Shown here: piece by piece, positions 1-42,310 of the stretch
Layout: each line of letters begins with the position of its first letter
Numbering within the stretch: the first letter of the stretch is position 1
Assembly (NCBI GenBank): GCA_964600955.1
Contig: CAZRLV010000001.1
Coordinates: 2,277 to 44,586, forward strand
Direction of reading: 5' to 3'
Length of the DNA: 42,310 nt
DNA from: an uncultured bacterium
Lineage (GTDB): Bacteria > Muiribacteriota > UBA6191
Made by a program: the position numbers and the translations under genes
The notes under the pieces: model-generated
Database searches by the model: none
Told to the model about the DNA's origin: nothing
What the model saw: only the letters and a program-made list of their open reading frames with translations

Positions 1-139
1 CCACCTGCAGAACAATGGTGAGTTGAGCCCGATCCGGGTTTTCACGAATTTGAATTTTTGCACCTGTAATTTCTAAGGCCTCAACTCCAGTATTTAGGAG
101 AAAGATAAAAACGAGGGCAGAGAAGGTGACCGATTTCAT
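1..139 (-). CDS. Partial CDS (first 46 codons, continues past the left edge): hypothetical exported protein
   Basis: Own reading of the minus strand. ATG at 139..137 is preceded by an in-frame TAA. The translation MKSVTFSALVFIFLLNTGVEALEITGAKIQIRENPDRAQLTIVLQV begins with a signal-peptide-like hydrophobic stretch. It is truncated and so absent from the supplied track. No clear Shine-Dalgarno. Confidence 0.3.
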   Translation of the reverse strand, partial: MKSVTFSALVFIFLLNTGVEALEITGAKIQIRENPDRAQLTIVLQV

Positions 140-177
140 AATCGAGCCATCGGTAAGGCCGTAAATGAAATTAACGT

Positions 178-1665
178 CTACTGAGACTTCCAGAAAGCGG
201 GTGTAAACAGCACAATTACAGTATATAGCTCCAGGCGGCCTAGTAGCATAAGAAAGGCCAGTACGAGCTTTCCTGTATCGGTAATATGAGCGAAATTATC
301 CGTGGGGCCCACCAGCCCCAGACCGGGGCCGATATTTCCAAGACAGGCCGCTGTGGCCGAGGCCGCTGAAATCAAATCCAGCCCGGTACCTGCCATGCAA
401 AGAGTTCCCACTCCAAAGGACGAGAGGTAGAGGACCATAAATCCCAGAGAGCCCAGAATGACTGGATTATTAAGAACCTGTTGGCTGATACGCACCTGGC
501 GGATAGCCTTGGGATGTAAGAGTTGGTAAATCTGCTGATATAGAAACTTGAGCAAAATTAGAATTCGAATCACCTTGACGCCCCCCGCCGTGGAACCGGC
601 GCAGGCACCCGTAAACATCAGGCCCAAAACTAAAAAACGGCTAAACTCAGGCCAGATCTCAAAGTCTGCGGTCACAAAACCGGTGGTGGTAAGCAGAGAA
701 ACCGTTGTAAATAAACTGTCTCGCAGGGCTATGGAAGTACTCTCATAGCAGTCATTTGACCATAGGTTTACAAAGATCATCGCGGAGATAACCAGGGCAA
801 TCAAGAGATAAATTTTTAGCTCTTCATCTCTTTTTAAGGCAAAAAACTGTCCTCTCGAAAACTGGTAATGGTTGGCAAAGTTCATGCCTGCCATCAGCAT
901 AAATCCGATAAGAATATAGTGGATGATAGAGTTCCCGTAGGCTCCAACACTGGTATTATGTGGCGAAAACCCACCTGAAGAGAGAGCGCAAAGAGCATGG
1001 CAGACGGCATCAAAAGGTTTGACATCTGCCAGCCAGAGCAGAAATCCACAGGTTAGGGTTAAAACCACATAGGTTTTCCATAAAATCTTGGCCGTGTCCT
1101 TAATTCTTGGTGTCAGTTTGTCTTTGGTGGTTCCAGGAACTTCAGCGCGGTAAAGCTGCATTCCTCCAATGCCCAGGGCAGGCAAAACAGCGATCCCCAG
1201 GACGATAATTCCCATTCCTCCAATCCATTGGGTGATGCTTCTCCAAAGCAGGATGCTTCGCGAGTGTGCTTCAATATTCTCCAGAATAGAAGAGCCTGTG
1301 GTAGTAAAACCGCTCATGGTCTCAAAAAAAGCATCGATCAGCCCAAGGCTAGGTTCGGACCAGATATATGGGAGCGCGCCAAAAAAGCTAAAGAAAACCC
1401 ACACCGAGGCTACGATGGCAAAGCCTTCGCGATGATAGATGTCTTCATTTGAGTGAAAGCTGCGGCTTAAAAGCAGTCCAAAACTAGCCGTAATCACGAT
1501 TGAAACAAGAAATGGAGTCCAGCTTTCACCATCGATATAGACCATGGCCAAAGGAAGCAGCATGGCTCCAGAGAGCCCGATCAGTAGTTTTCCTATGGTA
1601 GACAGGACCGTATACAGGTTGACGGCCTGAATTCTGCGAAGAAGATTCACAGGGTTGAGTTCCAT
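178..1665 (-). CDS. trkH: TrkH/KtrB-family potassium uptake permease
   Basis: 495-aa, almost entirely hydrophobic ORF. It has four glycine-containing pore-loop-like motifs typical of the Trk/Ktr/HKT superfamily (MSGFTTTGSS, LSSGGFSPHN, LLTTTGFV, GACAGSTAGGVKV). ATG start, TAG stop. Confidence 0.9.
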   Translation of the reverse strand: MELNPVNLLRRIQAVNLYTVLSTIGKLLIGLSGAMLLPLAMVYIDGESWTPFLVSIVITASFGLLLSRSFHSNEDIYHREGFAIVASVWVFFSFFGALPYIWSEPSLGLIDAFFETMSGFTTTGSSILENIEAHSRSILLWRSITQWIGGMGIIVLGIAVLPALGIGGMQLYRAEVPGTTKDKLTPRIKDTAKILWKTYVVLTLTCGFLLWLADVKPFDAVCHALCALSSGGFSPHNTSVGAYGNSIIHYILIGFMLMAGMNFANHYQFSRGQFFALKRDEELKIYLLIALVISAMIFVNLWSNDCYESTSIALRDSLFTTVSLLTTTGFVTADFEIWPEFSRFLVLGLMFTGACAGSTAGGVKVIRILILLKFLYQQIYQLLHPKAIRQVRISQQVLNNPVILGSLGFMVLYLSSFGVGTLCMAGTGLDLISAASATAACLGNIGPGLGLVGPTDNFAHITDTGKLVLAFLMLLGRLELYTVIVLFTPAFWKSQ

Positions 1666-1859
1666 AAATAGCCCTATCTATCTCGTTTTTTCTGGATGCC
1701 TTCGGCGTACAAGCGCACCCAAGTTCGGCATTATAACGCAATTATCCCGGCATTACTTTTTCTAATTCACCACGCATTAATCCTGGTGGGATGTGAAAGT
1801 TTAACTAAATCTTTGGCTCCCGATGACTCCAGTATTCTTAATTGTCGTTGACGAGTGCT

Positions 1860-4571
1860 TTAGGTTTGGCCCTGGGATAAAAGTTCTATTTTTTCGAAGG
1901 TATCTCGAAACGAGACCTGGGTTTTGGCGACGAGACGGAAAAGTTTCAAGGACTCTTTGGGTTCGTCAGTATTCAGGTAGTATTCGGCCAGTTCATAGAG
2001 AACCTCCAGCCCGTCTTCTGTCAGGGGTTCATTGCCTATATTCAAGCGGTTGAGATAAAAAAGAGCCGAAGGGATGTCCTGCATTTTGAGGTAAGCCTTT
2101 AGGGTGAGAAGCCCGGCTTCCTGTTTGAAGTCTGGGTCATGTGAGGCAATCTGTAGCTTGGCCTGGGCCTCTTTGAATTTTCGCTCTTTTATGAGCGCTT
2201 TTGCGGCTTGCATGGCGTCCTGGGCCAGATTGCCAGACTGTATGGACTGGCCCTCTGCAGGACGTGCGGAACCGACTGAGTCCAGAACTCGGGTATACCA
2301 TTGTTGAATGACCGGGCTTTGGGGGTAGTCAAGACTGAGTTGATGGTAATAGGAGCGCCCCTCATCCACCATATTGAGTTGTCCATAGGCTTCCACCAGG
2401 GATCTGTGGGTTGATTCGATCTCTGGGTTTCGATCCAGAAGTTTTTGTCCCCAGCGAATGACCTCAATATAATCTCCATTTTCACCCAGGGTTTCAATAT
2501 ACAACTCCATGACAGCCGTATCGCCCCCATGCAGGTCTAAATAGCGCTTGATAACTGTCAGGGAGCCGGGATCACTTGGTTTTCTCTTCAGGTAGAGTTC
2601 AACCAGATCTTTGAGGGCCTCTTCATTGTAGTTTTCGAGGTTTAGAATATTGAGAGCGAGGGTTTCAGTTTCTTCTGTAAATATACCTTCCTCTTTGAGT
2701 GTTTTCAGGCAAATTTTAAGGGCTTTGAGATTCTTAGGCTCTTTTTGTGTGAGAAGTCGATAGGGTTCAAGACATTCAGGCCCCGTCTCATTGAGACCGG
2801 TCATCACCCTTCCCAGAAGAACCAGATATTGCTGATCTTTGGCATAACGGGCCAACATGGATTTACATTGTTTTTGAGCAAGATCCAGTTTCCCGGCCTG
2901 ATAGAGCCCATTGGCTTTCATATATTGGAGATTATAAATTTCCGCATCTGAGAGTTCTTCAAGTAGGAGGGCATCAATTTTGCGCACCATTTCCAGCCAG
3001 CGACCTTCAGATGCCAGTTCTCTTACGGATTGAAGTCTTTGTTTTTTGGCTTGTTTCTGATTTCTCAGTGAAACTTTGAAGGTCAAATACCCAAGGGTAA
3101 TGGCAGCCCAGAGCAGGACAAAGACTAGTAGAACCCACCAGTAATGTAAAAATTTGAGTTTCAAGACAAGGCGTGAGATCCCAGGCATTTGCATTAATGC
3201 CTCAGTCTGCGCTTTGCCCGCTCCCTGGTAGGCTTCGAATCCTTCTGTATTTAGTCCCAGGGTATCCAGCGATTTTAGAAGCATATAGAGAGCCGTGACA
3301 TTCTCCGGTTCCTGCCTCAGCCAACTGCGGCAAAGTTTTACGGCCTGTGCATATTTGTTTTCTGAGAAGGCGATTCTAGACAAAAACTCGTCAAAACTAG
3401 CTTTGTTATGCAGCCTTAAATAGGTGGAAGAATCCAGGGCCAGAAACTCGGAACGTGCCTTGGCGTACAGGCTGGGATCATTGCGGGCCCTGGCAAGGCT
3501 ACGACGCGCCCGTCTAAAATCCCTTTCAAATTCATCAAAGCGTCTGGCTTCTTGGAAACGTTGTTTATAAAAAACACGTTTTGGGTTATTGCCAAAAAGT
3601 ATGGCGTAGGATGCAGCCGCGACTTCCCAGTTTCGATCTTCAAAAGCCTTTTTAGCCCTATCTTCAAGTTCTTTTTCTTCGAGTAGGTTCTCTTTTTTTA
3701 CTTCTGGAGGAGGAATGTATTCCTCTTTTTTGATGGGAGCTGGCCTGGGGGATAGCTTGGGTTTGGGCGGGAGTTTGCGAACCTCACTGCTGAGGAGTTT
3801 TTGGAAAAAGTCGCCGTCTTTCACCGAAGATCCAGGGTTTGCCTTTTTAGAACTATTGAGTGGACCCACTGGTTTTTTTTCTTGCCCCAAGTTTTCGAGA
3901 AGTTTTTTTTCTATAGATGGGAGCGAACTTTGTTTGGTGAGCAACTGCTTTGGGTCCGGTAGACGGTTATGGGTTTTAAGAAAATAAACCGTTTGGTAAT
4001 GCTTGAAAATTGTGGGAGATGCCGGGTTTAAACTGAGGGCCTTTTTGACAAACCTCATAGCCTGATCCAGGTTTTTTTGCTTGTAATGGAAATTGGCAAG
4101 ATGATCCCAACCAAAACCAAAATCTGGATTTTCCTCTGTCAGAGACTTAATTTTCTCCAAGGCCTGGGTCAGGTTCTTTTCGCGCAGATCCATGTAAATA
4201 AGAGCCGAGAGCCTTCTTGGCTTGGTTTTTTGCGTGGGTTCAAGTCCCTTGATAGCTTCAAGGGTTTGTTCAAACAAAGAGGCTGCATCTTCATAGCCGG
4301 GGTCGAGGGCAAGAGCTTCGCGTAAATGCTCAAAAGCTTCAATGGGCCTGCCTCCAAGGAAATAGAGTTTTCCCAGATTGTATTGCGAAGCCAGGTGATC
4401 CGGGTTGATTTTGACAGAGTTTTCAAAAGCCTCTATGGCCTGATCCAGCTTCCCAGACTGAAACAATGTTTGTCCCCTCAAAAAATCGGGGGTTATCGGA
4501 CTGCCCCAGGTGCAGAGGTTTATAACCACGGGGGATAAAAGCGTGAATATACTTAGCCTAAGATTTACCAT
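1860..4571 (-). CDS. Large TPR-repeat protein with hydrophobic N-terminus and one central TM helix (903 aa)
   Basis: Hydrophobic N-terminus (MVNLRLSIFTLLSPVVINLC). Many 34-residue TPR-like units, e.g. AIEAFENSVKINPDHLASQYNLGKLYFLGGRPIEAFEHLREALALDP. Pro/Lys linker (PPKPKLSPRPAPIKKEEYIPPPEVKKE). Central TM helix (WWVLLVFVLLWAAITLGYLTF) followed by a second TPR block. The ATG overlaps the upstream stop by 14 nt. Confidence 0.8.
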   Translation of the reverse strand: MVNLRLSIFTLLSPVVINLCTWGSPITPDFLRGQTLFQSGKLDQAIEAFENSVKINPDHLASQYNLGKLYFLGGRPIEAFEHLREALALDPGYEDAASLFEQTLEAIKGLEPTQKTKPRRLSALIYMDLREKNLTQALEKIKSLTEENPDFGFGWDHLANFHYKQKNLDQAMRFVKKALSLNPASPTIFKHYQTVYFLKTHNRLPDPKQLLTKQSSLPSIEKKLLENLGQEKKPVGPLNSSKKANPGSSVKDGDFFQKLLSSEVRKLPPKPKLSPRPAPIKKEEYIPPPEVKKENLLEEKELEDRAKKAFEDRNWEVAAASYAILFGNNPKRVFYKQRFQEARRFDEFERDFRRARRSLARARNDPSLYAKARSEFLALDSSTYLRLHNKASFDEFLSRIAFSENKYAQAVKLCRSWLRQEPENVTALYMLLKSLDTLGLNTEGFEAYQGAGKAQTEALMQMPGISRLVLKLKFLHYWWVLLVFVLLWAAITLGYLTFKVSLRNQKQAKKQRLQSVRELASEGRWLEMVRKIDALLLEELSDAEIYNLQYMKANGLYQAGKLDLAQKQCKSMLARYAKDQQYLVLLGRVMTGLNETGPECLEPYRLLTQKEPKNLKALKICLKTLKEEGIFTEETETLALNILNLENYNEEALKDLVELYLKRKPSDPGSLTVIKRYLDLHGGDTAVMELYIETLGENGDYIEVIRWGQKLLDRNPEIESTHRSLVEAYGQLNMVDEGRSYYHQLSLDYPQSPVIQQWYTRVLDSVGSARPAEGQSIQSGNLAQDAMQAAKALIKERKFKEAQAKLQIASHDPDFKQEAGLLTLKAYLKMQDIPSALFYLNRLNIGNEPLTEDGLEVLYELAEYYLNTDEPKESLKLFRLVAKTQVSFRDTFEKIELLSQGQT

Positions 4572-7029
4572 CAGGGGATTTTGGAGGTTGTCTGTTCAGG
4601 TCGGATTGGGTCAGGGCATCGCGGTCCGTTGCCAAAAGAATTCGATTTTTGGCTTCTTGCAAAACAATACTATTTGGCTGAAGTTCCAAAAGGGCGTCAT
4701 AGATCGGTAAAAGTTCATCGAGGGTCTTGTGTTCTGAATAGGCTTGATAAAGCATGCTATGTAAATCCCGATGCCCAGGATCAAGGTTTAGAACCTCCTC
4801 GCAGAGCCGGATGCAGTCATCGATCTTATGATGGGCCAGGTAGTGCTTGGCCAGGCGCAGACGACTGCGGATCTCACTGCTGTTATCTTGAATTTCGCGT
4901 TCCAAAAGTTGAACGACCTGACGAGTTGGCGTGGATTCCTTGTCCAGAAGTTCAAGGAGGGCCTTGCGGGCCTTTCCATGTTCAGGAACCAGCTCAACAA
5001 AGCGCTTGAGTACGGGCAGGGTATCGGGCGTGGCAAGATTAAGGTCGACAACCCGGGGGCCGATCCAGCGCGTGATTTCTTCAGAGAGATATTCAGAGTT
5101 GAAGAGGGTTGCAAAATACTTCATCAAAGAGCCGTCAAACCTCTTAATTCCATAATAGCAAAGAGCCATAAGGATACGAGCCTGGTTATGCTCGGGATGA
5201 GCTGAAAGGATGCGTGGGCCCAGCTTGAGTCCATCTTCGTAGCGCTCCAGTTGCACAAGAGCGGTCATAAATGCCGGTAAAATTTTGAGAGTTTCCTGCA
5301 AGCTTAGATTGATCTCATTGACTTTTGCATAGAGTTTAGCCAGGGAATCATGGTCCTGGGAAGCGGCGGCTTTCTCAACCTGGTTCAAAAAACGTAATTT
5401 TCTGCGAAGATCCTTTGTTTTATACAACCATACGCCAACAATTAAAACGGCCAAAAACCCAAGAATCCAAAGGGCAAGTGGTGCGTATCGAATGCGAAGG
5501 AGACGGTTTCTACGCCCCTGAGCATCTAAAAATTCGGATTCAATAGCCAGAACCCCTGCATATGCCTCCAGTGCTCGGGTTAATGCCTGGGGTTCCTTTT
5601 CAATCAGCGCTTCCCAGGCTCGGCCCAGATGATAGATCACAGCGATCTCCCTGGGGTGGACCCTTAGGCGCTCTTCTGCCAACTCAATCAATTCTAAATA
5701 ATGTTCAAGGTGAAAATGCGCAAGAATGAGAGCTTGAAACAATCCATCCTCAACAAAACCCTGGTCATGGAGTTTTTTAAAAATGGGTAAGGCCAGCGCA
5801 TTCTTTCCCGCTTCAAATTGGGCCAGAGCTTTTTGATAGATCTGCAAACGGTCTAGCTTGTTTTTTGCGGCCTTTAGCCCTGCGGCGGCTTCGCTGGAGT
5901 CTGGGCGCAGTTTTAGAGCTTTTTCAAAAGCCGATACGGCTTGTGTAAGTTCCCCGCCATTTAAATTATTCTTGGCCGTACTTAATGCGATGAAATAGCG
6001 TTGCTCCAGACTTTTTTTATCTTCTTTATCCCTGGCTTTTAGCTTGTGGCGCTCTAAAATCTTCGCTTCAAGTTCCTTTCGATAGTTGACGGCCTCGAAG
6101 TTTTCTGGCCAGGCAGTGATCGCAAAGACCAGCTTTTTTAAGGCGAGTTCATATCTCCCTTTCTCAGCCAGGCTACGGGCCGCCAATAAAACCTTGGAGG
6201 ACTCCGAGGCTCTTTTAATCTTGGCAATTCCATCCAAAGCCTCAGAGAGACCCGGTTGTATCAAGAGCGCGTGTTCATAGGAGCTTGATGCTAATTTATA
6301 TTCTTTTTGCGCAAAGGCAAAATGAGCCTGCTCCAAAATATCACCCATAAGTTTTTTTTGACGCGAGAGAAGTTTGGAATGGAGCTTTTTTGCAATGCTT
6401 AGTTGTGGGTCAGACTTAACGCTCACTCGAGCCGCCTTGAGGGCACGCAACTCGTCTTTATCGTGACGAAGATGGGCTAAAGCCAGATAGTAATAGATGA
6501 GACCCAGGTTTTGACCTCGGTCTCGCTGCCCCAAATTAAAGCTCGGTTTGTTTTGAGCTTGTTCAATCAAGCTGATAATACCTTCGAAGTTTCTTTGATT
6601 ATGCAGGTTTTTTATCAGGTAATAGATAACTGGAATCGCAAAAACTCCGTGGTCAAAAGCCTTTTGGTTAAGGGCTTGAAACTTCTCAGGGCTTAGGATG
6701 TTTCGCATTTCTTCCAGGCTTGTCGAAAAATCTTCTATGAGTAACTTTTGCGAAGACTCTTTGAGAATGGCGCGTAGGAAAAATCCATGTGCTTTGGGGT
6801 AATCGTGACTCTGTAAAAAAATTTTTCCCAAAAAATAATAGCTGTCCCCAACCCGATCCTTTGCTTTGATGGCTTTCTCAAAGGCTTGATAAGCATCTCG
6901 ATAGCGCGCCATTTGAAAAAGTTCTACGCCTTTCTGAAAGGACGCGAAGACCGGGGCGCTAAGAATTAAGATGAGGATAATCCGTGCTGAAAGCCGGAGA
7001 TTGAGCCGCTGAATCATTGGGGAATTCAC
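4558..7029 (-). CDS. Large TPR-repeat protein with hydrophobic N-terminus and one central TM helix (823 aa), same architecture as 1860..4571
   Basis: Hydrophobic N-terminus (ARIILILILSAPVFASF). TPR-like repeats, e.g. AYQAFEKAIKAKDRVGDSYYFLGKIFLQSHDYPKAHGFFLRAI. Central TM helix (YAPLALWILGFLAVLIVGVWLY), then a second TPR block. It starts 11 nt downstream of the HEAT gene stop. Confidence 0.8.
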   Translation of the reverse strand: MNSPMIQRLNLRLSARIILILILSAPVFASFQKGVELFQMARYRDAYQAFEKAIKAKDRVGDSYYFLGKIFLQSHDYPKAHGFFLRAILKESSQKLLIEDFSTSLEEMRNILSPEKFQALNQKAFDHGVFAIPVIYYLIKNLHNQRNFEGIISLIEQAQNKPSFNLGQRDRGQNLGLIYYYLALAHLRHDKDELRALKAARVSVKSDPQLSIAKKLHSKLLSRQKKLMGDILEQAHFAFAQKEYKLASSSYEHALLIQPGLSEALDGIAKIKRASESSKVLLAARSLAEKGRYELALKKLVFAITAWPENFEAVNYRKELEAKILERHKLKARDKEDKKSLEQRYFIALSTAKNNLNGGELTQAVSAFEKALKLRPDSSEAAAGLKAAKNKLDRLQIYQKALAQFEAGKNALALPIFKKLHDQGFVEDGLFQALILAHFHLEHYLELIELAEERLRVHPREIAVIYHLGRAWEALIEKEPQALTRALEAYAGVLAIESEFLDAQGRRNRLLRIRYAPLALWILGFLAVLIVGVWLYKTKDLRRKLRFLNQVEKAAASQDHDSLAKLYAKVNEINLSLQETLKILPAFMTALVQLERYEDGLKLGPRILSAHPEHNQARILMALCYYGIKRFDGSLMKYFATLFNSEYLSEEITRWIGPRVVDLNLATPDTLPVLKRFVELVPEHGKARKALLELLDKESTPTRQVVQLLEREIQDNSSEIRSRLRLAKHYLAHHKIDDCIRLCEEVLNLDPGHRDLHSMLYQAYSEHKTLDELLPIYDALLELQPNSIVLQEAKNRILLATDRDALTQSDLNRQPPKSPDGKS

Positions 7030-7040
7030 AGCCGTGGATT

Positions 7041-8120
7041 TTATCGTAAAGGAGCCGACAGCACAAAGTCCCGTTTTTGGGTATGCAGGAGACCATCAAT
7101 GCTTGAGAAGAGGTCGCCAGGCCCCATGTAAGGTTTGGAGACTTCAAAACCTGCATCCAGATCCTTTGACCGATGGGGTGTGAGCTGTAATAAAGCTGCC
7201 GATTTTTCGTAACTTTCTGTGTCCTGGTTTTGGAAGAAAATTTCACTCAGATTAGTGAGGGTTTGCACGGTTTCTTCCTCACTGAGAATCAAAGCAGAAC
7301 GGATAAAGGCAGCTCTGGCAAAGCCTGAGTCCATCTGCATGGCACGTAAAACAAGCTCCCCAACATGCGAGCGGTCTCCGGTTTTCCCCAAAGAAAAAGC
7401 CGCTTGTGAGGCTACGAGCGGGTCGGGGTAGTCGAGATAATTGACCAGGATCTTTTGAATCGCTGGGTCTGACCCAGTCTCACCCAATGCGTGCAGATGA
7501 GAAGTAAGATATAGCCCCTGTGGATCAGCCTCCATAACCTGCAAAATCATGGGTTCACCCAGGCGCCATAACCCGACCAGAGCATGCGAGCGGATCTCGG
7601 GGACTCGACTGTGTAAACAGTTCTGGAATAGGGGGCGAAAGCGGGCGGCCGGAGATTCTTTTAGAATTTTCAGACAAGCCGCCTGAACTCCTGGGTGCGG
7701 ATGTTTAACGAGGGGCTCAAAATAAGCCGTAGGGATCAAGCTTAGCTGGGACTGAAGACTTGGGATCAGTTTTATCATCAGGCTTGAATCGGCGCAGGTG
7801 GAAATTTTTCGCAGAACCTGTTTTAGAAGTTCGCCGTCAAGAACCAGTCCCTGCATCAGGGAGCAAACCTGTTTTTGTATCTGAGGATGGGGATTTGGAA
7901 GAAGATGTTTTGCCGCGTTCAGTTTTTGGTCCTCAGAGAGACAATGCGCGTACTCAATAAAAGCTTGCAGAACCTCAAGATCCTTCTCTCCCAGCAGAAA
8001 TTCGAGCTCGTTTTGGGCAATGACGGCTTTGATTAAGGTGAGCTCTTCAAGAGCATAGGTTTTCAAGGCTGCATGGCCTTGATGCAGGATTCGGATTAAT
8101 TCATGGACTCTTGAATTCAT
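7041..8120 (-). CDS. HEAT/PBS-lyase-like repeat protein (359 aa)
   Basis: All-helical repeat protein with HEAT-like units (HPGVQAACLKILKE, VPEIRSHALVGLWRLGEP, DPLVASQAAFSLGKTGD). Its ATG overlaps the stop of a small upstream ORF (ATGA). Confidence 0.65.
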   Translation of the reverse strand: MNSRVHELIRILHQGHAALKTYALEELTLIKAVIAQNELEFLLGEKDLEVLQAFIEYAHCLSEDQKLNAAKHLLPNPHPQIQKQVCSLMQGLVLDGELLKQVLRKISTCADSSLMIKLIPSLQSQLSLIPTAYFEPLVKHPHPGVQAACLKILKESPAARFRPLFQNCLHSRVPEIRSHALVGLWRLGEPMILQVMEADPQGLYLTSHLHALGETGSDPAIQKILVNYLDYPDPLVASQAAFSLGKTGDRSHVGELVLRAMQMDSGFARAAFIRSALILSEEETVQTLTNLSEIFFQNQDTESYEKSAALLQLTPHRSKDLDAGFEVSKPYMGPGDLFSSIDGLLHTQKRDFVLSAPLR

Positions 8121-8233
8121 GCCAATGTAAAGGCCAGCAGAAATAGAAGGAGGTTGGCCCCCAGCAGAACCAGGGTTGTGTGGCGTCGTTTGCCTTTATT
8201 TCTTGACCGATTAAAATTTTTATGCACTCTCAT
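8117..8233 (-). CDS. Possible 38-aa membrane peptide (basic N-terminus plus one TM helix)
   Basis: Own translation: MRVHKNFNRSRNKGKRRHTTLVLLGANLLLFLLAFTLA. Its TGA overlaps the ATG of the HEAT gene (ATGA coupling). It lies 20 nt downstream of the PilM-like gene. An AGGAAG is about 13 nt upstream, which is suboptimal spacing. Below the track length cut-off, so weak support. Confidence 0.25.
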   Translation of the reverse strand: MRVHKNFNRSRNKGKRRHTTLVLLGANLLLFLLAFTLA

Positions 8234-8253
8234 TTTTCATGATTCACTTCCTG

Positions 8254-9204
8254 TTATGGCTTGTTAACCTTCGCGTTTGCATGGCAGTACAAGGGAGTGA
8301 ATACATTTGTGGAATCGGATAAGGAGGACATTTTTGATAGGATTGGGGCGAAGAAATGTTCGTCTAAACGCCAAACCTCTGTCTGGAGCGTGGCTTGCAG
8401 GAAGAATTCAATATTTCTAAAGGCTAGTCCTCCCCCTGAGAGAAAGATTTGCTTTTCTTGCGTAGGTTCGCCTTGATTTGCCATAGCTTTAGACATCTCG
8501 GCAATCCAGGACGCCAGAGCCGTAAAATAATCCTGGAGCTTGAGAAAACCAGGCACTTGAAATTGCTGGGTACGAAAAACGGGAAGAAAAATAATCTCAG
8601 AGCGTTTGATTTGCACGATTTCCGGCTCAGCGCAGTCCCAGAGGCTTTGAATGCGCTGATCAACTTCGATGGATGCGAGTCCCGGCTCCTCTTCAAAAAG
8701 CAAAATACGTCCATTACGAACTCCAACTGCATAAAGATTGGAGTAGGATCCGTGAATCAAGACCATGTTTTTACCCAGAAACTTGGGGGTTTTACTCTGA
8801 TTCAACACCAGTTCAATTACAGCGCTCAGGCTGGAGCCAAGAAATGAAGCCTCTAGTCCTTGCCTTTCTAAAAGTTGATTAATCAGATCCTGAAGGCTGG
8901 TATCGAGGTCTACTTCCAGGCTTTCCTCTCTTTCTAGGCCCGGATCTTTGGACTGCAAGGAATATTCAAAAAAAGCGGGAGGAAGCAGACAATCAAGAAT
9001 TGAACTTCCAAGGTTCCAGGACTTGCGCACCTGACCAAGCCCTGCTTCAAGTACATCAAAATAATGCTCTAGATGCCCCGTGCGATGGACTTTTAGAAGG
9101 GGTAGGCTTTCCTGGCGTTTGAATTCCAGCGGGTTTGAACTCCCGGAATTGACTTCTAGGTGCTTGAGGTTGAAACTTCCCAGACCAAGAATATTTTTAG
9201 ACAT
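8254..9204 (-). CDS. Actin-like ATPase-fold protein, remote PilM-like (316 aa)
   Basis: Track ORF 8254..9279. I prefer the internal ATG at 9204 (MSKNILGLGSFNLKHLEV...), which overlaps the ROK stop by 8 nt rather than 83 nt. The N-terminal ILGLG..LK..EV pattern and the C-terminal IFLSGGGLAFRNIEFFL resemble the phosphate-1 and LSGGG motifs of PilM/FtsA-type proteins. The functional call comes from pattern memory only. Confidence 0.5.
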   Translation of the reverse strand: MSKNILGLGSFNLKHLEVNSGSSNPLEFKRQESLPLLKVHRTGHLEHYFDVLEAGLGQVRKSWNLGSSILDCLLPPAFFEYSLQSKDPGLEREESLEVDLDTSLQDLINQLLERQGLEASFLGSSLSAVIELVLNQSKTPKFLGKNMVLIHGSYSNLYAVGVRNGRILLFEEEPGLASIEVDQRIQSLWDCAEPEIVQIKRSEIIFLPVFRTQQFQVPGFLKLQDYFTALASWIAEMSKAMANQGEPTQEKQIFLSGGGLAFRNIEFFLQATLQTEVWRLDEHFFAPILSKMSSLSDSTNVFTPLYCHANAKVNKP

Positions 9205-10195
9205 GCAGTTCCCCAATTTTCCCCTGAGAGTCCACGCGAAAAAGACAGGTAGCGCCAATGATCCCAGCTTCAGATCCAAGCTTTACAGGCAGGATTTTAA
9301 CAGCGTCAAGTGCGCAGGGGATGGCCCGGTTCTCAATGGTTTTTAGCATGATCTCCAAAAAGGGTTTTCCCAGGTTGGCCACGCCTCCGCCGAAAGTAAT
9401 GATTTCTGGATTGAGAAGATTGATCAAGTTCACAAGCCCTACGCCCGCGAAATAACCTAGCTTTCTAACCAGAGACAGTGCCTCTGTTTGCCCCTGGCTG
9501 GCTAAATCTCCAATGCTTTCACCAGAGATGCTTGTCTCATCAAGCAGGTCGCAGAGACGATTGCCTTGAGCTTCTTTAGGTTTTTCGCGCAACTGTGTCT
9601 GGATCAATTCTCTGGCATAATGGGTCAAAGCCGTGCCGCTGGCGTAAGATTCAAAAACTCCCAGATTCCCAGATTCACTGCGAGGCCCATCATGGCAGAT
9701 GCTGGTTAGACCGACCTCACCGGCGCAGTTGCTGGCACCCCTGAGAATCTGATCATGGATGACGATTCCAGAACCGATCCCCGTGCCCAGAAAAATATTG
9801 ATATAGATGGAGGGACGCTGATCAAGCCCAAAGAGGTATTCCCCCAGGGTAGCGGCTCGCACATCATTATCAATAGCAATTTTCAGTTGCGAAAAATCAG
9901 ATCGCAGTTTGTCCCCAAGCGGGGCGTTTCTCCAGCCCAGATTGGGAGAATGGTGAATCAGGCCAGATTCTGGATGAATTTGTCCGGCACAGCCAACTCC
10001 AAGACCAGACACCGAGCCCTGAGTATTTGGATAGTCGTCTAAAAGTTTCTGAATATTTGAACGAAGCTTTAGGTAATAAGCCTCAAAAGTGGGTGACTTG
10101 GATGAAAAACTGAGCCGCTTTGAAATTTCTCCGTGAGCGTTAACAATTCCCAGAGCGGTTTTAGTGCCTCCAAGATCAATCCCCAGTGAAACCAT
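9197..10195 (-). CDS. ROK-family sugar kinase (glucokinase-like)
   Basis: N-terminal LGIDLGGTKTALGIV ATP-binding motif, IDNDVRAATLGE, and the ROK signature region GTGIGSGIV...GASNCAGEVG. The ATG shares one base with the pheS TGA (TGATG). Confidence 0.85.
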   Translation of the reverse strand: MVSLGIDLGGTKTALGIVNAHGEISKRLSFSSKSPTFEAYYLKLRSNIQKLLDDYPNTQGSVSGLGVGCAGQIHPESGLIHHSPNLGWRNAPLGDKLRSDFSQLKIAIDNDVRAATLGEYLFGLDQRPSIYINIFLGTGIGSGIVIHDQILRGASNCAGEVGLTSICHDGPRSESGNLGVFESYASGTALTHYARELIQTQLREKPKEAQGNRLCDLLDETSISGESIGDLASQGQTEALSLVRKLGYFAGVGLVNLINLLNPEIITFGGGVANLGKPFLEIMLKTIENRAIPCALDAVKILPVKLGSEAGIIGATCLFRVDSQGKIGELHV

Positions 10196-11241
10196 CAGCG
10201 AAATTGGTTCAGAAAGCGCAAATCATTTTCGTAAAACAGGCGGATATCTGTGATCCCATATTTGAGCATGGCAATGCGCTCCACTCCGATTCCAAAAGCC
10301 CAGCCTGAGAACTCTTCGGGGTCAAGGTCAACGGCCCGAAATACATTGGGATCAACCATTCCACAACCAAGAATTTCTATCCAACCGGATTGTGAGCAAA
10401 GTCTGCAACCCGAACCTTTGCATTTGAAGCAGGACACATCCATCTCTGCCGAAGGCTCCGTAAAAGGGAAGAAACTGGGCCTGAAACGCACCTTGCGCTC
10501 CTTGCCAAACAATTCCTGAGTTAAGAGACGCAAAACATATTTTAAATGTTTGAAATTGATATCCGTATCTACCATCAATCCCTCAACCTGATGGAAAACG
10601 GGGCTATGCGTCACATCATGGTCAACGCGAAAGACTTTGCCGGGAGCGATGATGCGAATCGGGGGTTTTTGCTTTTGCATCGTACGGATTTGAATTCCTG
10701 AAGTCTGGGTTCTTAAAACATGGTTGTCATCCACGAAAAATGTGTCTTGTGTATCGCGTGCCGGATGGTGTTTGGGAATATTGAGCGCCTCAAAATTATA
10801 AAAGTCAGTTTCAATTTCCGGACCCGACTCCACCTGAAACCCCATTTTCTTAAAAATGGCTGAGACTTCACGGATCACCAGGGTAATAGGATGCAAGCTA
10901 CCTCGTGAGCTGCGAATCCCCGGTAGGCTAAAATCTGGAAGATCCGTTGCATCGCTCTTTCCGTCAAGGGCATCGAGTCTATCCTTTAAGGCTTTAAATG
11001 CCTCGCCCTTCAGGCGGTTTACATCCTGGCCGAAGCCAGATCGCTCCTCTTGTTGAAGATCTTTTATTTGGGCTAGAAGGGAGGTGATCAACCCTTTTTT
11101 ACCCAGAAACTTACCCTTGGTTTCTAGCAGCTCAGAGCGAGTCGACGCCGTCTCAAGAGCCCCAAAAAAAGACTTTCGTATATTTTCAATGCGTGAATTC
11201 ATGCCCGCTATTATACTCAGCCTCTGGGTTGAGGTCACCAT
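10195..11241 (-). CDS. pheS: Phenylalanine--tRNA ligase alpha subunit
   Basis: 348 aa with class II aaRS motifs (HPARDTQDTFF, FRPSFFPFTEPSAEMDV, GWAFGIGVERIAMLKYGI.DIRLFYENDLRFL). Confidence 0.95.
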   Translation of the reverse strand: MVTSTQRLSIIAGMNSRIENIRKSFFGALETASTRSELLETKGKFLGKKGLITSLLAQIKDLQQEERSGFGQDVNRLKGEAFKALKDRLDALDGKSDATDLPDFSLPGIRSSRGSLHPITLVIREVSAIFKKMGFQVESGPEIETDFYNFEALNIPKHHPARDTQDTFFVDDNHVLRTQTSGIQIRTMQKQKPPIRIIAPGKVFRVDHDVTHSPVFHQVEGLMVDTDINFKHLKYVLRLLTQELFGKERKVRFRPSFFPFTEPSAEMDVSCFKCKGSGCRLCSQSGWIEILGCGMVDPNVFRAVDLDPEEFSGWAFGIGVERIAMLKYGITDIRLFYENDLRFLNQFR

Positions 11242-11256
11242 TTTTGAGCTAGGTTT

Positions 11257-11285
11257 TTGCCTTCCGAAGCGCGGACGGTTATATT
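11257..11285 (+). promoter_or_regulatory. Candidate sigma-70 promoter for the 11322 gene and prs
   Basis: TTGCCT (11257..11262), a 17-nt spacer, then TATATT (11280..11285), about 37 nt upstream of the ATG at 11322. Sequence match only. Confidence 0.35.
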
Positions 11286-11321
11286 GGGGGCGTTCAATTT
11301 ACCAAGTCTAAACCTTAGAAT

Positions 11322-11693
11322 ATGAGCATCTGGAATAAAGTAAAAGATCGTTTGGGTAAGGCGGCCAGCGAAGTGGAAACCCATGCCGTTGAACTTCGGG
11401 ACACCGTAAATTTTGAGATTCGAGTCCGAAAACTCAAGTCCGAGCTAGAGCAGGTTCGAGACGAGGCGAATGAGGTTTTTGAAGATGTCGGACGCAAAGT
11501 CTTGGGATCTATGCGAAATGACGAACCGATTCTTAGAGATGATTTTCAGGATCGCATGGACTATATCGATGGACTGGAGAAAAAAATGCGGGATGTTGAA
11601 GGCCGCATCAATGATCTCTACAAGCAGAAAAATTCCAGTGGGTCTCAGGAAGAGGTCATCGTAGATCCAGAGGATGACAAGGAGGGGAACTAA
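11322..11693 (+). CDS. Hypothetical charged coiled-coil protein (123 aa)
   Basis: ATG-initiated ORF. Highly charged and helical-looking (VRKLKSELEQVRDEANEVFEDV, GLEKKMRDVEGRINDLYKQ). Its stop overlaps the prs start (TAATG). No family recognised. Confidence 0.6.
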   Translation: MSIWNKVKDRLGKAASEVETHAVELRDTVNFEIRVRKLKSELEQVRDEANEVFEDVGRKVLGSMRNDEPILRDDFQDRMDYIDGLEKKMRDVEGRINDLYKQKNSSGSQEEVIVDPEDDKEGN

Positions 11694-12652
11694 TGTCCCT
11701 AGAGCGACTCAAAGTATTTTATGGGCGCTGGGGTAAGGATTTGGCCCTGGAAGTCTGCGATATGTTGGATATTGAGCCAGGTCGATCCGAGACCATCAAA
11801 TTCAAGAATCAAAACTCTTTTGTGCGCGTGGAGGATAATGTTCGTGATATCGATTGTTTCGTTATTCATAGCATCGGTGAGAACGTCAATGATGATCTGA
11901 TGGAGATGCTGATCATGGTCGATGCTTTAAAAAGGGCCTCAGCGCGTCGGGTTACGGCCGTCATGCCTTATTATTTTTACGCTCGCTCCGACAAAAAGGA
12001 TCAACCTAGAATCTCAATCACAGCCAGACTCGTAGCCGACCTGCTTACCGCGGCGGGTGTAGATCGTGTGATCACCATTGACCTGCACGCAGAGCAGATT
12101 ATGGGCTTTTTTACTCGGCCTGTCGATCAGCTATTAGCTCTGCCGGTTATTTGTGATCATTTCCATAGTCTGAAACTTGAAAACCCGGTGGTGGTTTCTC
12201 CAGACGCCGGCGGGGCCAAGCGCGCTAGAAGTTTCTCATGGACATTGAAAGCTGATCTGGCGATCATTGACAAACGCCGTCTAGGAAATAAAGACGCCAC
12301 CAGCGTTTACGGCTTGATCGGTGATGTGAAAGGGCGAACGGCTATCTTGGTGGATGACGAGATCGATACTGGTGGGTCCATCGTCAATAGTATGGGGGCT
12401 CTGCGTGAGGCAGGAGCAACCAAGGTTTACGCGGCTTGCACGCACGCTGTTTTTTCCGCTGATGCGGTTGAAACCTTGACTAATTCAGACTTGGAACAAG
12501 TTGTTGTGACCAATACCATTCCTCTGCGCAAGTCTTTTGATTCAGGCAGAATCAAGGTTCTTTCGATTGGCAGACTTCTGGCAAAAGCCATTCGCCGTAT
12601 TCATGAGGGAACCTCAGTTTCGGCTCTTTTTAGCAAATACTCGCAACCCTGA
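11693..12652 (+). CDS. prs: Ribose-phosphate pyrophosphokinase
   Basis: 319 aa. Prs hallmarks are present: AVMPYYFYARSDKKDQPR (flexible loop / PP-binding region) and ILVDDEIDTGGSIV (PRPP/ribose-5-P binding loop). TGA stop. Confidence 0.95.
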   Translation: MSLERLKVFYGRWGKDLALEVCDMLDIEPGRSETIKFKNQNSFVRVEDNVRDIDCFVIHSIGENVNDDLMEMLIMVDALKRASARRVTAVMPYYFYARSDKKDQPRISITARLVADLLTAAGVDRVITIDLHAEQIMGFFTRPVDQLLALPVICDHFHSLKLENPVVVSPDAGGAKRARSFSWTLKADLAIIDKRRLGNKDATSVYGLIGDVKGRTAILVDDEIDTGGSIVNSMGALREAGATKVYAACTHAVFSADAVETLTNSDLEQVVVTNTIPLRKSFDSGRIKVLSIGRLLAKAIRRIHEGTSVSALFSKYSQP

Positions 12653-12891
12653 CTCATCTTTTTGACTGGTTTTTTCCCGGAGGACCGCAAGCGGCCCTCC
12701 GAGTGAGAGGCTATCTAGGCCTGTCGATCCACTTGATTGCCTACACCATCTGGTTTGGGAGCACTGCGTTGATTGGAGCGCGAGGAATTATGATCCTCAG
12801 CCTTTAATTCAGCCTTGTCATTTTCCCTCTCCAGCGCTTTTTCCGCGCGCGGGTTGTCGTTATTTGCAGCCAAAGGGCTGGGCTCAACGCT

Positions 12892-13086
12892 TCAGGCTGA
12901 ATAATCTATTTGATTGCCTAGATCGCTAGCCATAAAGTCCTTTTCCTCTTTGGGGGGCTCTTCGGCTTTAAGCGAATCCGTCTTGGCTGGCGGCTCTGTG
13001 TTTTTATCAGCTTTTTGAGCTGAAACTGCGTTGGTGTTTCTCAAAGGGGATGCCTGTGGCATCGCATAACCAATTCCTTCTGGCAT
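12892..13086 (-). CDS. Possible small disordered protein (64 aa from the SD-supported ATG; track ORF extends to 13134)
   Basis: Track ORF 12892..13134. The third in-frame ATG (13086, MPEGIGYAMPQ...) is the one preceded by GGAGG at 8-nt spacing. The product is low-complexity and K/E/P-rich. No family recognised. Confidence 0.3.
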   Translation of the reverse strand: MPEGIGYAMPQASPLRNTNAVSAQKADKNTEPPAKTDSLKAEEPPKEEKDFMASDLGNQIDYSA

Positions 13087-13331
13087 GACTACGACCTCCA
13101 TATCAAACACAATACTGGTCTTGCTGACCTCCATATCAACGCAATATTGCCACGTTCAAGGAACTCCTGAAATCCGTTTCAAGGTTCCACAAAGGGGTCA
13201 AATCCCTGACCCCACAACCCTATTCTAAACCAGTTTTAGGTCAATGGGAATCCCAATTTGTCAGTATTTAGCCAGTTTTAGCTGTTTTTGACCCATATTG
13301 TATGGCATGGGCTTGCAAATCAGACTTTTCA

Positions 13332-13808
13332 CTAGGGAAAGCCGATCTGACGGTAGGCTTCATAGACGAGAGTTGTGCAGGCATTGGCGAGATTTAGACT
13401 GCGTGTTTGACCCCACATGGGCAGAGTTACCAGGGGGTGCTCTTCTTTCAAGAGCAGTTCCCGTGATAATCCCTGGGTCTCTTTGCCAAAGACAAGAATA
13501 TCTCTGGGGGAAAAATCAAACTCATGATAGGGGACTCCGTCGCGGGCACTTGTGAGAACCAGTCTTTTATCCCCATATTCACTCATAAAGGCAGTAAAGT
13601 TCTTGAGAAAACTAAAATTCAAATGGGGCCAATAATCGAGACCGGCCCGTCGTGCACGTGCATCGGTAATCTCGAAGGGAGTAGGTCCCACGACTACGAG
13701 AGGGGTGTTGGTAGCCACACAGGTTCGAGCGATAGAGCCGGTATTGCCAGGAATCTCCGGTTCAACTAGAGCCACCGTTATACCACTATAATTCTCAGAA
13801 TCCATCAA
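13332..13808 (-). CDS. trmL: SpoU/TrmL-type tRNA (cytidine/uridine-2'-O)-methyltransferase
   Basis: 158 aa. Has EPEIPGNTGSIARTC near the N-terminus and the C-terminal knot region LVFGKETQGLS...SLNLANA typical of SPOUT TrmL enzymes. Confidence 0.85.
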   Translation of the reverse strand: MMDSENYSGITVALVEPEIPGNTGSIARTCVATNTPLVVVGPTPFEITDARARRAGLDYWPHLNFSFLKNFTAFMSEYGDKRLVLTSARDGVPYHEFDFSPRDILVFGKETQGLSRELLLKEEHPLVTLPMWGQTRSLNLANACTTLVYEAYRQIGFP

Positions 13809-14064
13809 TATCTCCTTATCGCATGCAATTCTACTTGAATTCGTTCACTATTTGTTCTATGATACACATGCCAGCCTAAGAAAAAGCTTGCTGATAGGAA
13901 TCAATTCGGTGTAGCATAATCGAAGCTGGAATAACAACAACTGAAGCGAGCCATCAACGGTGGTCAGGAAACGAGGAAACTGATACTGGAGGTGGCTTTT
14001 TTCTTTCCCCAAAACTTTTACGATTCGGGTCTGTTCCGTTCACAGCTGATGCCTGGAGGTTCCC

Positions 14065-15153
14065 TTGATCAAACCAATTTTTCATTGCCTTTTAATGGGT
14101 CTGTTCATTTCCGCTTCATCTGCCAACGGGTTTCGCGTTGGCCTGGTGAACATCTATTTTTTCGCTGCGCTTTTTGAAGATAATTTGAAAAATCCCCTTT
14201 TCAAGCCGTTAAAAAAGCCGCCATCCACGACGGAGGAAAAAGAGACGGATCGTCTCAGTCTTGAGTATCTGGCGCGTTATGTTCGATATTTGGACGCCGA
14301 TGTTTTGGGAATTTGTGAGGCCCCGTCGCGGGTAGAAGATCTTGAAGCCTTTGTGAAACAGTATTTAAAGGATCAGTACAGGGTGGTTCATAATTCGCCG
14401 GTCATTAAAAACAGAAAATTTTATTTCAACCAGCAGGTGGCCTTTCTTGTACGCCGTGATCGATTTCATCTGCGACGATATGAAGCTTTGCCAGGCGAGA
14501 GGATCCGCCAGCTTAGGCAAAAATATCCATACCCTGAAAAAGAGGTCTACACATTGGATGGAAAAAACCTGGATGTCTGGTGGAGCCGTTTCCCTATTGA
14601 GATGGATTTAGCCCTAAAAGACGACCCAGGTCACTGGTATAAGTTTATCTTAACCTACCCCAAATCAAAATTTGCACGGGGTAAGCAGGCCAAGCGCGAG
14701 GCCCGCATCAAGAACTATGTTCAGCAGCGCATCGTTCGACGTAGACTCGAAGAAATATCCTCTGACTTTGAAGATGTTTTTATCATGGGGGATATGAACG
14801 ATGATTTAGGGATGGGACCTGTAGAGAAAACCCTGGGAATTGATTCCATTCAAGGACTCTATTACGGAGATAAAGATCCCTTGCTTTGGAACCCTTTAAG
14901 CTTTGCAGAGGGTGAAGGCACTTATATTTATAAAGGACATCCAGAGATTATTGATTATATTTTTCTTAGTCATGGGCTGCAAAAAGGGAAGGGAAGGGTA
15001 AGACCCACGGACTATCAGCATTTTCATTTTTATAAGACGATGGTGCGTCAAACCCGCTCGTCAAGACCTGATAGGCTTAGAAATCGAGAGCTTTTTCTTT
15101 CGGATCATGCGCCTCTTACCCTCGATGTGATTCACAAATTTTTCCAAGAGTAA
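14065..15153 (+). CDS. Secreted endonuclease/exonuclease/phosphatase (EEP) family protein
   Basis: TTG start 5 nt after GGAGG (14055..14059). Signal peptide MIKPIFHCLLMGLFISASSANG. EEP motifs are present (DVLGICEA, FIMGDMNDD, IDYIFLS, LSDHAPLTLDV). Confidence 0.8.
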   Translation: MIKPIFHCLLMGLFISASSANGFRVGLVNIYFFAALFEDNLKNPLFKPLKKPPSTTEEKETDRLSLEYLARYVRYLDADVLGICEAPSRVEDLEAFVKQYLKDQYRVVHNSPVIKNRKFYFNQQVAFLVRRDRFHLRRYEALPGERIRQLRQKYPYPEKEVYTLDGKNLDVWWSRFPIEMDLALKDDPGHWYKFILTYPKSKFARGKQAKREARIKNYVQQRIVRRRLEEISSDFEDVFIMGDMNDDLGMGPVEKTLGIDSIQGLYYGDKDPLLWNPLSFAEGEGTYIYKGHPEIIDYIFLSHGLQKGKGRVRPTDYQHFHFYKTMVRQTRSSRPDRLRNRELFLSDHAPLTLDVIHKFFQE

Positions 15154-15347
15154 AAAAGGGTGGATTGGGGTCGAAATAGGGCCTATTTGACCGAATTTGT
15201 ACGTTAATGTCCGTATATTATTAATAATCTCCTCGGATTAGGCTCAAGTCCTCATGGCTTTGATCCGAAAACTATAGTGATTCTCTTATAGGTTTCCTAG
15301 TTTTTTAACTGTGGACCGGTTGAAAACCCAGGATCTTCAAAGAAAAG

Positions 15348-15379
15348 CCTTCAAATTCTGCCCGAATCTGAAGGTTTTT
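15348..15379 (+). terminator. Candidate intrinsic terminator downstream of the EEP gene
   Basis: Stem ccttcaaattc (15348..15358) pairs with gaatctgaagg (15364..15374), 10 of 11 pairs. 5-nt loop, followed by TTTTT (15375..15379). Confidence 0.45.
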
Positions 15380-15461
15380 CTCCTTTACCGAAACCCCATA
15401 ACGAGAATAAAATCATCAGGAGCTTGATCGCTTGATAAATTCCTTTCATACCCCATTAGAT

Positions 15462-15489
15462 TAAAGGTTACGGCTAAATATGCCGATAA
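15462..15489 (+). promoter_or_regulatory. Sigma-28 (FliA) promoter, distal promoter of flagellin paralog 1
   Basis: TAAAGGTT (15462..15469), 12 nt, then GCCGATAA (15482..15489). The enterobacterial consensus is TAAAGTTT-N11-GCCGATAA. The spacing matches the promoter of paralog 2. It lies about 630 nt upstream of the ATG at 16122. Confidence 0.7.
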
Positions 15490-15700
15490 CCAAGAAGAGG
15501 ACCCAAAGTCCAACCAAAAAAATAATCTAACTTAGGTTGCTTTGGGCTGAATCGAGTGGATTATTCAAGATAATCCGATCTAATCGCACCTAACCCACCG
15601 CAAACAGCTTCATGTCTTTGCCGATCTTGGTCGATACTGATGGAGACATCGTAAAAGGATTCGGAAGTTTCTACTTCCGGAGCCCAGGTGACACTGCAAT

Positions 15701-15712
15701 TGGCCCACAGTC
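15701..15712 (-). repeat. Copy 1 of the flagellin-spacer motif (core GACTGTGGGCCA read on the minus strand)
   Basis: Exact 12-mer tggcccacagtc on the plus strand. It is shared with 16027..16038 and 38075..38086, and as the reverse complement with 19001..19012. Confidence 0.8.
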
Positions 15713-15740
15713 GCAGGTTTAATACCTGAGTTTAGCCCAT

Positions 15741-15780
15741 CAAGGATGATAGGGCAGGAAGCATCAAGGAGGATGATATG
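15741..15780 (+). promoter_or_regulatory. Duplicated flagellin-leader module (two GGA sites, SD and ATG) heading only a 53-codon ORF
   Basis: caaggatgatagggcaggaagcatcaaggaggatgatATG aligns by eye with the genuine leader caaggatggcaggcaaaaatccatcaaggaggatttaaaaATG at 16082..16124. Confidence 0.45.
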
Positions 15781-16025
15781 ATTTTTTTCACAGCGGGATT
15801 TTCACCGCATTTTAACGCTTCACCCCCCTCAAATAGCCTAGTTGGCTATTGCTGGGATGCTCCAGCCCGTCTTGGGTTTTGGGGATCTATCAGAGAACTG
15901 ATTATCCTAGCATTTCCGTCTCGTCACGCACCCGAATAAAGGCTGTCGGTGACGGGGCGGAGGTGCCCCCAAGGTAGATCGTTTTTGAGGTCTAGTCCTT
16001 AAATCGAATCCGGCGTTTTGTAAAT

Positions 16026-16040
16026 CTGGCCCACAGTCAA
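16026..16040 (-). repeat. Copy 2 of the flagellin-spacer motif (TTGACTGTGGGCCAG on the minus strand)
   Basis: ctggcccacagtcaa on the plus strand. This 15-mer is identical, in reverse complement, to the cores of the 18973..19035 and 38055..38113 elements. Confidence 0.8.
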
Positions 16041-16080
16041 CCTCACGCCGGGGAAAATAACTTGGAATAAACGAATGCCG

Positions 16081-16121
16081 CCAAGGATGGCAGGCAAAAA
16101 TCCATCAAGGAGGATTTAAAA
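16081..16121 (+). promoter_or_regulatory. Flagellin 1 leader: two GGA motifs, SD inside a hairpin (CsrA-type translational operator candidate)
   Basis: AAGGATGG at 16083..16090. Hairpin AAATCC (16098..16103) / GGATTT (16112..16117) with loop ATCAAGGA. The SD AAGGAGGA (16107..16114) sits 7 nt before the ATG. Confidence 0.5.
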
Positions 16122-18800
16122 ATGGAAGGTTTTAGAATAAATAGTAATATTGCGGCCCTGAGTACTAACTCACATCTGAGAAAAGCTCAGGGTGGATTAG
16201 GGCAGTCGATCGAGAGACTCTCCTCGGGACTTAAGATCAATAGGGCTGCTGATGACGCAGCAGGACTCACAGTTTCAGAGAAATTGCGAGGACAGATTAT
16301 TGGTTTAAACCGTGGGATTCAAAATGCCCAGGACGGAATTTCCCTGATTCAGACGGCAGAAGGTGCCCTCAATGAGGATCACGCCGTGTTGAACCGCATG
16401 AGAGAACTCTCAGTTCAGGCTCAGTCTGATGCTTTGACTTCAGGCGATCGTCTGGAGTTGCAAAAAGAAGTCGATCAAATGGTCGGCGAGATTGATCGCA
16501 TCTCTGACACCACTGAATTTAACACCAAGAAAATGCTAGACGGGAGTATGTCCGGTCTGGTGAGTACAGATCATAATGACCTCACTGCCTATCAGAACGG
16601 TGGTGCTGTGGCGGAAGGCGATTTTACGGTCGCGATTTCAAAAACGGCAAGTGGTACAAGGCAGGTTCAAAATTCTGCAATCCAAAGAGATGCAAATAGC
16701 GGGAATGTAGCGGGCCTTTCCACTACGCTCAGAGATCTTGAGAGCATGACTGATAGTGATGGAAACGGGAGTCTTGCTAGCGCACAGACTCTGACCTTAA
16801 GAGCTAACGGTTTTACGGCTGAAGTCACCATGACTTCCGATCAAACTCTCCAGGAGTTTACCTCCAAGGTTGAGACTGCTATTACCAAAACTGAGGATGA
16901 TGGGGGTCTGGGTCTTGAAGGTTCAACTTTTGCTTTTAATGCGAGCTCTGGACAGTTCATCTACGAGGCTGGAAAAGATGGCAGTCGGGGGGATCTTTCT
17001 TTTGGAGGAGATGAAGATATCCTACAGGCGATAGGTATGCAGGTTACGGTAGAGTCAGAAGATTCTGCGTTTAGTGTGACCTCCACGCAGGTGGGTGTAG
17101 CCTCTCCCCAGACGGTTACTGAAACGACGAGCAGTGGTCGTGCTTCAGGTGTCATTGGTGGCTTGGATCTTGAGTTTGAACTGGCCTCCGAGGCTCGCCA
17201 TGATGGAAGTGTTGCGGCCACGGACTCCATTACCATCGCTGCTACTGATGTAGTGTTTACTTTTCATGATACGAATGGTGCTGACATTGGGCAGACGGAT
17301 GGAAACATCAGTGCCGGGGTGACGATTACTCTGACACAGAGCCGCACCTATACCACAGCATCAATTTCTACCATGATTAACAACGCGGTAGCAGCATCGA
17401 ATGATCCTACCAGCGCACTGACACCAACAAGTGCCTCCACAACATCCTTTAAAGATCCAGGTATTACCGCCAGTTTCGATGGCTATAACCTCAAACTGAC
17501 CTCCTCTGACACCGGAACGTCGGCAGAGATTTCCATCGCTGGGAATCAGGCGGCGCAAGATATCATGGGAATTGTGGATGGAAAGACGACAGGTAGCGCG
17601 GGAGTTACCGCCGCTCTGGTCGGTTCAGTGGATATCTCTGGTGGGGTCACGATCAACGGAACCGGAACCTTGCGGTTGCGAGTCGGTGACGGGGATTTCA
17701 ATACCAACACGGGTAATACGGCAGGATCTCGTTCTCTCGGGGTTGCAGCTGGAGGAGACATTTCCTTTAACCGAGGAGTGGCTATTTCTTCAACTTCTGT
17801 TGTAGATACCTTCAACTCCTATTTCACGACCAACAACATGGATGCAGTAGCCAGCATGGCTGCCGATGGAAAACTGGAGATCCGCTCCATCGAGACAGGT
17901 ACTGATGCCAAGCTTTCTATCACTGGAAATGCTCCAGCCACGGATTCCATGGCTAATCTCGGATTTACTTCGGGTCAGACCGACCTTGGAGAAGATGGAA
18001 ATGCTGCGGTATTTACTTGAAATACTGCTGACTCGCAAGAGACCCAGGGTTTTACTCTGTCGGGACATTTGGATTTCAATGTCACCGATAGAAACGGTGC
18101 CACGACTACGACGATTTCCTTTGACGCATCCGGTGTCAGTACGAACGAGTCGTTTACCATTTCAAAAGAGACAGTGACCTCGGTCATTAACTCGAGTAAC
18201 CTGAGCACTACCGATGTTGAATTTAGTATCGATGCCGGTAATCGACTAGACTTCTCTTCGAAGTCTGCCGGTGAAGGTTCCAGGGTTGTGCTTTCTACCA
18301 ATAACAATGGTACGATGCAAACCCGTGCCAGCACCAGTTTTGGTCTGGATATGGAAAGCTCGGCACAGGGTGCCGGCAAGACTGATTTCAACGTCCATGT
18401 TACTGACAAGACATTGAATTTTGAGGTAGGCGCGAACCAGAAGCAATTCCAGAGCTTTCAGGTTCGAAATGCCAGTGCAGACTCTCTGGGTCTGCGAGGC
18501 GTTGATGTCACTAATATCTCGGCTGCCACTAAGGCTCTTGGAAAAATCGATGACGCTATTCAGGCGGTATCGAGCGAGAGAGCCAAACTGGGAGCCATGC
18601 AGAACCGCTTGAATTCAACAGTGAATAGCACCACTGTAACCCATACAAATGCCTCGGCTTTTGAATCGTCCATTCGAGACGTGGATCTTGCCAAGGAAAC
18701 GGTGGAATTCACTCGAAATCAGATCCTGACACAGGCAGGTACGGCTCAGTTATCCCAGACCAAGGCCCTAAATCAAGGAGGTCTACAACTCTTAGGATAG
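16122..18800 (+). pseudogene. fliC: Giant flagellin paralog 1: one 893-codon frame interrupted by a single in-frame TGA (18018..18020)
   Basis: Track ORFs 16122..18020 and 18069..18800 are in the same frame. 18021..18068 has no further stop. The N-terminal D0/D1 region (MEGFRINSNIAALS...LSSGLKINRAADDAAGL...ISLIQTAEGAL) is in the first ORF. The C-terminal D1/D0 region (KLGAMQNRLNSTV...IRDVDLAKETVEFTRNQILTQAGTAQLSQ) is in the second. It is collinear with the intact 879-aa paralog. Confidence 0.85.
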
Positions 18801-18838
18801 GCGAAATCCCAACCTTAATTTACCAATAATCTAATTCA

Positions 18839-18862
18839 GGCCCCTTCGGGGGCCTTTTTTTT
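18839..18862 (+). terminator. Intrinsic terminator of flagellin paralog 1
   Basis: GGCCCC (18839..18844), TTCG loop, GGGGCC (18849..18854), followed by T8 (18855..18862). It lies 39 nt after the TAG. Confidence 0.85.
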
Positions 18863-18972
18863 AGGTAGATAAAGCCGTAAATGGAAGGTAATCAAAAATA
18901 ATTCAAGTTAAACAAAGATAAACAAGGGGGATCAAGCTGGATGAGATCTGGAATTATTCCGAAGTATAGATA

Positions 18973-19035
18973 GAATTCTCCTGAAGGTTTCCAAGTTTTT
19001 GACTGTGGGCCAGTTTTAGACCGAAGAATCTTCCA
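18973..19035 (+). repeat. 63-bp element (left inverted repeat) containing motif copy 3
   Basis: gaattctcctgaaggtttccaagtttttgactgtgggccagttttagaccgaagaatcttcca. By hand alignment about 55 of 63 positions are identical to the reverse complement of 38055..38113. Confidence 0.8.
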
Positions 19036-19046
19036 AATTCACAAAA

Positions 19047-19080
19047 GACCTCTAAATTTCTCAAATTTAGGGGTCTTTTT
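19047..19080. terminator. Bidirectional hairpin terminator at the 3' end of the GT-B gene
   Basis: gacctctaaattt (19047..19059) pairs with aaatttaggggtc (19063..19075), one G-U pair and a 3-nt loop. TTTTT follows on the plus strand and TTTTGTGAATTT on the minus strand. Confidence 0.6.
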
Positions 19081-19089
19081 ATTTCTTCC

Positions 19090-20238
19090 TCAGGTGGCTT
19101 CCTGGAAAATCTTTTTTTCAAATCTGCGCGCAACGGCAGGATATGACATAAGGTCTTGAAAAAAACCATGGGACTCAAGGGCTAAATCGAGTCTTTTCTC
19201 TTTGGATGCGAGCAATAGATTTTCGAGAGCCTGGGAAAGAACAGAAGGGATTGCTTGGGTATTAATAATTGGGAAACGCGCCTTCAGCTCGGTACTGCCG
19301 CATTGCAGTTCCAAATCTCTCTCACTGATATTTTGAATCGAACTCAAGACTATGTTACCGAGAGATAATGCCTCGACGGAGCTAATTCCATATCCACCCA
19401 CTTCGGAGCTAAATTGGTCAATATGGATATGAGACTTCTTTTTTAGTTCGATTATGCGTGCATTAGGCACCGGAGGATTGACTTCTTCATAGCTCAGCTT
19501 GAGTGAGGTCTTGGGAGTGACTCTTTCAAACACTTCGCGAACCACGTTACGAATGATCTCCGTACCCTTGACTGAGTGAGAGGACGGGGTATGCGAAATT
19601 CGAATTTCATCCAAACTAAATTTTTGGTGAATCGATTCTTCTACCTTATCGGCGCTTAATGGGGCCTGGTAAGCACAGACGGGAACCAGATATTGCGGGG
19701 TGCCGGGGCAGAGGCGATATAGATCGACTCCCATCAAGACTTTGTCAAAATATCGCAGGTCCAGTTGGTCGAACTGGTGGTGAGCCACTCGGTAATCAAT
19801 TCCGCAATGGTGGATATATAGCTTGAGTTTAGGGTTGGCCAGTTTAAGCTCTAGCAAACAGAAGTTTAGAATTTTTCGAAGATATCCCAGGGTTTGGTAT
19901 CGCAATGGTTTTTTTTCCAACTGGATTTCTTCAGCAAGCACGATATGGCTAGAGCCTAAGAGCCATTCAATGGCTTTATCGCGCCCCTCCACATTAATGA
20001 GATACTCGCCTCCCCCCGCCTCTGGGGGAAAGGTTAAGTCAATATCATGGGATAAACCATAGGAAAAATGGTGAGGTCTGATACAGATACTTCGAGATTC
20101 CAGTCCTTCTGAGAACTGATCAATGGCACGGGACCAGTTTGTCATCGAATTCCCATAGTCAGTGAAAGCGATGAAACAGACTTTTTTCTTAGGAAATGTG
20201 GACACTTTGGTCTGCGATGTTTTAGGTTTGATTCCCAC
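19090..20238 (-). CDS. GT-B fold (GT1/GT4-like) glycosyltransferase
   Basis: 382 aa. The C-terminal half carries the pattern of retaining GT-B enzymes (ISHTPSSHSVKGTEII ... HIDQFSSEVGGYGISSVEALSLGNIVLSS). The track start is GTG without an obvious SD, so the start is uncertain. TGA stop. Confidence 0.55.
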   Translation of the reverse strand: MGIKPKTSQTKVSTFPKKKVCFIAFTDYGNSMTNWSRAIDQFSEGLESRSICIRPHHFSYGLSHDIDLTFPPEAGGGEYLINVEGRDKAIEWLLGSSHIVLAEEIQLEKKPLRYQTLGYLRKILNFCLLELKLANPKLKLYIHHCGIDYRVAHHQFDQLDLRYFDKVLMGVDLYRLCPGTPQYLVPVCAYQAPLSADKVEESIHQKFSLDEIRISHTPSSHSVKGTEIIRNVVREVFERVTPKTSLKLSYEEVNPPVPNARIIELKKKSHIHIDQFSSEVGGYGISSVEALSLGNIVLSSIQNISERDLELQCGSTELKARFPIINTQAIPSVLSQALENLLLASKEKRLDLALESHGFFQDLMSYPAVARRFEKKIFQEAT

Positions 20239-20312
20239 TGGAACCAGCTATTTTTTAGAGTTTTAAAGGTATGCTATCTTAGGCGGGAAGCGAAGTCAAA
20301 CCGGATTAGTTG

Positions 20313-20999
20313 ATGATGAAGCCAGCCATTAAGAAAACCGTCAAACGTGTATCCGAACTTTACGACGAGAATACCAAGACTCATGGGGTGGGTGCTCGCA
20401 GTGTGGGTTGGCATTCACAAAAAGATCATGCTCTAAGGTTTGAGAAACTCTGTGAAGTCATCAAATTTAACGAGGGTGGAACCATCACCGTTAATGATCT
20501 GGGCTGTGGCTATGGAGCCCTATGCACCTATCTTATGGACCAGACTGAGGTCAAGATTGAGAAATATTCAGGCTACGATGTTTCTAAAGCTATGCTGCAA
20601 CTTGCCAGAGAGGAATTAGACCTTGGGGTCTGTTCTTTGAATCTAAGTGACAGCATTCTTGAGGAGGCCGATTATTCTTTTGCAAGCGGAACTTTCAATG
20701 TTTGTTTTGATGCGGATCGATCTGCTTGGAGAGCGCATATAGAGGCATCCTTAAGGAATCTACACCATTACTCCAGGAAGGGAATGGCTTTTAATTTACT
20801 GTCCACCTACGTGGATTGGAAAGCCCCCGATCTTTATTATGGGGACCCCCTGTATTTTTTCGATTTTTGTAAGAGGAATTTATCAACTTCGGTGACTCTG
20901 ATTCATGACTATCCCCTGTACGAGTGGACAATATTGGTGGGATCAGCCTCCAATTTGAATGATGGTTCGCATGGGAGTGTAGCGGGAGGTTCGGACTGA
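20313..20999 (+). CDS. Class I SAM-dependent methyltransferase
   Basis: Motif I VNDLGCGYGAL. About 228 aa. The first ATG (20313) is taken rather than the track TTG at 20310. The 3' end overlaps the convergent gene by 57 nt. Confidence 0.7.
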   Translation: MMKPAIKKTVKRVSELYDENTKTHGVGARSVGWHSQKDHALRFEKLCEVIKFNEGGTITVNDLGCGYGALCTYLMDQTEVKIEKYSGYDVSKAMLQLAREELDLGVCSLNLSDSILEEADYSFASGTFNVCFDADRSAWRAHIEASLRNLHHYSRKGMAFNLLSTYVDWKAPDLYYGDPLYFFDFCKRNLSTSVTLIHDYPLYEWTILVGSASNLNDGSHGSVAGGSD

Positions 21000-21716
21000 G
21001 AAATTTTGTTCTCGGAAAACCTCTTTGAAAGCCAGCGCTTCTCCCGGAGATTCTGACCAGGTAAATTCGTCTAGCAGCAGCACACTTCCAGGAAGTAAAT
21101 GAGGCTTTATGGCTTCAAGGGCAGCTTTGGTGGGCTCATAGAGTCCCAGGTCAAAATATGCCAGTGCCACAACGGTTTCCGGGTGCGAACGGAAAAACTC
21201 GGGAACCGTGGATCGTACGTCACCCTGAATTAGCTCATGGTTCCCCTTCATATGTCCTAAAACATTACATTCTTCATGAACCTCAAGAAGTTTTTCGAGA
21301 GTTTTGAGGTAGCTCTCAGGTGTTAGATAATCGTTCTCAGTTAGAAAGCCATTTTGCTTGTCTTTTCCTGAAAAGCCTTTATATCCGTCAAATGAGTCAA
21401 AGCCAATGATTTTACGAGTTTTGTTAAATGGCTCATAAATGGCTCGAAGATTTTCAAAAAGAACCATGTTTTGGCCGTACCAGACCCCAAATTCCAAAAT
21501 GGCTCCCGGCTGATTTTTGATCAGTTCATAAAGTTCATTCAGAACCAAAATCTTAACTAACGCTGAACCCCGTGTAAACAAACCAAGGTTACAAAGTAAG
21601 TCGTCCGTGGGGATATTGTTATCTTTATATAATTTTTTGAGTTGTTCCCTGGCTTCTAATTGACCCTTACTTGAGTTGGACTCAAGTAAGTTGGATGGGT
21701 TGTCTTTTTGATGCAT
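20943..21716 (-). CDS. TylF/MycF-like (macrocin-type) O-methyltransferase
   Basis: Track ORF 20943..21818. I prefer the ATG at 21716 (MHQKDN...), preceded by GGGGAG at about 5 nt, giving 257 aa. Family pattern: ILEFGVWYGQNM, IIGFDSFDGY, ALAYFDLGLYEPT. Confidence 0.65.
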   Translation of the reverse strand: MHQKDNPSNLLESNSSKGQLEAREQLKKLYKDNNIPTDDLLCNLGLFTRGSALVKILVLNELYELIKNQPGAILEFGVWYGQNMVLFENLRAIYEPFNKTRKIIGFDSFDGYKGFSGKDKQNGFLTENDYLTPESYLKTLEKLLEVHEECNVLGHMKGNHELIQGDVRSTVPEFFRSHPETVVALAYFDLGLYEPTKAALEAIKPHLLPGSVLLLDEFTWSESPGEALAFKEVFREQNFSVRTSRYTPMRTIIQIGG

Positions 21717-22659
21717 ATGTCTCCCCGGGAGCGCGAGAGGCTTCAGATGAAACTGCCAATCCAAAGCCATATTTTCCGTGTTCGTTACCATTGTAGAATA
21801 AATACTGCGAGCCTTCATAGCGAATCACATGTGGATAACAACTCATTTTGCTGTCTGAACCATCTGGGGCCGGAGGTAACCCGAGTTTTTCATTTTGACG
21901 TTTAAAGACCAGCCCATCGTTTGACTCTGCATATCCAATACGATAGCCCTTACCCAGGGCGGGGGTTGCAAAGCAATACCACATTTGGAAAAAATCTTCT
22001 TCATTTAATACCGTGGGTTTCCCAAGGTTCGACTCTGTGGAGTCCTTGAAATCAAGAATGACCCTTCCCTCGCGTTGCCAGTGGATTCCATCCTTGGATA
22101 GAGCTAGCTTAATATTATAGCGGGAGTAGTAACATCCGTCGATGAGTTGCCAGGAAACCCCCGATACGTAATACATTCTAAACCCATCCCCATGGCGAAT
22201 TACGTGCGGAGCCGTTACCAGGCACGGGTCGAATGGGCTTCGTTCCAGGATTGGGCAATCATGCATACGCTGGAAGCTCATTCCACCATCTTGACTTAAA
22301 GCCAGTCCGATGGAGGCATAAAACAGGTGGGGGCTTTGGCCGCGTGTATATCCGATGTAATAAAGGTAGAGCTTATCATTCACCTCCAGGACGCAGGATG
22401 GATAAACCCCATGTTGGTCAAAATGTCCGGGTTTACCTGGAGTTAGAACGGGCTTGGAATCTACTTCCAGCACCCGCAAGGACTTTAAATCAAAATCCAG
22501 GCAGCCAACGCTGGCGACCTTGTTTTTGTCCCGAGTCGAAAAGAGAACTCTGGGGTGGGATTCACCTCCAGGAATTACCACAGGTGATTGGGCATGGGTC
22601 TGCATCCAGGAGTTCTGGCCTTGCACTGCAAAGACAAGTCCCAAATTTTTCCATTCCAT
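21682..22659 (-). CDS. Beta-propeller protein of the GH32/43/130-like superfamily (function unknown)
   Basis: 325 aa. Repeated blade-like strands with aromatic/Gly patterns (LYLYYIGY, FRMYYVSG, FQMWYCF, YLFYNGN). No signal peptide. The family assignment is from pattern memory and needs profile search. Confidence 0.45.
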   Translation of the reverse strand: MEWKNLGLVFAVQGQNSWMQTHAQSPVVIPGGESHPRVLFSTRDKNKVASVGCLDFDLKSLRVLEVDSKPVLTPGKPGHFDQHGVYPSCVLEVNDKLYLYYIGYTRGQSPHLFYASIGLALSQDGGMSFQRMHDCPILERSPFDPCLVTAPHVIRHGDGFRMYYVSGVSWQLIDGCYYSRYNIKLALSKDGIHWQREGRVILDFKDSTESNLGKPTVLNEEDFFQMWYCFATPALGKGYRIGYAESNDGLVFKRQNEKLGLPPAPDGSDSKMSCYPHVIRYEGSQYLFYNGNEHGKYGFGLAVSSEASRAPGETYASKRQPIQLT

Positions 22660-22673
22660 GATAGATGATTCGT

Positions 22674-23345
22674 TTACTCGAAATATTTAGCTGTTGTTTC
22701 TTTTCGTGGACAGGTTCTTTCGGAAATAAAGAGTTCTCTGGGACCTGCCGATTTCATGATTAATGAACCGGCCCCAATTAGGCATTCATCACCAATTTCA
22801 ATACTATCTCTCAAGGTCGCGTTGACTCCAATCATACATTTTTCACCGACCGTGCAATTTCCGGATATCACCACATGCGAAGTGATAAATGTATGATCTC
22901 CAATCTTGGAATGATGGCCGATGTGGTTACCGCTCCAGAGGACCACATTATTCCCGATTTGGGCGAAAGGTTGCAGGGTGTTGTTCTCAAAAATGAAGGT
23001 ATTATCTCCGATTTTGTTCGTAGACCACAGCCGTACCCCAGGGTAGATATAGGATACGAGTTCATAACCTTTGCTTTTGGCTTCTTCGTAAAACTTGGCT
23101 CGGACATGATTTAGACGTGCATAGCCGATGGCTACAAACATTTTCGTTGCGTGTGGCGGAAATCTGGATTCTACATTTTCAAAGGATACGACCTCAAGTC
23201 CTAGAAACTCGCGAGAATCCCTTTGTTCCAAATAGGCCTTGGATTCACAAAATCCAACGACTTCAAAATCACTGGCTTCGCTAAAATAAGCATATACAAC
23301 CTCGGCAAAGAGATTGGTGCCGACAAGAACAATTTTTTCAGTCAT
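22674..23345 (-). CDS. NeuD/PglD-family sugar N/O-acyltransferase (hexapeptide repeat)
   Basis: N-terminal Rossmann-like KIVLVGTNLFAEVVYAYF, followed by a left-handed beta-helix with hexapeptide repeats (IGNNVVLWSGNHIGHHSKIGDHTFITSHVVISGNCTVGEKCMIGVNATL). Confidence 0.75.
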   Translation of the reverse strand: MTEKIVLVGTNLFAEVVYAYFSEASDFEVVGFCESKAYLEQRDSREFLGLEVVSFENVESRFPPHATKMFVAIGYARLNHVRAKFYEEAKSKGYELVSYIYPGVRLWSTNKIGDNTFIFENNTLQPFAQIGNNVVLWSGNHIGHHSKIGDHTFITSHVVISGNCTVGEKCMIGVNATLRDSIEIGDECLIGAGSLIMKSAGPRELFISERTCPRKETTAKYFE

Positions 23346-23348
23346 GAT

Positions 23349-24404
23349 TTATCTCCCTGGCAACAAGCGATCAAACGGAACAGCAAAGAAGTTGGGGAAC
23401 TCTTGAAGGATTTCTGAGCGAGTGAACTCCAGGATTGAAGTCTCAAGGACTTGAGTGTAATAGATGTAGGGGTGATCCTGTGCTCCCCATCGCTTTTTAA
23501 AATCATAGACTCCGGTCTGGTCATCCCAGGTTCCACCCCAGTTCCAATATTTGAATCCTTTTGATATGGCATTCTTCATCGCTTCAATCAAAGCCAAACT
23601 TAAGGGTTGGCAATTTCGAAACTCGGGGTCCAGTGCGGGGGTAAAATATTCGACAGTCTGATTGAAATAAAAAAGCAGAACAGCGGCTACCATACGATTA
23701 TCGATCTCAGCCAGATAAAGAACATAGTCATCTTTGGCGTAGATTTCAGGGATGGTTCTAAAAAACTCCCAGGACTTTGGAATTCCTCCCAGGTCATTTA
23801 GATTGGCCCTATGCAATAGATAAAGTTTACGCAGGTCCTCAAGACTCTGAGATTTTCGGATGGTGACACCGCTCTTTTTTGCCTTGCGAATATTTCTGGA
23901 GCGGCATTTGCTAAAAGATGCGATCAATAGGCTGAGAGCTTCATCCGATGACTGGGGGAGGGGGGTAATCTGGCCTGTGCGGGCTGTTTGGAAGGTAATA
24001 GGGGTAAAGTCACCATAGTTTATGTTCATGGCACTAAATGGAGAGGAAACAAGGGTAGCGCTCAGGCATTTCTTTTCTCTGGCAAATGAAAAGAACCCGG
24101 CAATGAGTTTCTCACGTATTTCGGGGCTTCCATGGTGTTCGATACAGCCTCCGTGACTCCCGTAAAACGGGAGGGAATTCAGGACATTGCCATAGCGAGT
24201 ATTTTGTTTGAGAAATGTAGGCAGGACTCCCATGATTTTTTTATCTACGTAAACGCATAGGTAGTGGTCGGTTGCCTTGAGTACGCGCTTTAGATGCAGT
24301 CGATAAACATTGGAGGCATAAAGTTGGGTCCATGGAGAGCGCAGAAGGAAGTCGTTGTATTGGTCGAGGTCCTCCGGTTCCAGTTTTTTCAGTTCAAGAG
24401 TCAT
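23349..24404 (-). CDS. FemAB / Acetyltransf_6 (GNAT-fold) family protein
   Basis: Track ORF 23349..24539. The internal ATG at 24404 (MTLELKKLEPEDL...) limits the overlap with the upstream gene to 11 nt. Family-like region: YVLYLAEIDNRMVAAVLLFYFNQTVEYFTPALDPEFRNCQPLSLALIEAMKNAISKGFKYWNWGGT...YDFKKRWGA. Confidence 0.6.
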   Translation of the reverse strand: MTLELKKLEPEDLDQYNDFLLRSPWTQLYASNVYRLHLKRVLKATDHYLCVYVDKKIMGVLPTFLKQNTRYGNVLNSLPFYGSHGGCIEHHGSPEIREKLIAGFFSFAREKKCLSATLVSSPFSAMNINYGDFTPITFQTARTGQITPLPQSSDEALSLLIASFSKCRSRNIRKAKKSGVTIRKSQSLEDLRKLYLLHRANLNDLGGIPKSWEFFRTIPEIYAKDDYVLYLAEIDNRMVAAVLLFYFNQTVEYFTPALDPEFRNCQPLSLALIEAMKNAISKGFKYWNWGGTWDDQTGVYDFKKRWGAQDHPYIYYTQVLETSILEFTRSEILQEFPNFFAVPFDRLLPGR

Positions 24405-26418
24405 GTTTAGGTTTAGACATAAAAAAACTATGGTACCACTCCTCAAAGGAAAGCAGTGACCAGATGAGCAGGCGATGATTAATGCCTTGCGAGTGCTCTT
24501 TAATGGTTTTTTCGATAAAGTCCTTGTTGAGGAACTCAAGACAGACCGCTGATTTTGCTAATAATCGATCTTTAACGTATTGGAAATTTTCGCCGCGGTA
24601 CCAACTCTCGTCCGGCGCTGAAAACCCTTGTTTACTTCTTCGGGTTATTCTCTCGGGCAATAATCCCTGCATGGCATGCCGTAAAACATTTTTTCCGTCA
24701 TCATGACTTTGGTAATAGGCACTTTGCTTTCTCAAAATATTTTCATCCATGCGGGTTTGCTGTTCCAGGTTTCTTATTTTATGTCGAATAGGAATTTTCA
24801 TGGCAAAGTCCACAAGATCATTATCTAGGAAGGGGAATCTCTCTTCAATCGATGAGGCCATCGAGAGCTTGTCGCCGACTATGAACAGCCCATGTAAAAA
24901 CGTCTTGATTTCAAAATAAAGAGAATTTGCAAGATGATCCTCAGGGGAGTCGTAGTTAAGGTTTTCATTAAAGCGGAAGACTTTTTTAAAGATCTCATAG
25001 GGTCGGTCAATCGAGATATTTTTGAGGGTTTCAGGTTTAAACAGTCTGAGCCTGTCCTGACCTTTCACCAATCTCTGCCAAAACCCATAATAATGTGAAT
25101 AAAACTCTTCGCGGTCAGTGGGATTCAATTCACGGTAATAGCGCCAAGGATAGCCTGCATAGAGTTCATCACCTCCCACACCTGTAAGTACGATCGTTAC
25201 AAATTTAGAAGCCAGTTTGCTGATATAGTAATTTGGATAACTCATGCCTACGCGCAGGTCCTCCATATGCCAGATCACTTTAGGGAGAGCCCATGATATG
25301 TCTCCGGCATTGATAACCTGTTCAAAATGCTGGGTTTTAAATTCATTGGCTACAATCTCGGCTGCGAGTCGTTCATCAAAGCTAGCCTCAACACCCGTTA
25401 CCTGAGACAGCTCAAAACCTGCTGTAAAGGTGCTCATACGCTCTAATTGCTGGCTTGCAACGGCAACAACTGCACCGCTATCGATTCCTCCACTCAAATA
25501 GGAACCGATGGGAACATCGGCCACGCATTGGCGTTTCACTGCCTGATGAAAGAGGCGCAGAGTTTCTTCACTGGCCTCGCTAAAGGAAATATTTTCATCA
25601 CTCTGTGTAAAATCATAATCCCAGAAACAAGTTTTTTGAAACCTGTTCTGGAAGTCAATCTGAGCTATATTGGCAGGAGGTAGGAGAAAAACCCCCTCGA
25701 ACAGAGTCTCGAACTGAAATAGGTTTTGAAACGTGAAATACTCATTCAGGGCTTCATAGTTTAGCTTTCGTGCAAGATCCGGGTAGCATAATAGAGATTT
25801 GATCTCGCTGGCAAAAAGAAACAAGTCTCCGCATTGAGCATAGTACAAAGGTTTGATTCCATATCGATCTCTTGCCAGATACAGGGTTTGTTTGGGACTA
25901 TCGAAAAGGGCAAAGGCAAACATGCCATTGAAACGTTTCACACAGTCTATGCCCCATTCCATATAAGCCAATAAAACCACTTCGGTATCAGAGCGGGATC
26001 TGAATTCATATCCGAAACCTTCAAGCTCCTGTCTTAATTTAATGTGGTTGTAGATTTCTCCGTTGAAAACCAGCCAAAAGTTTCCCGATCGGTCCTGCAT
26101 GGGTTGATGGGCCGCCGCACTGAGATCAAGAATGGATAATCGGCGATGTCCAAGAAATAGATTCCAATGGTCTCCTTGCAGAGCGGTTCGTCCCTCCGGC
26201 GAGTCTATGACAGGAAGTCTGGGTGAAATTGAGGAAAATTCAGAGTCAGTGAATTCCAAATCGTAAGAAGACATTTTACCTGCCAGAGGACCTGTACGAG
26301 CGACTAAATATCCAGCGTCATCTGGGCCTCGATGGGAGATGCTGTCGCACATGGTCTTGAGAAAATTTGACTTCAGGATCTGACCATTGGCGGCCAAAAC
26401 TCCAACTATTCCGCACAC
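24394..26418 (-). CDS. asnB: Asparagine synthase (glutamine-hydrolysing)-like amidotransferase
   Basis: 674 aa. N-terminal nucleophile MCGIVG, Ntn glutaminase domain, then the PP-loop SGGIDS (YLSGGIDSGAVV) of the synthetase domain. Confidence 0.85.
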   Translation of the reverse strand: MCGIVGVLAANGQILKSNFLKTMCDSISHRGPDDAGYLVARTGPLAGKMSSYDLEFTDSEFSSISPRLPVIDSPEGRTALQGDHWNLFLGHRRLSILDLSAAAHQPMQDRSGNFWLVFNGEIYNHIKLRQELEGFGYEFRSRSDTEVVLLAYMEWGIDCVKRFNGMFAFALFDSPKQTLYLARDRYGIKPLYYAQCGDLFLFASEIKSLLCYPDLARKLNYEALNEYFTFQNLFQFETLFEGVFLLPPANIAQIDFQNRFQKTCFWDYDFTQSDENISFSEASEETLRLFHQAVKRQCVADVPIGSYLSGGIDSGAVVAVASQQLERMSTFTAGFELSQVTGVEASFDERLAAEIVANEFKTQHFEQVINAGDISWALPKVIWHMEDLRVGMSYPNYYISKLASKFVTIVLTGVGGDELYAGYPWRYYRELNPTDREEFYSHYYGFWQRLVKGQDRLRLFKPETLKNISIDRPYEIFKKVFRFNENLNYDSPEDHLANSLYFEIKTFLHGLFIVGDKLSMASSIEERFPFLDNDLVDFAMKIPIRHKIRNLEQQTRMDENILRKQSAYYQSHDDGKNVLRHAMQGLLPERITRRSKQGFSAPDESWYRGENFQYVKDRLLAKSAVCLEFLNKDFIEKTIKEHSQGINHRLLIWSLLSFEEWYHSFFMSKPKHDS

Positions 26419-27596
26419 TGGAAGAGTTCCTCCATGACATAATTGAACTCGGAATCCGTCATTTGAGGGTAGACAGGTAGCGCAATGCTAAGTTGGTCGG
26501 CAGCCAAGGACTGAAGATAGTCCTCAGGGTTTATACCATATTTTTGCCGATAGTATTTCAAGGTATGAACCGCATGGGTTCCCTGTCGCGTGGCTATTCC
26601 CTTGTGCGCAAGTCTGAACATGAACTGATTGCGCAGTCGATTCAATTTTTCAATTTTGGACAGATTCAATTCTGCGAAATCTTCACCGCCCGTATAGAGG
26701 CAGACATAAGACTGATAGCTATGTACATATTCCTGTGGAGTGACCGGTGTCTTGAGGTGTGGGTGAGAACCTAAGGCAGCGTCATAGTTTCGGGCAATTT
26801 TGCGGCGTCCGTGAAGTATCTTCTGGGCTTTCTCAAGCTGAGTCACGCCCAGAGATGCCTGGATATCCGTCATGCGGTAATTAAATCCCCGAAGCTCAAA
26901 TTCAGGCAAGAGGCTTCCTTGCCTGGACTGGTGTCGATCCAGGTCTGAGACCGCAGCTCCATGACTTCGCAACTGATTGACCTTCTCAATTAGACTGGAG
27001 TCTTCTGTAATGAGCATTCCCCCTTCACCAGTGGTTATGGCTTTGCGGGGATGAAAAGAAAAGCAGCCAAGATCACCAAAGGTTCCAGAATGTCTGTCTC
27101 CAATCCAGCTGTCAAATCCGCAAGCCGAATCTTCAAGAATTCTGAATTCATATTTTCTACGTAGATCCAGAATCGCCGGAAGGTTGGAGCAAAGACCAAA
27201 AAGGTTGACTGGCATGACGGCCTTGATTCTGTTCTGGGTGTCCTTTTCCAAGATTTCTTCGAGTTTCGTCGTATCCAGGTTGAAATCCTGTAGGCGGATA
27301 TCACAAAAGATGACTTTTGCTCCCGTATACTCAACTGCGTTTTGAGAGGCTACATAGGTGAAGGATGGCACAACCACCTGGTCTCCCTCACCAATCCCCA
27401 GAGCAGTTAAACCCAGGTGAAGGGCGCTGGTACAGCTGGAGCAAGCGCTCGAAAATGAGGCTCCTGTAAATTGGCTAAAACGCGATTCAAACTCTTTGAC
27501 CCAAGGTCCCTGAACCAACCAGCCAGTGTCCAGGGGGCGTAAAACAGCCTCGCGGTCTTTGGAATCAAGAACTGTCTTGGTAATGGGTATCTTCAT
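26406..27596 (-). CDS. DegT/DnrJ/EryC1/StrS-family PLP sugar aminotransferase
   Basis: 396 aa. Has SCTSALHLGL and the PLP-lysine region CFSFHPRKAITTGEGGML. 4-nt overlap with the upstream gene. Confidence 0.85.
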   Translation of the reverse strand: MKIPITKTVLDSKDREAVLRPLDTGWLVQGPWVKEFESRFSQFTGASFSSACSSCTSALHLGLTALGIGEGDQVVVPSFTYVASQNAVEYTGAKVIFCDIRLQDFNLDTTKLEEILEKDTQNRIKAVMPVNLFGLCSNLPAILDLRRKYEFRILEDSACGFDSWIGDRHSGTFGDLGCFSFHPRKAITTGEGGMLITEDSSLIEKVNQLRSHGAAVSDLDRHQSRQGSLLPEFELRGFNYRMTDIQASLGVTQLEKAQKILHGRRKIARNYDAALGSHPHLKTPVTPQEYVHSYQSYVCLYTGGEDFAELNLSKIEKLNRLRNQFMFRLAHKGIATRQGTHAVHTLKYYRQKYGINPEDYLQSLAADQLSIALPVYPQMTDSEFNYVMEELFQCAE

Positions 27597-28561
27597 TGTT
27601 TGTGATTTCTGCGCCAGTCTATGAGTTTTCTAAGTCCATTTTGAAGTTCAAGATCATAATTAAAATTGATTTCCTTCGAGGCTTTCTTTGGGTTTCCAAT
27701 TCGATTAGTGACAAAGACTTCGGGAGCGGGCTCATACTGGATCGTAGCTGTGCTATCTGTCAGCTCAAGAATGAGTTTAACCAGCTCATTGATTGAGGTC
27801 TGTACTCCTGAACCAATATTATAAAACTCATTGCTGGCTTCGGATTTAAGGGCGCAGACATTGGCTCGGGCAGCGTCAGAGACATAAATGAAATCAAAGG
27901 CTTGTGAACCGTCTCCGTGAACAATAGGGGGTAATCCCTGCTCCAGACGATCCAGGATTTTCATGATGACCGCAATATACGCTCCTTTATAGTCCTGTCG
28001 GGCCCCATAGACATTCATATAGCGCAATCCGCAGTAGTTTAGACCATAGCGGTGAAAAAAGGATTTACATAGATGTTCGCCGGCTATTTTTGTGGCTCCA
28101 TAGAATGTCTTATTATTATAGATATGATCCTCTGACATTGGAATTTCCACGGCATCACCATAGACCGAAGCCGAAGAGGAATAAATAAGTTTTTTAACCC
28201 CATGTTTAACACAGGCCTCAAGCACATTGAATGTTCCCTCAATATTGACATGAAAAGCGCTGCGGGGATAGTCGTGGCAGTGCAGCAGCCATAGAGCTGC
28301 CAGGTGCACCACAAAATCACATCCTTTGACGGCTTCATCCAGAATGTCGGTGTGAAGGATATCCCCTCCTAGTTCGAAAACTCGAACACGGTCATCCTTT
28401 AGGGCATGTGAAAGGTTCTCTCTTGTACCTCGGGAGAAATTGTCATAGACAATAATTTGGTCAAAATCTTCTTGGATTAACTCATCTACAACATGAGACC
28501 CAATGAATCCGCCCCCCCCAATAACCAAGACTTTGCAACCTCGAAAATCCCAGGGTTTCAT
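27593..28561 (-). CDS. SDR-family NAD-dependent nucleotide-sugar epimerase/dehydratase
   Basis: VLVIGGGGFIGSHVV (GxxGxxG), the YGATK catalytic YxxxK, 322 aa. The glycine motif is encoded by a G8 run (plus-strand C8, 28512..28519). Confidence 0.85.
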   Translation of the reverse strand: MKPWDFRGCKVLVIGGGGFIGSHVVDELIQEDFDQIIVYDNFSRGTRENLSHALKDDRVRVFELGGDILHTDILDEAVKGCDFVVHLAALWLLHCHDYPRSAFHVNIEGTFNVLEACVKHGVKKLIYSSSASVYGDAVEIPMSEDHIYNNKTFYGATKIAGEHLCKSFFHRYGLNYCGLRYMNVYGARQDYKGAYIAVIMKILDRLEQGLPPIVHGDGSQAFDFIYVSDAARANVCALKSEASNEFYNIGSGVQTSINELVKLILELTDSTATIQYEPAPEVFVTNRIGNPKKASKEINFNYDLELQNGLRKLIDWRRNHKQ

Positions 28562-29697
28562 GTGAGGCTCCTTTCATTAAAAAATTCCTGGATAGCCTGA
28601 ATAATGCTGCTCTGATGACTCTCGGACAAAAACGCACTCATAGGCAAGGATAGGACTTCATAACACAGCTTTTTTGCACGCGGAAAGAATGCGGATCTTA
28701 ATGGACTTTTAAACACGGGTTGTTCGGGCAGAGGTTTGGGGTAGTGTACGGCTGTTGGGATTCCCAGACTAGACAAATGCTCCCTAAGTTGATCCCGCAA
28801 TGGGGTTCGACACGTAAACTGAGCCCATACTGAAGATTGGTCGGGCTCAAGTTCTGGCAAACCCAGGGCCTCCAGCGACTCCAAACCATCAAAATAGCGT
28901 AAAGCGACTCTTTGCCTTTGGGTAACTTCTTGAGGGAAATAACGCAATTTGACGAGAAGAATGGCGGCTTGTACTGAATCCAGGCGGCTATTCATGCCCG
29001 CCATAACATGGGTGTAGGTTCTGGATTCTCCTTGAGCTTTTGGGGGTAGTTCACCATGGGATTTTACCAATCTCAACTTCGCTGCAGTCTCATCCCTGTT
29101 GCAAAATACGGCGCCACCGTCACCAAAACAACCCAGAGGCTTTGAAGGGAAAAAACTGGTTGCGGCCAACTGGGTCTGACCCCCGCTGAAGCCATCACGA
29201 TTTCGTGCCCCCAGGCTCTGGGCTGCGTCTTCGATCACCACCAGATCATGAGTCTTAGCCACTCTTGATATATTTCGTAGATTACAGGTTTGGCCAAATA
29301 GGGAAACAGCCAGTATGGCTCGAGTCCGGCTGGTGATCACTCCTTCTAGAAGGTTTGGATCCAGTCCGAAACTCTTTTCTTCGACATCAACAAATACAGG
29401 GATAGCCCCAGAGAGTAGAACAACTTCAGCCGTCGCTATAAAACTGAAGGCGGGAACAATGACTTCATCACCAAGTTCCAAATCCAGAGCTTTGAGGCAA
29501 AGGAGCAGGGCATCGGTACCGCTTGCGCAGGTTACGCAGTGTTCGGTCCCGACAAATTCGCCCAATTGGGTTTCCAATTCACCGACCCAGGGGCCGTTAA
29601 TGAACCTTCCAGAATCCAGAACTTCCTCTATGGCTTTGTTAAAGTCTGCACGGTAGGCTTGAATTTGCGCATCAAGATCGGAGAAGGGAATTTTCAT
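28558..29697 (-). CDS. wbpE: WbpE/WlbC-like DegT aminotransferase (3-oxo-sugar transaminase type)
   Basis: 379 aa. The PLP-lysine region SFFPSKPLGCFGDGGAVF closely recalls WbpE-type enzymes. It sits directly downstream of the WbpB-like and WbpD-like genes. Confidence 0.7.
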   Translation of the reverse strand: MKIPFSDLDAQIQAYRADFNKAIEEVLDSGRFINGPWVGELETQLGEFVGTEHCVTCASGTDALLLCLKALDLELGDEVIVPAFSFIATAEVVLLSGAIPVFVDVEEKSFGLDPNLLEGVITSRTRAILAVSLFGQTCNLRNISRVAKTHDLVVIEDAAQSLGARNRDGFSGGQTQLAATSFFPSKPLGCFGDGGAVFCNRDETAAKLRLVKSHGELPPKAQGESRTYTHVMAGMNSRLDSVQAAILLVKLRYFPQEVTQRQRVALRYFDGLESLEALGLPELEPDQSSVWAQFTCRTPLRDQLREHLSSLGIPTAVHYPKPLPEQPVFKSPLRSAFFPRAKKLCYEVLSLPMSAFLSESHQSSIIQAIQEFFNERSLT

Positions 29698-30278
29698 TCT
29701 AAGGGTTTTCCAGTCTTGTCCAGGAAATAGACCTGATTCTTCTCAAGAACATATTTACTGGAGTCAGAGGAATCCATGGCTTTGCCGGATCTATCGAAAT
29801 GCAGTTTGTTTCCAGCCCGTGAAATCCAACCTTGATGTTTAGCGGGATTGCCATAAACCAATGCGAAATCAGGTACATCACGTGTCACTACAGAACCTGC
29901 TCCGATCAACGCGAAACGGCCTATGGTAACCCCACAAATCAACGTGGCGTTGGCACCAATGGTAGCTCCTTGCTTGACCAGAGTAGGCAGGAACTCATTT
30001 TTGCGCTCCAAAAAAGCCCTTGGATTTATGACGTTAGTGAAAACCATGCTGGGTCCCAGGAATACATGATCTTCCAGAGTAACGCCCTGATAGACCGAAA
30101 CATTATTTTGGATTTTGACTCCGTTTCCAATGACTACATGCGGCCCTATCATACAGTTTTGACCGATGATACAATCTGTGCCGATTTGAACGTCTTTTAG
30201 CAAGTGAGTGAAATGCCAAATATTGGTTCTTTCCCCAATTTGAACTCCCTTGTCGATGCATGCCGTGTTGTGGATCAT
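29694..30278 (-). CDS. wbpD: WbpD/WlbB-like hexapeptide N-acetyltransferase
   Basis: 194 aa. NIWHFTHL...IQNNVSVYQGVTLEDHVFLGPSMVFTNVINPRA matches my memory of Pseudomonas WbpD / Bordetella WlbB nearly motif for motif. Confidence 0.75.
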   Translation of the reverse strand: MIHNTACIDKGVQIGERTNIWHFTHLLKDVQIGTDCIIGQNCMIGPHVVIGNGVKIQNNVSVYQGVTLEDHVFLGPSMVFTNVINPRAFLERKNEFLPTLVKQGATIGANATLICGVTIGRFALIGAGSVVTRDVPDFALVYGNPAKHQGWISRAGNKLHFDRSGKAMDSSDSSKYVLEKNQVYFLDKTGKPLE

Positions 30279-30291
30279 AGTTTGGAATTAC

Positions 30292-31248
30292 TTAAGACCT
30301 GATACAGAAAGGGTGGTAATCACCTTTCAGTCCGGCGGGTTTGGTGTTTCTAAGGGCATGCACAATCTCAATCGATGTTTTGGTTTCTTCCAGGGAATGT
30401 CCTTGCTCATTCAGGATTTCATGGTAGCACCGCGAATGCAAATTTGTGAAACCATGACTGAAATCCAGCTCTTCCCCGTTTATACATATGGAGCGATAGG
30501 GCTGGTCTTCCAGCGACTTTTGTCTTGGCGGTAAATCAAGCTTGGAAATGGACAAAAACCAGCGAATCCGTGCATGCTTCAGTTCCAGAAAGCCTGCGCA
30601 ATAGGTCTCATTTGAGACATGAACCACTGACTTCTCGATCTTTCCAAAAATCCAACAGAGGAGATCAAAGAAATGGATACCGATATTCGTAGCAATGCCG
30701 CCGGAACGTGAGATATCACCTTTCCAGGAGTAGTTGTACCATTTGCCTCGCGGGGTGATATAACTCAGGTCGATGTCCCATTTTTTCTTTGGGTTTTGAT
30801 CTATCTCGAACCAGGTCTTGTGGGCAAGGTCTTGAAGCGCAGGATGGCTGCGTAGTTGTAGAATGGGATAGATCTTGTACCCACTTTCGCTCTCAACCTC
30901 CTGTAGAGCGTCAATATTCCAAGGGTTGAGTACCAGTGGCTTCTCACAAATCGCATGAGCCTGACTTCTGAGGGCAAAACGGATATGAGCGTCATGGAGA
31001 TAGTTTGGGGAGCAAATGGAAATATACTCTGGTTTTTTTCCCTTGCGCTTTAGCTTTTCAATATGTCGGTCAAAGCGCTCAAATTCCGTAAAGAAGTCAG
31101 CTTCAGGGTAATAAGAATCAATAATCCCTACACTGTCACAGGGGTCCAAAGCCGCCAGTAGATCTCCATGGCATTCTCTCATGGCCCTCATATGCCTTGG
31201 TGCGATATATCCTGCCGCACCAATCAGGGCAAATTTTGGTTGTCTCAT
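30292..31248 (-). CDS. wbpB: WbpB/WlbA-like Gfo/Idh/MocA oxidoreductase
   Basis: Track ORF 30292..31341. The internal ATG at 31248 (MRQPKFALIGAAGYIAPRHMRAM...) avoids a 76-nt overlap with pruA. FALIGAAGYIAPRHMRA, SVGIIDSYYPEADFFTEFERF and YISICSPNYLH are WbpB-like. Confidence 0.75.
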   Translation of the reverse strand: MRQPKFALIGAAGYIAPRHMRAMRECHGDLLAALDPCDSVGIIDSYYPEADFFTEFERFDRHIEKLKRKGKKPEYISICSPNYLHDAHIRFALRSQAHAICEKPLVLNPWNIDALQEVESESGYKIYPILQLRSHPALQDLAHKTWFEIDQNPKKKWDIDLSYITPRGKWYNYSWKGDISRSGGIATNIGIHFFDLLCWIFGKIEKSVVHVSNETYCAGFLELKHARIRWFLSISKLDLPPRQKSLEDQPYRSICINGEELDFSHGFTNLHSRCYHEILNEQGHSLEETKTSIEIVHALRNTKPAGLKGDYHPFCIRS

Positions 31249-31265
31249 AGGAGGTCTGTCAGGTC

Positions 31266-32897
31266 TTAAGTTTTCAAAAAGGGGTAGCGATAGTCTCGTG
31301 GCGGAACGAAAGTTTCTTTGATCGTTCTCGGACTCAGCCATCGTAGGAGGTTATTCTTGGCACCCGCCTTATCATTTGTACCGCTGGCACGTCCTCCTCC
31401 AAAAGGTTGTTGTCCCACCACGGCACCCGTTGGTTTGTCATTGATATAAAAATTGCCCGCTGAGTTTCTAAGGGCATCCAGTGCAAAATCAATGGCGTAG
31501 CGGTCTTTGGAGAAAACGGCTCCCGTGAGTGCATAAGGCGAAGTGGAGTCTACGAGTTTCAAGGTTTCTTCCCACTCAGAATCGGGGTAGATATAAACGG
31601 TCATCACCGGTCCAAAAATTTCCTCACGCAAGGTTTTGAAGTTTGGATCAGAAGCGAGGATAACCGTAGGTTCTATAAAATATCCCATGGAGTCATCGCA
31701 TTTTCCACCCATGAGAATCCTGGCGTCCGGCGAAGCTTCAGCGGCAGCGATATACCCTGAAATTTTATTGTAAGCACGTTGGTCGATGACCGCGTTGACA
31801 AAATTCCCAAAATCTTCCACTGGGCCAGTCTTGATACTCTCCAAGTCTTTTTTTAGAAGAGGGTGAACCTCATCCCAGAGACTCTGAGGGAGATAGACCC
31901 GTGAGACCGCTGAACATTTTTGGCCCTGGAACTCAAAGGCCCCGCGAATCATAGCCGTGGTTAACTCCTGGGGGTCTGCCGATGGGTGGGCGACAATAAA
32001 ATCCTTGCCTCCCGTCTCACCCACAATGCGGGGGTAAGAGCGGTATTGGTCGACGGACTGACCCACGGTTTTCCAAAAAGATTGAAAGGTAGCAGTGGAC
32101 CCGGTGAAGTGAATGCCTGCCAGGTCTGGATGCATCAGAGCCGACCTTGAGAATTCCTCTTGAATTCCAAAAACCGCATTAATAACCCCGGGGGGTAGTC
32201 CGGCTTCTTCGAAGATTTTTAAGAGGATATGAGCCGAATAGATCTGGGTGTCCGCAGGTTTCCAGACCACGACATTTCCGAGCATGGCCGGAGTAAGCGC
32301 AAGGTTGGCGGCAATGCAGGTGAAATTAAAGGGAGTCACCGCCGCGACAAACCCTTCAAGGGGGCGGTACTCCATGCGATTCCAAGTGGCCGGGGAGTTT
32401 TTTCGTGGTTGCTCGCTATAGATTTCCTGCATGTACTTGACATTGAAGCGTAGAAAATCTGCCAACTCGCAAACGGCGTCGATCTCTGACTGGTAGGCGT
32501 TTTTAGATTGTCCCAGCATGGTGGCAGCGTTAAGTCTCTGACGCCAGGGACCTGAGATGAGATCCGCCATTTTTAAAAAGATCGAGGCGCGGCTTTCCCA
32601 GGACAAAGTAGCCCACTGCTTTTGAGCCTCAAGGGCATTATGAATGGCCTCGCTTACCAGGTCCTCATTTCCAACATGAAAATTGCCTAAAATATGGCCA
32701 TGGTCGTGAGGACAGATACAGGGTTTTATTTTTCCTGTTCGGATCTCTTTTCCTCCAATAACCATGGGGATGTCCAGACATTGGGACCTCAATTCTCTGA
32801 GTTGAGCCTGTAGTTCCTCTCGTTCAGGACTCCCTGCGGTATAGTTGCCAACGGGTTCGTTTTCGGGTTCAGGAAGATTGGCAAGGCTGATTTTCAT
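31266..32897 (-). CDS. pruA: L-glutamate gamma-semialdehyde (1-pyrroline-5-carboxylate) dehydrogenase
   Basis: 543 aa aldehyde dehydrogenase. Has the ETGGKD catalytic-Glu region (IVGETGGKDF), the catalytic Cys region (FEFQGQKCSAVSRVY) and a long PruA-type N-terminal extension. Confidence 0.8.
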   Translation of the reverse strand: MKISLANLPEPENEPVGNYTAGSPEREELQAQLRELRSQCLDIPMVIGGKEIRTGKIKPCICPHDHGHILGNFHVGNEDLVSEAIHNALEAQKQWATLSWESRASIFLKMADLISGPWRQRLNAATMLGQSKNAYQSEIDAVCELADFLRFNVKYMQEIYSEQPRKNSPATWNRMEYRPLEGFVAAVTPFNFTCIAANLALTPAMLGNVVVWKPADTQIYSAHILLKIFEEAGLPPGVINAVFGIQEEFSRSALMHPDLAGIHFTGSTATFQSFWKTVGQSVDQYRSYPRIVGETGGKDFIVAHPSADPQELTTAMIRGAFEFQGQKCSAVSRVYLPQSLWDEVHPLLKKDLESIKTGPVEDFGNFVNAVIDQRAYNKISGYIAAAEASPDARILMGGKCDDSMGYFIEPTVILASDPNFKTLREEIFGPVMTVYIYPDSEWEETLKLVDSTSPYALTGAVFSKDRYAIDFALDALRNSAGNFYINDKPTGAVVGQQPFGGGRASGTNDKAGAKNNLLRWLSPRTIKETFVPPRDYRYPFLKT

Positions 32898-32909
32898 AAG
32901 AATCTCCTT

Positions 32910-33380
32910 TTAAAGGCTATAGCGTTTTTCAAGGCCCCGAAGAAGCCCCAGGGCTTTTTCCATGATGGAAATATTCTGGTCCATAATTAATTGAATAGCA
33001 GACTTCAAGGTTTTAGGAGAGTCCACCGTGAGAATCATAGCCGTCTTGAACTGGGGATTTTTTAAAGCCATGACCTTGATTCCCAGGGCGCGGACTTCGT
33101 TTGCAAGAGGGGTATCGAAATGATAAGAGACTAAACCCATGGCCTCAGCTTTTTTATAGATCTCACGGTCGCGTGTTTCAAGATTCAATTTGAGATCAAA
33201 CAGAGCTTGCAGATCGAATTCACCCATTTTCCCAGCCGGAATCAGAAACTCGCAAAACCAGTTTCGAAACAGAAAGTATGGACAATGATTTTCACGGCCC
33301 GCGTCCTCACGAACGACCTCTCCCTCGGGGAAAGCCTCCTCAAGTTCGGCTAAAACACTATTGATTTGATCGGGACTCAT
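32910..33380 (-). CDS. Hypothetical protein (156 aa)
   Basis: ATG preceded by GGAGG at 7 nt. No family recognised. It is the first gene of the tightly packed array 33380->20943. Confidence 0.6.
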   Translation of the reverse strand: MSPDQINSVLAELEEAFPEGEVVREDAGRENHCPYFLFRNWFCEFLIPAGKMGEFDLQALFDLKLNLETRDREIYKKAEAMGLVSYHFDTPLANEVRALGIKVMALKNPQFKTAMILTVDSPKTLKSAIQLIMDQNISIMEKALGLLRGLEKRYSL

Positions 33381-33511
33381 CCAAAAACCTCCGCAACCAA
33401 GATCGTACTATATTCTTAGCGGAGAAGAAAGGCTGTGATGATGACCCCCTCAGCCTAATTCCCCGTCTACCTTCTCCACCAATTCTGCATGGGTTTTTGC
33501 AAAAAAATGAT

Positions 33512-34699
33512 TCAGAATCTTGCGGACTTCTGATTTTTTTTCTGGGCTGGTGGGTTTTTGGCGCATTCAAGTAATTTTTGAGGGTTTCCAAGCACACCAT
33601 AAATCTTTAGGCATTGATGGAAGACAAAGGGATCAGGGCCAAAGACGGATTCGAATTCCTGATAGCACGCTAAGGCTTCTTCAAACCGTTGCTTACATGA
33701 ATAGAGAAAACCCAGGTTATAAAGAATTTCCGCACGAAAAAACTGAATTTCAGAAACCTTATTCAGGACCTTATGAATTTTCTCATACCAGAGAAGAGCT
33801 TCGGATTCATCCTTGCCTACGAAGGCAGCACGTGCTTTACGCAGCCAGAGCATGGGCGAATCAGGATTTAGTGTAGAGACAATTTTTTCCCAGACTTCTA
33901 CATCATCTTCTGGTTTTCTCGGGACCTTGAGAGGAAATTCCATCAACCACCCATAAACGGATTCTGCAAGAAACACTCGCAAATTTCCACTTGAGCTATT
34001 GAAGGCTTCTACCAGGAGATCTAGGATCTTGATCTCACCATTCCAGTGGCTCTGGGCATAGTAATAGACGAAGGATGGTTCCCTTCCCATCTGCTCAAAA
34101 TGCTTATCTAGCAGTCCCTTGTTTCTCTCAATTTTTTCCTCGTAGCGTGACCCTGCATAACCCAGATGATAGACCTTAGTATCGATCTGGGTGAATCCAA
34201 AGTTTTTTGCCTCCAAAGAAGGGACTACAGTTTCATGAATGGGGTTTTGAAACTGGATTCCAAGCCCGTTTCTAAAAAGGCGTACAAAAGTATTGCTGTC
34301 ATTAATGCTATGGATTTGAAGATCATGGCTAGTCCAATTCATAGTTTTCAAGCTGACACAGGACAATGAATAGGCACTTGCGTCTGACTTTGATATAAGG
34401 GCACGCAGTTGAAGTAAATCTTCGCCCCGCAGTCTTTCGTCAATATCCAAACTTAGAATCCATTCACCCCTGGCCTGCGATAGGGCAAAATTACGGGCAG
34501 CTGAAAAATCATCTATCCAGGTAAAGTCAAAATAAGGTAGGGAACGTTGCCTGAGAATATCAAGACTGGTGTCCGTAGATCCTGTATCCACCAGAACCAA
34601 TTCATCACAATAGGGGAGAATCATATCCAAAAACTCAGGAAGAAAGAGTTCTTCGTCGCAAAAAATAGCGCAGACGCTTAGTAATTTCTGGGTATCCAT
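33512..34699 (-). CDS. GT2-family glycosyltransferase fused to a C-terminal TPR-like domain (paralog 1)
   Basis: N-terminal GT-A motifs SVCAIFCDEE, LVLVDTGSTDTS, FSAARNF and the DxD motif LSLDIDERL. The helical C-terminal half has TPR-like units (FFRAEILYNLGFLYSCKQRFEEALACYQEF). It aligns along its whole length with 38241..39536. Confidence 0.75.
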   Translation of the reverse strand: MDTQKLLSVCAIFCDEELFLPEFLDMILPYCDELVLVDTGSTDTSLDILRQRSLPYFDFTWIDDFSAARNFALSQARGEWILSLDIDERLRGEDLLQLRALISKSDASAYSLSCVSLKTMNWTSHDLQIHSINDSNTFVRLFRNGLGIQFQNPIHETVVPSLEAKNFGFTQIDTKVYHLGYAGSRYEEKIERNKGLLDKHFEQMGREPSFVYYYAQSHWNGEIKILDLLVEAFNSSSGNLRVFLAESVYGWLMEFPLKVPRKPEDDVEVWEKIVSTLNPDSPMLWLRKARAAFVGKDESEALLWYEKIHKVLNKVSEIQFFRAEILYNLGFLYSCKQRFEEALACYQEFESVFGPDPFVFHQCLKIYGVLGNPQKLLECAKNPPAQKKNQKSARF

Positions 34700-34748
34700 G
34701 ATCTTGCAAAGTGAATATACTACAGGATTGTAAAGATTGGAGGATGTG

Positions 34749-35126
34749 ATGCAAGAACTTAAATCAAAAAATGCGCCAGCAGCTATTGGGCCTTATTCTC
34801 AGGGAGTCGAATCTGGGGGGATTTGCTATTTTTCAGGTCAAATCGGGCTCAGCCCTGAATCAGGTAAAATGGTTGAAGGTGACTTCGGGGTTGAGGCCAG
34901 GCAGGTTATGGAAAATATCGGAGCCATGCTAGAGTCGAGCGGACTTGGATTTAATCAAATTCTCAAAGTGAATATTTCCCTGACCGATATGGGGGAGTTT
35001 CCAGTTTTTAATGAGATCTACGCCTCCTATTTCCACGAGCCCTACCCGGCTCGCGCCTGCGTAGCCGTAGCCGCTCTGCCCAAAGGGGCCAGAGTCGAAG
35101 TGGAAGTTATTGCCACAAGGCGATAA
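34749..35126 (+). CDS. ridA: RidA/YjgF/UK114-family reactive-intermediate deaminase
   Basis: APAAIGPYSQGV...ISGQIGL...ARACVAVAALPKGARVEVEVIA. ATG at 34749, 4 nt after GGAGGA (the track ORF starts at TTG 34737). Confidence 0.85.
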   Translation: MQELKSKNAPAAIGPYSQGVESGGICYFSGQIGLSPESGKMVEGDFGVEARQVMENIGAMLESSGLGFNQILKVNISLTDMGEFPVFNEIYASYFHEPYPARACVAVAALPKGARVEVEVIATRR

Positions 35127-35130
35127 AAAC

Positions 35131-37770
35131 TTAAAATAACAATGTCAGGGCGGTTTGACCCAAGGCGTTGGCTTGAATCAACTGTGCGGTTCCAGCTTGA
35201 ACCAGGATCTGAGAGCGTGTGAAATCCACGGTTTCTTTGGCGATATCCACATCTCGAATCTGGGATTCGGCGGCGGCCAGATTTGTGGTTGTACTGGTTA
35301 AATTATCCACGGTTGTATTGAGGCGATTTTGAAATGAACCTAGTTTTGATTGTTCAGTGGTGATTTGTCCCACGGCAGAATCAATGGAGGCCAAAGCCCG
35401 CGTAGCTGCTTTGATATTGGTTACATCCAGAGCTTCAACCCCCAGAGATTCCGCGCTGGTATTGGCCAAAGGAAAGCGGAGATGCTGTCCCTGATTTGCA
35501 CCGACTTGAAAGCGCATACTGCGATCCGAAACATGGAGATTGAATTCTTCTCGTCCACTGCCCTGGGCCTGACTATTGAAATTGATTCCAAAGGCGTTCA
35601 GTCCCGTGTTTTGGGACGCTAGATTGGAAAACAGGGTAATTCTGGAGTTTGTACCCGGTGAGCGTGAGAAAAAGTCCAGACGATTTCCTCCATCAAACCC
35701 AAAGTCCACATCCGTGGAACCAATAGAGCTAGAGTTGAGAATCGAGGAAACCTGAGTGGAGCCAATGGCAAAGGACTCTCCCGTAGAGCTGACATTGGAG
35801 GTTCCAAAAGTAATGGTTCCGGTCTGCACCCCTGTTTCATCTGAGGCCCTAAAGCTCATGAAGCTATTGAGTACAAAGGTGGATTCTACCTCAAAACTGG
35901 AGTTAGTATTGCCTGAGAAACTGGCAACACTTCCCCCGGTCCCTGTGTCCGTTTGTCCATCTACCAGACCCAATTCCGCCAGGGAGCCCCCACCAAAGGA
36001 TGTGATCGAAAGCCTTGAGTCATCCCCCGTTTCGGTGGAAATGATTTCGAGAAACCCTGCCGCGGTGACCGAAGCGCTGGCTTTAATATTATTGGCTGTA
36101 AAATAATTATTAAACTCAGAGGTTATGGATGCAGAAGAGATCAGGGTTGCCCGGTTGAAAGTAATATCATTTACGGTGGAAGACGGGCCCCCAGTATTGA
36201 AGTCACCATCACCCAGCTGAATTCTTAATACTCCTGTACCCGCAATGCTGACTCCAGCTGATACATCGGCAGTTCCTGTAAAAAGAGCTGAACTTCCCCC
36301 ACTACCCGTAACTTTTCCAGGGGTTAGGCCCAGAGTGGTTTGCGCGGCCCCATTTGCGGTCAGGGAGATTTCTCCAGATGTACCCGTCTTATTTGAGCTT
36401 AGGACTAGATTGAATCCGTTGAAACTGGCTGTAACCCCAGGAGTTTGATAACTACTTGAAGTGGTGGGTGCGGTCAGAGGATCTGTGGGATCATTGGCGG
36501 CTGAAATCGAATTATTGATCATCGACTCTATCGAAGTCAGGGTGTAGGTCCTTGAGGCTGTGAGGGTGACCGTGACACCGGCCGTGATACTGCCCAGGGT
36601 TTGTCCATTGTCCTGAGCATTGGTATCGTGAAAGGTAAAGACGGCGTCGCTGTTTCCAATTTTCAGTCCCTGCACTCCGGCAACCGTTCCATCGAGTCGT
36701 GCCTCCTTGGCTAAGTCAAATCCGATGACCAGCCCGTCCAAAACCCCCGAAGCTCTCTGAGAAGTGGTGTTGGCACTAAAGGTTTCAGGGCTGCTGACTC
36801 CGGTTTCAGTGGCTGAGACCCGAAATCCGGGGTCCCTGGATTCGACCGTGGTTTGCATGGCCAGCGCATTGATAAAATCCTCTTCAGCTGCAAGGCTGAG
36901 CTCTCCGCTGCGGCCGTCTTTTCCTCCTTGGAAGATGAACTGTCCCGTAGAGGAGTTATAGGCAAAGGTAGCCCCGGACATATTCAGTCCGCCTTGACTA
37001 TCATCCGCCTGTAGAGCCGCCTCAATACTGCGGGAAAAATCTTCCAGCGTGGTATCCCCCGATATGGTGAGATCGCTTCGGCGTCGATTACCACGTAGGG
37101 TCAACGTGATGGGATCCTCCAAAATAGAGTTACTTTCAGCATCAAACATGCTGTCAAGATCTCTCAACTCAGTGGTTAAACTGGCGATTTGCCCTGTAGT
37201 TTGGTCCGTTTGAATGCCAGATTTCTGTTCCTGTTTTTCGCCAAAACTATTGCGTTGCACCGAAATTCTATATTCTCCTGGACGGATGGTTCCGCCAGTT
37301 TGAAAGGCTCGCCCATCCTCTCCATCTGTGGAAACGAGAGCCGATGCGCTTCCATCGAGAAGACTGCGGGTATTAAATTCAGTGGATGCGGAGAGTTGAT
37401 CAATCTCAGAAATGGCAAGATCCACCTCTTTTTGGATTTCGATACGATCATCGACAGTAAGTGCATCTGACTGCGCCTGGATCGAAAGGTCTCTAAGCCG
37501 ATTTAGAATTTCTGTATGTTCTCCCAGGGCTCCGTCAGCCGTTTGTATAAGGGAGATCCCGTCCTGAGCATTGGATACAGCACGATTGGTCCCGCGGATT
37601 TGTGAACGGAGTTTTTCCGCCACGGTCAATCCTGACGGATCATCCGCGCCCCGATTAATACGCAAGCCTGAAGAAAGACGTTCTATTGAACGTGCTAAGC
37701 CCTGTTGATTCTTAAACAGGTTCACCCGGACCCTCAGGGCCGGAATATTATTATTGACACGAAAACCCAT
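35131..37770 (-). CDS. fliC: Giant flagellin paralog 2 (879 aa), the only intact copy
   Basis: N-terminal D0/D1 (MGFRVNNNIPAL...LSSGLRINRGADDPSGL...ISLIQTADGAL) and C-terminal D1/D0 (KLGSFQNRLNTTV...IRDVDIAKETVDFTRSQILVQAGTAQLIQ) flank a roughly 600-aa S/T/G-rich insert. ATG preceded by GGAGGG. Confidence 0.95.
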   Translation of the reverse strand: MGFRVNNNIPALRVRVNLFKNQQGLARSIERLSSGLRINRGADDPSGLTVAEKLRSQIRGTNRAVSNAQDGISLIQTADGALGEHTEILNRLRDLSIQAQSDALTVDDRIEIQKEVDLAISEIDQLSASTEFNTRSLLDGSASALVSTDGEDGRAFQTGGTIRPGEYRISVQRNSFGEKQEQKSGIQTDQTTGQIASLTTELRDLDSMFDAESNSILEDPITLTLRGNRRRSDLTISGDTTLEDFSRSIEAALQADDSQGGLNMSGATFAYNSSTGQFIFQGGKDGRSGELSLAAEEDFINALAMQTTVESRDPGFRVSATETGVSSPETFSANTTSQRASGVLDGLVIGFDLAKEARLDGTVAGVQGLKIGNSDAVFTFHDTNAQDNGQTLGSITAGVTVTLTASRTYTLTSIESMINNSISAANDPTDPLTAPTTSSSYQTPGVTASFNGFNLVLSSNKTGTSGEISLTANGAAQTTLGLTPGKVTGSGGSSALFTGTADVSAGVSIAGTGVLRIQLGDGDFNTGGPSSTVNDITFNRATLISSASITSEFNNYFTANNIKASASVTAAGFLEIISTETGDDSRLSITSFGGGSLAELGLVDGQTDTGTGGSVASFSGNTNSSFEVESTFVLNSFMSFRASDETGVQTGTITFGTSNVSSTGESFAIGSTQVSSILNSSSIGSTDVDFGFDGGNRLDFFSRSPGTNSRITLFSNLASQNTGLNAFGINFNSQAQGSGREEFNLHVSDRSMRFQVGANQGQHLRFPLANTSAESLGVEALDVTNIKAATRALASIDSAVGQITTEQSKLGSFQNRLNTTVDNLTSTTTNLAAAESQIRDVDIAKETVDFTRSQILVQAGTAQLIQANALGQTALTLLF

Positions 37771-37938
37771 ATTCCCTCCATGGCAAGTATCGGCAGGGAA
37801 GAGAGGGGGGGGTGAGTACGGTGATAACGGGTAGGGTTGAATTAGAGGCCAAAGGCTCTAAAAACCTTCCAATTTCCAAAGAAAATATCTATGGTCCAGT
37901 TTTTTTATAAAAACGGGAGTTTTTTTCCTTCTCTCAAG

Positions 37939-37966
37939 GTATCGGCAAAATTGGGACAAAACTTTA
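37939..37966 (-). promoter_or_regulatory. Sigma-28 (FliA) promoter of flagellin paralog 2
   Basis: The minus strand reads TAAAGTTT (37966..37959), 12 nt, then GCCGATAC (37946..37939). A T8 tract lies just upstream. The leader is about 160 nt. Confidence 0.75.
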
Positions 37967-38054
37967 GAGTGATTTGAAAAAAAACAGAAATTTTTTGCTG
38001 GAGGGTCAAGGAGGGGAGAGTTCCCGAATCCAAGATCCGGGAACTCTCTCTCTA

Positions 38055-38113
38055 TGGAAGATTCTGGTTCTAACTGGCCCACAGTCAAAAATAGGAAACC
38101 TTCAGAAGAATTC
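38055..38113 (-). repeat. 59-bp element (right inverted repeat) containing motif copy 4
   Basis: The reverse complement reads gaattcttctgaaggtttcctatttttgactgtgggccagttagaaccagaatcttcca. It is the inverted partner of 18973..19035. Confidence 0.8.
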
Positions 38114-38240
38114 CACCTGAATATTCGGTAGTCTTGTATGGTCTTTAAACCTCAAGGTAAAGCGTTTATATATAAATAACTCAATATACTATAAAAATAC
38201 TTGCGTTTATGGGCTTTTTTGCCCCACACAAAAAATTCTC

Positions 38241-39536
38241 CTAGAGGGCCGCTTTTTTCATGAACTTTTCTCGAACTTCCTTTTTTCCCCTAAAATCAAG
38301 GGCGTCCAGGAAGCTGAGCAGTTCTTTTCGCTTGGGCTCGTCAAGACTCGATAATTTTCGGGGAAAATTTTTGATCTCCGAGATAAAACCAGGGTAGTCT
38401 TTAGCCGCGAAAAGCAGTTTCAGAATCTGATGATAGCTGCCTTCATTACGGCCTTCGCGTGCCTCAAGAATTCGAACGCATTCCATGGCTTCCTTGAGAC
38501 GACCTTCCATGGCGTAGAGAACTCCAAGGCGATCCAAAACCTCTTTCCAGACCTCGGGGCGTAGAGCCTCGAAACTCAGTCGTTTCTTTACGGTTTCATA
38601 AGCTGAGCGCGCCTCTCCAATCTTTGCATTTGTAAAATGTCTCCTGGCCCGCCGGAGAAAAACGAAGGCGGCTTGAGGATTGATTTTCAAGAGTGCCTTT
38701 TCCCAATCTATTGCGGACCTGTCCGAATCCATAGGGGGGGGCCCAAACTCATCGATCCACGCCAGAGCTCTCTCGGCGATGGCGTAGGCAAGTGCAGTTT
38801 TAGCACGCGTAAATGCTTGACTGAGAAGCATATAGACTTGCGGTTCACTGGACCAGATCAAGGTCGTGTAATTGAAGATAAAATCTGGATTTTGAGGATC
38901 TTTATTAAAATTAACGCGAATAATTTCTTCATTGCGTTGGTCCTTCAAAGGACAGAGTTTGTCTACATAGCCCAGATGGTAAACCGGCAGATCCAGGTTT
39001 TCAATGCACCCTGCTTTTTCCTGGATCACGGAGTCAATGGTTTCGTGAACCGGGTTTTGATAGTGAAATCCAAGGTGGTTGCGAAAAACCATCAATCGGG
39101 CCTGGACATCCTTTACGGGTACATCTGACCTCTGCCAGTCAAAACTATTGACACTGATATACGAGAGATAAAAAGCATCGGCATGGGTCTCTGGCAGAAG
39201 ATCAAGGAGCTTTTTTAGCGTCGCTCTCGGAATGCGATCATCTACGTCCAAAACCAGAATCCAGTCCCCGGTTGCCTTTTGAAGACTGAAGTTTCGCGCG
39301 GCGGAGAAGTCCTGAACCCACTCAAAATACAAGGGTGATAATCCCCGGTTTTCAAGAATCTTCAGACTTCGGTCCGTACTGCCGGTATCCACCAAAATGA
39401 GTTCGAAAGAACCATGGCTTACTTCGTCTAGACAAGACAAACAGTCTAAAAAATCAGGAAGGAAGCCTTCTTCATTTCTGAAAATGGTACAGACTGAGAC
39501 TTTGGGTGTGGTCACGGTGTTGATTATAACACTCAC
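38241..39536 (-). CDS. GT2-family glycosyltransferase fused to a C-terminal TPR-like domain (paralog 2)
   Basis: SVCTIFRNEE, LILVDTGSTDRS, FSAARNF, DxD motif LVLDVDDRI, and TPR-like C-terminus (VLDRLGVLYAMEGRLKEAMECVRILE). GTG start. Contains a C8 run (plus-strand G8, 38734..38741) encoding GPPP. Confidence 0.75.
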   Translation of the reverse strand: MSVIINTVTTPKVSVCTIFRNEEGFLPDFLDCLSCLDEVSHGSFELILVDTGSTDRSLKILENRGLSPLYFEWVQDFSAARNFSLQKATGDWILVLDVDDRIPRATLKKLLDLLPETHADAFYLSYISVNSFDWQRSDVPVKDVQARLMVFRNHLGFHYQNPVHETIDSVIQEKAGCIENLDLPVYHLGYVDKLCPLKDQRNEEIIRVNFNKDPQNPDFIFNYTTLIWSSEPQVYMLLSQAFTRAKTALAYAIAERALAWIDEFGPPPMDSDRSAIDWEKALLKINPQAAFVFLRRARRHFTNAKIGEARSAYETVKKRLSFEALRPEVWKEVLDRLGVLYAMEGRLKEAMECVRILEAREGRNEGSYHQILKLLFAAKDYPGFISEIKNFPRKLSSLDEPKRKELLSFLDALDFRGKKEVREKFMKKAAL

Positions 39537-39544
39537 AGAAAGTG

Positions 39545-39570
39545 AGAGGCTCCCTGTTGGGGGAGCCTCT
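39545..39570 (-). terminator. GC-rich hairpin between flagellin 3 and the GT2-TPR gene (weak terminator/attenuator candidate)
   Basis: On the minus strand: AGAGGCTCCC, loop CCAACA, GGGAGCCTCT (10-bp perfect stem), followed only by CACTTTCTGTG with no clean U tract. Confidence 0.3.
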
Positions 39571-39624
39571 AATGCCTTCCATGGCGGTCAGGGCCTTCCG
39601 TGGCTTTCACGGTTGACAAAGGAT

Positions 39625-42225
39625 TTATGAAAGAAGCGAAAGCGCTCCCTGATTAAAGCCCTTAGTTTGCGCCAACTGAGCCGTAGCCGCCTGCGTGAGG
39701 ATTTGATCTCGCGTAAAATCAACGGTTTCTCTGGCAATATCCACATCGCGAATCTGGCTCTCAAATGAGCTTTGATGAATATGCGATGAGGTTAGAGTGT
39801 TGACGGCCGAGCGTTTTGGATCGACCCAAGTTTGGATCTTTCAGACGAGACTCTGGCAATGGCGTCATCCACCTTTCCTAGAGCCTTGGTGGCACTATGG
39901 ATATTTGTGATGTCTAAGCCGCGTAGTCCGAGAGCTTCAGAGCTGGCATTGGCCACCTGAAAACCAAGGGTTTGTCCCTGATTAGCCCCGACTTCAAATT
40001 GAAGCGTTCTATCGGTGACGTGCAGATCGAAATTGATTATCCCTGTACCCTGAGTCTCTTTATTGAAGTCAATTCCAAAGGAGTTTTGCCCAACAATCTG
40101 TGAGGAATTATTGGATGTGAGGACAATTTTGGCATTGTTTCCAGGACTGCGCGAGATAAAATCAAGGTTTCCAGCCACATCGAAGGAGTAGCTGACCCCG
40201 GTACTGCCAAGACTGCTATTATCCAGGATAGATGAGAGTTGGGACTGACTGATGGTGAAAGACTCCGTACTGCTGGTATTGGCAGTCCCAATGAAAATAT
40301 TTCCCGAAGAGCCGCCATTTTGGTCGATAACGGAAAACTGCATATAGCCGCCGAGTGTATATCCGGTGGTCAGATTGGTCGAGTTGGTGGATCCCGTATA
40401 GATAGCAGCCGTTCCAGCCGCTCCCATGGCGCTTGATCCCGAGACCATACCTATGGCCGCCATGGAGGCACTCGAAGTGATTGATATCCGTGCGTCACTG
40501 CCGCTTTCGGTGGATCTCAGCTCCAAAATTCCTCCGCTATTAATGGCCGTGGCTTTAACCCCCTCGGCCGCGAAATAATTATTGAACTCGTTTATGATGG
40601 AGGCGGCGGTAATGACGACTCCCTGATTGAAAGTGATATCGCTGGATGTGGCTGAAGCCCCCTGGTTAAAGTCTCCATCGCCGACTTGGATACGAATGAC
40701 TCCAGTGCCGCCAAAAGCAACTCCACCGGCGATAATTGCCCCTGAGAGCAGGGCATCAGAACCTCCAGCTCCGGTAATGGCGGTGCTCGCGATTCCAAGC
40801 ACTGCAGAAGCCTGGGCATTGGCTGCGATGGAAATAGTGCCACTGGTTCCGGTATCAGACGAGGTTATTGAGGGGGTCGAAATTGACCGTAAAGCCGGGG
40901 ACACGATAGGAGCTGCTGGTGGGGCCCGTTAGAGCATTGGTGGGGTCATTAGCCGCAGCAACGGCATTGGTAATCATGGTGGTTACCGAAGTTGTACTAT
41001 AGGTGCGACTGGCTGTCAGAGTAATCGTGACCCCGGCGCTGATACTGCCAGTCGTCTGACCGTTATCTCCGGCATTCGTGTCATGAATGGTAAAGACTAC
41101 ATCCGTGTCATTGGTTTGAATGGAATCCGTCCCTGTCAATTCACCGTCCACACGGGCCTCAGTGGCTAATTCAAAGGAGATGTCCAACCCTCCGAGAATT
41201 CCAAAGGCTCGATCGGATGTAGTTTCGGTGGAGTAAAACTCCGGTGTGGCAACTCCTTTCTGAGTTGCAGTTACCTTATAAGCGGCGGCTTCGGCCTCCA
41301 CTGAAATTTTAAAGGCCAGGGCGTTGACGATGTTTTCGTCGGCAGCAAACGACAACTCACCGGAGTCTCCAGCTTTCCCGGCATTATAGACAAACTGGGC
41401 TGTGGAGTTATCAAACTTAAATACAGAGCTAGCGATTCCAAGTCCTCCGTCTTCTTCATCACGAAGAATAGCGTTTTGCACTTTGTTGGCAAATTCCTCC
41501 ACACTCATCGTGCTGTTCATTTGAATTTCCACCTGGTTTCCATTTCCGCGCAGAGTCAGGGTTTCAGGATTTCCTAAAAAATTGTTCCCCTGAGAGTCAC
41601 TCATGCTGATCAGGTCGCCCAGGCGCGTATTTAGACCAGCCTCACGCTCGGTTTTAGAGCTTCTTTGGATGGCTCCGGTGAGTTCCTGGCGATTGCCGAC
41701 ATTGAGCAGGGAAAGTTCCACTGCATAGTCCCCGGCCGCGATGGATTCACCAGTCTGAAAAGCTCCAAGCTCTTTTTTGTCGGTAGAGGCTAAACCTGCG
41801 GCACTTCCGTCAATTAGCTTTTTGGTATTGAACTCTGTGGTCTGGGAGATTCGATCCACCTCGGTGATTAATTCATCCACTTCTTTTTGAAGCTCCATAC
41901 GGTCGTTGGTAGTCAGAGCATCATTCTGACTCTGAATGGATAGTTCACGGATGCGGTTTAAGATGGCATGATCTTCGTTAAGGGCCCCCTCGGCAGTTTG
42001 AATCAACGAAATGCCGTCCTGAGCATTACCAATGGAGCGGCTTAAACCGCGAATCTGGGAGCGGAATTTCTCTGAGATAGTGAGACCGGCAGCATCGTCG
42101 GCCCCGCGATTGATACGAATTCCAGAAGAAAGTCGTTCAATGGATTGGCTGAGTCCCGACTGATGTCGTCTCAAGTAACTCTGCGTGTTTAACGCAGGAA
42201 TATTTTCGTTAATTCGAAAACCCAT
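39625..42225 (-). pseudogene. fliC: Giant flagellin paralog 3 disrupted by two compensating frameshifts
   Basis: Flagellin homology runs through three frames: 42225..~40877 (track ORF 40855..42225), the +1 frame (track ORF 39792..40904), then back to the first frame for the last ~62 codons. That last stretch, in my translation, reads ...RSAVNTLTSSHIHQSSFESQIRDVDIARETVDFTRDQILTQAATAQLAQTKGFNQGALSLLS*, with stop at 39627..39625. Total length is 2601 nt = 867 x 3. Confidence 0.85.
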
Positions 42226-42277
42226 GCACCCTCCGTGGTGGATCCTTGCGGATCTTAGGATTGACCCTCCTTGTCAA
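42226..42277 (-). promoter_or_regulatory. Flagellin 3 leader with GGA-in-loop hairpin and GGAGGG Shine-Dalgarno
   Basis: The minus strand reads TTGAC-AAGGAGG-GTCAA (42277..42261), GATCC-GCAA-GGATC, then CACGGAGGGTGC-ATG. The promoter lies beyond the window edge. Confidence 0.45.
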
Positions 42278-42310
42278 TACACTTTGCTCATTCAGGTTAT
42301 AAAATTTAAT

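Follow-up and report, generated by a model that had tools for sequence, protein, structure and literature searches.

What is a 12-nt word doing in the spacers around flagellin genes? We addressed this in a window of 42,310 nt, the whole stretch of DNA analysed here. The exact 12-mer TGGCCCACAGTC occurs at 15701, 16027 and 38075 on the forward strand and at 19001 on the reverse strand, four occurrences against zero expected from 100 dinucleotide-preserving shuffles. Three copies share the 15-mer TTGACTGTGGGCCAG (16026-16040, reverse; 18999-19013, forward; 38074-38088, reverse). The dyad ACTG-N5-CAGT is perfect at 19001 and 38075 and carries a single mismatch at each of 15701 and 16027. No credible gene contains the motif, and only two mechanical open reading frames (18954-19178 and 37858-38088) overlap copies. 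The four copies, the shared 15-mer and the dyad had been described in the original prediction, which was also correct about the distances of the copies to the ATG at 16122, the flagellin-2 sigma-28 promoter and the flagellin-1 terminator, and about a non-random motif restricted to flagellin spacers. Its count of four was incomplete: all four copies are real, and a diverged fifth copy, TTAACTGTGGACCGG (15305-15319, forward), lies ~150 nt upstream of the flagellin-1 sigma-28 promoter.

The copies form two classes. Those at 15305, 19001 and 38075 are the cores of ~100-nt repeats, in which the motif caps a long hairpin; the two copies in the flagellin-1 leader have the opposite orientation. From the sequence, the motif most likely corresponds to the apical stem-loop UUGACUG-UGGGC-CAGUU of a predicted small non-coding RNA of ~95-110 nt. 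The window holds exactly three such units according to our covariance model (R1), and each looks like a transcription unit of its own, with a sigma-28-type -10 element, a pyrimidine-rich 5' tail predicted to be single-stranded (GAUUCUCUUU or AAUUCUCCUGA), a long imperfect hairpin and a second, terminator-type hairpin. We consider it probable that these units belong to a family of sigma-28-dependent antisense small RNAs that pair with flagellin leaders. The features of the three units are as follows.

15264-15271, forward: sigma-28 -10-like element TCCGAAAA of copy A, with the CGA position common to 12 of 12 family members
15279-15381, forward: small-RNA copy A, with 5' tail GAUUCUCUUAUA and hairpin 1 loop UGGAC
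15305-15319, forward: fifth motif copy, with the A-type seed, missed in the original prediction
15348-15374, forward: terminator hairpin of copy A, followed by a T-run
18958-18965, forward: sigma-28 -10-like element TCCGAAGT of copy B
18974-19084, forward: small-RNA copy B, with seed at 18999-19013 and loop UGGGC
19043-19079, forward: terminator of copy B, followed by a T-run
37939-37967, reverse: flagellin-2 sigma-28 promoter, CTAAAG-N15-GCCGATAC
38112-38014, reverse: small-RNA copy C, with seed at 38088-38074, loop UGGGC and a second hairpin without a T-run
38129-38122, reverse: -10-like element ACCGAATA of copy C

The three units match the covariance model with 83.3 bits (copy A, E 4e-17), 80 bits (copy B) and 79.6 bits (copy C), and their folds have z-scores of -3.8, -3.1 and -3.4, respectively. 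The diverged seed of copy A retains the structure, as both stem substitutions preserve pairing (U-A to U.G and G.U to A-U), and the loop-centre base differs (G to A). The same seed is found, letter for letter, in orthologous copies of two related loci (L053 and L056), in the same place after an Exo_endo_phos gene. Copy B has a positional orthologue in L056 with the -10 element ACCGAAGA, and the position of copy C, between a GT2 gene and the flagellin promoter, is also occupied in L010 and L031.

Covariance searches revealed 12 distinct units in at least five related uncultured lineages, all in flagellin spacers. True copies scored 78-106 bits and the rest of the 418 kb scanned at most 22 bits, a ceiling that also held for 30 loci with a chance exact 17-mer. 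The five first-found copies adopt the same two-hairpin fold (z-scores -2.2 to -3.8). In a 10-sequence alignment 93.8% of the cells pair, and two-sided changes were seen in 10 pairs; the observed covariation score was reached by none of 500 shuffles. Nine of these 10 pairs are among the 11 pairs of the second hairpin, which by motif and fold resembles a rho-independent terminator and is followed by a T-run in 11 of the 12 copies, the exception being copy C. The structure of hairpin 1 is backed more by conservation than by covariation because its variation is mostly one-sided, with a single pair showing a two-sided change. Folding energies of hairpin 1 and its complement gave no consistent preference for the proposed strand, as the copies disagree; the strand was assigned from the promoter and the terminator.

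Promoter placement is shared by the whole family: in all 12 copies the CGA of the sigma-28 -10 element sits 13-16 nt before the conserved 5' end of the RNA. The canonical (G/T)CCGATAA is present in six copies (those of C' type plus the A-type one in L056), and four have TTAATGT-N14-(G/T)CCGATAA, with spacing as in flagellin promoters. A promoter of the sigma-28 type (TAAA-N15-GCCGATAA) is thus matched by motif, in degenerate form in copies A, B and C, which have degenerate -35 regions and the -10 variants CCGAAAA, CCGAAGT and CCGAATA. The seed is identical over 17-19 nt across lineages whose orthologous flagellins are ~65% identical in protein sequence and whose flanking spacers differ, and each variant type has an unchanging core of 13-19 nt. 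Rfam 15 gave no gathering-level match in the window, and E-value cut-offs yielded nothing consistent; the sub-threshold matches (trpB motif, 27.9 bits against a threshold of 59; rimP leader, 25.4 against 47) differ between copies and are thus attributable to chance.

Other assignments of the motif or the RNA were rejected. A sigma-54 promoter does not fit on inspection (TGGCCC-N5-CAA against GG-N10-GC), and TTGACT as a sigma-70 -35 element has no consistent -10 partner, with indels between copies that shift the spacing. A CsrA sponge was also discarded: GGA is missing from copy B, and its only recurrent occurrences in the family are AGGAUC, in the lower hairpin 1 stem, and the A-type loop UGGAC.

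The original prediction had favoured an operator for a dimeric DNA-binding protein, that is, ACTG-N5-CAGT near flagellin promoters bound by a flagellin-specific transcription factor. The dyad exists, and copies A and C do lie 107-150 nt upstream of sigma-28 flagellin promoters. However, its arms are just 4 bp, and conservation extends asymmetrically from it into the promoter-hairpin-terminator unit that three of the copies cap. The leader copies are ~210 and ~540 nt downstream of the promoter, and the mRNA sense strand invariably carries them as the reverse complement; copy B is not directed at any gene. One locus (L053) contains three central-base variants, which is hard to reconcile with one protein. 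No copy was found in a second flagellin array from the source sample (L050) or in the flagellin-2 and flagellin-3 leaders, the flagellin-2 interval from promoter to start codon being free of copies at up to 2-3 mismatches. We give the operator little credence.

We profiled the distribution of the motif at several levels. Among 185,579 species representatives, the exact 19-mer core had three matches, of which one is real, at the flagellin locus of the only related genome (L010); the other two, in conserved coding sequence and in Sphingobacterium, are not at flagellin loci. The exact 17-mer matched 35 times, twice genuinely, in a collection of metagenome contigs other than the source contigs; matches from the lineage itself were only at flagellin loci, and chance matches were mostly in sequence unlike the element. 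With only two real matches out of 35, exact-word scans are too strict to chart the family. In the related loci, ~60 kb of non-flagellin DNA contained no copy, and flagellin spacers contained 12 distinct copies. The element is absent upstream of the next-closest flagellin-2 orthologues (63-64% identity; L047-L049). The closest relative is a 61,867-nt contig with a flagellin 2 that is 91% identical; the DNA comparison of the element covered the other related loci. By PheS, the nearest named relatives are NCBI 'Ca. Cloacimonetes' genomes (66% identity).

These data bear on a selfish dispersed repeat (REP- or MITE-like) that happened to be sampled in these spacers. The element is multicopy, contains hairpins, adjoins an IS21 insertion in one case (L055) and varies in copy number and position between lineages, as such a repeat would. 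But the only real 19-mer match in a related GTDB genome is at a flagellin locus, covariance-model matches are confined to flagellin spacers in 418 kb, and there are neither terminal inverted repeats nor target-site duplications. Moreover, an invariant core with diverged flanks is the opposite of what recent transposition leaves. This origin is extremely unlikely in our estimate. Two concerns raised with the original prediction are therefore allayed: as far as could be tested, the motif is no dispersed genome-wide repeat, and the element is kept in related genomes.

The remaining copies belong to the predicted flagellin-1 mRNA leader, which is ~630 nt long and, judging from its promoter, itself driven by sigma-28. 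Its features are listed here with those of the gene.

15461-15489, forward: flagellin-1 sigma-28 promoter, TTAAAG-N15-GCCGATAA, laid out as in related flagellin promoters
15700-15714, forward: leader site M'1, TTGGCCCACAGTCGC, which complements loop and stem of the B/C-type small RNA
15741-15774, forward: module-1 GGA-motif hairpin and Shine-Dalgarno region, CAAGGAUG...AUCAAGGAGGAU, a direct repeat with 16082-16115
15778-15939, forward: small upstream ORF of 53 codons, MIFFTAGFSPH...
16009-16052, forward: leader hairpin (predicted fold) with site M'2, CTGGCCCACAGTCAA (16026-16040), in its loop
16078-16119, forward: two GGA hairpins, the second containing the flagellin-1 Shine-Dalgarno sequence AAGGAGGA (16107-16114)
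16122-18800, forward: flagellin 1, 892 codons, with Pfam domains Flagellin_N and Flagellin_C

The leader consists of two similar modules, each with a complementary site, one or more GGA hairpins, a Shine-Dalgarno region (CAUCAAGGAGGAU) and an ATG. Module 1 opens the small upstream ORF and module 2 opens flagellin 1. The N-terminus of the upstream ORF, MLF(N/Y)L..FSPP, recurs in orthologous leaders; the remaining peptide and its length are not conserved. M'1 precedes the upstream-ORF ATG by 65 nt, and the module-1 GGA and Shine-Dalgarno region is kept in orthologous leaders. M'2 is enclosed by stems of lineage-specific sequence in eight aligned leaders and has diverged in L010. The hairpins at 16078-16119 (GCCGCC-AAGGAU-GGCAGGC and AAAUCC-AUCAAGGA-GGAUUU) present GGA in their loops, one GGA overlapping the Shine-Dalgarno sequence, a pattern retained in seven complete aligned leaders. 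By analogy with the flagellin leaders of B. subtilis and C. jejuni, we infer that these hairpins may be CsrA-type sites. Flagellin 1 is a member of the 'MEGFRIN' clade, in which the leaders have the complementary sites, and is the presumed target gene of the small RNA; in the window it has an in-frame TGA at 18018-18020, and it is intact in L006.

Reverse-complement sites are present on the sense strand of flagellin-1-clade leaders in at least five lineages, so that both the seed and its complementary target site are conserved. Their positions are constrained: the first site lies 64-68 nt from the upstream-ORF ATG (in eight leaders), the second 74-83 nt from the flagellin ATG (133 in one case), and the two sites of one leader are 326-342 nt apart. 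In the orthologous leaders examined, the sites are upstream of the GGA (CsrA-type) hairpins. CTGG[G/C]CCACAGTC is an invariant block in seven of eight aligned leaders that are otherwise variable, and it occupies the loop of a hairpin with a lineage-specific stem. The original prediction had included an RNA element in the flagellin-1 leader among its options, which pointed in the right direction; the three copies outside the leader are predicted to be separate small-RNA units.

Complementarity between the two classes is extensive. Copy B is perfectly complementary to 16026-16040 over 15 nt. The central base of the small-RNA loop is A, G or C, and the partners agree: a loop centre of G occurs together with leader sites of G type in the source (copies B and C) and in L056, and a loop centre of C together with leader sites of C type in L053 P44 and L054. 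Leader sites match the small RNA of the same locus in four loci, and in four of the five leaders with two sites the variant is the same at both, although the orientation counts and variant matches are not independent events, given the common descent of the copies. Some of the matching could stem from gene conversion. Duplex energies for matched pairs are -35 to -45 kcal/mol, compared with shuffled means of about -25. In addition, all 12 copies have a 5' tail with 7-11 bp of complementarity to CAAGGAGGAU (9-11 in most), better than ~95% of shuffled tails for most copies (range ~83-100%). The A-type copy had no perfectly matching site, and none with up to three mismatches, in the DNA compared, and no matching small RNA was seen in L007 or for the L053 P27 leader in the region available.

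The ~100-nt units might also be real RNAs or cis-acting RNA structures that do not pair with the leader, their complementarity being a by-product of inverted duplication. The hairpins would then act alone, as protein binding sites or decoys, or as stabilisers or attenuators of neighbouring transcripts. The motif is in a hairpin in both contexts, and M'1 sites resemble an inverted upper small-RNA hairpin over ~22 nt, suggesting an origin by duplication. The unmatched A-type copy also fits this explanation, as do the several copies that directly precede a flagellin promoter and share its orientation. However, the complementary hairpins show different loops (UGGGC and GCCCA), and a single sequence-specific RNA-binding protein would therefore not recognise the two. 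Leader flanks vary around an invariant complementary core, which stays at a fixed distance from two start codons, and the loop-centre variants agree between partners in four loci. We judge hairpins without pairing to be quite improbable.

The opposite orientation of the two classes raises another explanation, namely that the copies are DNA inversion sites for a site-specific recombinase, with flagellar phase or antigenic variation as the result. Known invertible flagellar switches include Salmonella hin and the C. difficile flgB switch, in which short inverted repeats likewise flank a flagellar promoter or leader. Inversion here would flip the flagellin-1 promoter or leader, the flagellin-1 gene or a 19-kb segment (19001-38075): opposite copies flank the promoter (15305 versus 15701 and 16027), the gene (16027 versus 19001), and the glycosylation island plus flagellin 2 (19001 versus 38075). 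Matched central bases would suit recombination too, and L053 has an inverted orphan leader module. But unlike in hin/hix and the flgB switch, no recombinase gene was found: Pfam detected none in the larger ORFs of the window (two scans plus precomputed domains of matching contigs), and in the genes of the window and related loci the only such domain was an IS21 transposase in L055. Across every copy, the window is collinear at 99.86-100% identity with four assemblies of the source population that come from different samples, and no alternative orientation appears. Among ~30 copies examined, flanks are purely of the small-RNA type or purely of the leader type, none chimeric. The shared core is just 12-16 bp with DNA dyad arms of 4 bp, and inversion leaves the promoter and terminator around the forward copies unexplained. 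The recombinase target listed in the original prediction is thus very unlikely.

For the antisense small RNA that we prefer, the following mechanism can be proposed. The RNA would dock on the leader sites by loop-loop contact and form a duplex of 15-22 bp there, with this contact setting specificity. Its 5' tail would then pair with the nearby Shine-Dalgarno region, which is also CsrA-site-like, and pairing would lower translation of the upstream ORF and flagellin 1. The direction of the effect would accordingly be repression, assuming that the RNA is expressed and pairs in vivo; since the sites are 40-70 nt from the Shine-Dalgarno sequence, an effect on translation is conjectural. With sigma-28 driving both partners, the small RNA could act in a feed-forward circuit that brakes or tunes one flagellin clade among many paralogs.

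A bolder and rather doubtful extension is that the seed variants UGGAC, UGGGC and UGGCC constitute an address code, in which each paralogous sigma-28 small RNA, located next to one flagellin cassette, recognises only leaders with the complementary loop, combining a kissing-loop anchor with an anti-Shine-Dalgarno 5' tail in competition with CsrA and the ribosome. If so, expression of one cassette might silence or license particular others in an array of at least six giant flagellins, an RNA-based choice of filament composition.

The predicted small RNA has not been described before and would be a new instance of a familiar bacterial means of adjusting flagellum production. If the proposal holds, it represents a new small-RNA family without an Rfam counterpart, from a deep uncultured bacterial lineage. 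Sigma-28 small-RNA control of flagellin mRNAs, which has been studied to date in E. coli, Campylobacter and Vibrio (PMC10578931, PMC11187230, PMC4626219, PMC11879080), would then have arisen far outside proteobacteria and Campylobacter. Multicopy seed and leader variants would offer a model for adjusting which giant flagellin paralogs are made. Three spacers of the window would gain a function, and the ~630-nt leader, if confirmed, could be annotated as a two-module control region with a small upstream ORF.

In the plasmid antisense systems CopA/CopT and RNA I/RNA II, pairing starts by loop-loop 'kissing'. As in these systems, complementary sequences are located in the loops of both partners here, and the duplex can spread into the stems. 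Unlike the plasmid RNAs, which are cis-encoded opposite their target, the partners here are encoded apart; the mRNA loops are large (13-30 nt) in comparison, and kissing is suggested by predicted folds.

Sigma-28-dependent flagellar small RNAs are known from E. coli (PMC10578931) and C. jejuni (PMC11187230, PMC4626219). In E. coli, the sigma-28-dependent UhpU, MotR, FliX and FlgO modulate flagellin level and flagella number, and FliX is derived from the 3' UTR of a flagellin gene (PMC10578931). These RNAs are UTR-derived and Hfq-dependent, and MotR and FliX act inside ribosomal-protein coding sequences (PMC10578931), whereas the units described here match no Rfam model. In C. jejuni, CJnc170 (FlmR) and CjNC1/CjNC4 depend on FliA (sigma-28), occur as paralogous copies and have flagellar-gene 5' UTRs as predicted targets (PMC11187230, PMC4626219); flagellin mRNA is also under CsrA/FliW control, according to one report (PMC4894983). 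Those RNAs target sigma-54-dependent genes, in contrast to the sigma-28 flagellin leader here, have no hairpin-loop seed with matched variants, and are unrelated in lineage and sequence.

The closest known analogue is FlaX of Vibrio cholerae, which is encoded beside a flagellin gene, pairs with several conserved 5' UTR sites of the mRNA of another flagellin (flaB), blocks 30S binding and alters filament composition (PMC11879080). FlaX is processed from the flaA 3' UTR and associates with ProQ (PMC11879080), whereas the units here have apparent sigma-28 promoters of their own, are multicopy and have seed variants, with the seed in a predicted hairpin loop. They share no sequence similarity with FlaX and are known from computation alone. 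As with FlaX, a flagellin gene is the direct neighbour of copy B, which follows it, and there are several sites in the target leader.

The 12-mer TGGCCCACAGTC, for which no chance copies are expected in the window, occurs at 15701, 16027 and 38075 on the forward strand and at 19001 on the reverse strand, and three copies share a 15-mer, M (TTGACTGTGGGCCAG; 16026-16040 (-), 18999-19013 (+) and 38074-38088 (-)). The original prediction had all of this right, as well as the motif distances and the 4-bp dyad; a diverged fifth copy (TTAACTGTGGACCGG; 15305-15319 (+)) and the longer-repeat context escaped it. At 19001 and 38075 the motif forms the core of a longer repeat whose flanks the fifth copy shares, and because of this the window copies fall into two classes: three long elements with M forward, and two short copies of its reverse complement, M', which are found in the flagellin-1 leader, on its sense strand. 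The motif is real, and more structured than was first seen.

Motif copies and flagellin features in the window
15279-15381, + strand: long element A, M forward
18974-19084, + strand: long element B, M forward
38112-38014, - strand: long element C, M forward
15461-15489: flagellin-1 promoter, TTAAAG-N15-GCCGATAA
15700-15714: M' site of leader module 1 (M'1); GGA hairpin(s) and Shine-Dalgarno at 15741-15774; ATG at 15778, small ORF to 15939
16026-16040: M' site of leader module 2 (M'2); GGA hairpin(s) and Shine-Dalgarno at 16078-16119; ATG at 16122, flagellin 1
16122-18800, + strand: flagellin 1
35131-37770, - strand: flagellin 2
39645-42225, - strand: flagellin 3, broken

Reading from the sequence, we consider it probable that these copies represent a new family of sigma-28-dependent antisense small RNAs and their target sites in the flagellin leader. 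Contigs with homologous flagellins and exact-word scans of public collections yielded 12 distinct long elements from at least five uncultured lineages. In the window, each long element is predicted to form two hairpins in succession, the first of them long and imperfect, with M as its apical stem-loop (UUGACUG-UGGGC-CAGUU). In a 10-sequence alignment, 93.8% of consensus-structure cells pair, the second hairpin has compensatory changes at 9 of 11 pairs, and the observed covariation score was reached by none of 500 shuffles. Hairpin 1 is mostly invariant or changed on one side, with little two-sided covariation, and folding energy did not discriminate between the strands of the element. Upstream of the conserved 5' end, (G/A)ATTCTC, each of the 12 copies has the CGA of a sigma-28 -10 element at a distance of 13-16 nt. 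In four of them the sequence is TTAATGT-N14-(G/T)CCGATAA, its spacing identical to that of the flagellin promoters at the same loci; the window copies have degenerate promoters with weaker -10 versions (TCCGAAAA, TCCGAAGT and ACCGAATA). A T-run follows the second hairpin in A and B, not in C. To judge from the sequence, these features are as expected for a ~100-nt small-RNA gene under the flagellar sigma factor. No Rfam family matches the long elements, and the element is absent upstream of the flagellin-2 orthologues at three comparison loci (L047-L049).

Copy C has CCCCTCC in place of the T-run (38014-38050, -), and RNA polymerase may continue past it in the direction of the flagellin-2 promoter region; the equivalents in L010 and L031 have a normal T-run. 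At L055, an IS21-type transposase gene and its IstB helper gene (1173-3520) adjoin a small-RNA copy (1011-914, -).

The conservation of the long elements runs on beyond the motif into the promoter-hairpin-terminator unit, which argues against an operator for a dimeric protein, the reading that the original prediction favoured. With dyad arms of just 4 bp, leader copies far downstream of the promoter and three variants at one locus, we hold that reading to be very improbable. A dispersed repeat deserves even less credence. The one related genome among 185,579 species representatives contains the 19-mer core a single time, at the flagellin locus, and for this lineage all matches from a metagenome scan were at flagellin loci. 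With the 12 copies as its training set, a covariance model found no copy in ~60 kb of non-flagellin DNA. Over the 418 kb scanned, it scored all true copies at 78-106 bits and anything else at 22 bits or less, including about 30 unrelated loci with the exact 17-mer by chance.

The flagellin-1 leader is ~630 nt long and consists of two similar modules, with M'2 in the loop of a hairpin at 16009-16052. This design recurs in flagellin-1 orthologues (the 'MEGFRIN' clade) of L007, L053 (two genes), L054 and L056 (two genes), and in a weaker form in L010. Across leaders, M'1 is conserved 64-68 nt upstream of the small-ORF ATG, M'2 lies 74-83 nt upstream of the flagellin ATG (133 nt in L007), and the two are 326-342 nt apart. 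The block CTGG[G/C]CCACAGTC is invariant in 7 of 8 aligned leaders (the L010 site has diverged), and the stems that enclose it vary in sequence from lineage to lineage. No site was found in the second flagellin array of the same sample (L050) or in the flagellin-2 and flagellin-3 leaders of the source, so the motif is no general feature of flagellin spacers. It appears to mark one flagellin clade and the small-RNA genes. The target sites seem not to be strictly limited to that clade, since L010 has a motif-like site (CUGGGCCACAGG; 4815-4830 (-)) in a hairpin loop 75 nt before the ATG of its flagellin-3 orthologue; the source flagellin-3 leader (L001 1-197) has no counterpart.

The small ORF (15778-15939, +) has a ribosome-binding region that copies that of flagellin (CAUCAAGGAGGAUG). 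Eight leaders, from five lineages, share its peptide start, MLF(N/Y)L..FSPP; the remainder is not conserved, nor is the length (20-53 residues). A role as a regulatory leader peptide, e.g. a proline-stalling one, is possible. The loop-GGA hairpins at 15741-15774 and 16078-16119 (+), one over the Shine-Dalgarno, resemble the pattern of CsrA-controlled flagellin leaders. An orphan module 1 (complementary site and GGA hairpin) lies between two small-RNA copies in L053, on the opposite strand (~13900-14200, -), and a second orphan lies in L054 (658-800, +), which suggests that cassettes were rearranged or deleted in the past.

The small-RNA apex and M' are exactly complementary. For copy B the match to M'2 spans 15 nt, and at the M'1 sites of L053 and L056 the match extends to ~22 nt with one bulge. 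The loop centre has three variants.

Variants of the small-RNA loop
A-type, loop UGGAC: window A, L053, L056
B-type, loop UGGGC: window B and C, L007, L010, L056
C'-type, loop UGGCC: L053 (two copies), L054, L055/L056

Leader-site and small-RNA variants agree in four loci (G-type sites with B-type small RNAs in the source and L056, C-type sites with C'-type small RNAs in L053 P44 and L054), and both sites are of the same variant in 4 of 5 two-site leaders. A-type copies always lie between an Exo_endo_phos gene and a flagellin gene; the A-type copy had no perfect target in the DNA searched, and for the L007_4 and L053 P27 leaders the sequence covered contained no small RNA that matches. Duplex energies of matched pairs ranged from -35 to -45 kcal/mol, and the shuffled means were ~-25. 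The single-stranded 5' tail is complementary to the Shine-Dalgarno region CAAGGAGGAU in 12 of 12 small RNAs over 7-11 bp (most 9-11), better than ~95% of shuffled tails for most copies (range ~83-100%). RNA hairpins acting without pairing are the most serious alternative, albeit an unlikely one. The case for pairing is wholly comparative, and the copies share a common descent.

Under antisense pairing, the reading we prefer, sigma-28 would transcribe the flagellin-1 operon and the small RNAs alike. The small-RNA apex would dock on the M' hairpin loops and the 5' tail would then cover the ribosome-binding site close by, which resembles a CsrA site as well, and translation of the small ORF and flagellin 1 would fall. 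Repression is our guess at the direction, from the anti-Shine-Dalgarno tail and precedent; an activating or mRNA-stabilising role is possible.

Motif copies in both orientations bracket the promoter, the gene and also a 19-kb segment, an arrangement that would suit DNA inversion at a recombinase target. We regard this option, also raised in the original prediction, as quite improbable: no recombinase is encoded in the window, four same-population assemblies are collinear with it at 99.86-100% identity, and chimeric flanks were seen in 0 of ~30 copies.

Flagellin 1 is interrupted by an in-frame TGA (18018-18020), where L006, an assembly from the same population differing at 5 of 15,320 bases, has GGA and an unbroken reading frame of 892 codons; the TGA must be a nonsense variant or else an error of sequencing. 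A frameshift near 40855-40904 breaks flagellin 3, as does a stop at 39792, ahead of the Flagellin_C segment. The split is also in assembly L001, a relative has an intact orthologue (P0021, 872 residues), and the gene is probably a pseudogene. Flagellins 1 and 2 are separated by a sugar-biosynthesis island. A ~12-kb sugar-modification block (19090-31266), with small-RNA copy B at its edge, is missing in the relatives L053, L054 and a 61,867-nt contig, where flagellin directly adjoins an aldehyde dehydrogenase gene. Arrays of unusually large flagellins (~870-920 residues) occur in the lineage (16122-18800, 35131-37770; L007 6646-22091; L050 3590-12691): the source sample has at least six paralogs, and L007 has five consecutive ones. 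By PheS, the nearest named relatives (66% identity) carry the NCBI label 'Ca. Cloacimonetes'.

Small RNAs of this functional class are already known. Those of E. coli (UhpU, MotR, FliX and FlgO; PMC10578931) and C. jejuni (CJnc170 and the paralogs CjNC1 and CjNC4; PMC11187230, PMC4626219) depend on sigma-28, and V. cholerae FlaX is encoded beside flaA (PMC11879080). The family described here shares their logic but not their sequence. Unlike them, it comes from a deep uncultured lineage, apparently has its own promoters, is multicopy with seed variants, and is predicted to present its seed in a hairpin loop.

Follow-up and report, generated by a model that had tools for sequence, protein, structure and literature searches.

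The question raised by this locus is why a long flagellin gene, equipped with a full set of expression signals, should be interrupted by a single in-frame TGA at a codon where its homologues encode glycine. The original prediction offered three explanations for this stop: a nonsense mutation of very recent date, an artefact of the strain or of sequencing, or low-level UGA read-through that doses the product of this paralog. The first two options are upheld by the presence of GGA at the same codon elsewhere, while the proposal of read-through dosing is not sustained. The stop is private to one rough draft assembly. It probably reflects an error of sequencing, or at the very most a mutation of very recent origin, rather than a regulatory device.

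The window analysed here is a stretch of 42,310 nucleotides located on scaffold C1 of this draft, which comprises 606 scaffolds (3.9 Mb, 47% G+C, N50 of 8.7 kb) and is approximately 88% complete. The nearest named relatives of the source organism are uncultured MAGs labelled 'Candidatus Cloacimonadota bacterium'. The features of the window that bear on the question are the following:

15462..15489, plus strand: sigma-28 (FliA)-type promoter motif, TAAAGGTT-N11-GCCGATAA, approximately 630 nt upstream of the start of flagellin 1.
16107..16113, plus strand: Shine-Dalgarno sequence AAGGAGG, 8 nt before the ATG, read directly from the sequence.
16122..18800, plus strand: flagellin paralog 1, from ATG-16122 to TAG-18800, 892 codons, with beta-rich outer domains between Flagellin_N and Flagellin_C.
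18018..18020, plus strand: in-frame TGA at codon 633; two other assemblies from this population have GGA (Gly) here, the alleles differing only by G/T at 18018.
18838..18865, plus strand: intrinsic terminator, a GC-rich hairpin (AGGCCCC-TTCG-GGGGCCT, 18838..18855) followed by T8.
35131..37770, minus strand: flagellin paralog 2, intact (879 aa); the aligned codon is GGC (Gly), and three other assemblies have an identical copy.
39625..42225, minus strand: flagellin paralog 3, a pseudogene with two frameshifting deletions, read in three frames.

Translation of the 892 codons confirmed that 16122..18800 forms one frame in which the TGA at 18018..18020 is the sole internal stop, and that the segment immediately following it (18021..18068) is open, as had been claimed, and reads NTADSQETQGFTLSGH. 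When the open reading frames are listed under translation table 11, the gene is split into 16122..18020 (632 aa) and a TTG-started frame at 18069..18800 (243 aa). The Pfam profile Flagellin_N (PF00669) matches residues 6-142 of the joined frame with 132 bits, against a cut-off of 26.6, and Flagellin_C (PF00700) matches residues 806-891 of the intact allele with 76 bits. In the draft as written, the Flagellin_C region lies 3' of the TGA, and is joined to the N-terminus only with a G at 18018.

The AlphaFold2 model of the joined frame, which was built from an input of 47 homologues and has a mean pLDDT of 78, places residue 633 directly after a strand (627-632) in the beta-rich outer domains, with a long C-terminal helix (799-881) well 3' of the stop. 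The C-terminal helix of flagellin is required for the binding of FliS and for packing into the core of the filament. The consequence originally proposed for a terminal stop is correct in outline, given that a 632-aa product retains Flagellin_N (6-142) and is without both Flagellin_C (806-891) and the modelled helix (799-881). If the stop is real, this product would keep the N-terminal helices and would lose the last outer-domain units (640-778) together with the C-terminal helix.

The sigma-28 promoter, Shine-Dalgarno sequence, and terminator that had been assigned to flagellin 1 are all present where they were proposed. The sigma-28-type motif has two matches in the window, compared with 0.02 expected by chance, and the second match (37940..37966, minus strand) is upstream of paralog 2. 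The broader claim that everything else about the gene looks alive holds for these signals and for the lack of a second stop in paralog 1, but has to be amended by two more differences private to the draft, both synonymous, at positions 17675 and 18029. In the same window, paralog 3 is broken by two frameshifts.

The residue replaced by the stop is a conserved glycine, as originally noted. At the aligned position, paralog 2 has GGC and paralog 3 has GGA (40392..40394), in agreement with the earlier reading, and all six of the other long flagellin genes (scaffolds C67, C16, and C22) have GGA. Glycine occupies this position in 113 of the 117 full-length database homologues, and cysteine in none, while the glycine column is invariant in the 47-sequence alignment. 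The genome contains approximately ten long flagellin paralogs, and many long copies are found in each of the nine genomes sampled from the same family. Flagellin 1 aside, no internal stop was found among the approximately 60 full-length flagellin copies of this family in the nine related genomes.

The most direct evidence on the stop is provided by the same locus in other assemblies. A homology search recovered a 892-aa protein with Gly633 from a JGI metagenome assembly, which is 100% identical. Its cluster at 90% identity has four members: this protein, a 892-aa protein from an ENA assembly with one difference (V117L), and the two pieces (632 aa and 243 aa) into which the gene is divided in the NCBI record of the source scaffold. 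At the nucleotide level, the JGI contig Ga0115649_1008928 (sample 3300009008) differs from positions 13481..23800 of the window by three mismatches in 10,320 bases, and the ENA scaffold_20487 (SAMN10231914) differs from positions 13504..23800 by five. Both metagenome assemblies are thus 99.95-99.97% identical to the window over 10.3 kb, both have GGA, and in both the gene is called as a 892-aa protein; they are independent and were produced by different pipelines, and may come from one physical sample. The TGA allele is recorded once among approximately 15 billion proteins, and the GGA allele in two other assemblies. In this 10.3-kb stretch, three differences are private to the draft, all of them G/T transversions, and all inside flagellin 1, within a span of 355 bp:

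17675, plus strand: G (CGG) in the draft, T (CGT) in JGI and ENA; Arg518, synonymous, a T>G change in a GTT context.
18018, plus strand: T (TGA) in the draft, G (GGA) in JGI and ENA; stop instead of Gly633.
18029, plus strand: T (GCT) in the draft, G (GCG) in JGI and ENA; Ala636, synonymous, 11 nt after 18018.

Gene conversion from a paralog was considered as a source of these three clustered differences and rejected, given that every paralog has glycine at codon 633 and that the paralogs are at most 68% identical, so that a conversion tract would bring dozens of changes.

In the next closest proteins, this position is spanned by FTGITADSQ (84% identity) and FTGNTADSQ (81% identity). The gene encoding the former, in a sister species, follows pheS, prs, and an exo/endo-phosphatase gene, and this neighbourhood, which matches that of flagellin 1, identifies it as the positional orthologue. 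The comparison of orthologues recommended in the original prediction therefore returns GGA in both of the other assemblies from this population, and glycine in the syntenic gene of the sister species. Against this orthologue, dN/dS is 0.047 before the stop and 0.065 after it, on a MAFFT-guided codon alignment in which dS is near saturation, which makes these values rough. As dN/dS is equally low on both sides, any inactivation of flagellin 1 would have to be recent. The search of paralog 1 for signs of decay found no further lesion, a protein after the stop identical to that of the intact allele, and a low dN/dS on both sides. Taken together, the other assemblies, the sister orthologue, and the dN/dS values indicate that the stop is conserved at no level of relatedness, and that there is no decay downstream of it.

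The genetic code of this genome is the normal one. Its long frames end most often in TGA, which closes 692 of the 1690, and the open stretch that follows it has a median of 13 codons, which is no longer than that found after TAA or TAG. The prfB gene (RF2) is present (495 bits, against a cut-off of 370), while the best match to the SelB profile in a search of the genome scored 187 bits, below its cut-off of 242. Neither tRNA-Sec nor a tRNA with a UCA anticodon was found by ARAGORN among the 36 tRNAs of the 88% complete genome, in which tRNA-Trp was not assembled. Rfam gave no match near the stop, and the local fold 3' of it is weak and unremarkable (z = -2.16); a covariation test would be meaningless at this site, as the relatives lack the stop. 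Within the reach of these tools, the usage of TGA, the presence of prfB, and the results for SelB and the tRNAs exclude both selenocysteine and an alternative code.

A recoded UGA, whether as glycine (NCBI table 25), tryptophan (table 4), or selenocysteine, has in its favour that the stop falls exactly on a conserved glycine, as table 25 predicts. This explanation is nevertheless extremely improbable, not only because of the role of TGA as a terminator, the prfB and SelB scores, and the tRNA complement, but also because the homologues have glycine, and not cysteine, at codon 633, and the same gene has GGA in other assemblies. Programmed or selected read-through, in which the stop would be retained to lower the dose of paralog 1 and a share of the ribosomes would insert an amino acid and complete the full-length flagellin, is itself very unlikely. 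The fully intact frame after the stop counts in its favour, as do the promoter, the Shine-Dalgarno sequence, and the terminator. Of the three stops, UGA leaks most in reporters tested in E. coli (PMC11126739), and bacterial genes with conserved in-frame stops that are subject to purifying selection have been described (PMC7918605). The case fails on the conservation of the stop, given the glycine found in two assemblies of the same population and in the syntenic sister orthologue, and the lack of any internal stop in the approximately 60 copies of the family. It is also countered by the lack of an Rfam match, by a local fold after the stop that is only weak (z = -2.2), and by the tRNA search, whose 36 hits include no suppressor. 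A near-cognate tRNA that reads UGA would not insert glycine, which means that the invariant residue would not be restored. In E. coli reporters under normal growth, basal misreading of UGA ranges from undetectable to a few percent (PMC11126739). Neither recoding nor conserved read-through is thus supported at a TGA that is an ordinary stop in a genome with RF2, in which no tRNA-Sec, SelB, or UCA-anticodon tRNA was found, and the dosing proposal of the original prediction falls with them, as the stop is not conserved within the population, no recoding machinery was found, and no notable element was found in the downstream RNA.

The remaining possibilities are best judged from the quality of the draft and from its private differences elsewhere. 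Positions 25150..42300 of the window, when compared with JGI and ENA contigs, contain three such differences:

26842: private to the draft, Thr instead of the Ser found in JGI and ENA.
28662: private to the draft, Tyr instead of the Asn found in JGI and ENA.
33546 (approximately), minus strand: 19-bp deletion private to the draft, which frameshifts the C-terminus of the glycosyltransferase/TPR gene at 33512..34699.

The glycosyltransferase/TPR protein has 395 aa in the draft, whereas JGI and ENA have a longer C-terminus in common. On scaffold C4, 21.4 kb were compared with a 69-kb JGI contig, and four SNPs were found, three of them transversions; on scaffold C7 (19.8 kb compared with JGI), there is one transition. 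The C/T difference at C7:13483, which is a transition, is the sole polymorphism common to several assemblies. Overall, the draft differs from JGI by ten SNPs over approximately 69 kb on three scaffolds, of which eight are transversions, two are synonymous, seven non-synonymous, and one nonsense, counts that come from only ten SNPs in approximately seven clusters. This mix of synonymous, non-synonymous, and nonsense changes is as expected of unselected random changes. Some of the SNPs are clustered only 4-11 nt apart (18018/18029 and C4:9337/9341), and those at C4:3683 and C4:3789 flank a junk insert. This insert (C4:3688..3760) consists of degenerate poly-G, to position 3750, which runs into a gap of 10 N, at a point where the JGI contig is continuous. 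The draft contains 71 N gaps, several with poly-G or poly-C flanks, and 14 of the 22 G/C runs of at least 10 nt are within 100 nt of a gap or a scaffold end. One of the N gaps is on scaffold C1, approximately 250 nt before the start of the window. In the three-way comparisons, no private difference falls to the JGI assembly, whose contigs are the longest.

The population carries GGA (Gly633) and an intact 892-aa gene, and on balance the TGA appears to be a consensus error in the draft, an account held with modest confidence. The error would have arisen where a scaffolded short-read assembly of low quality had thin coverage and was built from error-bearing and poorly trimmed reads, which would leave three G/T miscalls in 355 bp, two of them at a distance of 11 nt. 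The real gene would then be an ordinary sigma-28-driven flagellin, one of approximately ten long paralogs, with nothing special at work. The privacy of the stop, the intact gene elsewhere, the normal genetic code, and the junk sequence were observed directly; a miscall at 18018, as against a rare real allele, is inferred.

In two-colour sequencing chemistry, any transversion requires an error in one channel only, and any transition errors in both, so that an error spectrum made up of transversions alone would be explained. The known artefacts of two-colour Illumina sequencing include poly-G tails and an excess of T>G calls at NT[TG] (PMC13218037). The draft resembles such two-colour or low-coverage consensus miscalls in that the changes are private to one assembly, transversion-biased, unselected, and clustered, with poly-G junk beside gaps, and in that one of the three flagellin differences (17675) is a T>G change in a GTT context. 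Unlike the published artefacts (PMC13218037), the change that creates the stop is G>T, and not T>G. For this draft, the use of two-colour chemistry is itself inferred from the poly-G junk.

The alternative is a real and very young nonsense allele, in which the sampled strain acquired GGA -> TGA and translation ends at codon 632. This is a serious possibility, although one that falls short of being probable. The truncated product, which would retain its N-terminal export and D0/D1 segment, would be secreted or degraded, unable to polymerise or to bind FliS. The loss would be nearly neutral, because at least eight intact paralogs would keep the cell motile, and basal misreading of UGA would yield no more than traces of the full-length protein. 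A distinct genotype would fit the observation that the TGA is accompanied by two linked private synonymous differences in flagellin 1 and by the private 19-bp deletion in a glycosyltransferase of the flagellin island, and C7:13483 shows that real polymorphism exists in the population. Redundancy is high, with approximately ten long paralogs, flagellin 1 has no second lesion, and flagellin copies do die in this lineage, as the lesions of paralog 3 are common to an independent assembly. The ratio of eight transversions to two transitions among the private differences of the draft, with no trace of purifying selection, speaks against a real allele, as do the clustering of these differences, the junk sequence, and the single record of TGA against GGA in two other assemblies. 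Even if the allele is real, it would at best be segregating, rather than fixed as a loss, since the other assemblies of the same population do not have it.

An elaborated form of the same idea, in which a real TGA would mark a distinct strain with several flagellar-surface genes changed together, is unlikely. The changes would include the nonsense mutation of flagellin 1, the 19-bp frameshift in the glycosyltransferase, and two amino-acid changes in sugar aminotransferases of the island, and would have been selected, for example, by flagellum-binding phages or grazers. Selection would act here to alter or drop one component of the filament, while motility would be buffered by the many paralogs.

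Two further observations run counter to a consensus error. The private 19-bp deletion is atypical of short-read miscalls, and hints that the draft may represent a distinct genotype. Real strain SNVs are also common in metagenomes, and the lineage does pseudogenise flagellins, as seen in paralog 3.

The first frameshift of paralog 3 has its junction at approximately 40856..40867, at a C5 run, and the second is located at approximately 39795..39813, where some 7 nt are gone within the conserved QNRL motif. The ENA scaffold_10101 has zero differences from positions 38324..42300 of the window, and its gene calls are likewise split; the lesions are real, given that they are base-for-base identical in that assembly. 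Paralog 3 is thus a true pseudogene, in contrast to paralog 1, with its private stop.

Spare flagellins inactivated by nonsense mutations in multi-flagellin bacteria provide one point of reference. As in those cases, flagellin 1 has a premature stop in one redundant copy, with the frame and the signals otherwise intact, but other assemblies from its population lack the stop, which makes paralog 3 the better example. A second reference is the class described by Belinky et al. in 2021, which is defined by a stop conserved across species and a low dN/dS (PMC7918605). Flagellin 1 shares with this class the single in-frame stop, the well-conserved gene, and the purifying selection downstream, but its stop is unconserved even within the population, and its low dN/dS reflects the history before the change.

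The case is chiefly a caution. It is tempting to read recoding or read-through into an in-frame TGA that replaces an invariant glycine, and one look-up in other assemblies is enough to show that this one is private. The finding is an ordinary one, and its main value is in flagging the split annotation of an otherwise intact flagellin gene. The public annotation of the source genome splits this gene into 632 aa and 243 aa, where the real gene of the population is the intact flagellin of 892 aa. If the allele is real, a highly redundant flagellin family would have undergone one more loss that is nearly neutral, an event of a kind already known.

The length of flagellin 1 also calls to mind the 'giant' flagellins of the marine gamma-proteobacteria, for which the threshold is >1000 aa (Thomson et al. 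2018, PMC6248924). Like these proteins, flagellin 1 is long, has large beta-rich outer domains between the canonical N- and C-terminal helices, comes from a marine uncultured source, and is present in many copies per genome. It differs from them in its 892 aa, which is under the threshold of >1000 aa, and in its lineage, the nearest named relatives being the 'Candidatus Cloacimonadota bacterium' MAGs.

The genome carries about ten flagellin genes of ~880-910 aa, which are distributed over scaffolds C67, C16, C22, and C1 of this draft (GCA_964600955.1), and C67 holds a tandem array of at least four, one of which is cut by the scaffold end. Many long flagellin copies are found in all nine of the genomes sampled from the same family. 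In the window, flagellin paralog 3 (39625..42225, minus strand) is a real pseudogene, and an assembly comparison found that an independent ENA assembly (contig L024) has both of its frameshifting deletions with exactly the same bases.

Frameshifting deletions in flagellin paralog 3 (gene on the minus strand)
~40856..40867, deletion 1, same bases in L024
~39795..39813, deletion 2, same bases in L024

Other differences are private to this draft. In the flagellin sugar island, the C-terminus of a glycosyltransferase/TPR gene (33512..34699, minus strand) is frameshifted by a private 19-bp deletion at window position ~33546, flanked by CAG microhomology, whereas the JGI and ENA assemblies have a longer C-terminus in common. 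This deletion may either truly distinguish the strain or have arisen as an artefact of scaffolding. Two further private differences, both non-synonymous transversions, are found in the DegT-type aminotransferase genes of the island, one in each gene.

Private differences in the DegT-type aminotransferase genes
Window 26842, Thr252 in this draft, Ser in the other assemblies
Window 28662, Tyr346 in this draft, Asn in the other assemblies

On a larger scale, the gene table of a 61,867-bp contig (JGI 3300072015) provides the gene order of a sister species, in which very little separates the flagellin 1 orthologue from the genes downstream of it, which are those for the aldehyde dehydrogenase, the 156-aa protein, the glycosyltransferase, and RidA, with flagellin 2 coming next. 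The ~12-kb block of sugar genes at window ~19090..31341 is absent from this locus in the gene table, and therefore looks like an insertion in the lineage of this draft.

The draft contains 71 N gaps, some of which are adjoined by junk sequence made up of degenerate poly-G or poly-C, which indicates that low-quality read tails entered its assembly untrimmed. At the C4 site, where checking was possible, the JGI contig is clean and continuous.

Poly-G or poly-C junk beside N gaps
C4:3688..3760
C1:2023..2032 and 2248..2276, directly before the window
C15:13192
C33:12584

Three clustered complement-type differences from ENA sample SAMN10231913, at window positions 8193 (C/G), 8202 (C/G), and 8218 (T/A), fall within the spacer that separates genes 7041..8120 and 8254..9279, and cannot be polarised, given that there is only one comparator. 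Contigs L022, L023, L027, and L028, all four of them from other assemblies, stop within ~50 nt of one another at window ~13450..13500, while this draft continues through the site, which is likely to be either a repeat or a junction that is polymorphic.

What the first reader, a model, noticed from the sequence alone, without database searches (positions are those of the whole stretch)
19090..34699. Flagellin-bracketed sugar island predicts a non-nonulosonate, diamino-uronic-acid type flagellin glycan
Sixteen genes lie between flagellin paralog 1 (ends 18800) and paralog 2 (starts 37770). Twelve of them (33380 down to 20943) form one minus-strand array whose junctions range from 35-nt overlaps to 17-nt gaps.

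Recognisable by motif are WbpB-like (30292..31248), WbpD-like (29694..30278) and WbpE-like (28558..29697) genes. Their order matches Pseudomonas wbpB-D-E and Bordetella wlbA-B-C, which build UDP-2,3-diacetamido-2,3-dideoxy-glucuronic acid.

The array also encodes an SDR epimerase/dehydratase, a second DegT aminotransferase, an AsnB-like amidotransferase, FemAB-like and NeuD-like enzymes, a methyltransferase and a beta-propeller protein. A second methyltransferase (plus strand) and a GT-B transferase lie just to its left.

What is absent is equally informative:
- There are no pse/leg (neuB/neuA-type) genes, which make the usual flagellin sugars.
- There is no Wzx, Wzy, Wzz, ABC exporter or undecaprenyl-phosphate priming transferase, which an LPS or capsule locus would need.

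Inference: the S/T-rich giant flagellins are O-glycosylated in the cytoplasm with a methylated, amidated or acylated diamino-hexuronic acid. To my knowledge this sugar class is known from O-antigens and archaellin N-glycans, not from bacterial flagellins.
Basis: partly seen in the sequence, partly recalled or inferred. Interest (0 to 1): 0.75.

Follow-up and report, generated by a model that had tools for sequence, protein, structure and literature searches.

The report
Amino-uronic sugar cassette in flagellin locus
An uncultured marine bacterium carries a 12-kb block of cytoplasmic amino-sugar genes inserted between its flagellin genes, most likely a new version of the known flagellin glycosylation islands; the diacetamido-uronic sugar class it predicts has already been detected on Clostridium botulinum flagellin.

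Summary
The gene inventory is right. Sixteen genes lie between two ~880-aa flagellins. WbpB, WbpD and WbpE are confirmed by full-length best matches to the solved enzymes. There are no Pse/Leg or Maf genes, and no Wzx, Wzy, ABC exporter, priming transferase or polytopic membrane protein.

Additions:
- **Inserted block:** only 19090..31248 (13 genes) is inserted. Two relatives with collinear loci lack it, so the P5C dehydrogenase, the 156-aa ORF, GT2-TPR and RidA are ancestral.
- **Two modules:** the block has a C3 module (WbpB/E/D) and a C4 module (epimerase-type SDR, C4-class aminotransferase, PglD/PerB-like acetyltransferase). It also has an AsnB amidotransferase and a FemAB-like enzyme. This suggests a di- or tri-amino hexuronamide like the Bordetella O-chain cap.
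- **Not flagellum-specific:** the same cassette, with its own rare GT-B transferase, sits at non-flagellar sites in related marine MAGs. Flagellin as the target therefore rests on position only.
- **Precedent:** di-N-acetylhexuronic acid is already reported on C. botulinum flagellin.

wbpA and wbpI are absent from the window. Verdict: a plausible new variant of a flagellin glycosylation island, of moderate-to-low interest.

The parts
16122..18800 (+). Flagellin paralogue 1 (about 892 codons). It carries an in-frame TGA at 18018-18020 in this assembly.
   Evidence: Flagellin_N and Flagellin_C on the two ORF halves; both halves are in the same frame. Sister assembly L037 (99.93% identical) has GGA (Gly) at that codon.
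18838..19079 (+). Intergenic region after fla1. It holds a strong terminator hairpin (18838-18855), a conserved ~60-nt element (18968-~19035) and a second, bidirectional terminator (19043-19079).
   Evidence: (repeat I3).
19090..20238 (-). GT-B-fold protein (382 aa), a probable GT4-like glycosyltransferase; the cassette's own transferase.
   Evidence: No Pfam, NCBIfam or PDB sequence hit. AlphaFold pLDDT 80.7 with a GT-B fold. Remote homologues carry weak sub-threshold Glycos_transf_1 matches in the same region, and some are fused to GT2 or RgpF. Close homologues always sit beside AsnB, DegT and acetyltransferase genes.
20310..20999 (+). Class-I SAM methyltransferase, convergent with the array.
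   Evidence: Methyltransf_25/31/11. Conserved in the same position in L035.
20943..21716 (-). TylF-like (macrocin O-methyltransferase family) methyltransferase. The ORF could start as far up as 21818.
   Evidence: PF05711 and PF13578. The 257-aa start comes from calls on sister contigs.
21682..22659 (-). GH130-like five-bladed beta-propeller (related to beta-1,2-mannoside phosphorylases); role unknown.
   Evidence: Weak PF04041 match, NF052550 53 bits; PDB 7fip and 9fj8 at E 6e-8 to 2e-7. Conserved in the cassette.
22674..23345 (-). NeuD/PglD/PerB-type sugar N-acetyltransferase (C4-amino class).
   Evidence: TIGR03570 172 bits, above its cut-off; PglD_N domain. Full-length PDB matches are PglD and PerB.
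23349..24404 (-). FemAB-like / GNAT (Acetyltransf_6) transferase, a possible aminoacyl-tRNA-dependent N-acylase.
   Evidence: PF02388, PF13480 and TIGR03019 99 bits.
24394..26418 (-). AsnB-like glutamine-dependent amidotransferase, a candidate uronamide-forming enzyme.
   Evidence: Asn_synthase 277 bits, GATase_7 160 bits, TIGR01536 434 bits.
26406..27596 (-). Second DegT-family aminotransferase, C4-class.
   Evidence: PF01041 310 bits. Best PDB hits are perosamine synthetase, ArnB and 8vr3/5. Best NCBIfam hits are PseC, LegC and ArnB, all below their cut-offs.
27593..28561 (-). Extended SDR of the 4-epimerase type.
   Evidence: Best PDB hits are 6dnt, a UDP-glucose 4-epimerase, WbpP, WbgU, MoeE5 and 6zla. 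Motifs SSSASVYG and YGATK lack the acidic residue of dehydratases and decarboxylases (sequence).
28558..29697 (-). WbpE/WlbC-like C3 aminotransferase.
   Evidence: PDB 3nyu/3nu7 WbpE, 311 bits, full length.
29694..30278 (-). WbpD/WlbB-like 3-N-acetyltransferase.
   Evidence: PDB 3mqg WlbB, 217 bits.
30292..31248 (-). WbpB/WlbA-like 3-dehydrogenase (Gfo/Idh/MocA).
   Evidence: PDB 3oa2 WbpB 317 bits and 3o9z 309 bits.
31266..32897 (-). L-glutamate gamma-semialdehyde (P5C) dehydrogenase; an ancestral housekeeping gene, not part of the inserted block.
   Evidence: TIGR01236 790 bits, above its 614-bit cut-off. Present in both island-less relatives.
32910..33380 (-). 156-aa protein of unknown function; ancestral to the flagellin locus.
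   Evidence: No family hit. The word-indexed search returned only its own cluster and one 75%-identical homologue, plus a 35%-identical copy in L007. The AlphaFold model is poor.
33512..34699 (-). GT2 + TPR glycosyltransferase, GmaR-like; candidate flagellin glycosyltransferase (ancestral).
   Evidence: PF00535 plus TPR. Best PDB hit is Listeria GmaR 22ao at E 1e-23, then SunS. Conserved in relatives.
34737..35126 (+). RidA family protein (ancestral).
   Evidence: PF01042 and TIGR00004.
35131..37770 (-). Flagellin paralogue 2 (879 aa, intact). A sigma-28-like promoter lies at ~37940-37966.
   Evidence: Flagellin_N and Flagellin_C. TAAAG-N15-GCCGATA motif.
38241..39536 (-). Second GT2 (SunS/GmaR-like) transferase, a full-length paralogue of 33512..34699 (36% identity over 373 aa).
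   Evidence: The orthologue in a relative is annotated GT2 + TPR.
39625..42225 (-). Flagellin paralogue 3, split over three reading frames (shifts near 40855 and 39810).
   Evidence: The gene call on L002 ends at the same point.

Best explanation
**Locus.** The window holds a flagellin locus of an uncultured marine bacterium. It has three ~880-aa S/T-rich flagellin paralogues and two GmaR-like GT2-TPR transferases. Sigma-28-like promoter motifs lie upstream of fla1 and fla2.

**Insertion.** A ~12.4-kb block of 13 genes (19090..31248) has been inserted between the 3' end of fla1 and the 3' end of a P5C dehydrogenase gene. All 13 products are predicted soluble. The block lies 17 nt downstream of that gene and is co-oriented with it, so read-through transcription is possible.

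**Proposed chemistry (inferred).**
1. WbpB, WbpE and WbpD oxidise, transaminate and N-acetylate C3 of UDP-GlcNAcA, giving UDP-GlcNAc3NAcA. The UDP-GlcNAcA would come from a 6-dehydrogenase encoded elsewhere.
2. The AsnB-like enzyme amidates C6 to the uronamide.
3. The epimerase-type SDR oxidises C4. An amide at C6 would protect the 4-keto sugar from decarboxylation.
4. The C4-class aminotransferase adds a 4-amino group.
5. The PglD/PerB-like acetyltransferase and/or the FemAB-like enzyme acylate that amine, and the two methyltransferases decorate the product.

The predicted product is a heavily N-acylated di- or tri-amino hexuronic acid or hexuronamide.

**Transfer (inferred).** The cassette's own GT-B transferase, perhaps together with the GH130-like protein, transfers the sugar in the cytoplasm. 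The most likely acceptor is a primer sugar placed on flagellin Ser/Thr by the ancestral GT2-TPR enzymes.

**Shown versus inferred.** Shown here: gene identities, the insertion, the conserved cassette, and the absence of export genes. Inferred: substrates, order of steps, and flagellin as the acceptor.
For: **Enzyme classes.**
- WbpB, WbpD and WbpE are orthologue-level matches to the solved enzymes.
- The C4-class assignments rest on the best PDB matches of DegT2 (perosamine synthetase, ArnB) and of the NeuD-like acetyltransferase (PglD, PerB; TIGR03570 above cut-off).
- The SDR groups with 4-epimerases, including UDP-GlcA/GlcNAc(A) epimerases, and lacks dehydratase/decarboxylase motifs.

**One pathway unit.** The eleven genes WbpB-D-E-SDR-DegT2-AsnB-FemAB-NeuD-GH130-GTB-TylF are syntenic at 38-59% identity in L031, and partly so in L029, L030 and L035.

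**Insertion.** L007 (closest genome) and a 61.9-kb JGI contig (PheS 85% identical) are collinear but have only ~90-290 nt between the P5CDH gene and the convergent flagellin.

**Flagellin glycosylation context.**
- GT2-TPR best matches the GmaR flagellin GlcNAc-transferase domain (PMC9638930).
- GT2 plus TPR is the criterion used to call flagellin transferases in Clostridium islands (PMC13317340).
- The flagellins have 23-25% S+T.
- There are no membrane or export proteins.

**Chemical precedents.**
- Di-N-acetylhexuronic acid occurs on C. botulinum flagellin.
- GalNAc3NAcA(N) and a GalN3N4NAN cap occur in the Bordetella O-chain, whose locus has AsnB-type amidotransferase genes (PMC2615507).
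Against: - No wbpA-type UDP-GlcNAc 6-dehydrogenase and no wbpI-type 2-epimerase is present in the window or in the homologous cassettes.
- The cassette, with its GT-B gene, occurs in related MAGs with no flagellin within 10 kb. In one it lies next to NeuB genes and an ABC transporter; in others it lies between housekeeping genes. It is therefore not intrinsically a flagellar module.
- The relatives keep the flagellins and GT2-TPR genes without the cassette at this site.
- No sigma-28-like promoter was found for the block.
- An epimerase-type SDR acting as a net 4-oxidase is unproven.
- Two of the three flagellin genes are disrupted in this assembly.
Confidence: 0.45

Rival explanations
1. The cassette is a general amino-uronic-sugar module for another glycoconjugate, such as LPS core or O-chain, capsule, S-layer or another protein. 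It landed in the flagellin locus only because repeated flagellin paralogues make a recombination hot spot. The flagellins would then be modified, if at all, only by the ancestral GT2-TPR enzymes with a common sugar such as GlcNAc.
For: - The same cassette with the same GT-B gene sits at non-flagellar sites in related MAGs (L029-L035).
- In L031 it adjoins NeuB genes, a NeuB/CMP-transferase/GT2 fusion and an MsbA/PglK-like ABC transporter.
- WbpB/D/E are classically LPS genes (PMC2615507).
- Relatives have the same flagellins and GT2-TPR genes without the cassette at this site.
- No flagellar promoter motif was found for the block.
Against: - There is no flippase, polymerase, ligase, priming transferase or any polytopic membrane protein in the block or the window, and none within 10 kb in L029/L030 or L032-L035.
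- Insertion exactly between flagellin genes, beside flagellin-type transferases, is the hallmark position of known flagellin glycosylation islands.
- The sugar class is already documented on a bacterial flagellin.
Confidence: 0.33
2. The product is not a uronic acid. Without WbpA, the WbpB/E/D-like enzymes would act on UDP-GlcNAc (GnnA/GnnB-like chemistry) to give UDP-GlcNAc3NAc. The AsnB-like enzyme would then amidate some other carboxylate, for example an acidic amino acid attached by the FemAB-like enzyme. This rival concerns chemistry only and is compatible with either target.
For: - No UDP-sugar 6-dehydrogenase is present in the window or in any homologous cassette locus examined.
- The AsnB-like protein also scores 364 bits to the N-acetylglutaminylglutamine amidotransferase model, below its cut-off.
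Against: - The WbpB-like protein scores 317 and 309 bits, full length, to the P. aeruginosa (3oa2) and 3o9z WbpB structures. From my knowledge of the family, these enzymes are specific for UDP-GlcNAcA. It scores only ~30 bits to other Gfo/Idh/MocA sugar dehydrogenases.
- The WbpD-like protein scores 217 bits to WlbB, which acts on the uronate.
- The SDR's relatives include UDP-GlcA and GlcNAcA 4-epimerases.
- 6-dehydrogenase genes are often unlinked.
Confidence: 0.17
3. The locus is decaying or mis-assembled, and the apparent 'flagellin-bracketed island' has no current function in flagellar biology.
For: - fla1 has an in-frame TGA and fla3 has two frameshifts in this assembly.
- The source is a metagenome assembly.
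Against: - fla2 and all 13 cassette genes are intact.
- The TGA is GGA in an independent assembly that is 99.93% identical.
- The same gene order is recovered in at least four independent assemblies.
Confidence: 0.05

Closest known systems
Clostridium botulinum flagellar glycosylation island and FlaA glycans (Twine 2008; Carter 2009, PMC2674064)
   Same: It is a variable sugar-gene island flanked by flagellin genes. The flagellin O-glycan is identified by MS/MS as a di-N-acetylhexuronic acid (m/z 259), with an acetylated variant at m/z 301. This is the same sugar class that WbpB/E/D predict here.
   Different: It is a Gram-positive pathogen with a much larger island (CBO2666-2729) that includes nonulosonate-type genes. 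The genes responsible for the hexuronic glycan were not defined in the papers read here. No C4-amination or amidation is implied there.
Wbp/Wlb pathway for UDP-ManNAc3NAcA (P. aeruginosa O5 wbpA-B-E-D-I; Bordetella wlbA-D)
   Same: The three middle enzymes (3-dehydrogenase, 3-aminotransferase, 3-N-acetyltransferase) are present as orthologue-level matches. They lie in the same B-D-E order.
   Different: WbpA and WbpI are absent. There are no O-antigen assembly or export genes. The trio is embedded in a larger conserved cassette with a C4 module, an amidotransferase and a FemAB-like enzyme.
Bordetella bronchiseptica wbm O-polysaccharide locus (PMC2615507)
   Same: Its chemistry is the closest to what this gene set predicts. 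The polymer is 2,3-diacetamido-hexuronic acid, partly as the uronamide, capped with a 2,3,4-triamino-2,3,4-trideoxy-galacturonamide derivative. The locus has several glutamine-dependent (AsnB-type) amidotransferase genes.
   Different: That sugar sits on LPS made by an Und-P and export pathway.
Listeria monocytogenes GmaR (flagellin O-GlcNAc transferase / MogR anti-repressor)
   Same: The N-terminal GT2 catalytic domain is the best solved match (E 1e-23). It is followed by TPR repeats, and the gene lies beside flagellin genes.
   Different: The proteins here are 395 and 431 aa against 637 aa for GmaR and lack the anti-repressor domain. Their donor sugar is unknown.
Primer-plus-extension flagellin islands (P. 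aeruginosa a-type orfA-N/FgtA; C. difficile CD0240-0244). This comparison is from my own knowledge of the literature.
   Same: The architecture is shared: a flagellin-directed transferase plus a strain-variable set of sugar-modifying genes next to the flagellin gene.
   Different: The sugar chemistry differs (rhamnose- or GlcNAc-phospho-N-methylthreonine-based). None of those islands carries WbpB/D/E.
Methanococcus archaellin N-glycans
   Same: They contain 2,3-diacetamido-2,3-dideoxy-hexuronic acids, in part amidated or acetamidino-modified.
   Different: They are archaeal, N-linked through a lipid carrier and an oligosaccharyltransferase, and sit on a non-homologous filament protein.

Membership tests
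Wbp/Wlb UDP-2,3-diacetamido-2,3-dideoxy-hexuronic acid pathway | WbpA-type UDP-GlcNAc 6-dehydrogenase | tested here: not met
   No UDP-glucose/GDP-mannose dehydrogenase family hit on any ORF of at least 100 aa in the window. None is present in the homologous cassettes either. The rest of the genome could not be searched.
Wbp/Wlb UDP-2,3-diacetamido-2,3-dideoxy-hexuronic acid pathway | WbpB/WlbA 3-dehydrogenase | tested here: met
   317 bits, full length, to P. aeruginosa WbpB 3oa2, and 309 bits to 3o9z.
Wbp/Wlb UDP-2,3-diacetamido-2,3-dideoxy-hexuronic acid pathway | WbpE/WlbC 3-aminotransferase | tested here: met
   311 bits to WbpE 3nyu/3nu7. The next hits (290-270 bits) are other C3 aminotransferases, so this test is less discriminating.
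Wbp/Wlb UDP-2,3-diacetamido-2,3-dideoxy-hexuronic acid pathway | WbpD/WlbB 3-N-acetyltransferase | tested here: met
   217 bits to WlbB 3mqg; the next hit scores 126 bits.
Wbp/Wlb UDP-2,3-diacetamido-2,3-dideoxy-hexuronic acid pathway | WbpI/WlbD UDP-sugar 2-epimerase | tested here: not met
   No Epimerase_2 hit in the window. The GT-B-fold protein at 19090..20238 resembles 2-epimerases only at fold level. Its remote homologues carry weak Glycos_transf_1 matches or are fused to GT domains.
Wbp/Wlb UDP-2,3-diacetamido-2,3-dideoxy-hexuronic acid pathway | Activity on UDP-GlcNAcA and formation of UDP-GlcNAc3NAcA | not testable with these tools
   This needs enzymology.
Flagellin glycosylation island | Sugar genes located beside or between flagellin structural genes | tested here: met
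   The block at 19090..31248 lies between fla1 and fla2, and fla3 follows.
Flagellin glycosylation island | Accessory, variable content between related genomes | tested here: met
   The block is absent from the collinear loci of two relatives.
Flagellin glycosylation island | Flagellin-directed transferase (Maf or a TPR-bearing glycosyltransferase) | tested here: met
   Two GT2-TPR genes; the best PDB match is GmaR. They lie outside the inserted block and are ancestral.
Flagellin glycosylation island | Expression coupled to the flagellar regulon | tested here: inconclusive
   Sigma-28-like motifs were found only upstream of fla1 and fla2. The block may be read through from the unk156-P5CDH unit, since the gap is 17 nt. 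Generic promoter and terminator scans were at chance level.
Flagellin glycosylation island | The glycan is demonstrated on flagellin | not testable with these tools
   This needs mass spectrometry of filaments.
Nonulosonate (Pse/Leg) flagellin glycosylation | NeuB-type synthase, CMP-sugar synthetase and Maf transferase | tested here: not met
   No PF03102, PF02348 or Maf-type hit in the window. PseC, LegC and LegB models are hit only below their cut-offs.
Und-P-dependent O-antigen or capsule locus | Wzx/Wzy/Wzz or ABC exporter, initiating phosphoglycosyltransferase, ligase | tested here: not met
   No such Pfam or NCBIfam hits. No island protein has more than one hydrophobic segment.
GmaR-type flagellin glycosyltransferase | GmaR-like GT2 catalytic domain followed by TPR repeats | tested here: met
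   Residues 6-195 match GmaR 22ao at E 1e-23. TPR_1 and TPR_2 match at residues 323-348. A D-x-D motif (DID) is seen in the sequence.
GmaR-type flagellin glycosyltransferase | C-terminal MogR anti-repressor domain | tested here: not met
   The proteins are 395 and 431 aa against 637 aa for GmaR (PMC9638930). No match extends beyond the TPR region.

The most novel reading that the evidence does not exclude
The 11-13-gene cassette is a self-contained, transferable 'sugar plus transferase' module. It would build a 2,3,4-triamino-2,3,4-trideoxy-hexuronamide carrying a tRNA-derived aminoacyl and/or methyl decoration. In this lineage it would have been recruited to extend the flagellin O-glycan through a previously unrecognised GT-B family. 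That would put the first triamino-uronamide sugar on any flagellin. It would also give the first gene set for a sugar of the Bordetella GalN3N4NAN cap type.
Probability: 0.2. Interest if true: 0.6.

Novelty: new variant of a known kind. Interest (0 to 1): 0.35.

Why it matters
- **Known phenomenon:** flagellin glycosylation islands are known to vary in chemistry, and di-N-acetylhexuronic acid has already been seen on C. botulinum flagellin. The finding therefore does not open a new category.
- **Clean natural comparison:** closely related marine bacteria share the same flagellin locus with and without a 12-kb amino-uronic-sugar block.
- **A candidate gene set:** the conserved cassette (WbpB/E/D, SDR, C4 aminotransferase, acetyltransferase, AsnB, FemAB-like, GT-B) is a concrete candidate for making triamino-uronamide sugars, whose biosynthesis is not assigned.
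- **Testable without culture:** the cassette could be tested by heterologous expression, although the organism is uncultured.
- **A new transferase family:** it flags a GT-B family with no Pfam model as the cassette's transferase.

Tried and rejected
- **NCBIfam for WbpB/D/E.** The library gave no equivalog-level name for these three genes. I used sequence searches of solved structures instead.
- **PDB entries 8vr2/8vr3/8vr5/8vr6.** These hit the SDR, DegT2 and an acetyltransferase, and I suspected a triacetamido-sugar pathway. A literature search for those codes found nothing relevant, so they are not used as evidence.
- **Carboxylate-binding residues in WlbB.** The WlbB structure paper (PMC2879449) is not held, and PMC9271549 had no such detail.
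- **The 156-aa ORF (32910..33380).** The word-indexed search returned only its own cluster and one 75%-identical homologue. The AlphaFold model has pLDDT 56, and Foldseek gave no match with E < 0.5. Its function remains unknown.
- **Profile of the GT-B family against PDB sequences.** No hit.
- **Rfam scan of the whole window.** No match.
- **Sigma-28 or sigma-54 motif in front of the sugar block.** None found upstream of the block. Generic promoter and terminator scans were at chance level apart from the two terminators after fla1.
- **Exact-product look-up of the truncated fla1 ORF.** Not on record. The question was resolved through a sister contig instead.
- **TGA recoding as an explanation for the fla1 stop.** Considered and rejected: the sister assembly simply has GGA.
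- **Sugar-gene homologues near other large flagellins.** None were found at E 1e-3 in 22 loci from SAR324, Treponema, Clostridia and others.
- **Gene content of the C. botulinum island.** The papers read do not list wbpB/D/E-like genes, so the genotype-glycan link there remains open.

Full report
**1. What is in the sequence**

ORF listing and profile searches give the map below.

| Coordinates | Strand | Call |
|---|---|---|
| 16122..18800 | + | fla1 (Flagellin_N / Flagellin_C) |
| 19090..20238 | - | 382-aa protein with no family hit |
| 20310..20999 | + | class-I methyltransferase |
| 20943..21716 | - | TylF-like methyltransferase |
| 21682..22659 | - | GH130-like beta-propeller |
| 22674..23345 | - | NeuD/PglD-like acetyltransferase (TIGR03570, 172 bits, above cut-off) |
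| 23349..24404 | - | FemAB-like |
| 24394..26418 | - | AsnB-like amidotransferase |
| 26406..27596 | - | second DegT aminotransferase (DegT2) |
| 27593..28561 | - | extended SDR |
| 28558..29697 | - | WbpE-like |
| 29694..30278 | - | WbpD-like |
| 30292..31248 | - | WbpB-like |
| 31266..32897 | - | P5C dehydrogenase (TIGR01236, 790 bits) |
| 32910..33380 | - | unknown 156-aa ORF |
| 33512..34699 | - | GT2 + TPR transferase |
| 34737..35126 | + | RidA |
| 35131..37770 | - | fla2 (879 aa) |
| 38241..39536 | - | second GT2 transferase |
| 39625..42225 | - | fla3 |

The junction range uses the starts of independent gene calls on sister contigs.

**2. Test of the WbpB/D/E calls**

NCBIfam has no equivalog for these enzymes, so I compared each gene with the sequences of solved structures.
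- The WbpB-like protein matches P. aeruginosa WbpB (3oa2) at 317 bits over its whole length and the 3o9z WbpB structure at 309 bits. Other Gfo/Idh/MocA enzymes score about 30 bits.
- The WbpD-like protein matches WlbB (3mqg) at 217 bits, against 126 bits for the next hit.
- The WbpE-like protein matches WbpE at 311 bits. Other C3 aminotransferases follow at 290-270 bits.

The calls stand. The 'profile searches show the calls are wrong' refutation does not apply.

**3. What is absent**

No NeuB, CMP-transferase or Maf was found. No Wzx/Wzy/Wzz, ABC exporter or priming transferase was found anywhere in the window. No protein between the flagellins has more than one hydrophobic segment.

Two enzymes of the five-step Wbp/Wlb pathway are also absent from the window: the WbpA-type 6-dehydrogenase and the WbpI-type 2-epimerase.

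**4. The block is an insertion into an older flagellin locus**

- **Source.** The window comes from marine metagenome assemblies; identical proteins occur on JGI and ENA contigs.
- **Nearest labelled relatives.** PheS is 66% identical to MAGs labelled Candidatus Cloacimonetes and 58% to Nitrospinota. I could not place the organism more precisely.
- **Closest genome (L007).** In MAG binchicken_co28_71 the order is fla2 - RidA - GT2-TPR - 156-aa ORF - P5CDH, followed directly by the convergent fla1 orthologue about 90 nt away.
- **A closer relative.** A 61.9-kb JGI contig (PheS 85%, 156-aa ORF 75% identical) is collinear from Prs/SpoU/EEP through four flagellins. It has only ~290 nt between P5CDH and the convergent flagellin.

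So only 19090..31248 (13 genes, ~12.4 kb) is the accessory block. P5CDH, the 156-aa ORF, GT2-TPR and RidA are ancestral. None of 22 loci around other large flagellins (SAR324, Treponema, Clostridia and others) has homologues of the sugar genes.

**5.

The GT2-TPR protein (33512..34699) best matches the glycosyltransferase domain of Listeria GmaR (22ao, E 1e-23), then the peptide glycosyltransferase SunS. GmaR's N-terminal domain transfers GlcNAc to flagellin and is followed by TPR repeats (PMC9638930). GT2 plus TPR is also the criterion used to call flagellin transferases in Clostridium islands (PMC13317340).

A full-length paralogue (36% identity) lies at 38241..39536. Both are conserved in the relatives.

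The flagellins are S/T-rich: 23-25% overall and up to 36% in the central region, against an 11% mean for the other proteins. Flagellin O-glycosylation is therefore likely in this lineage independently of the inserted block.

**6. The block is a conserved cassette that also occurs away from flagellins**

The 382-aa protein has few close homologues: six clusters besides its own in the word-indexed search. Their contexts are informative.

| Locus | Source | Cassette content | Surroundings |
|---|---|---|---|
| L031 | MAG labelled Cloacimonetes | WbpB-WbpD-WbpE-(DAO)-SDR-DegT2-AsnB-FemAB-NeuD-like-GH130-like-382-aa homologue-TylF, 38-59% identical | NeuB genes and an ABC transporter |
| L029/L030 | GCA_002402105.1 | WbpB-D-E-SDR-DegT2-AsnB ... 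382-aa homologue | further amino-sugar genes |
| L035 | marine metagenome (ENA ERZ27275912) | FemAB-NeuD-GH130-382-TylF plus the divergent methyltransferase | next to NUDIX, a sigma-54 activator and PTA |
| L032-L034 | Tara and other marine metagenome contigs | reduced set: SDR-AsnB-DegT-acetyltransferase-382 | same chromosomal site as L035 |

No flagellin lies within the available flank (at most 10 kb) in any of them. The cassette is thus a unit with its own transferase, and its assignment to flagellin in the window rests on position only.

**7. The 382-aa protein**

- An AlphaFold model built on seven sequences has pLDDT 80.7 and pTM 0.79.
- Foldseek places it among GT-B proteins: UDP-GlcNAc 2-epimerases, glycogen synthase, MurG and MshA (E 1e-8 to 1e-5, TM 0.4-0.55).
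- A profile search of 1.8 billion representatives finds 979 relatives at E <= 1e-3.
- In several multidomain relatives, weak sub-threshold Glycos_transf_1 matches fall inside the region that matches the profile. Some are fused to GT2 or RgpF domains.

**8. Likely chemistry (inference)**

The gene set contains two amination and acylation modules.
- **C3 module.** WbpB, WbpE and WbpD. Their solved relatives are all C3 enzymes: WbpE, DesV, QdtB, WlbB and QdtC.
- **C4 module.** DegT2 groups with perosamine synthetase and ArnB. The NeuD-like enzyme groups with PglD and PerB.
- **SDR.** It groups with 4-epimerases, including UDP-GlcNAc(A) and UDP-GlcA epimerases. Its motifs are SSSASVYG and YGATK. 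From my knowledge of SDR motifs, it lacks the acidic residue of 4,6-dehydratases and decarboxylases (sequence). A 6-deoxy sugar is therefore unlikely.
- **AsnB-like enzyme.** It is associated with the SDR, DegT and the GT-B gene in every cassette variant.

I propose that the uronate is amidated first. A 4-keto uronamide would not decarboxylate, so C4 could then be oxidised, transaminated and acylated. The product would be a di- or tri-amino hexuronamide, possibly aminoacylated by the FemAB-like enzyme and methylated.

The closest described chemistry is the Bordetella O-chain. It is a GalNAc3NAcA polymer, partly in the uronamide form, capped with a 2,3,4-triamino-galacturonamide derivative. Its locus has three AsnB-type amidotransferase genes (PMC2615507).

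**9. Prior knowledge**

C. botulinum FlaA carries a glycan with an oxonium ion at m/z 259 and fragments characteristic of a di-N-acetylhexuronic acid. There is also an m/z 301 variant, and the island is flanked by flagellin genes (PMC2674064; summarised in PMC13317340). I found no paper linking wbpB/D/E genes to a bacterial flagellin island.

**10. Verdict**

| Item | Verdict |
|---|---|
| Observation | confirmed |
| Sugar-class inference | supported for the 2,3-diamino core; unproven for the uronic acid; probably an under-description, since C4 amination and amidation are likely |
| Flagellin as acceptor | plausible, about even odds |
| Novelty claim | refuted |

The feature is best described as a new variant of a flagellin glycosylation island, created by insertion of a portable amino-uronic-sugar cassette.

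**11. Side observations**

- **fla1 stop codon.** The TGA at 18018-18020 is GGA in a 99.93%-identical sister assembly.
- **fla3 frameshifts.** The gene is split across three frames.
- **Conserved element.** A ~60-nt element with a TTGACT-type promoter motif lies upstream of fla2, with an orphan copy downstream of fla1. It also occurs in the relative's flagellin loci.
- **Flagellin leaders.** They carry paired GGA motifs.

Noticed in passing
window 18018-18020: fla1 is interrupted by an in-frame TGA that aligns with a Gly of fla2. An independent assembly (L037, 99.93% identical over 10.9 kb) has GGA at that codon. The stop is therefore a strain variant or an assembly/sequencing error, not recoding.
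   Followed up: yes
window 39625-42225 (minus strand): The third flagellin paralogue is split over three reading frames, with shifts near 40855 and 39810; the latter is at an AAAA run. Its true C-terminus ends at 39625. The gene call on sister contig L002 stops at the same point as here, so at least the distal shift is reproducible. It could be a pseudogene or a recurrent homopolymer error.
   Followed up: partly
window 18968-19035 (+) and ~38050-38118 (-); L007 ~12460 (-); L008 ~15764 (+): A conserved ~60-nt non-coding element (…CTGAAGGTTTCC-N-TTTTGACTGTGGGCCAGTT…) lies upstream of flagellin genes in this organism and in the related MAG. The copy at 38088-38061 scores as a sigma-70-like promoter (TTGACT-16-CAGAAT). 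The copy after fla1 points at a terminator and the convergent GT-B gene, so it looks orphaned, possibly a scar of the rearrangement that brought in the cassette.
   Followed up: partly
window 15462-15488 (+) and 37940-37966 (-): Sigma-28-like promoter motifs (TAAAG-N15-GCCGATA) lie upstream of fla1 and fla2. None was found for the sugar block.
   Followed up: partly
window 16082-16115 and 15741-15774 (+); leaders of fla2 and fla3: The flagellin 5' leaders carry paired GGA motifs, one overlapping the Shine-Dalgarno sequence, reminiscent of CsrA binding sites in flagellin mRNAs. A 76%-identical copy of the fla1 leader lies 341 nt upstream and precedes only a 53-codon ORF (15778..15939).
   Followed up: no
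window 31266-32897 and 32910-33380; L007 6516-8646: A housekeeping-type P5C dehydrogenase and a lineage-restricted 156-aa protein of unknown function are conserved between flagellin genes in all three related genomes. The reason for this linkage is unknown. The predicted secondary-structure order of the 156-aa protein (helix, 3 strands, helices, 2 strands, long helix) is low-confidence.
   Followed up: partly
L029/L030 6913-10000: In one Cloacimonadota-labelled MAG, two AAA_35/ATPase_2 genes replace the FemAB, NeuD and GH130 genes inside the cassette, between the AsnB gene and the GT-B gene.
   Followed up: no
L031 13114-16242: Next to the homologous cassette lies a 1042-aa fusion protein with NeuB, CMP-transferase (CTP_transf_3) and GT2 domains, followed by a second NeuB gene and an ABC transporter. 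This is an unusual three-way fusion of nonulosonate synthesis, activation and transfer domains.
   Followed up: no
window 1860-7029: Two very large TPR proteins (903 and 823 aa), each with two hydrophobic segments, and a HEAT-repeat protein lie upstream. They are unrelated to the finding.
   Followed up: no

Follow-up and report, generated by a model that had tools for sequence, protein, structure and literature searches.

The window analyzed here, a 42,310-nucleotide stretch of DNA from an uncultured bacterium of the Muiribacteriota, has the layout of a flagellar glycosylation island. One flagellin gene (flagellin 1, 16122..18800, plus strand) borders a cluster of sugar-nucleotide modification genes (19090..31341), which lie on the minus strand except for one methyltransferase ORF (20310-20999, plus strand). 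On the other side of the cluster, between 33512 and 42225, two more flagellin genes alternate with the genes of two putative glycosyltransferases, here called GT2-TPR 1 and GT2-TPR 2. These four genes are all on the minus strand and, as originally described, each glycosyltransferase gene is the next one on that strand after a flagellin gene. The stop codon of flagellin 3 (39625..42225) ends at 39625 and GT2-TPR 2 (38241..39536, 431 aa) starts at 39536, which leaves a gap of 88 nt. Flagellin 2 (35131..37770) is followed by GT2-TPR 1 (33512..34699, 395 aa as read in the window); between the two lies ridA (34737..35126, plus strand), a gene for a Rid-family deaminase that converges with flagellin 2 and diverges from GT2-TPR 1, the starts of the latter pair being 37 nt apart.

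The two glycosyltransferases are paralogous, sharing 36% identity over 373 aa (BLASTP, E 3e-74), a similarity far beyond chance. The motifs quoted in the original prediction (SVC.IF..EE, LVDTGSTD.S, DFSAARNF and LD.D.R) are visible in their alignment and are kept across the whole family, and the family-invariant residues, found in DTGSTD, the D-x-D of LDVDDR, HE and YHLGY, are all retained in both proteins. The predicted architecture, a catalytic GT-A/GT2 domain followed by a TPR-like domain, is borne out as well. The Pfam Glycos_transf_2 model scores above threshold in the pair (48.8 and 74.4 bits). TPR matches of the single sequences fall below the Pfam thresholds, and a profile of the C-terminal halves matches consensus TPR proteins with E values of 2e-34 to 2e-21. 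The AlphaFold2 model of GT2-TPR 2 (pLDDT 90.7) has a GmaR-like GT-A domain at residues ~13-190 and 13 paired helices at residues 195-428; model and profile together place the helical-repeat domain directly C-terminal to the catalytic domain. No transmembrane segments are predicted in either protein.

By sequence, the closest solved relative is the glycosyltransferase domain (PDB 22ao) of GmaR, the flagellin beta-O-GlcNAc transferase and MogR antirepressor of Listeria monocytogenes. It is the top match for both enzymes (E 7.8e-25 for GT2-TPR 2 and 1.1e-23 for GT2-TPR 1) and for the family profile (1.4e-44), with other GT2 structures ranking far below. GmaR, which modifies flagellin with GlcNAc, has four domains in 637 aa; its glycosyltransferase domain is followed by 27 helices, and its antirepressor function resides in a C-terminal domain within a non-catalytic part of ~460 residues (PMC9638930). 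Common to GmaR and the pair are the N-terminal position of the GT2/GT-A domain, the motifs DTGSTD, DFSAARNF, D.D, HE, YH.GY and K..RN, the TPR-type helices straight after the catalytic domain, and the genetic association with flagellin. Unlike GmaR, the present enzymes are only 422-431 aa long (counting GT2-TPR 1 in its intact form, see below), carry ~235 residues and 13 helices after the glycosyltransferase domain, and serve a host whose flagellins measure ~880 aa. Within GmaR141-637 (7X9R), only chain residues 9-237 are covered by the family profile; the profile of the C-terminal halves gives no GmaR match, and this half is not specifically similar to that of GmaR. The linker and the MogR-binding antirepressor domain are both missing. 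We therefore reject an assignment to GmaR proper, the thermosensing bifunctional antirepressor, and the suggestion that the pair might moonlight as regulators in the manner of GmaR finds no support; we know of no MogR-type partner of these proteins.

In a tree of the family, which comprises five clades, GT2-TPR 2 falls within clade B, in a sub-branch whose genes are sandwiched between flagellin genes in 3/3 genomes, and GT2-TPR 1 within clade C1, whose members occupy a conserved block, Fla-RidA-GT-orphan-Aldedh-Fla, in 5/5 genomes. The orphan of this block, encoded immediately downstream of the clade C1 glycosyltransferases in all five, is here a protein of 156 aa (32910..33380, minus strand) with no Pfam or NCBIfam match, only 11 representatives among 1.84 billion proteins and a low-confidence AlphaFold2 model. 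Since the block also includes metabolic genes (ridA and the aldehyde dehydrogenase gene), some of this synteny may be due to common descent and not to function. In the wider family, a flagellin-family gene lies within 10 kb in 29 of 80 species-level loci, and within 3.5 kb in 23 of these 29; among loci with full flanks the linkage is seen in 20 of 45, against a chance expectation that we ourselves estimate at ~1%. Among Bacillota relatives, for example, the gene lies 100 nt from a flagellin gene in Tumebacillus flagellatus (L021) and 2 kb from one in Alicyclobacillus (L080). The combination of GT2 and TPR domains already serves as a signature of flagellin glycosyltransferases in Clostridium, and the enzymes predicted there and in other Bacillota are, like ours, encoded amid flagellin and sugar-nucleotide genes (PMC13317340). 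They differ from the pair in that most are longer (about 590-750 aa) and have many canonical TPRs, in that the alignment is confined to the glycosyltransferase half (41-55% of the query covered), and in that the lineage considered here is unrelated and uncultured.

Kinship with GmaR, the GT-A plus TPR fold, the conserved adjacency to flagellin genes, the enrichment in the wider family and the neighboring sugar genes all point in one direction. We consider it probable that, as first proposed, these are dedicated flagellin glycosyltransferases: soluble, cytoplasmic, GmaR-like protein O-glycosyltransferases that combine a GT2 (GT-A) domain with a TPR domain and act on the giant flagellins around them. 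They would most likely be ordinary sugar-attaching enzymes of the Listeria GmaR kind, not a new system. One can picture flagellin held by the C-terminal TPR solenoid while the N-terminal GT-A domain, through DTGSTD, the D-x-D of LDVDDR, HE and YHLGY, binds a divalent metal and an amino sugar activated with UDP; this sugar would then pass to Ser/Thr residues of the Ser/Thr-rich central region before the flagellin is exported by the flagellar type III apparatus. The most likely substrate is flagellin 2, an intact giant flagellin of 879 aa with Flagellin_N and Flagellin_C matches and a central region in which Ser+Thr make up 26%. Engagement of flagellin by the TPR part had been argued from two precedents, which do not carry the same weight: in FlmG of Caulobacter the TPR domain binds flagellins, as shown experimentally, and recruits them to a cytoplasmic glycosyltransferase, a single enzyme acting on several flagellin paralogues (PMC7591256), whereas for GmaR such binding has only been proposed (PMC9638930). 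Membership of the FlmG class is nonetheless rejected on domain order and glycosyltransferase fold: in FlmG, which transfers pseudaminic acid, the TPR domain is N-terminal and the glycosyltransferase domain, of GT-B fold, is C-terminal (PMC7591256), and in the pair a GT-A domain precedes the TPR domain.

The likely source of the donor sugar is the sugar-nucleotide cluster, which is intact and bracketed by flagellin genes. It encodes a Gfo/Idh/MocA oxidoreductase, a hexapeptide acetyltransferase, two DegT aminotransferases, an SDR epimerase/dehydratase, an AsnB-type amidotransferase, a FemAB-like protein, a NeuD/PglB/VioB acetyltransferase, a GH130-like protein and methyltransferases; no nonulosonic-acid synthase or CMP-transferase is present in the window. 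The donor would probably be a di-N-acylated amino sugar, or a uronic or amide derivative of one, made by this cluster and, unlike that of GmaR, probably not plain GlcNAc. One other family member (P0019) has Gfo/Idh/MocA and hexapeptide transferase genes directly downstream.

The locus had been viewed as a duplicated cassette of flagellin and glycosyltransferase with one enzyme per flagellin. The tree argues otherwise: GT2-TPR 1 and GT2-TPR 2 are old paralogues from different, ancient clades, and their nearest relatives in other genomes stand in tandem trios. Nor do the numbers fit, as in the closest relative the two glycosyltransferases are surrounded by at least six giant flagellins, another locus (L089) has four flagellins and one glycosyltransferase, and flagellin 3, the presumed partner of GT2-TPR 2, is frameshifted in the present window. 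It seems more likely that the two enzymes differ in the site, the step or the sugar. In front of the trio paralogues (clades A, B and C2) there is invariably a gene for a conserved secreted protein, a 276-aa polypeptide with a signal peptide, and next to them are methyltransferase and sulfotransferase genes; no flagellin gene lies within 10 kb of them in L001-L005, L007 and L009. The lineage holds five clades of GmaR-like glycosyltransferases, two set amid at least six giant flagellin genes and three joined in the tandem trio, which is accompanied by genes for a SAM methyltransferase and a sulfotransferase. One might imagine a division of labor in which the flagellin-embedded clades prime distinct sites or subsets of the giant flagellins and the trio assembles a glycan, methylated or sulfated, whose carrier is flagellin or a second secreted protein. 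We regard this extended scheme as rather unlikely; if true, it would amount to an unusually elaborate form of protein glycosylation based only on TPR-guided GT-A enzymes.

The trio also feeds the idea that the substrate of the pair is not flagellin but another secreted or surface protein, such as the trio-linked 276-aa protein, or a glycocin-like peptide, the flagellin neighborhood being incidental. The trio paralogues, after all, follow a secreted protein and not a flagellin, and the best full-length structural matches of GT2-TPR 2 are the peptide glycosyltransferases ThuS and SunS (Foldseek, E 3e-16), which head the list; SunS is also the best non-generic NCBIfam match. The resemblance of fold is real. 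Like the pair, SunS and ThuS join a GT-A domain to a C-terminal TPR-like substrate-binding domain and are of about equal total length, and the profile match to ThuS extends over the glycosyltransferase and C-terminal regions, the C-terminal half alone matching weakly. Yet sequence identity to these enzymes, which modify Cys residues of small peptides, is ~16%, their E values against the single proteins are only 1e-7 to 1e-11, with GmaR far closer, and the SunS model (TIGR04195) scores 53 and 39.6 bits against a family cutoff of 350. Furthermore, no glycocin precursor peptide, C39-peptidase ABC transporter or thiol-disulfide oxidoreductase was found among the annotated ORFs of the window, in which small ORFs are listed for 37771-38240 only. 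On these grounds the SunS/ThuS class is rejected, and with flagellin adjacency of both clades kept in every genome examined, a non-flagellin substrate of whatever kind appears unlikely.

A different concern is that, whatever the family does elsewhere, the locus of this strain is a decaying remnant in which one or both enzymes no longer function. GT2-TPR 1 is C-terminally truncated. Base-level alignment to a scaffold that is 99.85% identical and carries an intact copy (L006) places a 19-nt deletion, flanked by a CAG microhomology, between 33547 and 33546; it frameshifts the last ~40 residues of a protein that is 422 aa long when intact. The remnant of the ancestral tail (SPEKKSEVRKILNHFFAKTHAELVEKVDGELG) persists out of frame at 33450..33546 on the minus strand, as seen from that alignment and from three-frame translation against protein P0022. 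The lost tail motif is conserved in the family, and GT2-TPR 1 of this strain may be impaired. Two of the flagellin genes are broken as well. Flagellin 3 has frameshifts near 40857 and near 39810, its N-terminal part and tail sharing one frame and its middle part lying in another, and flagellin 1 is interrupted by a TGA codon in frame (18018-18020) at a position that is Gly in flagellin 2. These disruptions may reflect locus decay or imperfect assembly: both frameshifts of flagellin 3 recur in the independent L006 scaffold, hence in two assemblies, but the flagellin breaks could also be artifacts in which paralogous flagellin genes were collapsed or joined as chimeras during assembly. Considering that GT2-TPR 2, flagellin 2 and the whole sugar cluster are intact, that the invariant residues are present in both glycosyltransferases and that the sister scaffold has an unbroken GT2-TPR 1, we judge a decayed locus to be quite unlikely.

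Least credible, and in our view highly improbable, is that the pair are ordinary polysaccharide GT2 enzymes that build an envelope glycan (LPS O-antigen, capsule or exopolysaccharide) with the neighboring amino-sugar genes: the sugar cluster does resemble O-antigen-type di-amino-sugar pathways and there are generic matches to EpsD, TuaG and ArnC-like models, but these score far below cutoffs, the pair has a TPR protein-binding domain and no membrane segments, no gene of the cluster matched a Wzx, Wzy, initiating phosphoglycosyltransferase or export family, no transmembrane segment is predicted in the six cluster and neighboring proteins checked (none in the three that belong to the cluster), and so strong a linkage to flagellin would be unexpected for envelope glycosyltransferases. 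Source databases call the relatives "glycosyltransferase involved in cell wall biosynthesis", a label that is likely wrong; we advise annotation as flagellin/protein O-glycosyltransferases. The pair neither opens a new mechanism nor settles an open question. It extends the GmaR-like GT2-TPR family of flagellin glycosyltransferases beyond the Bacillota, to a deep-branching uncultured lineage with filaments made of ~880-aa flagellins. It also offers a compact form of the enzyme, reduced to glycosyltransferase and TPR domains with no regulatory domains and modeled with high confidence, which could help in studying how TPR modules select flagellins.

The flanking signals bear on how the pair might be expressed. 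A sigma-28-type promoter match (TAAAGTTT-N12-GCCGATA, 0 mismatches) lies upstream of flagellin 2 at 37940..37966 on the minus strand; the same motif occurs upstream of flagellin genes in three other loci (L011, L089 and L090), and the trio loci lack it. No sigma-28 promoter was found directly upstream of GT2-TPR 1 or GT2-TPR 2. The two genes are preceded by terminator-like hairpins or run antisense to ridA, lack good Shine-Dalgarno sequences and would therefore be produced at a low level, by read-through from the sigma-28 promoters of the flagellin genes. In the gap that separates flagellin 3 from GT2-TPR 2, a hairpin with a 10-bp G+C-rich stem (39545..39570, minus strand; z-score -3.3) looks like a terminator or an attenuator, and in another locus (L092) a comparable hairpin, followed by a U-tract, separates the flagellin gene from that of the glycosyltransferase.

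Both genes on which the original prediction was built are present on the minus strand as it described them: GT2-TPR 1 (33512..34699, an ORF of 395 aa as read in the window) and GT2-TPR 2 (38241..39536, 431 aa), whose products are 36% identical over 373 aa (E 3e-74). The motifs SVC.IF..EE, LVDTGSTD.S, DFSAARNF and LD.D.R are seen in the pairwise alignment and are conserved or invariant in 25 family members; the family-invariant residues are all kept in both proteins, including DTGSTD, D97/D99, H164-E165 and H187-G189. The Pfam family Glycos_transf_2 is significant in each N-terminal half, and the TPR matches of the single sequences fall under the Pfam thresholds. GT2-TPR 2 starts 88 nt from the end of flagellin 3 (39625), and GT2-TPR 1 follows flagellin 2 (35131..37770) with only the convergent Rid-family deaminase gene ridA (34737..35126) in between, on the opposite strand and 37 nt from the GT2-TPR 1 start. 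ORFs, paralogy, motifs, domains and gene order having all checked out, the observation itself is confirmed. No convincing small ORF lies in the intergenic region between GT2-TPR 2 and flagellin 2, and an Rfam scan of the whole window gave zero matches.

The family profile matches the glycosyltransferase domain of Listeria GmaR, a flagellin glycosyltransferase and antirepressor (PDB 22ao), with E 1.4e-44, and the single window proteins do so with E 7.8e-25 and 1.1e-23. The glycocin S-glycosyltransferases ThuS and SunS come next among solved structures (1e-7 to 1e-11), other GT2 enzymes ranking below these. In an AlphaFold2 model of GT2-TPR 2 made from the family alignment (pLDDT 90.7), a GT-A alpha/beta domain occupies approximately residues 13-190 and is followed by 13 helices at 195-428. 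When this model was compared with the PDB by Foldseek, full-length ThuS and SunS ranked first (E 3e-16 to 1e-14); these proteins, like ours, join a GT-A enzyme to a C-terminal TPR-like domain, which in ThuS and SunS is peptide-binding. A profile of the C-terminal half alone finds consensus TPR proteins (E 2e-34 to 2e-21) and gives a weak match to the C-terminal domain of ThuS, so that model and profile agree with the TPR-like character proposed for the C-terminal halves. Membrane segments are predicted in neither protein. Together, the sequence comparisons and the predicted structure describe what would be a soluble, substrate-guided protein glycosyltransferase.

The GT domain of GmaR transfers GlcNAc to flagellin (PMC9638930), the TPR domain of Caulobacter FlmG binds flagellins and is required for their modification (PMC7591256), and the combination of GT2 and TPR already serves as the diagnostic signature for flagellin glycosyltransferases in Clostridium glycosylation islands (PMC13317340). 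From homology and genomic context we infer substrate, sugar and linkage for the window proteins: both probably attach sugars to the giant flagellins by O-glycosylation, in the cytoplasm and ahead of export. Flagellin binding would fall to the TPR domain, and the donor would probably be a di-N-acyl amino sugar linked to UDP and made by the products of adjacent genes. The core of the original reading, dedicated flagellin glycosyltransferases, is thus well supported by GmaR homology, fold, conserved flagellin linkage and the surrounding island. The main alternative is a substrate that is some other protein or peptide, as might be suggested by the fold match to ThuS and SunS and by the secreted protein that adjoins paralogues occurring as tandem trios in related genomes. 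However, GmaR is a much closer relative, the SunS model scores far under its cutoff, glycocin genes are absent among the annotated ORFs of the window, and adjacency to flagellin is conserved; a non-flagellin substrate therefore seems unlikely.

Favoring flagellin glycosylation does not extend the analogy with GmaR to regulation. GmaR, a protein of 637 aa, is built from a GT, a TPR, a linker and an antirepressor domain. Its GT domain is followed by 27 helices, and the antirepressor function lies in the C-terminal one of the four domains (PMC9638930). In contrast, the window proteins stop after 13 helices, at about residue 430. The family profile covers only the first ~237 residues of GmaR141-637 (7X9R), and GmaR is not detected by the C-terminal-half profile. 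Regulatory moonlighting of the GmaR type, which had been raised as a possibility, is for these reasons unlikely.

Several genes of the locus are disrupted. Over 14 kb the window is 99.85% identical to L006, a scaffold of a different assembly, the differences being two SNPs and a 19-nt segment, flanked by CAG microhomology, that is missing from the window between 33547 and 33546. This strain-level deletion, of mild interest in itself, causes a frameshift that swaps the family-conserved C-terminal tail of GT2-TPR 1 for 13 unrelated residues; comparison with L006 places the out-of-frame remnant of the tail at 33450-33546 (minus strand). GT2-TPR 1 of the window is a truncated allele, the intact protein having 422 aa rather than 395. 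Flagellin 3 (39625-42225, minus strand) carries two frameshifts, near 40857 and near 39810, the second restoring the original frame, with the N-terminal part and the tail in one frame and a middle of ~1.1 kb in another. The breaks are identical in L006, an independent scaffold; either the gene is a pseudogene or paralogous flagellin genes were assembled into a chimera. In flagellin 1 (16122..18800, plus strand), an in-frame TGA at 18018-18020 sits at a Gly position of flagellin 2 (FT*NT vs FSGNT). An alternative code with TGA read as Gly was rejected, because 11 of 29 well-supported ORFs end in TGA and the genome is therefore not recoded. The breaks in flagellins 1 and 3 may be genuine or the product of assembling paralogous genes. 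Flagellin 2 is intact, with 879 aa and a central region that is 26% Ser+Thr. That the locus is partly decayed in this strain strikes us as unlikely, and it would be compatible with flagellin glycosylation as the function of the family.

A wider scan, taking one genome per species, yielded 80 loci with relatives, which span Ignavibacteriota, Bacillota, Planctomycetota, Desulfobacterota, Calditrichota and others. Homologues are clearly linked to flagellin genes: a flagellin-family gene lies within 10 kb in 29 of the 80 loci (within 3.5 kb in 23 of those 29), and one is near in 20 of the 45 loci having at least 8 kb on both sides. The chance of a random gene lying so near a flagellin locus is ~1%, an estimate based on how large genomes typically are and how many flagellin loci they have. 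In about 17 of the 29, both flagellin termini are matched robustly; the remainder match more weakly through the N-domain, frequently stand in tandem arrays, and might include FlgL-type proteins.

In the window, minus-strand genes downstream of the glycosyltransferases, from 31341 to 19090, form a sugar-gene island. Family scans found there a Gfo/Idh/MocA oxidoreductase, a hexapeptide acetyltransferase, two DegT-type aminotransferases, an SDR epimerase/dehydratase, an AsnB-type amidotransferase, a FemAB-like protein, a GH130-like protein, methyltransferases and a NeuD/PglB/VioB-family acetyltransferase, the last over its curated cutoff. With flagellin 1 on one side and the glycosyltransferases and flagellins 2 and 3 on the other, the layout is that of a flagellar glycosylation island. 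Gene order at another family member, P0019, which has Gfo/Idh/MocA and hexapeptide transferase genes directly behind it, supports tying the glycosyltransferase family to that sugar pathway. Family scans of the island proteins gave no match to a flippase, polymerase or initiating transferase, no membrane segments were found in the three island proteins checked, and a role in envelope polysaccharide appears very remote. Beside flagellin 1, a 382-aa protein (19090-20238, minus strand) has no Pfam or NCBIfam match; it contains a 'GGYGISSVEALSLGNIVL' stretch, which we take to resemble a GT-B (GT4-like) nucleotide-sugar binding motif, and may add a third glycosyltransferase to the island.

The close full-length family comprises ~25 representatives, all metagenome or MAG sequences, with members carried by three GTDB species representatives. 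By neighbour-joining and reciprocal best hits it divides into five clades, GT2-TPR 1 falling in clade C1 and GT2-TPR 2 in a sub-branch of clade B. The clade C1 block, made up of flagellin(s), ridA, the glycosyltransferase, a ~156-aa orphan, aldehyde dehydrogenase and a flagellin on the opposite strand, recurs in 5/5 genomes (the window, the P0002/P0021 contig, L011, L089 and L090). Genes of the clade B sub-branch lie between two giant flagellins in 3/3 (the window, the P0002 contig and L092). Recent duplication of a flagellin-plus-glycosyltransferase cassette is rejected, since tree and best hits assign the two genes to separate old clades, and other genomes carry an orthologue of each at 49-69% identity. 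Flagellin and glycosyltransferase counts also differ (at least six giant flagellins around two glycosyltransferases in the closest relative, four around one in L089), which argues against such a duplication and against the suggested one-to-one pairing.

The 156-aa orphan (32910-33380, minus strand) lies directly downstream of the clade C1 glycosyltransferases in all five genomes. It has no family match in Pfam or NCBIfam; a word-index search gave only 2 matches, and HMMER only 11 representatives among 1.84 billion proteins. Its AlphaFold2 model is of low confidence (pLDDT 56), with the topology alpha-beta3-alpha...alpha. It could be an accessory factor; assignment as a glycosylation factor or chaperone was set aside in view of the missing family match, the few homologues and the low-confidence model.

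The tandem trios make up clade A, the remainder of clade B and clade C2 (L001 7700-14606; L003 6362-13232; also L005, L007 and the P0003 contig). A conserved 276-aa signal-peptide protein precedes them, and a SAM methyltransferase, usually also a sulfotransferase, follows. No flagellin lies within 10 kb of the trios in L001-L005 and L007, and one is 7 kb off in the P0003 contig. L009 has a trio-type neighbourhood but two tandem glycosyltransferases, and the methyltransferase was not detected there. One MAG, GCA_964539825.1, has a trio as well as a C1 gene embedded among flagellin genes. Trio loci are also preceded by a ~900-aa protein and a 260-aa TPR protein, the former similar to proteins of the window, where a HEAT-repeat protein stands in tandem with two very large TPR proteins of 903 and 823 aa at 1860-8120 (minus strand). 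The two window enzymes add to the known GmaR-like GT2-TPR kind; of mild interest are their compact architecture (GT and TPR only), their association with flagellins of ~880 aa in a little-known lineage, and the expansion into five clades, among them trios linked to methyl- and sulfotransferases.

A sigma-28-type promoter, TAAAGTTT-N12-GCCGATA, lies upstream of flagellin 2 as a perfect match (37940-37966, minus strand) and of flagellin 1 with one mismatch (15462-15488, plus strand). Since flagellin genes of L011, L089 and L090 have the motif upstream as well, this uncultured lineage appears to conserve the FliA consensus. In the window and related loci scanned, the motif was not found before glycosyltransferase genes or at trio loci, and sigma-28 promoters of their own were rejected for these genes, the motifs being upstream of flagellin genes only; a weak match with three mismatches lies at 35108-35134 (minus strand). 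Sigma-70 promoters of their own were likewise rejected, the scan performing no better than on shuffled sequence. A hairpin with a 10-bp G+C-rich stem (39545-39570, minus strand) separates flagellin 3 from GT2-TPR 2, and L092 has an equivalent hairpin with a U-tract. Strong GGAGG ribosome-binding sites are found at the flagellin genes and not at the glycosyltransferase genes. We infer that the glycosyltransferases are expressed at a low level by read-through. The antisense ridA is wedged between flagellin 2 and GT2-TPR 1 (34700-35130), 4 nt stop-to-stop from flagellin 2; the arrangement is kept in five genomes, with 37-49 nt from ridA start to glycosyltransferase start. Any co-transcription of GT2-TPR 1 with flagellin 2 would run antisense through ridA.

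As for the host, it belongs to a deep lineage that is poorly sampled: among named relatives, its PheS (10195-11241, minus strand) is nearest to that of MAGs labelled Candidatus Cloacimonetes (66% identity), with Nitrospinota and Aquificota next at ~58%, and the NCBI labels for this lineage may be unreliable.
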